From an uncultured virus (IMG/VR IMGVR_UViG_3300043313_000272) (lineage: Duplodnaviria > Heunggongvirae > Uroviricota > Caudoviricetes): a stretch of 20,000 nucleotides of DNA. Shown here piece by piece: positions 1-20,000 of the stretch; position 1 is the stretch's first letter; each line of letters begins with the position of its first letter. The stretch lies in IMG/VR virus record IMGVR_UViG_3300043313_000272; one strand, 5' to 3'. The notes under the pieces are model-generated. The model was not told the origin of the DNA, ran no database searches, and worked only from the letters and a program-made list of their open reading frames with translations. Position numbers and translations under genes: made by a program.

Positions 1-85
1 GCCGGCGGCAGTCGAAGTTCTCGCACATCACCGCCAGGTCGAAGATCGTCTCCAGGTCGACGTCTTCCAGGGTTCCGGTTGTCAT
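1..85 (-). CDS. hypothetical protein, runs off the window (MTTGTLEDVDLETIFDLAVMCENFDCRR...)
   Basis: ATGA overlap with the stop of the 82-285 gene; frame open to the window edge. Confidence 0.6.
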   Translation of the reverse strand, partial: MTTGTLEDVDLETIFDLAVMCENFDCRR

Positions 86-285
86 GCTTGCCTCGCTTGC
101 AGGAGTTGGGACACGACCCGTCGCACGAACAGGTTGTCCTCCATGGCCAACCCCACGATGACACGGACGGTCTCGGAGTGCTTGGGCGCCGCATGGCCGT
201 AGCCCTCGATTTCTGAGGCGATGCTGTCGAGCTTCCGGATGATCGGCGGATCCAGCCGGGTGCTTACGGTGTCCTTCGCTACCAC
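82..285 (-). CDS. small ribbon-helix-helix-like DNA-binding protein (67 aa)
   Basis: GTG start 4 nt after CCACCTGGCAAGGAG; the pattern TVSTRLDPPIIRKLDSIA...SETVRVIV resembles CopG/Arc RHH. Confidence 0.6.
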   Translation of the reverse strand: MVAKDTVSTRLDPPIIRKLDSIASEIEGYGHAAPKHSETVRVIVGLAMEDNLFVRRVVSQLLQARQA

Positions 286-289
286 GATT

Positions 290-305
290 CTCCTTGCCAG
301 GTGGG
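290..305 (-). promoter_or_regulatory. start-associated box CCCACCTGGCAAGGAG (box-only copy)
   Basis: Same motif as in the six full cassettes, directly upstream of a start codon. Confidence 0.75.
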
Positions 306-343
306 GCTTACCTGTCAAGGGTAGCGGATCGTATACGTTTCGT

Positions 344-544
344 CTACGTTTTTTGGCCGCGTTTCCAAACGTGGCCACAGTCGGGGCAGCGCCACACGTT
401 CGTCTGCTCCTCGGTCGGCTCGTGCGTGTCCTCGGTGACCTCAATGGCCCGAGTGAACAGCTTCTTGAGGTGCCGGTATTGCCGCTTGACCGTGCGATCG
501 CGCAGCGACACCTTGCAGCTCGGGCACTGCTGGGGGAGCTTCAT
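344..544 (-). CDS. zinc-ribbon protein
   Basis: CPSC...WRCPDCGHVW; ATGA-coupled to the upstream gene. Confidence 0.75.
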   Translation of the reverse strand: MKLPQQCPSCKVSLRDRTVKRQYRHLKKLFTRAIEVTEDTHEPTEEQTNVWRCPDCGHVWKRGQKT

Positions 545-837
545 AGCGCCTGGAACGTGGAGCCGCAGGCGAGGCAGCGGGACTGGCCGTTGACCCTCTC
601 AGATCGCAGCTCCAACGGATGCCGGCACAACCTGGCCGGCGTCATCATCCTCGGCGTCTGCCGGACCTGTATTACGCGGGACCGCGGCATGTCACGCGCC
701 AGCTGATCCTGGCAGGCTTTGATCACCCATTCCGACCGATTCATCGCCATCTCCGCCGCCGCCGCGTCGATTTGGGCCAGCAGCCCAGGCGGCGTACGGA
801 CGTTGAGCTTCCCTTGCTCGTCCTGCTCCTCCGGCAT
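541..837 (-). CDS. RHH (CopG/Arc-like) DNA-binding protein with C-terminal Cys/His motif
   Basis: KLNVRTPPGLLAQIDAAAAEMAMNRSEWVIKAC is a typical RHH pattern; C-terminal CRH...CLACG; RBS GGAAGGTG. Confidence 0.75.
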   Translation of the reverse strand: MPEEQDEQGKLNVRTPPGLLAQIDAAAAEMAMNRSEWVIKACQDQLARDMPRSRVIQVRQTPRMMTPARLCRHPLELRSERVNGQSRCLACGSTFQAL

Positions 838-1032
838 GTATCACCTTCCCCCGATGTGAATCGGAGGCTACCGGAAATGACAGCCGTGTGATCCGGCTGG
901 CGTAGACGTGCCCAATTGTTATGCTTCGGATATGTCCACGCGGCGAGCACACCCAGATCACGCGTCGATAACGGATCGGCGCGCGGCGCTGGAGCGTTCC
1001 CTCCGGCACTTCCTGGAGATCCAGGAGGAGGC

Positions 1033-1212
1033 TCAGGAAATGACCGTGATCCAGGGGCAAGGCCGGGATGAGGCGCGGAGCACAAGCAGCTCGCCGACCG
1101 CCTCCAAGATCGTCTCCCAATAGACCACAGCCTGGACGTCCCGCACGTCTTCGGCGAGATCACGCTCCGTTGCCGCTAGGTCGTCCAGCTCCCTCAGCTC
1201 TATCTCGGTCAT
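1033..1212 (-). CDS. hypothetical protein (59 aa, MTEIELRELDDLAATERDLAEDV...)
   Basis: Manually translated, below the ORF-track cutoff; RBS GGGGAGG upstream of ATG. Confidence 0.55.
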   Translation of the reverse strand: MTEIELRELDDLAATERDLAEDVRDVQAVVYWETILEAVGELLVLRASSRPCPWITVIS

Positions 1213-1450
1213 CGTCGACCTCCCCGACCGGACCCCACTTCTCGGGGTGAATCCGTCTGTCAGATCTAGTCAACCTTGCGACGGCCTCTGCCGGCGTGAT
1301 CTCGCCGCTTCTCAGTAGCGCGCGTGTCCGATCCATGCTCGCTCGGGCGACGTCATCGGCGCGAGTGGCGAACCGCATAGCCTGCTCTGACGCCTCAGCT
1401 GGGGAGAGCAGGTCAGCCACTTTCGGCGCCCACGGTGGCAGCGGCCACAC
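1160..1450 (-). CDS. hypothetical protein
   Basis: RBS GGGGAG before GTG; co-oriented with neighbours. Confidence 0.6.
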   Translation of the reverse strand: MWPLPPWAPKVADLLSPAEASEQAMRFATRADDVARASMDRTRALLRSGEITPAEAVARLTRSDRRIHPEKWGPVGEVDDDRDRAEGAGRPSGNGA

Positions 1451-1458
1451 GGCTCCCC

Positions 1459-1665
1459 CTAACCCTTGTCATGGTGACGCACCTCCACCTTGTTCATGGC
1501 GACGGGCAGCGCCTCGATCTGGAATCCGCCGAAGGTGGCCGCGTCGAGGCTGAGCGCGAACCCGTTGTCCAGGTCCTCCAGCATCCACTGGTTTCCGGAC
1601 CCGTCGCTGATCAGCACATACTTCGGGTCGCCCTGCGGTGTGTCCACCGGGATCGCGATGATCAT
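1459..1665 (-). CDS. hypothetical protein (MIIAIPVDTPQGDPKY...)
   Basis: ATGA overlap with the upstream stop at 1662-1664. Confidence 0.7.
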   Translation of the reverse strand: MIIAIPVDTPQGDPKYVLISDGSGNQWMLEDLDNGFALSLDAATFGGFQIEALPVAMNKVEVRHHDKG

Positions 1666-2039
1666 GAGGGTTCTCCCAGTTCGGCTGCCCACTTGTCGCG
1701 GCGCTCGATCGAGTGGGCCATGATCTCGTTCATCCAGTCGGGGGCGACGCCGTCTTCCCAACGCCACTTCAGCCAGTACAGCTCCTTGTTGACGGTGGAG
1801 AGGCGGCTGCCCTTCAGCACCTGATGGGCGAACACGCTGAGGTCAAGCTCCCAGACACCGCCGCGATGGTCGACCTCCACCTCGCCGTCGACGGTCACGC
1901 GCGTCCAGGTGACCTTCGCCAGGTACGGCTGAAAGGGCGGGCGCGATCGATCCTGGATTATCTCCACGTGGCCGACGTCGTACTCCAGCAGGATGCTGTC
2001 GGTGACCTTCCTGCTCGGGTAGACCTGCGGGCCTTTCAC
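1662..2039 (-). CDS. hypothetical protein (MKGPQVYPSRKV...)
   Basis: GTGA overlap with the stop of the 2036-2212 gene. Confidence 0.7.
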   Translation of the reverse strand: MKGPQVYPSRKVTDSILLEYDVGHVEIIQDRSRPPFQPYLAKVTWTRVTVDGEVEVDHRGGVWELDLSVFAHQVLKGSRLSTVNKELYWLKWRWEDGVAPDWMNEIMAHSIERRDKWAAELGEPS

Positions 2040-2212
2040 TTCCGCCCCCGGTTGGCCTTCCGGGAGGCTCGCGCCTGCTTGGTCTTGGCCCGGTTCGCCT
2101 TCGCCTTCCGATGCCGCGGCGGCGGCTGGAGCGGCTCGACTTCGTAGTTGCCGGCTATCGGCTTGATGAGGCTCATCCCGTCGAGGACGTTTCGCCAATC
2201 GATTGTGGCCAT
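2036..2212 (-). CDS. small basic protein (58 aa, MATIDWRNVLDGMSL...RKANRGRK)
   Basis: Manually translated; preceded by box ACCTGGCAAAG plus AAGGAG RBS. Confidence 0.7.
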   Translation of the reverse strand: MATIDWRNVLDGMSLIKPIAGNYEVEPLQPPPRHRKAKANRAKTKQARASRKANRGRK

Positions 2213-2219
2213 GCTTGTT

Positions 2220-2238
2220 CTCCTTCTTTGCCAGGTGT
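2220..2238 (-). promoter_or_regulatory. start-associated box CACCTGGCAAAG plus RBS (box-only copy)
   Basis: Motif match upstream of the ATG at 2212. Confidence 0.75.
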
Positions 2239-2245
2239 GTTGTGT

Positions 2246-2304
2246 GGGCGGCTGACCGCTTCCCTGAGACGGATCACTCGGGATCGTCTGACAGCCAGCC
2301 GCCC
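2246..2304 (-). other. long intergenic RNA hairpin
   Basis: Minus strand GGGCGGCTGGCTGT pairs with GCGGTCAGCCGCCC (14 bp, 3 G-U); inner AGACGATC/GATCCGTCT stem. Confidence 0.6.
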
Positions 2305-2326
2305 TTTCCTCCCCTGTGCGACGCCG

Positions 2327-2575
2327 TTATGGCGACGACAGAAGCTCCAGATACCCTCGGTCGTGCATCCAGTGGTAGATCTCGTTCCAATCGCCCGAGT
2401 AGATCACCTCGTCGTTGTCGTCCCAGATGTCGAGCTTCCAGACCGCCGGGTCGGCTTGGATGATCGTGAACCGTTTCCTCATGCCGGCCAGCTCCAGCAT
2501 CTCGGTGTCGAAGTAGGCGACCTCCACGCCGGCGGGCAGGTTGTCACGAAGCACTTGCAACGCGTCGCCGGCCAT
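2327..2575 (-). CDS. hypothetical protein
   Basis: RBS GAGGAGGTGG; co-oriented ORF. Confidence 0.7.
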   Translation of the reverse strand: MAGDALQVLRDNLPAGVEVAYFDTEMLELAGMRKRFTIIQADPAVWKLDIWDDNDEVIYSGDWNEIYHWMHDRGYLELLSSP

Positions 2576-2753
2576 TTCCCACCTCCTCGTACACCTTGAC
2601 CGTCATGTTCATATGCCCAAGCAGCTCGGACAATAACAGATCCGGGTTCTCCAGGTCGGGCTCGTCGAGCGCCTCCTGCAGCCGGCTGGCGGTCCGCTTC
2701 CAGGTGTCTATGTTGCAGTTCAGCTCAACCACGGGTTGGCCGTTGGTGCTCAT
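2544..2753 (-). CDS. hypothetical protein
   Basis: ATGA-coupled; RBS GAGGAGG. Confidence 0.7.
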   Translation of the reverse strand: MSTNGQPVVELNCNIDTWKRTASRLQEALDEPDLENPDLLLSELLGHMNMTVKVYEEVGNGRRRVASAS

Positions 2754-2929
2754 GACGCCTCCTCAACCGAGAGGACCTGCACCTCGTAGGCGGGCACGTC
2801 TGCGTCGGCTGCGTGGTGCAGCTTGGCCGCGCGCCGGGCTGCCGGCACATGATCCTTCTCGATCTCGGTGGTGACCTTCGGGCCCTCCAGATCCTTGGTG
2901 GCCCATTGGGTGGTGACCAGGAACTTCAT
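2750..2929 (-). CDS. hypothetical protein (59 aa, MKFLVTTQWATKDLEGPK...)
   Basis: Manually translated; ATGA overlaps at both ends. Confidence 0.7.
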   Translation of the reverse strand: MKFLVTTQWATKDLEGPKVTTEIEKDHVPAARRAAKLHHAADADVPAYEVQVLSVEEAS

Positions 2930-3147
2930 GCAGGCACCCCCATCGGGGTGACCTCGACGACAACCACGTTGTCCGCGAAGTGCGAGCGGACCTCGTTGAA
3001 GCCGAAGCGGGCGGCTGCGTCGGACACCTTGACGTTGATGTCCAGCACCGCGCCGTCGACTAACACGCCGTCGGTGCTGTCGCCCTGCAACAGCGACACC
3101 TCAGTGCCCCAAGCCTTACGGACCATCACTACGGTGAAGTCGGACAT
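2926..3147 (-). CDS. hypothetical protein
   Basis: First gene downstream of the cassette at 3153-3220. Confidence 0.75.
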   Translation of the reverse strand: MSDFTVVMVRKAWGTEVSLLQGDSTDGVLVDGAVLDINVKVSDAAARFGFNEVRSHFADNVVVVEVTPMGVPA

Positions 3148-3152
3148 TTTGA

Positions 3153-3220
3153 TCTCCCTTGCCAGGTGGATTTTCGATCTAGGACAAACCTATGGGACCA
3201 CCCCGGTGTTGTCAAGAGTT
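3153..3220 (-). promoter_or_regulatory. promoter cassette 1: TTGACA (3210-3215), 17 bp, TAGGTT (3187-3192), box TCCACCTGGCAAGGGAGA
   Basis: Consensus SigA/HrdB-type -35 and -10-like hexamers; repeated six times in the window. Confidence 0.85.
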
Positions 3221-3228
3221 TGGGGAGA

Positions 3229-4158
3229 TTAGAGTCCTTTTCTTCCTAGCCAGACGCGACTTGCCTTCACCAGCTTGCCGGCGGGAGTGAAGATGCTCCA
3301 CTTGCTGCGCGACCTCAGATACTCCTTCACCGCCACGGCGTACTCGACGTCAGCGGCGTCCGCCGGGGTGGCTGGGTCGATCGGCACAGGTGGCAGCGGC
3401 AGCACACGACCGGTCAGGGAGTGGAAGGCGGCGGCGAGCTTGTCGCGACTGATGCCCTCCTGGAATTGGGAGGTTCCGAGGTTCTCGGGCCAGATCACCG
3501 CCCACGCCTCGTCCACGCACTCCTGGAAGCCACGATCGGTGAAGGTGCGCACCTGGCCCCACGTCTTCAGATCCTTGCCGGGGCCGACGCGGTCGGAGTC
3601 GAAGCCGCCGAAGACCACCGAGTGGCCGCCGGCGTCGACGTCGCCGGGGTGGTAGTCAAACGGCAGATTGTTCGGCCAGTCGTGGGACATATGCAGCTCT
3701 TGCACGGTGAACCCGACCCACAGCGCGCCGAAGATCGAGATCGCCGCCTCGACTTCCTCCAGGTTCTTGTGGTCGACCTTGGCGAAGGCGATCGGGAACA
3801 CCCCGTCCGTCCCGCCATTCTTGATCAGGTAGTCGAGCAGGAGGTGGATGTACATCCCCTCGTCTTGCCCATTGTCGAAGTCCGGATTCTGGGTCCGGTA
3901 GATCGCCAGGACTTCGTCGAGGGTGAAGTAGCGTTCCGCGCCGACCAGCCGGGACATGAGGCGCCGGAGGTCGGCGTAAGTGACCGCGACGCAGTCGCCC
4001 CACCGGTCGTTGCCGAGCATCTTCCAGCCGGCGATGTTCAGGTGGTGCGCCTCGGGTGGATGGTCCGGGACGGTGCCGGAGAGGATCGAGCGGAGTCGCA
4101 GCGCCGGCTTGTCCAGCGGCGGCTTCTTCCCCAGCTTCAGTCCAAGTTCCCAGCTCAC
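3229..4158 (-). CDS. papain-like (C1-related) cysteine peptidase
   Basis: MLGNDRWGDCV (catalytic Cys), GGHSVVFGGFD (His), KTWG. Confidence 0.7.
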   Translation of the reverse strand: MSWELGLKLGKKPPLDKPALRLRSILSGTVPDHPPEAHHLNIAGWKMLGNDRWGDCVAVTYADLRRLMSRLVGAERYFTLDEVLAIYRTQNPDFDNGQDEGMYIHLLLDYLIKNGGTDGVFPIAFAKVDHKNLEEVEAAISIFGALWVGFTVQELHMSHDWPNNLPFDYHPGDVDAGGHSVVFGGFDSDRVGPGKDLKTWGQVRTFTDRGFQECVDEAWAVIWPENLGTSQFQEGISRDKLAAAFHSLTGRVLPLPPVPIDPATPADAADVEYAVAVKEYLRSRSKWSIFTPAGKLVKASRVWLGRKGL

Positions 4159-4235
4159 GTCAGCTGCAGAACGACGATGACCAGAATGATGATGATGAGC
4201 ACCCCGATAACGGTGCCGATGACTCCACGGTCCAT
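4155..4235 (-). CDS. 26-aa single-TM peptide (MDRGVIGTVIGVLIIIILVIVVLQLT)
   Basis: Manually translated; GTGA-coupled to the peptidase; possibly leaderless (TACGTT 6 nt upstream). Confidence 0.6.
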   Translation of the reverse strand: MDRGVIGTVIGVLIIIILVIVVLQLT

Positions 4236-4299
4236 GGCAGAAACGTATCGACCCCAGGGTCCCAAGCTAGGGATTTACCCGGGGTCGCTGTCACACCGT

Positions 4300-4413
4300 C
4301 TACTTCTTGGGTTTCCCGGTCTTGGGGTTGACCGACTTCGACGTCCCGAAGATGTTCGTCTTGATCAGCGTCGCCTTGCGTAGCTCAGCCGGCTTCAGGG
4401 GTTTCTTGGCCAT
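4300..4413 (-). CDS. 37-aa Lys-rich peptide (MAKKPLKPAELRKATLIKTNIFG...)
   Basis: Strong RBS GAGGAGGTGA; manually translated. Confidence 0.65.
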   Translation of the reverse strand: MAKKPLKPAELRKATLIKTNIFGTSKSVNPKTGKPKK

Positions 4414-4426
4414 CGTTCACCTCCTC

Positions 4427-4642
4427 TCAGTCCATCACGTCGGGATCGATCCACGGCTCCGGGATCAGGTCCCAACCGGTGATCCAGTCACCGGGGGCGG
4501 CGACGCGGGGCGAGCGGCTTTCGAGGATCACCTTGTCGCCGGTGACTTCGACCACTTCCGCCTCCACTGTGTAGCTGGGTCCGTCTTTGGCTCCGGCAGC
4601 CATATACACCAGCAACCGGTCGCCGGGCTTGGACTCAGGCAC
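4427..4642 (-). CDS. hypothetical protein (MPESKPGDRLLVY...)
   Basis: RBS GGAGG before GTG; overlaps the upstream stop. Confidence 0.65.
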   Translation of the reverse strand: MPESKPGDRLLVYMAAGAKDGPSYTVEAEVVEVTGDKVILESRSPRVAAPGDWITGWDLIPEPWIDPDVMD

Positions 4643-4859
4643 GTCTCTTCCTCCGGCCTTGCCACCAGCCAGGCCCGGGATGGTTCCACCGGTCCTGGTA
4701 GGTGTCGTGCTCGTGGTTGATGGTGCGGGAGCCGTTGCCGAAGAACGGGATCCGCCAATGCCAGGTGTGCGAGTTGATCCGGAACCGCAGGCCCTTGCGG
4801 GACCAGTTGTACCGGAGGACCGGCAGCACCGGAATGTTTCCGCGGTCAAGCCAGGGCAT
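4635..4859 (-). CDS. small basic Trp-rich protein, possibly DUF4236-like
   Basis: LRYNWSRKG...PGPG pattern; RBS GAGG. Confidence 0.55.
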   Translation of the reverse strand: MPWLDRGNIPVLPVLRYNWSRKGLRFRINSHTWHWRIPFFGNGSRTINHEHDTYQDRWNHPGPGWWQGRRKRRA

Positions 4860-5277
4860 CGGCGATCGCCTCACCGTCGACCGGCGGCGGCAGCGGAGGC
4901 GCCGCGCCAGCTCCGACACAGGTCACGCAATAGCCGGACGTTTCCATCCGCACATCAGCGTTGCCGCAGCCCTTGCACGGCGAGGAGATCCAATGCCCCT
5001 CCTTCGCGCCGGGCTCCTTGACGTGGCGGTCAGGCTTGTCGATGTTCGGCCACGGCTCCTTGTGCCGGATGCCATACGCCGACGTGCGCTGGATATCCAG
5101 GATCTGGTCGACGGTGAGCGGGGCAGCCACCCGACCGGGCTCAGGATGTGAGCGCACCAGGAACAGCCGGATGCCCATCACCGTCACGCCGGCGGCGAGC
5201 ACGGCCAGCACCCACAGCAGGTGCACCTCGTGCTCCGGCGGCTTCTGGGCGATCGAGAAGACAATCAGTGCGCTCAC
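4846..5277 (-). CDS. membrane protein with CxxC...CxxC motif
   Basis: RBS GAGGGGAG before GTG; TM segment LLWVLAVLAAGVTVMGI; CKGC...CVTC. Confidence 0.65.
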   Translation of the reverse strand: MSALIVFSIAQKPPEHEVHLLWVLAVLAAGVTVMGIRLFLVRSHPEPGRVAAPLTVDQILDIQRTSAYGIRHKEPWPNIDKPDRHVKEPGAKEGHWISSPCKGCGNADVRMETSGYCVTCVGAGAAPPLPPPVDGEAIADALA

Positions 5278-5291
5278 GGCGCTCCCCTCGG

Positions 5292-5783
5292 TTAGATGAT
5301 GATCGTCATCAGCAGGCAGTTGACGATCGCCCACAAGCCGCAGAAGGCCAACGCGCCGAGCAGTCTGTACCCGTCGGCCCGGGACGGCTCCTGAGGTGCC
5401 CGGAACCAGCTCATGATCTCCCCAGTGCCACGCCACCAGGTGACCGCCGTGTCCTTGATGACCCGACCGATCAGGTGGAAGAACTTGCCGGTCAGCCAGG
5501 CGCCGAACCGCATCGGCCAGTAGATGCACGGCACCCACTCGACGTGGTAGCCGTTGTGCGAGTCGGACACCCGCACCCGCTGGTAGCTGGTCATGAAGGT
5601 CGTCTCGTAGTAGTCGACCTCCTGCGCCTCCATACGCCGGCGATCGGGTGGAACCAGCTCATTCCCGTAGTTCTGCGGCAGCTCGGGCGGGTACCCGTAA
5701 AGCGTGTCGGCGGTCACCATGCGGTCGTCGTAGATGGACAGCTCGCCATAGTCGAAGTCGTCGCTGCAGACCTTGTTGTTCAC
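5292..5783 (-). CDS. hypothetical protein with C-terminal TM helix
   Basis: GTGA-coupled ORF. Confidence 0.7.
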   Translation of the reverse strand: MNNKVCSDDFDYGELSIYDDRMVTADTLYGYPPELPQNYGNELVPPDRRRMEAQEVDYYETTFMTSYQRVRVSDSHNGYHVEWVPCIYWPMRFGAWLTGKFFHLIGRVIKDTAVTWWRGTGEIMSWFRAPQEPSRADGYRLLGALAFCGLWAIVNCLLMTIII

Positions 5784-6307
5784 CCTTCACCTCTCAGGAT
5801 CAGGCGCAGCCGGTGCGCAATGTGCCGATACTCCACAGCCAGCGCATGGTTCAGGGCTCGGTTCTGTTTGGGGCCGGTGCCGCGTCGCTGGTCGTTGTCA
5901 TCGGCCCACGAGCTGTACAGCGCCACCATCGCGTTCAGCTGCAGCCACAGCTTGTCATACTCGGACTCCAGGTCACGCGCCGCACCGAGCACCCGGTCGG
6001 CCAGGTCCTTGCGCTCCTCGTCGGTCATGGTGGGCCACAGGTCCTCCAGCGGATGGCTGCTGAGGAACACCACGTTCCGGGCCTTCCGGGCGCTCTTCGG
6101 CCACAGCAGCTCGGAGGGCGGCGGGCCGTACAGGAAGATCGGGTGCTCGGGTCCTGGCCGGTTGCAGTCGGCCAGCTCCATGCCACCCTTCGGGTCGTAA
6201 CCCCAGACCTCGGTGTCGCGGCCATACCGCCGGATCAGGTCCAGCAGCAGCCTCATGCGGCGTTGTTTGCCGTGCTGGCGGGCCTCTACGAGTACCCGGC
6301 GCATCAT
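5780..6307 (-). CDS. hypothetical protein
   Basis: ATGA-coupled ORF. Confidence 0.7.
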   Translation of the reverse strand: MMRRVLVEARQHGKQRRMRLLLDLIRRYGRDTEVWGYDPKGGMELADCNRPGPEHPIFLYGPPPSELLWPKSARKARNVVFLSSHPLEDLWPTMTDEERKDLADRVLGAARDLESEYDKLWLQLNAMVALYSSWADDNDQRRGTGPKQNRALNHALAVEYRHIAHRLRLILRGEG

Positions 6308-6732
6308 GCGTCCAAGCACTTGTTATACCGGGCGACGTAGACGTCCAGGGCTTTCTGCATCGCCTTGTCGGCCTTGGCGACCTTGTCCCACTCGGCGCCC
6401 GATTCGTCGTACTTCTCCGCCTTGAACAGCTGCATCGCCTTCACCACGTGCTTGTTGGACTCGACGTGCCTGTCGACGATCTCCTTGCCCCGGTCGAGCA
6501 TGGCGAAGCAGGCCGGCGGCATCTGGTCGACGGGCACCATCCAGTCCTTGAACACCGTCTGGGTTGGCGCCGGCTGAGCATCCGGCGCCGGTGCCGACGT
6601 CTTGACGCCGATGATGATCAGGGCGATCACCAGCAGGAACGCGATCCCCGCCATGACCAGCCGCCAGTTGTCGTCGATCCAGGCGACCGCCTTCCGGACG
6701 CCCGTCGGGGTCTCTTCCCGCTTGCCTGTCAC
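6304..6732 (-). CDS. membrane-anchored helical protein
   Basis: TM segment LVMAGIAFLLVIALIIIGV; GTGA-coupled. Confidence 0.75.
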   Translation of the reverse strand: MTGKREETPTGVRKAVAWIDDNWRLVMAGIAFLLVIALIIIGVKTSAPAPDAQPAPTQTVFKDWMVPVDQMPPACFAMLDRGKEIVDRHVESNKHVVKAMQLFKAEKYDESGAEWDKVAKADKAMQKALDVYVARYNKCLDA

Positions 6733-7052
6733 GAAGCCTCCTCGTCCTCCTCAGCCTCCACGCGAACGCTGGGGAAGTAGATGATGGAGCCTAGCCCCAT
6801 GGAGTCGATCGCGTTGTTGCCGGCCATCTCGTCCAGCAGCTCGTCGTCGGCGATCTCGGGATTGTCGCCGAGCAGCTGACCGAGCCGAATCCCGAACTCG
6901 AACGCTGTGGTGCCGCGGTCGACGTCGAAGCCGAGGCAGGTCGTGCCGTACATTCCGCGGCCCGAGTAGTTGTGCCTCACGGTGATGTCGAGGTCAGCTT
7001 CCTGCAGGGCCGTCTCCAGCTCGTCTGCCTGCTCGGGGGTGATGATCATCAT
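6729..7052 (-). CDS. acidic phage hypothetical protein (YSGRGMYG..CLG motif)
   Basis: First gene after cassette 2; motif recalled from phage hypothetical proteins. Confidence 0.75.
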   Translation of the reverse strand: MMIITPEQADELETALQEADLDITVRHNYSGRGMYGTTCLGFDVDRGTTAFEFGIRLGQLLGDNPEIADDELLDEMAGNNAIDSMGLGSIIYFPSVRVEAEEDEEAS

Positions 7053-7056
7053 GTCA

Positions 7057-7124
7057 ATCTCCTTTGCCAGGTGGATTTGATCTTGGTCTAAACCTAAGCG
7101 ACCGAACCCCGGTTGTCAAGAGTT
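7057..7124 (-). promoter_or_regulatory. promoter cassette 2: TTGACA (7114-7119), 17 bp, TAGGTT (7091-7096), box TCCACCTGGCAAAGGAGA
   Basis: Repeat of the cassette consensus. Confidence 0.85.
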
Positions 7125-7134
7125 CGGTCGCTTA
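7095..7134. repeat. 13-bp perfect inverted repeat TAAGCGACCGAAC/GTTCGGTCGCTTA enclosing the -35 (possible terminator)
   Basis: Arms at 7095-7107 and 7122-7134; on the minus strand followed by GGTTT, just downstream of the stop at 7150. Confidence 0.75.
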
Positions 7135-7149
7135 AGTCAAGAGTTTCTA

Positions 7150-7995
7150 CTAGCTGGGATCAGCTGGCTCCACCCGATCGCCGGTGGACACAGTGCCTCC
7201 GGAGGTCGCGTTGCCGTTGTACAGGCCACGCCCGATGAAGGGCTCGCCCGGTGCCGGTGCACCCGGATCGGAGACCTTGAAGGTGAAGACGAACGCCCCA
7301 CCTGCACCAGTGGAGATCTCGCCCACGTCGCCGTAGGCAGAGCCGACCACGTCGGTGCGGGTCTGGATGTGAGCGTTCCGACCCTCATAGCCGACGTACT
7401 TGCCGGTGCTCCAGTTGGCGCGCACGAGCTTGCCGCTGGCCTTCACCGTGTCGACGTACGGCTCAGGTGAGAAGTTCACCCGGTCCGCGCTGGAGCCGCT
7501 CTTGAACTCGGTACGCCGCAGCAGCACCAGGTCGCCGACGTCGTCCGTGTCGACCTCCCAGCCGGTGCCTGTGGCCGACTCTGCGTCGTTGATGCGGACC
7601 CGGACGTTCTTCTCATCGCCGGCCACCGAGTTGCTACCCGGCTTCTCGACGTAGATCACGTCACTGTCCTCACCAGCAGCCGCCTCGCCGGCGGTGAAGG
7701 TGCCCTCGGCGGAGACGTAGCCGCCGGCGCTGAACACCTGCCAGCGATCGCCAGCCTCCACGTTGCAGACTGCCGGGGCCTTGATGGTCAGGGTGCGCTT
7801 GGCATCCGACACCCCGATGACCGCCTCGTGGTCGGCAGTGTTGATGTAGCGGGCCGGGCTGGACAGCTTCCAGGAAACCGCGGCTTCACAGGCCGCGGCG
7901 TCGATCGGCGCCGCTTGGGCGGGCAGCGCGGACAGCGCGAACCCTGCGGTCAGAGCTAGCCCGGAGGCCACCCCCAATGCTCTCTTGATGGTCAT
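7150..7995 (-). CDS. secreted beta-rich protein, similar to Streptomyces DUF5707/calcium-binding surface proteins
   Basis: Signal peptide ending AQA; NFSPEP...GKLVRANWSTGKYVGY motif; RBS AAAGGA. Confidence 0.65.
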   Translation of the reverse strand: MTIKRALGVASGLALTAGFALSALPAQAAPIDAAACEAAVSWKLSSPARYINTADHEAVIGVSDAKRTLTIKAPAVCNVEAGDRWQVFSAGGYVSAEGTFTAGEAAAGEDSDVIYVEKPGSNSVAGDEKNVRVRINDAESATGTGWEVDTDDVGDLVLLRRTEFKSGSSADRVNFSPEPYVDTVKASGKLVRANWSTGKYVGYEGRNAHIQTRTDVVGSAYGDVGEISTGAGGAFVFTFKVSDPGAPAPGEPFIGRGLYNGNATSGGTVSTGDRVEPADPS

Positions 7996-8054
7996 GCAGT
8001 GAATCCTTTCGTTGATGTTGCCTTGCTGACGTTACAGAACGGGTGGGTCGTTGA

Positions 8055-8090
8055 CCTCCTTTGCCAGGTGATGTTGCGCGGGTAAACCTA
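8055..8090 (-). promoter_or_regulatory. partial cassette: TAGGTTT plus box CACCTGGCAAAGGAGG, without TTGACA or an adjacent start codon
   Basis: AACCTA at 8085-8090 on plus; box at 8055-8070. Confidence 0.65.
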
Positions 8091-8360
8091 GCAGCGCGGT
8101 TCCCGCTTGGCTTCAGGCTCCGCGGCTCGCGGCGTGTCGAACATGCCCTCCAGCAGGCCGCGGGTGTGCTTCGGCATGCAGTCGTGTACGAAGCGGGCGC
8201 CCTTCACCTCGCCGGGCATGGTGACCTTCACCTTGTCGTCGGTGTCGTCGAGGTGCCAGCCGCCGGTGTCCAGCTCAACCGCCAGATCGGCTGTGACGTC
8301 TCGCTTGCAGGCCGGGCATTTGGCGATCGGCTCAGCTCGGGTCACTCGTACCAATGTCAC
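8088..8360 (-). CDS. hypothetical protein with CPAC...HDC motif
   Basis: GTGA-coupled; RBS GAGGAGGTGA. Confidence 0.7.
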   Translation of the reverse strand: MTLVRVTRAEPIAKCPACKRDVTADLAVELDTGGWHLDDTDDKVKVTMPGEVKGARFVHDCMPKHTRGLLEGMFDTPRAAEPEAKREPRC

Positions 8361-8545
8361 GTCTTCACCTCCTCTCCCAAGTCCATGCTCATCACAACCC
8401 CGGTGTTGCTGACGGTGAAGCGGAGCCGCCGACACTCACCGAGCAGTTGCAGCGGCGACACCTCGACGGTCAGCTCGCCGGCAGGGACCTTCTGCATCAG
8501 GTAGCGCAGCTGCTCCGCATCCCGTTCGCTGAGCACATACTTCAC
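8357..8545 (-). CDS. hypothetical protein
   Basis: RBS GGAGG/GGGA before GTG. Confidence 0.7.
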   Translation of the reverse strand: MKYVLSERDAEQLRYLMQKVPAGELTVEVSPLQLLGECRRLRFTVSNTGVVMSMDLGEEVKT

Positions 8546-8556
8546 TCCCGCACCTC

Positions 8557-9621
8557 CTATGTTTCGCAGACGACGCCGTCGCCGTCTCGGTCGCGGTACC
8601 AGTCGTACTCGGGGTCCCGGCCCTTCTTGTACGGGCCGTAGCCGTTCGCGTTGGCCTCATAGCAGTAGTCGAAGCGCGGGTCCGTCCGGCGGTGCGCCCG
8701 GGGCGGCACATAGCCAGGGCAGCCCTTCGTCTTCCAGTTGCTCTCGACACAGCGGGGCCGCTTCTGCACCTTCGGTTCACCGATCGGCTTCGGCTTCGGC
8801 CAATTGAACGCGGTCGCCTTGTCGGGTGACCAGGACTGGCCGTCACAGTCGTCGGTGTCGAGGATCGTCAGGAGCATGGTGCGCTCCTTGCTCGTCACCG
8901 GGATGTCGTACCGGTGTTTGATGTGAGCCACACGGGCCGCGAAGAAGCAGGCGTCCTGCTTGTCGTCCGGGCGCCAGCGGTCGATCGTCTTGTCGGACTT
9001 CCCCTGGTTCGTCGCAGAGTCAACCGCCTCCAGGTTCTCCGGGTCGTTGGCGAACTTCTCACGGTTGGCCTGGGTCTCGTCGTCCATCACCTGCCAGGCG
9101 TTGTGGAGCGACACGACGTGGTCGATCTCCACCTTCCCGTCGCCACGCTCATAGGTGAACGTGTGCGGGCTGGCGTAGCTGTACTCGTCGTCCCGGATCT
9201 TCGCCTTCGCCATCACGCAGCCGTGAGTGCCGGGCTTGGTGTGCCTTTTCACCGAGTCGCGGCGCAGCACATCATTGCGGGTGTCGCAGCCGTTGTGATC
9301 GACGTCCTTCCAGGCTTGGCCGTACGCCGACCTCTTGTAGCCCGTGATGCGGGAGTCGTCGACGTCGAGCGCCAGCGCGATCCCGAACGCTGATTTGGGG
9401 TCAACCGTTTGGCTCGGCGTGGCCGATGCCTGCGCCTTCGACGGGGTAGAGCTAGGCGCCGGCGCTGAGGTCGAGCGCGCCTTGTCGGCGGCATCCGATC
9501 CGCGCCAGAAGTCGCCGGTTGCCATGGACAGGTTGGTGCTGAGCATCGAGAAGCCCAACACCACCCCGATGATGATCACTACTTTGTGGCGGCTCAACGG
9601 CCCCCGAGGTTTCTTGCTCAC
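8557..9621 (-). CDS. exported DUF1524/HNH-type nuclease with C-terminal Excalibur Ca-binding domain
   Basis: N-terminal TM and Ser/Pro linker; DVDHNGCDTRNDVLRRD, IDHVVSLHNAW, FANDPENLEAVD..NQGKSDK...WRP; C-terminal FDYCYEANANGYGPY...YRDRDGDGVVCE; GTG start after box. Confidence 0.85.
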   Translation of the reverse strand: MSKKPRGPLSRHKVVIIIGVVLGFSMLSTNLSMATGDFWRGSDAADKARSTSAPAPSSTPSKAQASATPSQTVDPKSAFGIALALDVDDSRITGYKRSAYGQAWKDVDHNGCDTRNDVLRRDSVKRHTKPGTHGCVMAKAKIRDDEYSYASPHTFTYERGDGKVEIDHVVSLHNAWQVMDDETQANREKFANDPENLEAVDSATNQGKSDKTIDRWRPDDKQDACFFAARVAHIKHRYDIPVTSKERTMLLTILDTDDCDGQSWSPDKATAFNWPKPKPIGEPKVQKRPRCVESNWKTKGCPGYVPPRAHRRTDPRFDYCYEANANGYGPYKKGRDPEYDWYRDRDGDGVVCET

Positions 9622-9624
9622 TAG

Positions 9625-9642
9625 ATCTCCTTTGCCAGGTGT
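9625..9642 (-). promoter_or_regulatory. start-associated box ACACCTGGCAAAGGAGA (box-only copy)
   Basis: Motif match directly upstream of the GTG at 9621. Confidence 0.75.
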
Positions 9643-9674
9643 TTGTTTCATGAATCATGAACCTTGAAACTAAG

Positions 9675-9926
9675 TTACCGAGATTCCACCCCCGGGTCGT
9701 CGAATTCGGAGCGGATGCCGTATCCGCTCCGATACCGAGGCCACAGTGACATCGGGACAGGTCGGCGGTGCTCGTCCAGGATCAGCCAGCTGTACCGCCT
9801 CTTCACGACCACACCGTTGGCCTGCGGCTCGTCGACGTCCACGGTCCGGCGCTCCAGCTCCTCCTCGATTGTGTCCAGGCTGGCGTCGTCCGGAACGTCG
9901 AACTCGAACGTGACCTGGATCCTCAC
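9675..9926 (-). CDS. hypothetical protein (MRIQVTFEFDVPDD...)
   Basis: GTGA-coupled to the 9923-10018 gene. Confidence 0.7.
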   Translation of the reverse strand: MRIQVTFEFDVPDDASLDTIEEELERRTVDVDEPQANGVVVKRRYSWLILDEHRRPVPMSLWPRYRSGYGIRSEFDDPGVESR

Positions 9927-10018
9927 GAGTTCTTCCTGACCTCGCGGGCTACGAAGATGAGCATCGGCAGCACCACGAACAGCAAACCGCCAACGACTAC
10001 GAACCATTGCCAAGCCAT
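9923..10018 (-). CDS. 31-aa single-TM peptide (MAWQWFVVVGGLLFVVLPMLIFVAREVRKNS)
   Basis: Manually translated; first ATG after cassette 3. Confidence 0.7.
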   Translation of the reverse strand: MAWQWFVVVGGLLFVVLPMLIFVAREVRKNS

Positions 10019-10022
10019 TGTT

Positions 10023-10091
10023 TCCCCTTGCCAGGTGGAGTTTCTGTTTACGAGATCAAACCTACAGCACCTACCCCGCTTGTCAAGAGTT
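10023..10091 (-). promoter_or_regulatory. promoter cassette 3: TTGACA (10081-10086), 16 bp, TAGGTT (10059-10064), box TCCACCTGGCAAGGGGA
   Basis: Repeat of the cassette consensus. Confidence 0.85.
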
Positions 10092-10386
10092 CAGCTGTCG
10101 ATGATGGCCAGCAGCTCCTTCAGCCACTGGCAGTCCTGGCAAATGTCGTCCGGGTGGAGGTGGCAGTGCTTGTGATAGGCCGGGTGCGCCGAGCCGTGCT
10201 TCGCGGCGTGCTCGATCAGTCGACGTCGTAGCCGGTCGAGCGCAGCAGCCTCAAAGCCTGGTCCCGGTTGCGTTGACAGCACCGGCGATGAGTCCAGATC
10301 CACCGCGGACAGTCGTGCACCATGCAGTACTTCAGGATGTCGTGTTGGGTCAGCCAGATCGCGACCGTGCTCAGCAACCACCTCAC
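10091..10386 (-). CDS. Cys/His-rich hypothetical protein(s), frame ambiguous (10216-10386 and/or 10091-10381)
   Basis: Two overlapping open frames; one is GTGA-coupled upstream, the other ends at the next promoter. Confidence 0.45.
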
Positions 10387-11021
10387 GTCGTGCCGTTGAC
10401 GCAGGTGGCGTGCACGGTCATCGTCGAATCCCCCACGCTGTCGCCTTCGTTCTCGTGGAAGTTCTCCGACGGCGTCGGGATTCCCCAACGGTTGGCCGCG
10501 GTCGGTATCCCACTGGTGTTGACAGGGTTGGAGGGGCCGGCGGGTCGGCTGTCGATGGTTCCCCATCCGTAGATGACGACCTTGCCGGTCGGGCAGGTCA
10601 CCGACGTCACCTGGTCGGGCCACTTGTACATCGGGCAGGGGTAGCAGCTCGCGTCGCGCTCCCCTCCGGTGGCGTACTGCACCGACTGCACCGTGTGGGT
10701 GACGAACTCGTAGCCAGACACGCCGCCAGGAGCACCGTCGGCACCGTCTTTCCCGTCAGCACCGTCTTCACCGGCGGCGCCTCGTGGCCCTTCGCGACCA
10801 GACACATCCCAGCTGACCCGGGTCTCACCGGAGGCGCATGGCTGGTCGTGGTCGACGAACCGGGCCTTGCCGTCGGACGGCTTGTAGCAGGCGGAGAGCT
10901 TGCCGTCTGGCCCTGGGATGGAGGCGTCAGCGTCAACCACCGTGAGCGCGAGTATGAGCAGTCCGAGGAGGAGGAGGCCGGCCAGCACCGTCGCCAGCCG
11001 ACCCCGCATCCAGGACGCCAT
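10383..11021 (-). CDS. exported collagen-like (Gly-X-Y) protein
   Basis: Signal/TM segment; GREGPRGAAGEDGADGKDGADGAPG; Cys-containing flanking domains (CPTGKVVIYG). Confidence 0.8.
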   Translation of the reverse strand: MASWMRGRLATVLAGLLLLGLLILALTVVDADASIPGPDGKLSACYKPSDGKARFVDHDQPCASGETRVSWDVSGREGPRGAAGEDGADGKDGADGAPGGVSGYEFVTHTVQSVQYATGGERDASCYPCPMYKWPDQVTSVTCPTGKVVIYGWGTIDSRPAGPSNPVNTSGIPTAANRWGIPTPSENFHENEGDSVGDSTMTVHATCVNGTT

Positions 11022-11821
11022 CAGTGGCTGTCTACCCAGGTCTGGGCGGCATCCGGGGTGTTGGCGTACAGGTAGTCCACCCCGCGATCCTCGGCGGTCT
11101 GGTAGTTCGCTGAGCCGTCGAAGTCGTAGGTGGCCACATCCTTCCCAGCAGCCGTGTACGCCGCTGCGGTGGTGGCGTCGAGCGTGGCGCCGGACTGGAC
11201 GAACACGTCGATGTAGGCCGCTTCGCTGGCCGGGTTCATGTCGCAGTTGCAGGCCAGCCCGATCAGCGGGAAGCCCTCGCCGTCAGCTTCGGCCAACGTG
11301 GCGCGGTCGAAGCCGTTCCACAGGACCTGACTCTTCGACACCCCAGCATCGGAGAGCGCGGTGTTGACCGCTGCCCATTGGGTGGAGGTCGGGTTCACCT
11401 TCGACTCCAGCGACACCCGGGCGTTCGGGCCGGCTGCCTTCACCGAGAGCATGAACTGGAACAGCGTCTGCCCCTGCTGCTTGTTATCGGCCAGACAGCT
11501 GAGCGCGGTCGGGGTGCTCACCGAGGAGATGGCCTGGGTGCAATTGAACAGGGCCAGGGTCGAGTCGTGGAGGATGTACGGCACCCCGGTGGAGGTGAAC
11601 CGGATGTCGCCGTCCAGGAACGTGTGGCCGTGCGCCACCGACCTGATGCACTGGAGCGCGGTGTTCTCGACATAGCTGGAGCCGTCGACGTTGCACCGGT
11701 GTGAGATGACCGTCATCGGCTGATCGGTCGCCTGTGCGGATTGGATGTTGCCGCCCACCATGATGGCGGCTGCTGCGGCTGCTCCGACTGCTGCGAACGC
11801 GCGGCGAAGAATTCTGTGCAT
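11021..11821 (-). CDS. secreted glycerophosphodiester phosphodiesterase (GDPD)-family protein
   Basis: ISHR...ENT...LDGDIRFTSTGVPYILHDSTL...LESK matches HRG/ENT/ExDV..TxDG..HD/EIK; signal peptide with RR and AQA. Confidence 0.8.
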   Translation of the reverse strand: MHRILRRAFAAVGAAAAAAIMVGGNIQSAQATDQPMTVISHRCNVDGSSYVENTALQCIRSVAHGHTFLDGDIRFTSTGVPYILHDSTLALFNCTQAISSVSTPTALSCLADNKQQGQTLFQFMLSVKAAGPNARVSLESKVNPTSTQWAAVNTALSDAGVSKSQVLWNGFDRATLAEADGEGFPLIGLACNCDMNPASEAAYIDVFVQSGATLDATTAAAYTAAGKDVATYDFDGSANYQTAEDRGVDYLYANTPDAAQTWVDSH

Positions 11822-11856
11822 TCCCCCGAGACCCTTCCGTTATGAGTTGTGGCCTG

Positions 11857-11886
11857 AGCCTCCACCGTCCCGGGGGGACTGTCAAG
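11857..11886 (-). promoter_or_regulatory. possible weaker promoter TTGACA-17-GAGGCT for the GDPD gene
   Basis: TGTCAA at 11880-11885 in a short intergenic gap; -10 is imperfect. Confidence 0.35.
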
Positions 11887-12804
11887 CTAGACGCACGCCC
11901 GAGTGTCGGCGAACCTGTCACCCTTCGGGGTCACGTACCGGTAGTCGTAGCTCGTCGCGTGCAGATCGAACCGGAGCACCGCCGAGACGTCGTTGAATCG
12001 CTTGGTCCCGTCGATCCTGCTGTCGAAGGCTCGCAGCGTGTGATGGTTCTTCCCGCCACCGCCGGACTCGAACTCCTTGATCCCGTTGCTGGCCCGTACG
12101 CCGCTCGGGGTGAGCTTCTCCCAGATCGCTGAGACGTGGCCGTGTCCATTCACGATCACATCGGCACGGGCGGCGTACAGGGCATCCCATAAAGGGCGGA
12201 CAGCAGCGTCCCCGGAGTGTTCGACGGAGCTGGCGTACAGCGGGTGATGCCACACCGCCATGACGCACTTGTGAGGGTCGGCGGCCTGATCGCGGCGGAG
12301 ATAGTCGGCCTGCGCGGCACACGACACGATCGTGCAATTGGAATCCAGAATGTAGATCTTCCACGCACCACGCTCGAACCCGCCGTACAGCTTCTGGGTG
12401 GAGCTCTTGCCCCAGTAGTCGCGGAAACCCTGAGCGTTGGCCGTCCGGTACTCATGGTTCCCGACAGCCGGCTTGGTGATGCTCTTGAACCGGCCCCACG
12501 TCTTGTCGTACGCCTGCTGGAACTCGGGCAGCGAGCCGTTCTCGTACTGGAGGTCACCAGCTGCGACCACGGTCGTCGGATGCTGCGCTTCCACCAGGTC
12601 GGCGGTCACATCGTCCTCGCAGATGTCCACCGTGTTGCTGGGTGAGCAGGCGATGTCGCCGGCAACCACCAGCACCGGGTCTGTCGTCAGCTTTTGCGCT
12701 TGCGCCGGGTGGTGGGTGCAGGCGGTGGCGGCAATAAGTAGGGCGGCAATTCCGGCGACTGCGGCGGGTCGCCACCGTCGTCCTCTCTTGGGTACAGCCG
12801 CCAC
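11887..12804 (-). CDS. exported calcineurin-like metallophosphoesterase (acid/alkaline phosphatase-like)
   Basis: AGDIAC, AGDLQYENG, GNHEY, WHHP and NGHGH motifs; signal or lipoprotein-like N-terminus; start uncertain. Confidence 0.85.
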   Translation of the reverse strand: MAAVPKRGRRWRPAAVAGIAALLIAATACTHHPAQAQKLTTDPVLVVAGDIACSPSNTVDICEDDVTADLVEAQHPTTVVAAGDLQYENGSLPEFQQAYDKTWGRFKSITKPAVGNHEYRTANAQGFRDYWGKSSTQKLYGGFERGAWKIYILDSNCTIVSCAAQADYLRRDQAADPHKCVMAVWHHPLYASSVEHSGDAAVRPLWDALYAARADVIVNGHGHVSAIWEKLTPSGVRASNGIKEFESGGGGKNHHTLRAFDSRIDGTKRFNDVSAVLRFDLHATSYDYRYVTPKGDRFADTRACV

Positions 12805-12890
12805 AGCACGCCGATGATGACGCCGAACAGTAGCAGGAGGATGAACACCCATCCAGCTCCCCCGAAGATGGTCCACAGAAACTCCTTCAC
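12687..12890 (-). CDS. small membrane protein with Pro-rich tail
   Basis: GTGA-coupled; TM segment WVFILLLLFGVIIGVLW. Confidence 0.6.
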   Translation of the reverse strand: MKEFLWTIFGGAGWVFILLLLFGVIIGVLWRLYPREDDGGDPPQSPELPPYLLPPPPAPTTRRKRKS

Positions 12891-13159
12891 TCGATCACAT
12901 CCGCCGTCATCGTCGGCAACGGCTCCGGTCCTACGTACTGCTTGCAGGTGCATCGGGACGGGGCCCGCACACCGTTGATCCACCTGACCCACTCATGATG
13001 GCAGCCCTTGCCGTCGTGGAATGAGAAGTGGTGGGTGCAGCCACAGATCGCCGCCGGTCCGGGCTCGATCTGTGGCTGCGCTTTGCGGCGCATGGCGAGC
13101 GAGCGCACGATCCAGCCGATCAGCATGCCCAGCAGCAGGATCGCAGCTCCCTCAATCAC
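12887..13159 (-). CDS. TM-anchored Cys/His-rich protein
   Basis: TM segment then CGCTHH..H...CH...CTCKQYVGPEP. Confidence 0.75.
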   Translation of the reverse strand: MIEGAAILLLGMLIGWIVRSLAMRRKAQPQIEPGPAAICGCTHHFSFHDGKGCHHEWVRWINGVRAPSRCTCKQYVGPEPLPTMTADVIE

Positions 13160-13272
13160 TTCTTGCCGCCGATCTTCGTGTTGACGCTCTTGACCGCCTT
13201 GTCCATCCGCGCGCTGACCTTCGCGCTGTTCTTGCCCACGCGGGAGAGGCTGCTGCCCTTGTCTTTACCCAT
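13156..13272 (-). CDS. 38-aa Lys-rich peptide (MGKDKGSSLSRVGKNSAK...)
   Basis: RBS GGGGAGGTGA; GTGA-coupled downstream; manually translated. Confidence 0.65.
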   Translation of the reverse strand: MGKDKGSSLSRVGKNSAKVSARMDKAVKSVNTKIGGKK

Positions 13273-13492
13273 CTCGATCACCTCCCCTCGGGGGTGTGAT
13301 GACCTCGAACGGTTCGAACCCGGACAGGTCGTCCCACGGGTCCGGGTACGGCTCGCCGATCACGATGATCATCGGCTCCTCAACCCGATGCTCGCCGACA
13401 TACTCCGATCGGAACATCGGGGCTCGGGCACGCATCGCCGCCACCGCATCCTCCAGGCTGTCGACGAAGTCCTCATAGGGGTGATCGGACAC
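13265..13492 (-). CDS. hypothetical protein
   Basis: RBS GGAAGG before GTG. Confidence 0.65.
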   Translation of the reverse strand: MSDHPYEDFVDSLEDAVAAMRARAPMFRSEYVGEHRVEEPMIIVIGEPYPDPWDDLSGFEPFEVITPPRGGDRDG

Positions 13493-13676
13493 GTGCCTTC
13501 CTCTCCTGTACGTGGCGGCTGGCGGCGTGCACCACGGTCCCCAGGTTGACGGTCTTCTCGTAATCCGGACCGTTGCTGACGTGTGCGGCGACGGTGTTGC
13601 AGTCCTCGTCGTGCAAGGCCACAGCCACGCCGCCGACCACCTCCTGCACGTGCACGTGGTATTGACTCCAGCTCAT
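13473..13676 (-). CDS. hypothetical protein
   Basis: ATGA-coupled; RBS GAGGAGG. Confidence 0.65.
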   Translation of the reverse strand: MSWSQYHVHVQEVVGGVAVALHDEDCNTVAAHVSNGPDYEKTVNLGTVVHAASRHVQERKARVRSPL

Positions 13677-13969
13677 GTGTCCTCCTCGTCGTCGAGAACG
13701 ATGTTGACCTTCACCCGGGACGGATCCGCTACGTCGAGGGCAAGCGCGATCACATCCTTGGCGTAGCTCTCAACCTGGTCGAACCGTTCCGCCTGCGTAG
13801 TGATGTCCAGCTCGGGCACGTCGATCACCCACCACTTCATGTCCCGGCCCACATCGACCCGGTACACCTTGCCGGGCGGCATCCGCTCCTCCAGGTGCGC
13901 CAGCTTCATGTCGTCGGGCAGCAGCCTCAGGATCAGCCACATCCGCAGCTGGTTCAGCAGCTCTCTCAT
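13673..13969 (-). CDS. HicB-like antitoxin-domain protein
   Basis: YRVDVGRDMKWWVIDVPELDITTQAERFDQVESYAKDVIALALDV matches the actinobacterial HicB pattern. Confidence 0.7.
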   Translation of the reverse strand: MRELLNQLRMWLILRLLPDDMKLAHLEERMPPGKVYRVDVGRDMKWWVIDVPELDITTQAERFDQVESYAKDVIALALDVADPSRVKVNIVLDDEEDT

Positions 13970-14517
13970 GTTCCGTCGCCCTCCCATTGGTTCTCGGTTT
14001 CCTGGAGCGCGTCCGGCTGCATCACAATCCTGAGCACCCCTTCCTTGCGGTCAATGTCTCCGACGAACGTGATCCGGTTCAGACCCTGCACCTGGGCGGC
14101 GGACTCGAAGACGAACGTGCCGTAGCCCAACCAACGACCCACCACCGTCTTCTCCACCGTGATGTCGAGGATCCTCATCAGCGGCACCGATGCCCGCTTA
14201 GTGGCGAGCACGCCGTACACCCGGAAGATGCGCTGGTTGGTGATCACAAACCGGTCGCGATACTCAGCCAGCCACCGCCAGATCGCCTCGAACATGCAGA
14301 TGGATCCGAGGATCATGCACGGCCAGAACAGCCAGCTGCCCCAGTCGGTGGCTTGCAGCGCGAGCCCGGACACGATGACCATCACACCTGACAGGACACG
14401 CACCGCGGGCCAGGCGATCGCCGGCCAATGCTTATGCACCTCCAGCACCTTCGTTTCGCCGGCGGCTTCGAGGATCTGCTTGTCGACGTGCGGATCCAAC
14501 CAGCCGAACCCTCTCAC
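13966..14517 (-). CDS. membrane protein with bacterial PH domain (bPH_2/YdbS-like)
   Basis: Two TM segments then FVITNQRI...GVL....SVPL.RILDITV.KT..GRWLGYGT..FESA. Confidence 0.85.
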   Translation of the reverse strand: MRGFGWLDPHVDKQILEAAGETKVLEVHKHWPAIAWPAVRVLSGVMVIVSGLALQATDWGSWLFWPCMILGSICMFEAIWRWLAEYRDRFVITNQRIFRVYGVLATKRASVPLMRILDITVEKTVVGRWLGYGTFVFESAAQVQGLNRITFVGDIDRKEGVLRIVMQPDALQETENQWEGDGT

Positions 14518-14663
14518 GACAGCCGGCCCTCAATCACGAGCACCAGCACGGTGAGGACCAGGAAGTAGGTGGCTGGGTCGAAGCTGCCGAAAACCAGGGA
14601 TCCGATCGACAGCAGCAGGAACACCACCGAGAGCACCCGGGCCACCATGCATGCGAAGCTCAC
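14514..14663 (-). CDS. 49-aa two-TM membrane peptide (MSFACMVARVLSVVFLLLSIG...)
   Basis: Manually translated; GTGA overlaps at both ends. Confidence 0.7.
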   Translation of the reverse strand: MSFACMVARVLSVVFLLLSIGSLVFGSFDPATYFLVLTVLVLVIEGRLS

Positions 14664-15079
14664 GGGAAGCGGCTTTTAAGTGCGGCGATCGCGTCGAGGA
14701 AGTCCGAGTCCATGCCGCGCAGATCATCCATCATCGAGCCGCATCGGTCCATCACCTCGGCCCACGCCTCGCGGGACAGCTGCCACTGATCCCGTTTCTT
14801 GTACACCTCGTCGATCGGCAGCGTGGTCACCCAGTCGATGACCGCAGCATGGGCGATCACCGTCAGGTAGGCGTCGAGCCGCTCATCGTCGGACGGCTCG
14901 CGGTAGGACCATTCCAGGTGCTCGGGGTTGACCGCCTCAGCTGTGCCGAGCGCCTTGAACCGGACGAACACGTAGGTGTCGTTCGCCGAGCTGATCCTGC
15001 CGTCCTGCTTGCCGCGGATCAGGTCTTTGTATACGACGGCGCGGCCAGGGAACAGGCGGGCATCCTTCAAGGTGATCAT
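14660..15079 (-). CDS. hypothetical protein (SH3-like N-terminus)
   Basis: ATGA-coupled; GRAVVY...GRISSANDTYVFVRF. Confidence 0.75.
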   Translation of the reverse strand: MITLKDARLFPGRAVVYKDLIRGKQDGRISSANDTYVFVRFKALGTAEAVNPEHLEWSYREPSDDERLDAYLTVIAHAAVIDWVTTLPIDEVYKKRDQWQLSREAWAEVMDRCGSMMDDLRGMDSDFLDAIAALKSRFP

Positions 15080-15531
15080 GTGGGCCTCCGGTTCCTGCGC
15101 GTGCTCATGGTGGGGGCGACGTACTTCTCAGCGAAGTCGGCCACCCAGCCGTGCAGCGAGCCCTCGGTGCGCAGCTCGACACGGACCTCACCTCCGCCTG
15201 CTCGTATCACCTTGGCCTGCAGGATGACGATCACCTCATCGCCAGGCTGGAAGGCGAACACCTCACGGCGCTCGTGGACGTTCTCCAGATACTTCGGCTG
15301 GAGGTCCTGCGGCGGGGGAAGCTCATTTTTGTACGGCTCACCGGTGGCGTCCCGGAGCACGACCGTGATGCCCGAGTTGTCCTCGGGCGGGTCGCCGTCG
15401 GCGTTAGCACCGTAGTGACCGCACGCCGGGCAGTACATCCGGAACGTCTGCTCAGTCGGATCCCACGCCCTCTTCCACTCATGATCGCCGCTTTCCGACC
15501 GCGGGCAGACCGGCTCCTCTTCTGCGCTCAT
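15076..15531 (-). CDS. hypothetical protein with N-terminal Zn-ribbon-like motif
   Basis: CP...H...YCPACGH; ATGA-coupled. Confidence 0.7.
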   Translation of the reverse strand: MSAEEEPVCPRSESGDHEWKRAWDPTEQTFRMYCPACGHYGANADGDPPEDNSGITVVLRDATGEPYKNELPPPQDLQPKYLENVHERREVFAFQPGDEVIVILQAKVIRAGGGEVRVELRTEGSLHGWVADFAEKYVAPTMSTRRNRRPT

Positions 15532-15692
15532 GCCATCGACTCCTTGATTGCTGCCAGCCTCTTGTCGCGGCGGGCTCGGACACGCTTCGTCCGGCGGTCC
15601 TGGTGGATGCCGGCGGCGTTGCTCCGGCGCAGCTCCTGCAGCCGCTGACCCTCCTTGCGGATCGGGCGGGCATGCTCAGTGTGTGCCATCAT
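15528..15692 (-). CDS. 54-aa Arg-rich protein (MMAHTEHARPIRKEGQRLQELRRSNAAGIHQDRRTKR...)
   Basis: Manually translated; first gene after cassette 4; ELRRSNAAG motif recalled from actinophage small proteins. Confidence 0.7.
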   Translation of the reverse strand: MMAHTEHARPIRKEGQRLQELRRSNAAGIHQDRRTKRVRARRDKRLAAIKESMA

Positions 15693-15695
15693 CTT

Positions 15696-15762
15696 TCCCC
15701 TTTGCCAGGTGGGTTGCTTTCAAGATCAAACCTAGTGGGCCACCCGCACCGTGTCAAGAGTT
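15696..15762 (-). promoter_or_regulatory. promoter cassette 4: TTGACA (15752-15757), 17 bp, TAGGTT (15729-15734), box CCCACCTGGCAAAGGGGA
   Basis: Repeat of the cassette consensus. Confidence 0.85.
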
Positions 15763-15794
15763 TGGTGAGGGGTTGCACGTTTTTCGACCAAGAA

Positions 15795-16053
15795 TGAGGG
15801 CCGCTGGATAGCAGCTGGCGGACGCCCGGTCCGGCTTCAGCTGCCCGAGACGCAGGCGGGATCATCGCGCTGGGGGGCGCTCCTCCACCTTCGATCCGGC
15901 ATCAGCACAGGCACATGGAATGTTTACGCGGGTCTCTCATGTTCAAACGCCCGCTACCGACGCCCGTGCCCTATCTCCGTTCGCTAGTCGGCAACGATGC
16001 AGCCCTGAGTACAAGGCTTACGGCGGTGACGTTGACGCAACCAGCGGCCCACA
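15795..16053 (-). ncRNA. candidate large structured ncRNA (~255 nt), family unknown
   Basis: Gap with no plausible CDS, closed by the 10-bp perfect stem GGGCCGCTGG/CCAGCGGCCC; at least six internal stems; G-U pairs consistent with the minus strand. Confidence 0.6.
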
Positions 16054-16054
16054 A

Positions 16055-16483
16055 CTATTCCCCGATGAATCCCCCATCCTGGATCAGCGGGTCGAGCATG
16101 ATGACCGAGCGGTGCTGCACCCTCTCGCTGGCGCGCAGACAGCCGTCCATGTCTGGTCTGACCTGTTGCAGCGCTGACTGTATCCGATCGAACTCGTCCG
16201 GGTGGCACCACAGCTGCAAATCCTGGTCGTTTTCCGATAACAGGTAGCCGGCGGCTCGCAGGTTGGCGATCTGGCCGAGCATCACCCGAATCTCCTCGAT
16301 CTGACCATCCTCGACCAGCGCCTCGGGGATGGTGGTGGGTGCGATCAGGCCCTTGTCGTCGGGCTCGCCGTGGCACCAGCAGACACAGTCGAACCGTCCC
16401 TCATGCTGCGGAATGTTGTACGCCTCGGTACCCCAGCCGATGCACAGCTCATGCTTGGCCTCACCGCAATCGATCGTGATCAT
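16055..16483 (-). CDS. hypothetical protein with N-terminal C..H..C...CxCxCH motif
   Basis: ATGA-coupled; RBS GAGGTGA. Confidence 0.7.
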   Translation of the reverse strand: MITIDCGEAKHELCIGWGTEAYNIPQHEGRFDCVCWCHGEPDDKGLIAPTTIPEALVEDGQIEEIRVMLGQIANLRAAGYLLSENDQDLQLWCHPDEFDRIQSALQQVRPDMDGCLRASERVQHRSVIMLDPLIQDGGFIGE

Positions 16484-16695
16484 GGTGCCTTCACCTCTTC
16501 CTGCCAGTAGCCGGCGGCCTCACCCTTCTTCAGGTGCGCCTCGTACGCATCCTTCAACTCCTGCCACCTCTTCGCCTCACGTCGCGCCAGCTGGATCGCA
16601 CCACGACGGACAGCGCCGGCGGTCTTGTGGCCGGCTCGGTTCCACTCATCGAACAGCCGCGTGCCTTCCTCCAAATAGTCGGCGTACTCGCTCAT
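16480..16695 (-). CDS. hypothetical helical protein
   Basis: ATGA-coupled. Confidence 0.7.
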   Translation of the reverse strand: MSEYADYLEEGTRLFDEWNRAGHKTAGAVRRGAIQLARREAKRWQELKDAYEAHLKKGEAAGYWQEEVKAP

Positions 16696-16910
16696 GACGA
16701 CTGGCCAAGGTGGATCTGGTCGTGGAGCTGCTGCCGAGCGGCGGCGATGATCCGGCCTTTCGGCGAGCTGGGATTAGGGCAATCGTGACCTATCACCGTG
16801 TCCATCACCTGGTCGAGCGTTGCGCCCTCGATCAGCGGCCAGCTGGTGCCGCAGGGCATGTGCACCAGACACGGCTTTCCCTCCCAGTAGATGATCTTGT
16901 ACTGTCTCAC
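16692..16910 (-). CDS. hypothetical protein
   Basis: GTGA-coupled. Confidence 0.7.
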   Translation of the reverse strand: MRQYKIIYWEGKPCLVHMPCGTSWPLIEGATLDQVMDTVIGHDCPNPSSPKGRIIAAARQQLHDQIHLGQSS

Positions 16911-17083
16911 TCCGTCACCCCGAACATGGCTCGCAGGTTGTCGTCGTCCAGCTCAGCCTGCAGCGGCACCAAGCCGGGGCGGGGATCTAGGTCGAACAGC
17001 AGCACCATCAGGTACCTGCTCAGTGTGGTCTCGATGGTGAGCGTGATCGGCTCAGTCCACGACCCAACCATTGCCTCACTCAT
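16907..17083 (-). CDS. hypothetical protein (MSEAMVGSWTEPITL...)
   Basis: RBS AAGGAG before ATG. Confidence 0.65.
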   Translation of the reverse strand: MSEAMVGSWTEPITLTIETTLSRYLMVLLFDLDPRPGLVPLQAELDDDNLRAMFGVTE

Positions 17084-17324
17084 CGTCTCTCCTTCTGCTG
17101 TCGCCGAACCCGTCCTGGGTCGAGTTGCTGTCATTCCTGGTGATGTGGACGCCGAGGAGGGCAGGCATCACAGCCAACCCGACCATCGCGGCACCGACGA
17201 TCTGCATCCGCCACTGACCTGACAGCCAGCTGGTCGGCATCTCAGGTCCGACCAGGAACATCAGGCCGTGGCCGGCGAGGATCGCGGCGAGCAGTATCCA
17301 CCCGACGTCGATGTGGATCTTCAC
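17076..17324 (-). CDS. two-TM membrane protein
   Basis: GTGA-coupled; RBS GGAGG. Confidence 0.7.
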   Translation of the reverse strand: MKIHIDVGWILLAAILAGHGLMFLVGPEMPTSWLSGQWRMQIVGAAMVGLAVMPALLGVHITRNDSNSTQDGFGDSRRRDDE

Positions 17325-17419
17325 GGCTGCCAACCTCCTCGGACGGCGAACGCACCGACGACGATCGGGGCCAACGCCAGGACCCAGATGACGATCCACA
17401 AGACCGCTCGGCCAGTCAC
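17321..17419 (-). CDS. 32-aa single-TM peptide (MTGRAVLWIVIWVLALAPIVVGAFAVRGGWQP)
   Basis: Manually translated; GTGA overlaps at both ends. Confidence 0.7.
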   Translation of the reverse strand: MTGRAVLWIVIWVLALAPIVVGAFAVRGGWQP

Positions 17420-17574
17420 CGTCGACCAGCCTCTACCAGCGGCTTGAGCAGGAAGGGCATCAGCAGCATGAGCGCACCTACCCAGATGTCACCCATCGCA
17501 TAGTTCCCTGCTCCGACCACGCCGGCGGCGATGATCATCACCAGCAGCGCACGGTCGAGCGCCTTGGAGATCAC
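17416..17574 (-). CDS. 52-aa two-TM peptide
   Basis: GTGA-coupled; RBS AAGGAGG. Confidence 0.7.
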   Translation of the reverse strand: MISKALDRALLVMIIAAGVVGAGNYAMGDIWVGALMLLMPFLLKPLVEAGRR

Positions 17575-17744
17575 CGGTCCTCCTTGTGTTTGGGGCAGAT
17601 GTCGCCCTTCTCCAGTGACCAGCGCCAGTCGTACTGCATCCGGGCGATCGCTCGGGCTCGGTGGATGTCCTGGTGCTCGTCGAAGTGGAGCAGCGAGTTG
17701 CATTCCGAATGATCGCAGACCAGCTCCCACACCAGGGCGATCAC
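17571..17744 (-). CDS. small Cys/His protein (CDHSEC...DICPKH)
   Basis: GTGA-coupled; zinc-finger-like pattern. Confidence 0.7.
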   Translation of the reverse strand: MIALVWELVCDHSECNSLLHFDEHQDIHRARAIARMQYDWRWSLEKGDICPKHKEDR

Positions 17745-18046
17745 TTCGGCAGCACCCGGTGCGGGCGTCCGTCGCCGACCTTGTTTCCGTGGGCGTCCTG
17801 GTCGTACTCCATCACGTTGTAGTCGGGGTCCTTCTTGCCGAGCAGGCCCTTCCAAATCCATTCCCTGGTCTGCACCGCATCCAACACTCGGGGCGCAGCG
17901 TTGGCGGTGATCCGGCGGGTTTGGGTGCCGAGCTTCCGCTTCACCTTGCCGCGGAACTTCTTCCAGCGGGCTCGACCTGCGATGCACACCAGCGCAGTCA
18001 CCAGCAGGGTGACCACGTTCGACAGGATCAGCACCGCCCAGTTCAT
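17741..18046 (-). CDS. TM-anchored basic protein
   Basis: ATGA-coupled; N-terminal TM segment. Confidence 0.7.
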   Translation of the reverse strand: MNWAVLILSNVVTLLVTALVCIAGRARWKKFRGKVKRKLGTQTRRITANAAPRVLDAVQTREWIWKGLLGKKDPDYNVMEYDQDAHGNKVGDGRPHRVLPK

Positions 18047-18174
18047 TGGATCCATGACACCCATCCCCAAACCAGCAGGCACAGGATGATCAGCTTGATC
18101 GCATCGCCGGCGTACCGGGCGCGGCGCACGTACCGCTGCATCTCCAAATGCCAGCGGACCTCGTCCTCGTTCAT
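18043..18174 (-). CDS. 43-aa peptide with C-terminal TM helix
   Basis: ATGA-coupled; RBS GGAGG. Confidence 0.65.
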   Translation of the reverse strand: MNEDEVRWHLEMQRYVRRARYAGDAIKLIILCLLVWGWVSWIQ

Positions 18175-18272
18175 TTCGCCTCCAGATAGCCGATCAGTTG
18201 GTACAGCACGAACGACAGCTCCAGCAGGTTCACCAGCACCAGAGTCAAAATGATCTTGGTCAGGATCTTCAT
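18171..18272 (-). CDS. 33-aa single-TM peptide (MKILTKIILTLVLVNLLELSFVLYQLIGYLEAK)
   Basis: Manually translated; ATGA overlaps at both ends. Confidence 0.7.
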   Translation of the reverse strand: MKILTKIILTLVLVNLLELSFVLYQLIGYLEAK

Positions 18273-18511
18273 GCCACCTGCTCCCATTCGCTGTCGTCGA
18301 CCTGCACGTACTCGCCGGTCTCGTCCTGCTTCCACACCGACAGCACCTGGGTACGCCGGCCCTGCTTGGTCTGGTAGTCAACCACCTGCCGGACGGCCTG
18401 CTGCGGAGTCGGACCTTTGCCGAAGCTAAACCACTTCCGGTTCTGCCGCGGGTTGTCCGCCAACGTCTTGCACCACACCTTGAACTCACAGCCTGAGATC
18501 CGGTAGCTCAT
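18269..18511 (-). CDS. hypothetical protein (MSYRISGCEFKVWCK...)
   Basis: ATGA-coupled; RBS AGAGGTG. Confidence 0.7.
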   Translation of the reverse strand: MSYRISGCEFKVWCKTLADNPRQNRKWFSFGKGPTPQQAVRQVVDYQTKQGRRTQVLSVWKQDETGEYVQVDDSEWEQVA

Positions 18512-18663
18512 CGCTGCACCTCTTTCGGGCTGAGCGCCTTCGCAACCACCGACACCACGGCGCCGGCGACACAGATCCAAGTCAATGTGCTGTGCGGGTC
18601 CACGATCAGCAGCACCGCTGCCAAGGCCACCGCCACGATTTGAATAAGCCAACGAGCCATCAT
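18508..18663 (-). CDS. 51-aa two-TM peptide (MMARWLIQIVAVALAAVLLIVDP...)
   Basis: Manually translated; first gene after cassette 5. Confidence 0.7.
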   Translation of the reverse strand: MMARWLIQIVAVALAAVLLIVDPHSTLTWICVAGAVVSVVAKALSPKEVQR

Positions 18664-18667
18664 CGAG

Positions 18668-18729
18668 TCTCCTTGCCAGGATTTGATCTTGAATCAATCC
18701 TATCGGAGCACCACCCGTTGTCAAGAGTT
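18668..18729 (-). promoter_or_regulatory. promoter cassette 5: TTGACA (18719-18724), 16 bp, TAGGAT (18697-18702), shortened box TCCTGGCAAGGAGA
   Basis: Repeat of the cassette consensus. Confidence 0.85.
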
Positions 18730-18730
18730 T

Positions 18731-18922
18731 TCAGCCGGAACGTCCCCCAGCAAGGTTGTGAACATAGCTGGCCGTCACCTTAAACTCGGCAGCCAGCTGC
18801 GCAGCTGGCTCGCCGTCCTGGTAGCGGCGGATGATGTCCTCCCTCTGCCTTGCGGTGAGCTTCTTGCTTCTCTTGGTGTACGCCTTCCCCCAGTTATCGC
18901 TAGGGAAGCCGGGGGCTGTCAT
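18731..18922 (-). CDS. helix-turn-helix DNA-binding protein
   Basis: KLTARQREDIIRRYQDGEPAAQLAAEFKVTASYVHNL is a resolvase/homeodomain-like HTH; ATGA-coupled. Confidence 0.8.
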   Translation of the reverse strand: MTAPGFPSDNWGKAYTKRSKKLTARQREDIIRRYQDGEPAAQLAAEFKVTASYVHNLAGGRSG

Positions 18923-19338
18923 CGGTTCGCCGGCAGCGAGCAGCGCCACACCCAGAAGTCGACCTGGGTATCGACACCACCGCCAGCCGTCCAGTAGTCG
19001 TGATGGAAGAACCACACACCACCCAGCCGCAGCTCGCCAGCATCGGAGAACGTCTCACCCGGCACACCAGCATGGAGCGAGCCGGAGAACGACACCGCGC
19101 CGTCCTCACCCATATGCCACGAGCCACCGTCAGACGTCTGGATCGAATAGATCGCCGGACCCTCAGCGTCAGCCGGCCAATCCCACACGTGGCTCACTCG
19201 GCGCTCAACACCATCAGCGAACACGACCCAGTCACCGACACCAGGCTTGATCCTCCTGAGCACACCAGCAGCTCGACGGGCCTTGATCTGCTCATCCCGC
19301 TCATCTAGCTCGATTGTGCTGTGCATTGTGGTTTCCAT
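18919..19338 (-). CDS. hypothetical protein (PGVGDWV...SFSGSL...VWFFHHD motifs)
   Basis: RBS AAGGGGA before the ATG at 19338. Confidence 0.75.
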   Translation of the reverse strand: METTMHSTIELDERDEQIKARRAAGVLRRIKPGVGDWVVFADGVERRVSHVWDWPADAEGPAIYSIQTSDGGSWHMGEDGAVSFSGSLHAGVPGETFSDAGELRLGGVWFFHHDYWTAGGGVDTQVDFWVWRCSLPANR

Positions 19339-19379
19339 CGTCTTCCCCTTCTGGGTTCGGTTTTGTTGCTTCGGGTTAC

Positions 19380-19597
19380 CAGTGGACCGGGCATGATTCG
19401 CACATGCCTTCGACTCGGGGTGGCCGGTTCCTCTTGGCGGTCCAGGTGGGTGGCTCTCACGTATTCGTTGGGGACGAGAGCCACCCTGTAAGGAGTGAGG
19501 GTCAGTGTTTGCCTTCACCTCCTTTCGGGGTGAGTTGGGTCCGGGCTTGGAGCCTGTAGGGACTCGGTTTGAGTTGGCCGGCTCCGTTACCGGTGGC
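19380..19597 (-). ncRNA. candidate structured RNA or leader, including a tRNA-like minihelix
   Basis: Consecutive stems including an 11-bp perfect inverted repeat, GNRA loops (GTAA, GAAA) and a T-loop-like TGCGAAT. Confidence 0.45.
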
Positions 19598-19816
19598 TTA
19601 TTTGGCCTGGATGTTCGTCAGGCTGGCGAGGCGGGCGACGCCGCCGTAGCCGTTGAGCATGATCGAGATGCAGTCACCGTCTTGGAGGGCCGGGTCCTGG
19701 TACAGCTCGACGGTCGTTCCGGGGCGAGCGTTGCTGCTGTCCCAGTGGTAGAACTGCCGGGGTCCGACCTTCACGGTCTCCGTCAGGACTGCTGTGTGGG
19801 TCCAACGAGCTGTCAT
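19598..19816 (-). CDS. hypothetical protein
   Basis: First gene after cassette 6. Confidence 0.75.
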   Translation of the reverse strand: MTARWTHTAVLTETVKVGPRQFYHWDSSNARPGTTVELYQDPALQDGDCISIMLNGYGGVARLASLTNIQAK

Positions 19817-19822
19817 TTCATT

Positions 19823-19888
19823 TCCCCTTGCCAGGTGGATTTTGCTTATGAGACAAACCTAGCGCACCGCACCCGGTTGTCAAGAGTT
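19823..19888 (-). promoter_or_regulatory. promoter cassette 6: TTGACA (19878-19883), 16 bp, TAGGTT (19856-19861), box TCCACCTGGCAAGGGGA
   Basis: Repeat of the cassette consensus. Confidence 0.85.
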
Positions 19889-20000
19889 TGTGTGACATTC
19901 GCGGGAAAAGTTTTCAGGCGATTTTCCCCCCCGGGTGCTTCCCCTAACGCGCGCGCGGGCGTCCAAGGCCCGGCCCGCTGTCACGCAACAATATGGCGTA

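Follow-up and report, generated by a model that had tools for sequence, protein, structure and literature searches.

The question raised by this locus is what a short sequence does that recurs, in one orientation, directly ahead of one gene after another in a phage island. The window analysed here (the whole stretch of DNA, 20,000 nucleotides) comes from an uncultured soil-phage relative of the Arthrobacter phages KellEzio (cluster AT) and DanielleIgnace, to which its portal protein is 38% and 33% identical, respectively, and it represents a ~20-kb accessory island flanked on either side by one half of a split large terminase. The pattern TTGCCAGG was found 10 times on the plus strand of the window, at 294, 2228, 3159, 7064, 8061, 9632, 10028, 15702, 18673 and 19828, and once on the other strand. 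This total of 11 compares with 0.69 expected (sd 0.85, maximum 5) and was reached in 0 of 200 shuffles. The ten plus-strand positions are exactly those of the original prediction, to which one unlisted copy in the opposite orientation (10135-10142) is now added. GC3 analysis of the window placed all credible genes on the minus strand, so all ten listed copies are sense copies. Read in that direction, the box is CACCTGGCAA(A)GG, with a variant, ATCCTGGCAAGG, in the 18673 copy. The features of the window are as follows.

19856..19883, minus strand: SigA-type promoter TTGACA-16-TAGGTT with extended -35 AAACTCTTGACAAC; predicted start ~19849; RNA contig ends 19831, 19812 and 19807
19826..19837, minus strand: box CACCTGGCAAGG; ATG at 19816 (or 19821)
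18697..18724, minus strand: promoter TTGACA-16-TAGGAT; predicted start ~18690; RNA contig ends 18672 and 18653
18671..18682, minus strand: box variant ATCCTGGCAAGG; ATG at 18663
15729..15757, minus strand: promoter TTGACA-17-TAGGTT; predicted start ~15722; RNA contig ends 15704 and 15695
15699..15711, minus strand: box CACCTGGCAAAGG; ATG at 15692
10135..10143, minus strand: sole antisense copy in the window (sense strand TTTGCCAGG), within a Cys/His-rich ORF
10059..10086, minus strand: promoter TTGACA-16-TAGGTT; predicted start ~10052; RNA contig end 10027
10026..10037, minus strand: box CACCTGGCAAGG; ATG at about 10013-10011
9629..9641, minus strand: box CACCTGGCAAAGG, no full promoter; GTG at 9618; RNA contig 7984-10027 spans the box
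8058..8070, minus strand: box CACCTGGCAAAGG followed by AGG, with only a -10-like TAGGTTT; no start for 55 nt; RNA contigs span the box
7091..7119, minus strand: promoter TTGACA-17-TAGGTT; predicted start ~7084; RNA contig ends 7068, 7053, 7043 and 7042
7061..7073, minus strand: box CACCTGGCAAAGG; ATG at 7052
3187..3215, minus strand: promoter TTGACA-17-TAGGTT; predicted start ~3180; RNA contig ends 3168, 3163 and 3158
3157..3168, minus strand: box CACCTGGCAAGG; ATG at 3147
2225..2237, minus strand: box CACCTGGCAAAGA followed by AGGAG, no promoter; ATG at 2212; RNA contigs span the box
309..320, minus strand: CCTTGACAGGTA, imperfect complement of the adjoining 294 box, identical in the related strain L079
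292..303, minus strand: box CACCTGGCAAGG; GTG at 285

All ten sense copies lie between predicted genes, and in nine of them an ATG or GTG follows 6-15 nt past ...GGCAA; the exception is the 8061 copy, which has the box and a Shine-Dalgarno sequence (SD) yet is followed by 55 nt without a start codon. The SD core (A)AAGG(A/G)G stands directly 3' of the invariant CACCTGGC, so that the distance from box to SD is 0, except in the 2228 copy, where it is 3 nt. CACCTGGC, the 5' half of the box, has no pairing partner in the tail of 16S rRNA. These results bear out the original description of an asymmetric, intergenic and co-oriented box adjoining the SD, with a start codon after nine copies. Among the genes concerned, the one opened by the GTG at 9618, after the 9632 copy, encodes a signal-peptide-bearing GmrSD_C/Excalibur nuclease-like protein. 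No box was found ahead of a gene start in the 4.9-kb and 9.4-kb flanks, which carry a methylase-like gene, both terminase halves, portal and capsid; a single CCTGGCAA of the downstream flank lies inside a gene and is a near-match. In the window and these flanks the box is thus confined to non-structural genes. The antisense copy at 10135..10143 is probably due to chance.

Is the box simply part of a promoter? The promoter pattern AACTCTTGACA(A/C)-16/17 nt-TAGG(T/A)T has 6 sense and 0 antisense matches, compared with 0.003 expected from first-order Markov simulations. It precedes the copies at 3159, 7064, 10028, 15702, 18673 and 19828, where the box is 16-23 nt downstream of the -10 and lies 8-15 nt past the predicted transcription start, a predicted leader position that agrees with the earlier placement of the box in the transcribed leader. 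The full promoter is absent at the remaining four copies (294, 2228, 8061 and 9632), the same four that had been singled out before. Metatranscriptome contigs from four runs end at all six promoter cassettes and span all four promoter-less copies, though, as RNA contigs cannot reveal RNA ends, this stop and bridge pattern offers no more than a weak hint. The lack of a promoter at four copies, together with the RNA contigs that run across them, supports the box as an element independent of the SigA-type promoter. Additionally, since its distance to the SD is 0 (once 3 nt) whereas its distance to the -10 is 16-23 nt, it is the SD and start codon, not the promoter, to which the box is tied.

The same arrangement was found in the two Arthrobacter phages, where the related box is GGCGAAAGG. 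The KellEzio genome has 16 forward matches and 1 reverse match to GGCGAAAG, compared with ~2 expected per strand, and 14 of the 16 forward boxes precede an annotated start by no more than 20 nt; these include boxes of operon-internal genes, where the box overlaps the end of the preceding gene. KellEzio leaders show a 5' hairpin followed by a linear box. The first 50 kb of the 61,275-bp DanielleIgnace genome contain 9 forward and 2 reverse copies, and 7 of the 9 forward copies are within 20 nt of a start. Judged by sequence comparison, the box-SD design is conserved in these two distant relatives. The variant is uniform in each genome, CCTGGCAA(A)GG here compared with GGCGAAAGG in the Arthrobacter phages, and gene conversion could be an alternative source of this uniformity. 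One set of orthologues, encoded at 7939-9138 of the merged contig and by KellEzio gp64 and DanielleIgnace gp66 (51-53% identity), bears its own lineage's box in the leader in all three phages. The boxes of each lineage thus changed in concert.

Each of the three lineages also carries one or two copies of the box complement, or anti-box, per genome. In this phage it is a 13-nt complement at 129-141 of L126, a contig that does not overlap the window and was assigned to the phage only by sample series, G+C and identical promoter and box. In KellEzio it is at 30485, within an annotated 497-bp gap, and in DanielleIgnace at 36061, in an annotated gap, and at 29310, inside annotated gene 33 (29116-29349). 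These stretches are read as noncoding, and we suspect the annotation of gene 33 around 29310. Pairing of the anti-box with an upstream box-like sequence is predicted at -20.5 kcal/mol in L126 (whose 5' end is missing, with box1 visible from its second base onward), -32.8 kcal/mol at KellEzio 30485 and -29.2 kcal/mol at DanielleIgnace 29310, and was matched by 2, 0 and 0 of 300 shuffles, respectively. In each lineage one such pair is closely followed by a strong hairpin and by the box belonging to the next gene. The complementarity extends past the box proper in KellEzio and DanielleIgnace, and the KellEzio element is 100% identical over ~170 nt in Kitkat and BeatusComedenti, the surrounding 500 bp being 97-98% identical. 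Alternative pairing of the anti-box with the box of the downstream gene is weak (z -1.1, -2.1 and -2.0; equalled by 39, 13 and 16 of 300 shuffles). The strong pairing in cis counts against free action of the anti-box in trans. The DanielleIgnace 36061 copy has no box1 pairing, and its predicted fold puts the anti-box in a hairpin loop. Rfam gave no match at gathering score in the window, L126, L129, L078 or L079, and none at E<=1 in the KellEzio element. Within the window, CCTTGACAGGTA and the 294 box form a predicted hairpin of -15.8 kcal/mol (z -1.85) that takes in the box together with a portion of the SD; a palindromic DNA site would be an equally good reading. The remaining nine leaders have no excess of structure over shuffles (z -0.47 to +1.28), as is expected of open initiation regions.

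On balance, the box is best regarded as an RNA-level start-associated element of this lineage, akin to the start-associated sequence (SAS) of Cluster K mycobacteriophages. The box would be a 10-13-nt single-stranded extension 5' of the SD in short, mostly unstructured mRNA leaders, tagging the gene that opens each early or accessory transcription unit, along with a small number of internal genes, and it would act on the mRNA during translation initiation rather than as a promoter part. Its 3' half, (A)AAGG, would provide ordinary SD pairing with the pyrimidine tail of 16S rRNA, while CACCTGGC, unpaired to that tail, would mark a common gene set for a trans-acting partner that changed along with the box in each lineage. 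The sole co-varying partner visible in the sequence is the complementary anti-box RNA segment. What we infer from this arrangement is that the box acts through the RNA, that something reads it in trans, and that translation may be affected. The original prediction offered an RNA-level translational operator or enhancer, an antitermination or processing signal, and a stoperator-like DNA site; the first fits best, given the box-SD fusion in two relatives and the anti-box hairpins, and the stoperator-like site is weakened. Pfam scans of the tested proteins listed no translational-repressor family, and a DNA- or RNA-binding reader could be encoded outside the ~49 kb at hand of a genome estimated at ~72 kb.

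T4 RegA-type translational operators offer a parallel, in that a single factor works on many early mRNAs at their initiation regions. However, RegA sites are poorly conserved, AU-rich and bound by a known protein, unlike the box. The Cluster K SAS is a short asymmetric repeat with 11-19 copies per genome in a single orientation, 3-9 nt ahead of the start codons of non-structural genes, and consists of an SD core with conserved flanks unable to pair with 16S rRNA (PMC3203893). The box shares with it the single orientation (10/10), the proximity to start codons (9/10, 6-15 nt) and an SD core joined to positions unpaired to 16S rRNA, taking the tail motif as it is generally known. A subset of SAS lies behind the ESAS, which bears a conserved SigA-like promoter and a 17-bp inverted repeat (PMC3203893). 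A conserved SigA-type promoter likewise precedes six of the ten boxes, but no shared 17-bp inverted repeat of the ESAS type was seen here, only isolated palindromes at 9647-9661 and in one cassette of the merged contig. The SAS consensus, GGGATAGGAGCCC (<=2 mismatches; PMC3203893), is unrelated to CACCTGGCAA(A)GG, so the box is the same kind of element and not a member of the SAS sequence family. Also, the conserved flank is only 5' of the SD in the box, unlike in SAS, and the phage is unrelated in lineage and host genus to the Cluster K mycobacteriophages. Four K1 phages have a lone, oppositely oriented SAS copy with no tie to a gene start, whereas the opposite copy here is predicted to pair with a box-like sequence next to a hairpin in three lineages. 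The original prediction did not recognise the motif from described systems; this holds for the sequence, which is absent from the literature searched, but not for the kind of element (PMC3203893). The function of SAS was still called unknown in papers from 2024 and 2025.

A less likely explanation, though the strongest of the rivals, is that the box is an asymmetric 12-13-bp DNA site at which a phage protein blocks initiation or elongation, at ~+10 to +25 of early promoters and also at promoter-less intergenic sites, shutting off early and accessory genes as a group. The stoperators of Cluster A, in the available text of PMC9283540 and PMC5559632, are asymmetric 13-bp multi-copy sites at promoters and in short gaps with an orientation tied to transcription, and boxes are likewise asymmetric, intergenic and oriented with transcription, some just past promoters and others in short promoter-less gaps. 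Inverted copies exist, and the 294 copy forms an inverted repeat ahead of a small gene; these and the change of box between lineages would also fit an asymmetric DNA site and a protein of changed specificity. However, Cluster A stoperators are described in those texts as DNA sites of a monomeric immunity repressor of temperate phages and are not SD-fused, whereas the practically unspaced fusion of box and SD in three lineages would be superfluous for a DNA roadblock. Nor would a roadblock need operon-internal boxes overlapping the end of the upstream gene, as in KellEzio, and the anti-boxes of KellEzio and DanielleIgnace are within hairpins whose pairing exceeds the box. Nor does the box match the stoperator consensus (GGTGGxTGTCAAG type) given in the available part of PMC5559632. 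As to a DNA-binding protein, the HTH-like ORF at 18731-19015, with sub-threshold Pfam matches, is a point in favour of a DNA site. Of two products previously labelled RHH, that of 82-285 has no Pfam match at E<=0.05 and that of 541-837 gave only sub-threshold HicB matches, which leaves these labels unsupported. No Cluster A-type immunity repressor was found among 64 proteins scanned against Pfam (~49 kb of the ~72-kb estimated genome), and the available text on cluster AT gives its immunity repressor and integrase as not identifiable (PMC11783174).

Somewhat more doubtful is a box without any reader, which would belong to an efficient initiation region, free of structure, that moves about with the promoter cassette and is spread and homogenised by recombination like PeSLs; the complementary copies would be hairpins that, in the usual way, sequester the SD of one gene each. 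The window, a hyperplastic island, has 43 ORFs, none of them matched by tblastn in KellEzio or DanielleIgnace, and every module opens with the same cassette. The plain SD of the box 3' half, the unstructured leaders and the mostly cis-paired anti-box agree with this explanation as well. T4-type PeSLs provide a precedent, in the available text of PMC2839356 and PMC4122927, as repeated early-promoter cassettes heading variable, mostly orphan genes in hyperplastic regions. However, they are described there as promoter plus terminator stem-loop with no SD-fused box, and a terminator-like stem-loop was found upstream of only one of the six cassettes here (15815-15800). The -35, -10 and box blocks are separated by variable stretches, a poor fit to recent copying or conversion tracts. 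A travelling cassette also leaves unexplained that CACCTGGC is partnerless in the 16S tail, that four copies have no promoter cassette, and that the design is kept at only 33-38% portal identity with a variant uniform in each genome.

It is improbable that the box is an RNA processing site, where an endonuclease would cut within or beside the box to yield mRNAs starting at the SD, or a nut-like antitermination site, from which a factor would be loaded onto RNA polymerase. At the six cassettes, 15 RNA contig ends lie between 0 and 31 nt downstream of the box's first base, none of which reaches the predicted start, and the ends at 3158, 10027 and 18672 (three runs, three cassettes) fall on the same box base; however, true RNA ends are not visible in contigs, and assemblies commonly lose 12-25 nt at a 5' end. 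The hairpin-then-box leaders of KellEzio and a 54-aa arginine-rich protein encoded at 15528-15692 would suit such a site, but the box has no likeness to known boxA and no Rfam match, and antitermination does not require fusion to an SD. Finally, control by Dcm methylation of CCWGG, an idea of the original prediction, is rejected, as CCTGG is present in every box copy of this phage but the GGCGAAAGG boxes of KellEzio and DanielleIgnace contain no CCWGG, and the one methylase-like gene that was seen in the vicinity has its match in an adenine-methylase-like family.

Within the RNA-level explanation, a more specific possibility, which we put forward tentatively and consider unlikely as it stands, is that the box is an address tag of a phage regulon: the anti-box in a small transcript or leader derived from the noncoding element of box1, anti-box and hairpin would pair with box and SD on at least a dozen phage mRNAs, or would be titrated by them, and so couple their translation. 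If this is true, the early and accessory operons would be coupled with the gene behind the element, which has a replication-initiator-like annotation in KellEzio. The single opposite SAS copy of the K1 mycobacteriophages lies within a 385-bp noncoding gap in Anaya, which suggests that the SAS of Cluster K may work likewise.

The box, a short repeat fused to the Shine-Dalgarno sequence (SD) ahead of gene starts, is a genuine start-associated element, conserved and placed non-randomly. All ten plus-strand positions originally predicted for TTGCCAGG were reproduced by recount, and an eleventh copy absent from that list was found on the opposite strand at 10135. These 11 matches in the window compare with 0.69 expected, and none of 200 shuffles reached 11. 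The credible genes of the window, judged by third-position G+C, are all on the minus strand, so the ten copies are in the sense orientation, where the box reads CACCTGGCAA(A)GG (ATCCTGGCAAGG in the 18673 copy). The SD that was predicted to follow directly does so in all copies except 2228, where it is 3 nt further on. The start codon claimed for nine copies was also recovered, as an ATG or GTG 6-15 nt after ...GGCAA in 9 of the 10; the 8061 copy is followed by 55 nt without a start codon. Within the window the box heads first genes, and the ~30 remaining predicted genes, most of which overlap their neighbours, have plain SDs such as GAGGAGG. No box was found ahead of any gene start in the flanks (4.9 kb upstream, 9.4 kb downstream), and the sole CCTGGCAA in the downstream flank is an in-gene match with 2 mismatches. 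By inspection, the 5' half of the box offers only short partial complements to the general 16S rRNA tail motif, and these are not shared by the box of the Arthrobacter phage KellEzio, so pairing of this half with 16S was rejected.

A very uniform SigA-type promoter, AACTCTTGACA(A/C)-16/17 nt-TAGG(T/A)T, is found 16-23 nt upstream of six of the ten boxes, forming a unit referred to here as a cassette. The promoter pattern occurs six times in sense and never in antisense, compared to 0.003 expected from first-order Markov simulations, and a box is present at all six such promoters. The boxes without a full promoter are indeed four in number (294, 2228, 8061 and 9632), as the original prediction stated. 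Predicted start sites are 8-15 nt 5' of the box. The promoter call used this custom pattern with its Markov control and not an E. coli-type scan, which recovered one of the six window promoters and misses the other five because TAGGTT scores 3/6 against TATAAT. Actinobacterial SigA -10 boxes follow TANNNT. A sigma-54-like reading of TGGCA was dismissed by inspection.

Of 24 public runs containing the stretch, 12 are soil metatranscriptomes, and contigs of four metatranscriptome runs were placed on the window. These RNA contigs end at all six cassettes and bridge all four promoter-less copies.

Ends of RNA contigs from four runs at the cassettes
Cassette 3159: contig ends at 3168, 3163 and 3158
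Cassette 7064: contig ends at 7068, 7053, 7043 and 7042
Cassette 10028: contig end at 10027
Cassette 15702: contig ends at 15704 and 15695
Cassette 18673: contig ends at 18672 and 18653
Cassette 19828: contig ends at 19831, 19812 and 19807

The pattern hints, if only weakly, that transcription units are bounded by the cassettes, with the box near the RNA 5' end; the hint is weak because contigs cannot prove RNA ends and the libraries may contain DNA. None of the contigs stopping at cassettes extends to the predicted start site. One and the same base of the box is the end point of three contigs, each from a different run and at a different cassette (3158, 10027 and 18672). Contigs of all four runs also stop at 11826-11858, on the upstream side of the adjoining GDPD-like gene (ATG at 11821), where there is neither promoter nor box cassette.

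Megablast of the window against phage and plasmid records found nothing near-identical, and the window was extended with IMG/VR and JGI contigs. L078 (100% identity over 1,768 nt to the window) extends 4.9 kb upstream and L079 (94-97% identical) extends 9.4 kb downstream.

Genes of the flanks and products of the window
Upstream flank: DAM-like methylase/GNAT protein
Upstream flank: terminase large-subunit ATPase half, 50% identity to KellEzio gp4
Downstream flank: RusA-like protein, 44% identity to KellEzio gp5
Downstream flank: terminase nuclease half, 62% identity to KellEzio gp10
Downstream flank: portal and capsid
Window: GDPD-like protein with a hydrophobic N-terminus, signal-peptide-like by eye
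Window: metallophosphoesterase with a hydrophobic N-terminus, signal-peptide-like by eye
Window: GmrSD_C/Excalibur nuclease-like protein with a hydrophobic N-terminus, signal-peptide-like by eye
Window: bPH_2 membrane protein
Window: HicB-like proteins

Among named phages, the portal matched only six Arthrobacter phage records. A split terminase is common to KellEzio (cluster AT) and DanielleIgnace, with the halves 1-2 kb apart in both, and is recorded for cluster AT in PMC5513430. In the window phage ~22 kb separates the ATPase half (L078 4010-4765) from the RusA-plus-nuclease half (L079 7083-8006), and tblastn of 43 window ORFs against KellEzio and the first 50 kb of DanielleIgnace gave no match. 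The window is an island of orphan and accessory genes grown between the terminase halves. Two further metagenome contigs, L126 and L129, overlap with 100% identity over 3,582 nt and merge into a span of 15,144 bp that does not overlap the window. They likely belong to the window phage because they come from the same sample series and have the same G+C and an identical promoter and box. The merged span carries genes of a replication/recombination region (DUF5131, PD-(D/E)XK nuclease, IstB-like ATPase), and 4 of its 23 ORFs match KellEzio or DanielleIgnace genes with the order kept. It has four perfect promoter-plus-box cassettes and one variant, GACCTGGCGAGG.

Several smaller features were noted around individual copies. 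Behind two boxes, the first gene (15528-15692 and 2036-2212, minus strand) encodes a very basic protein, 54 and 58 aa long respectively. One of these is rich in arginine, neither is matched in Pfam, and both are candidate nucleic-acid binders. A perfect 7-1-7 palindrome, TTCATGAtTCATGAA (9647-9661, minus strand), lies directly 5' of the promoter-less 9632 box, ahead of the gene for the GmrSD_C/Excalibur nuclease-like protein, and is a possible operator. Another palindromic core, CGTATACG, is found at about 325-345 (minus strand) 5' of the 294 copy and again at about 11715 of the merged span, just upstream of one cassette, whose -35 belongs to an inverted repeat CTCTTGACA...TGTCAAGAG.

CCTGGCAA is absent from KellEzio and DanielleIgnace, but a related box, (C)(C)GGCGAAAGG, is found there and is likewise fused to the SD. 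In KellEzio, GGCGAAAG occurs 16 times forward and once in reverse where about 2 per strand are expected, and 14 of the 16 forward boxes have an annotated start no more than 20 nt downstream. DanielleIgnace, over its first 50 kb, contains 9 forward and 2 reverse copies, with 7 of the 9 forward copies no further than 20 nt from a start. Many of the relatives' boxes have a promoter belonging to the same family ahead of them (for example AACTATTGACAAC...TAGACT in DanielleIgnace), and other boxes have no promoter or lie within operons, where they overlap the end of the preceding gene. Between promoter and box, KellEzio has a 5' hairpin; its stem sequence varies by copy while the pairing is always kept. 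One set of orthologues (merged 7939-9138, KellEzio gp64 and DanielleIgnace gp66; 51-53% identity) has the local box variant in its leader in each genome. Portal identity is 38% and 33% between the window phage and the other two, and 51% between KellEzio and DanielleIgnace, so that the window phage is the outgroup of the three. This makes the box design old, with the boxes of one genome changing together.

In IMG/VR the box pattern matched 51 stretches, nearly all single chance matches, and two copies were found only in the phage's own contig. The promoter plus box pattern gave 20 single matches in genome contigs, nearly all low-G+C and taken as chance, and among high-G+C IMG/VR matches to the promoter pattern there were only the phage's own contigs. 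No box and no informative repeats turned up in L053 and L054, which hold relatives of the cysteine-protease-like protein, and the terminase relatives L139, L146 and L147 had coding or tandem repeats only. Rfam gave no match, and the accessible portions of the cluster AT literature (PMC5513430, PMC11783174) describe no such box. A separate IMG/VR relative, L144, whose terminase nuclease half is 56% identical, has five small genes at 4247-5604, each behind a conserved stretch of ~35 nt that ends in CGACTGCGGGAGGTG; the repeat is distinct from the box (5 forward, 0 reverse in the 52-kb record).

Among described systems, the nearest are the start-associated sequences (SAS/ESAS) of Cluster K mycobacteriophages, which have been known since 2011 and whose role is, in the accessible text of the 2024 and 2025 papers, still undefined (PMC3203893, PMC11373665, PMC12699233). 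As far as those texts describe them, the SAS and the box are alike in position, in orientation, in restriction to non-structural genes and in having an SD core with conserved flanks unable to pair with 16S rRNA, and SAS/ESAS likewise have a SigA-like promoter upstream of a subset. However, the box sequence fails the SAS consensus as given there, and the box is therefore the same kind of element and not a member of the SAS family. Four K1 phages are reported in the available portions of these papers to have a single SAS in the opposite orientation. In the Mycobacterium phage Anaya the single opposite-orientation SAS (1 mismatch) was located at about 59870-59882, where 385 bp of noncoding sequence separate genes 96 and 97.

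The rare opposite-orientation copies of the box are not random either. These complementary copies are referred to here as anti-boxes.

Anti-boxes in the three lineages
Window phage, L126 129-141: 13-nt complement of CCACCTGGCAAAG, in a low-GC3 stretch before gene 200-679
KellEzio: only reverse copy, in a 497-bp gap before gene 40
DanielleIgnace 29310: layout as in KellEzio, inside annotated gene 33
DanielleIgnace 36061: second copy, in a gap, placed by the fold in a hairpin loop and not in a helix with an upstream partner

A strong hairpin comes directly after the L126 anti-box, which in the minimum-energy fold is paired with ACCTGGCAACGGA, the 5' end of the contig. The KellEzio anti-box pairs with upstream CACCTTGGCGAAGGG in a helix longer than the box itself; a strong hairpin comes next, and after it the box that belongs to gene 40. 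The duplex of the anti-box with this upstream box-like sequence (box1) has energies of -20.5, -32.8 and -29.2 kcal/mol in L126, KellEzio and DanielleIgnace, equalled by 2, 0 and 0 of 300 shuffled anti-boxes. The anti-box pairs more weakly with the downstream box (-21.1, -20.6 and -18.9 kcal/mol, equalled by 39, 13 and 16 of 300). When box1 was blocked in the folds, the downstream hairpin stayed closed in all three lineages. The KellEzio element is identical over about 170 nt in Kitkat and BeatusComedenti, in which identity over the surrounding 500 bp is no higher than 97-98% and a different gene lies downstream. A search of IMG/VR with the anti-box 25-mer gave 0 matches; the 5' part of the element is absent from L126, and the start of L126 was found in no further locus examined. 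Duplexes with the anti-box average -26.0 kcal/mol for boxed and -16.0 kcal/mol for unboxed initiation regions of the window, a gap that is not independent evidence because it follows from the complementarity. In the window itself, the 294 copy has an imperfect complement upstream (309-320); together they fold into a hairpin of -15.8 kcal/mol that takes in the box and part of the SD (z -1.85, with 14 of 200 shuffles doing equally well). Structure in the remaining nine leaders does not exceed that of shuffles (z -0.47 to +1.28).

Two side observations concern the relatives. At 30383-30391 the KellEzio element leader carries CGGCCTCTC, which exactly matches the last stretch of the 3' arm in the hairpin after the anti-box and could be an antiterminator strand; a match of this type was not seen in the same form in DanielleIgnace. 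The annotated TTG start of DanielleIgnace gene 34 (29346) sits within a strong hairpin, and an in-frame ATG behind GGCGAAAGAG at 29406 looks like the true start; annotated gene 33, which spans the structured element, may not be a gene.

The best reading of these data, and one we hold somewhat more readily than doubt, is that the box acts at the RNA level in translation initiation, because it is anchored to the SD and not to the promoter, because the SD fusion was kept in three diverged lineages, including at genes inside operons, and because hairpins use the box as one strand. A single trans-acting reader would recognize all boxes of one genome, as all copies in a genome change in concert, and the anti-box appears to be the only co-varying partner visible. 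The anti-box element is a candidate for a free trans-acting small RNA, but its strong cis pairing speaks against a free form, and the element may rather control the gene behind it in cis, as a switch or attenuator. A possible if unlikely alternative is a stoperator-like DNA site: DNA sites that are asymmetric and biased in orientation have been described (PMC9283540, accessible text), the inverted copies fit it as well, and the sequence examined covers only about two thirds of the genome. It is a little more doubtful still that the box is part of a PeSL-like cassette spread without a dedicated reader, and a processing or antitermination signal is improbable. The methylation control that the original prediction considered conceivable is contradicted by the relatives, and there is next to no likelihood that the box is a Dcm site.

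What is new here is a genome-specific box variant together with a complementary partner for a known but unexplained kind of element. The same start-associated design, found independently in an unrelated lineage, argues for a general actinobacteriophage solution and not a quirk of one cluster. The complementary partner makes the mechanism testable, with RNA pairing at the box as a concrete hypothesis, and KellEzio, Kitkat and BeatusComedenti on Arthrobacter sp. ATCC 21022 are cultivable models. Box and promoter together also provide a handle to define the early/accessory regulon of such phages by sequence alone.

Follow-up and report, generated by a model that had tools for sequence, protein, structure and literature searches.

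A candidate discrete non-coding RNA of ~240-260 nt at the 3' end of a leftward operon in an uncultured soil phage

A gap between two minus-strand genes of an uncultured soil phage, analyzed within a 20,000-nt stretch of its DNA (the window), may give rise to a non-coding RNA of ~240-260 nt that is discrete and abundant and derives from the 3' end of the upstream operon. We give this reading an even chance, and within it the RNA is most likely a stable tail of the upstream mRNA. The core of the RNA was delimited by RNA-library contigs at 15801-16041 and is presumably encoded on the minus strand. An initial annotation, made from the DNA letters alone, had proposed a discrete processed RNA with an elaborate multi-domain fold at 15795-16053. 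The first part of this interpretation gained real but indirect support, since contigs near the proposed size and ends were found, but the proposed role as a ribozyme, RNA polymerase decoy or anti-defence RNA is unsupported. The elaborate multi-domain fold is not supported either, and the 3'-end reading does not need it.

The window had a GC content of 64%, and its minus strand carried 33 of the 39 open reading frames (ORFs) passing a GC3 filter; the six on the plus strand were short (46-104 aa). Most gene products were without a family. The family matches that were obtained point to an actinobacteriophage-like virus. A 107-aa protein matched phrog_14658, and a tblastn search with it returned 32 phage records (15 Gordonia, 7 Pseudomonas, 2 each of Rhodococcus, Nocardia and Microbacterium, and 4 others). 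Further family matches comprised HicB-like, bPH_2 and metallophosphoesterase proteins, as well as one protein with both GmrSD_C and Excalibur domains. The gap itself (15693-16054, 362 nt) lies between the minus-strand genes 16055-16483 and 15528-15692. Its lower part is made up of a promoter (15729-15757) and a leader, and the remaining ~260 nt (15795-16054) were unexplained. The upstream gene (16055-16483, minus strand, GC3 0.82) ends in a stop codon at 16055-16057, 5 nt ahead of the closing stem of the proposed RNA, and encodes a 142-aa protein that had no match in Pfam or PHROG. The homologue search with this protein returned only the protein itself, present on six contigs, the longest of which had 72,934 bases. 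On the other side, the first gene of the next cassette (15528-15692, minus strand, GC3 0.82) encodes a 54-aa protein without a family, in which 16 of the 54 residues are Arg or Lys. Small, arginine-rich and encoded first in what would be an early operon, the protein is reminiscent of RNA-binding antiterminators such as lambda N. The stretch thus begins after a stop codon and ends before the next minus-strand promoter, as the initial annotation had described, and the accompanying claim, which excludes a role as 5' leader of the following cassette, is supported.

The gap encodes no protein. Its GC content by codon position was flat in all six frames (0.58-0.63), compared with a GC3 of 0.78-0.93 in the genes, and the two longest frames had no Pfam match at E<=1. 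An AUG at 15865 opens a 58-codon frame, which was judged not to be coding-like because its GC3 was only 0.59. The description of the stretch as non-coding therefore holds, as no frame carried a coding signal, and a protein-coding gene or gene remnant was rejected on the flat GC in six frames together with the lack of a Pfam match.

Part of the region 15600-16200 was contained in 24 public runs, 14 of which were soil metatranscriptomes, and four of these 14 (X3, X4, X15 and X17) were compared with the whole window. Run X15 contained a stand-alone contig covering 15801-16039 (239 nt, depth 7.3) and run X17 a stand-alone contig covering 15801-16041 (241 nt, depth 6.49), each with 0 mismatches. 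A discrete transcript, the lack of which the initial annotation had named as refuting, is thus suggested by contigs in two runs. These runs are filed under different studies, which may belong to one sampling campaign. Taken together, the contigs provide a weak-to-moderate hint of a discrete RNA species with these ends; ends shared between two studies count as a weak hint. The element contig was the deepest among the eight listed X15 pieces (the others had depths of 2.1-4.5), contig depth being a quantity that does not rank genes; in X17 the remaining exact phage pieces were two 151-nt contigs at depth 2. A word share of 0.37 was common to the RNA runs X15-X18, of which X15 and X17 were examined as contigs, and by our own arithmetic (211 of 571 words) this share matches a contig of ~240 nt. 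The DNA runs X1 and X2 contained the entire 601-nt stretch, and a DNA contig (L003) crossed both ends. In X3, the deepest run, a single contig (15685-16145, depth 13.3) passed straight through both borders; this means that longer forms or read-through occur and that the RNA is not in every case discrete. The RNA evidence consists of assembled contigs rather than reads, and these give no strand, true ends or level. Because the runs were chosen for containing the stretch, cover over the element is partly a product of selection, and RNA libraries can also include DNA. Run X4 also had a contig over the element, outside the pieces listed with a depth. Parts of the window with scant or no cover in the RNA runs (e.g., X4 bins 11340-12006 and 18677-19343) were left out as evidence.

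The 15801 end common to the two short contigs lies 10 nt beyond the base of a GC-rich interrupted hairpin on the minus strand (GCAGCUG..CGGAC/GUCCG..CAGCUGC, 15811-15844). This hairpin had a pair probability of 0.99 and is likely the terminator and 3' stabiliser. A terminator scan found a site here on the minus strand, in which the 3' arm of the closing stem is paired locally (15815-15800) and followed by a T-rich tail; directly after the hairpin 15811-15844 a U-rich tail is absent. The position of the element likewise agrees with an RNA derived from a 3'UTR. On the presumed strand it follows directly on the stop codon at 16055-16057, no TTGACA-N15-18-TAGGTT promoter was found between 15758 and 16483, and the contigs end just past the hairpin. 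The hexamer AATAGT at 16054-16059 could conceivably act as a weak, -10-only promoter. In the window as a whole there were five exact TTGACA-N16/17-TAGGTT promoters, all on the minus strand, vs. 0.00 expected. One of them is the promoter of the next cassette (TTGACA-N17-TAGGTT, 15729-15757, minus strand), and a sixth promoter, with TAGGAT, lies at 18697-18725. In GTDB genomes the promoter pattern gave seven single matches, spread over unrelated phyla, and by our own estimate chance alone would give roughly as many.

A conserved leader follows each of the six promoters. Its motif, CCUGGCAA (mostly as CACCUGGCAA), was found by a motif scan in ten minus-strand copies (301, 2235, 3166, 7071, 8068, 9639, 10035, 15709, 18680 and 19835), each directly before a Shine-Dalgarno sequence and start codon, and 6 of the 10 copies follow a TTGACA-N16/17-TAGGTT-type promoter. 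The start-associated sequences of Cluster K mycobacteriophages resemble this motif. RNA contigs stopped at the same aligned position of the leader at 3158 (X3 and X4), 7063 (X4) and 18671 (X4), a position that directly follows CCUGGCAA and precedes the Shine-Dalgarno sequence. Measured from the start that the -10 hexamer predicts, the stops lie 19-22 nt inward. This common stop could be a conserved cleavage site or reflect a constant loss of ~20 nt from 5' ends in the libraries. If ~20 nt of 5' ends are lost, the 5' end of the element would lie at ~16050-16063, where the stop codon is, and the RNA would include the 5' arm of the closing stem.

In the reading of the element as the tail of an mRNA, the gap would be the untranslated 3' end of a leftward operon that runs from the promoter at ~18697-18725 through small genes to 16055. 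A 1776-nt contig in X4, from 16896 to 18671, fits an operon starting near 18697. Transcription would stop at the GC-rich hairpin 15811-15844, or the RNA would be trimmed to it, leaving a 3' end near 15801, and an endonuclease cut would release the last 240-260 nt. Candidate sites for the cut are the sole AU-rich stretch (GAAUAGUUGU), close to the stop codon, and the interior of the 10-17-bp closing helix. As this helix reaches ~17 bp, a nuclease specific for double strands might conceivably act on it; a cleavage motif was not found. The released piece, shielded by its terminal hairpins, would then outlive the mRNA and build up as a discrete RNA, and the hairpin would also insulate the strong promoter 50 nt downstream. 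We infer the origin by processing, the stabilising role of the hairpins and the minus strand, the last from the way the genes are oriented, from where the hairpin lies and from the plus strand having no promoter-like site.

The eight stems of the initial annotation all pair as written on the minus strand (58 of 58 positions, seven of them G-U). The closing (bracket) stem joins a 5' arm, GGGCCGCUGG (16041-16050), at 10 of 10 positions to a 3' arm, CCAGCGGCCC (15798-15807), which is followed by UCAUUCUU. Its pair probability was 0.98 when both arms were present in the folded RNA, and when 15790-16063 was folded the closing helix grew to ~17 bp with bulges, taking in the flanking GGGAA/UUCUU. The 5' arm sits just outside the RNA contigs. 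The Boltzmann ensemble favored only four elements: the bracket, the hairpin 15811-15844, a hairpin AGCCUUG/CAGGGCU at 16001-16018 (7 of 7 positions pair; pair probability 0.95) and a hairpin GGAUCG/UGAUCC at 15859-15897 (6 of 6; 0.64). The last of these encloses the Shine-Dalgarno-like GGUGGAGGAG as well as six C in a row. The central region (15898-16000) showed competing pairings and no well-defined fold, and its minimum free energy (MFE) structure used a different long imperfect helix instead of stems P2 and P3 of the initial annotation. GCGGG/CCCGC was minor in the ensemble, with a pair probability of 0.33, and GCAUCG/UGAUGC (0.01) and UUGCCGAC/GUCGGUAG (0.00) were displaced by the competing helix. 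The 9-bp pairing put forward as a pseudoknot reached 0.26 as an ordinary helix and, like GCGGG/CCCGC, was minor. The frequency of the MFE structure in the ensemble was 0.0001-0.0008.

Folding energies were compared with 200 dinucleotide shuffles each and, in answer to a check proposed in the initial annotation, lay at chance level on both strands. The MFE z-score of 15795-16053 was -1.12 on the minus strand, where 27 of the 200 shuffles folded at least as well, and -0.66 on the plus strand. For the contig-defined RNA (15801-16041, minus strand) it was +0.32, and for 15790-16050 (minus strand) -1.12. Among 790 sliding 253-nt windows of the minus strand, the one starting at 15801 ranked 325th by GC-corrected MFE. 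The multi-domain fold was thereby not borne out, its folding energy being no better than that of shuffles and its central stems having pair probabilities of <=0.01. The 10-bp bracket pairs in full, but such repeats occur at the rate of shuffled sequence: perfect 10-mer inverted repeats 100-400 nt apart gave 20 matches in the window (~10 distinct pairs), against 10.8 +/- 4.7 (maximum 22) in 100 shuffles. The bracket pattern with a gap of 218-248 nt was found at seven IMG/VR loci (five distinct), none of them similar to the element. The G-U pairs on the minus strand (A-C on plus) had been read as a sign of selection at the RNA level; this reasoning is circular, since G-U pairs had been permitted in the search for stems, which was made on the minus strand. 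As these fold and frequency checks illustrate, stems found by hand in DNA of 64% GC are on their own no evidence of structure.

These results bear most directly on the proposal of a functional structured RNA, closed by the bracket, excised and acting in trans as a decoy, anti-defence RNA or ribozyme, which we consider rather unlikely. The span of the discrete contigs is almost exactly that between the two arms of the bracket, the bracket is strongly predicted (0.98) and extends to ~17 bp, the ends pair with each other, as is seen in many stable RNAs, and a hairpin displays the Shine-Dalgarno-like GGUGGAGGAG with its six-C run. Against this, the folding energy is at chance and unremarkable among the 790 windows, brackets of this kind are as frequent as chance predicts, and the central domain is ill-defined, as indicated by the MFE frequency of 0.0001-0.0008 and the pair probability of <=0.01 for P2 and P3. 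There was also no Rfam match inside the element at E<=10 and no homologue in the collections searched. Complementarity to other minus-strand RNA of the window did not exceed 15 nt including G-U, and the conserved leaders were not among the long pairings, both without a shuffle baseline. A more specific version, in which the ~250-nt piece represents a new class of phage RNA without an Rfam relative, is released from an early operon's 3' end by a cut in the closing helix and acts in trans in a soil actinobacterium (e.g., as a decoy for ribosomes or a host protein via its Shine-Dalgarno-like and C-rich loops), appears distinctly unlikely.

The lack of a thermodynamic or comparative signal would also suit an ordinary spacer that holds a terminator alone, with the matching contig ends arising from low-coverage assembly noise or DNA carry-over. 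The longer contig in X3 and the choice of runs by the stretch, which biases cover, agree with such a spacer. However, the two runs agree exactly at 15801 and within 2 nt at the other end, four runs have an equal word share, and 260 nt before a terminator is long for a region packed this densely, in which the other promoters lie 13-30 nt after the previous gene. On balance we regard the spacer as a rather improbable account.

It is quite improbable that the element is a shared or mobile DNA segment of ~240 bp, at the borders of which assembly graphs break because of varied flanks and for which depths are summed. Such a segment would account for the 10-bp terminal inverted repeats, the identical contig borders in two runs, the scarcity of other exact phage pieces in X17 and the word share of 0.38 in X14, a run guessed to be DNA, which is near the 0.37 of the RNA runs. 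But only one DNA context was found, the 23-mer matches being to the same phage with one chance match, and there was no second copy in the window or in two related IMG/VR records (G001 and G002). The contigs omit one arm of the inverted repeat, the arms show no target-site duplication and the flanks do not repeat. Further, X3 assembles through both borders, and the absence of a graph branch there argues against a repeated or mobile segment. A miniature inverted-repeat mobile element was rejected, as the repeats are present but occur in a single copy and context with no flank duplication. Very unlikely, finally, is a plus-strand RNA antisense to the operon and starting near 15801: the contigs give no strand and an AAGAAT hexamer lies at 15790-15795, 5-6 nt before 15801, but neither strand gave a promoter-like site in the promoter scan, the plus strand near 16041 lacks a terminator-like hairpin followed by a T-rich tail, nearly all ORFs with a coding signal and all five exact promoters are on the minus strand, and the plus-strand fold is unexceptional (z = -0.66).

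Searches for known families and relatives covered the window as well as the element. Rfam 15 (4227 models) gave 0 matches in the whole window at gathering thresholds, and at E<=10 the region 15650-16150 gave three chance-level snoRNA or lncRNA fragments, none inside 15795-16053. The RNA polymerase-binding RNAs 6S and Ms1 and the large motifs raiA, GOLLD and ROOL, which are associated with phages, were presumably present in the copy of Rfam 15 that was searched; 6S, Ms1 and raiA are named in the initial annotation. ARAGORN found 0 tRNA and 0 tmRNA in the window, in agreement with the reported absence of their hallmarks. The homologue search that had been advised was negative in phages, plasmids, IMG/VR, JGI metagenome contigs and GTDB genomes. 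Using blastn, 15500-16300 and 12001-20000 matched nothing among phage records and had one unrelated match among plasmids, to a metallophosphoesterase. An exact 23-mer of the element occurred 0 times in IMG/VR and 0 times in GTDB genomes. Among JGI metagenome contigs (241 million records) it retrieved the same phage (L003) and one other contig (L004), in which it matched by chance within a coding region rich in Pro. L003 was 99.98% identical to the window over 6023 nt, and the single difference, at 13620, lies outside the element. The related IMG/VR records, which match just the promoter and leader, were G001, with 93% identity over 2592-3821, and G002, which is identical with the window's right end; they cover parts of the genome other than the element. 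The 142-aa, 151-aa and 113-aa flanking proteins had no relative in IMG/VR. A 183-aa bPH_2 protein had four relatives there (42-49% identity), which have that gene alone in common and are not syntenic. With moderate confidence, we class the element among the phage non-coding RNAs from intergenic regions or 3' ends that have no known function; it lies outside any Rfam family.

The closest published case appears to be an intergenic RNA of the phages D29 and StarStuff, which the element resembles. PMC5712189 describes an RNA peak on the bottom strand, among leftward early genes, between genes 63 and 64 of D29 and in the 68-69 intergenic region of StarStuff, that is higher than the flanking genes and has an unknown function, and it also describes an abundant right-end Pleft RNA in L5, D29 and StarStuff. 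The likeness lies in a non-coding stretch among leftward genes of an actinobacteriophage-like genome, with RNA more prominent than its flanks. The evidence there reportedly came from strand-specific infection time courses and Northern blots, and here it comes from assembled metatranscriptome contigs. The element also lacks sequence similarity to any record in the phage collection, D29 included. The current annotation of the D29 record leaves 9 bp between genes 63 and 64.

A second likeness is to the 3'UTR-derived sRNAs of enterobacteria such as CpxQ and SroC, which start at or after the stop codon, use the terminator hairpin of the parent mRNA and accumulate above the parent. These sRNAs are mostly 50-150 nt, Hfq-dependent and equipped with known seed regions. 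The element would share with them its start at or after the stop codon, the terminator hairpin common to it and the parent mRNA, and accumulation above the parent, but is larger, at ~240-260 nt. The likeness to the RNase III sites of T7 early genes is looser. Each of those sites consists of one hairpin, ~50-60 nt long, and separates mRNAs. Here too an intergenic helix lies in a presumed early transcript and cleavage would leave stabilising structure at the RNA ends, but the long-range helix would enclose ~230 nt and release a non-coding piece. The element further falls in the size class of 6S, Ms1, raiA, GOLLD and ROOL (180-300 nt or more) and has paired ends like them; unlike 6S, a rod with a central bubble, its predicted fold is a multi-branch loop, and it has no Rfam match. 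If the RNA is real, an uncultured soil phage adds to the few abundant intergenic RNAs reported for actinobacteriophages, and no cultured host is needed to reveal such RNAs, as public assemblies of soil metatranscriptomes can do so. At present its value is that of a lead rather than a discovery, consisting of one sequence for which no relatives were found and which offers no functional clue.

Other features of the window were noted in passing. The initial annotation had called the gap the largest non-coding gap in the window, which is doubtful because 18730-19597 is also without an ORF of GC3 >0.71. This region of ~870 nt has a lower GC content (0.61) and could be either another long non-coding stretch or a gene whose composition is atypical; RNA contigs from a promoter at 19856 stop at 19321 (X3) and 19328 (X4). 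At 13673-14517 (minus strand), a HicB-like small protein (phrog_8245) adjoins the bPH_2 membrane protein, the sole gene near the element with relatives in IMG/VR. The 151-aa protein (15076-15531, minus strand) had one relative (P0003, 229 aa, 79% identity), in which an N-terminal Cys-rich segment (CPxxxxGxHxW...CPACG) is tandemly duplicated. A 364-aa protein encoded at 8557-9651 (minus strand) combines a GmrSD_C nuclease domain with a C-terminal Excalibur calcium-binding domain.
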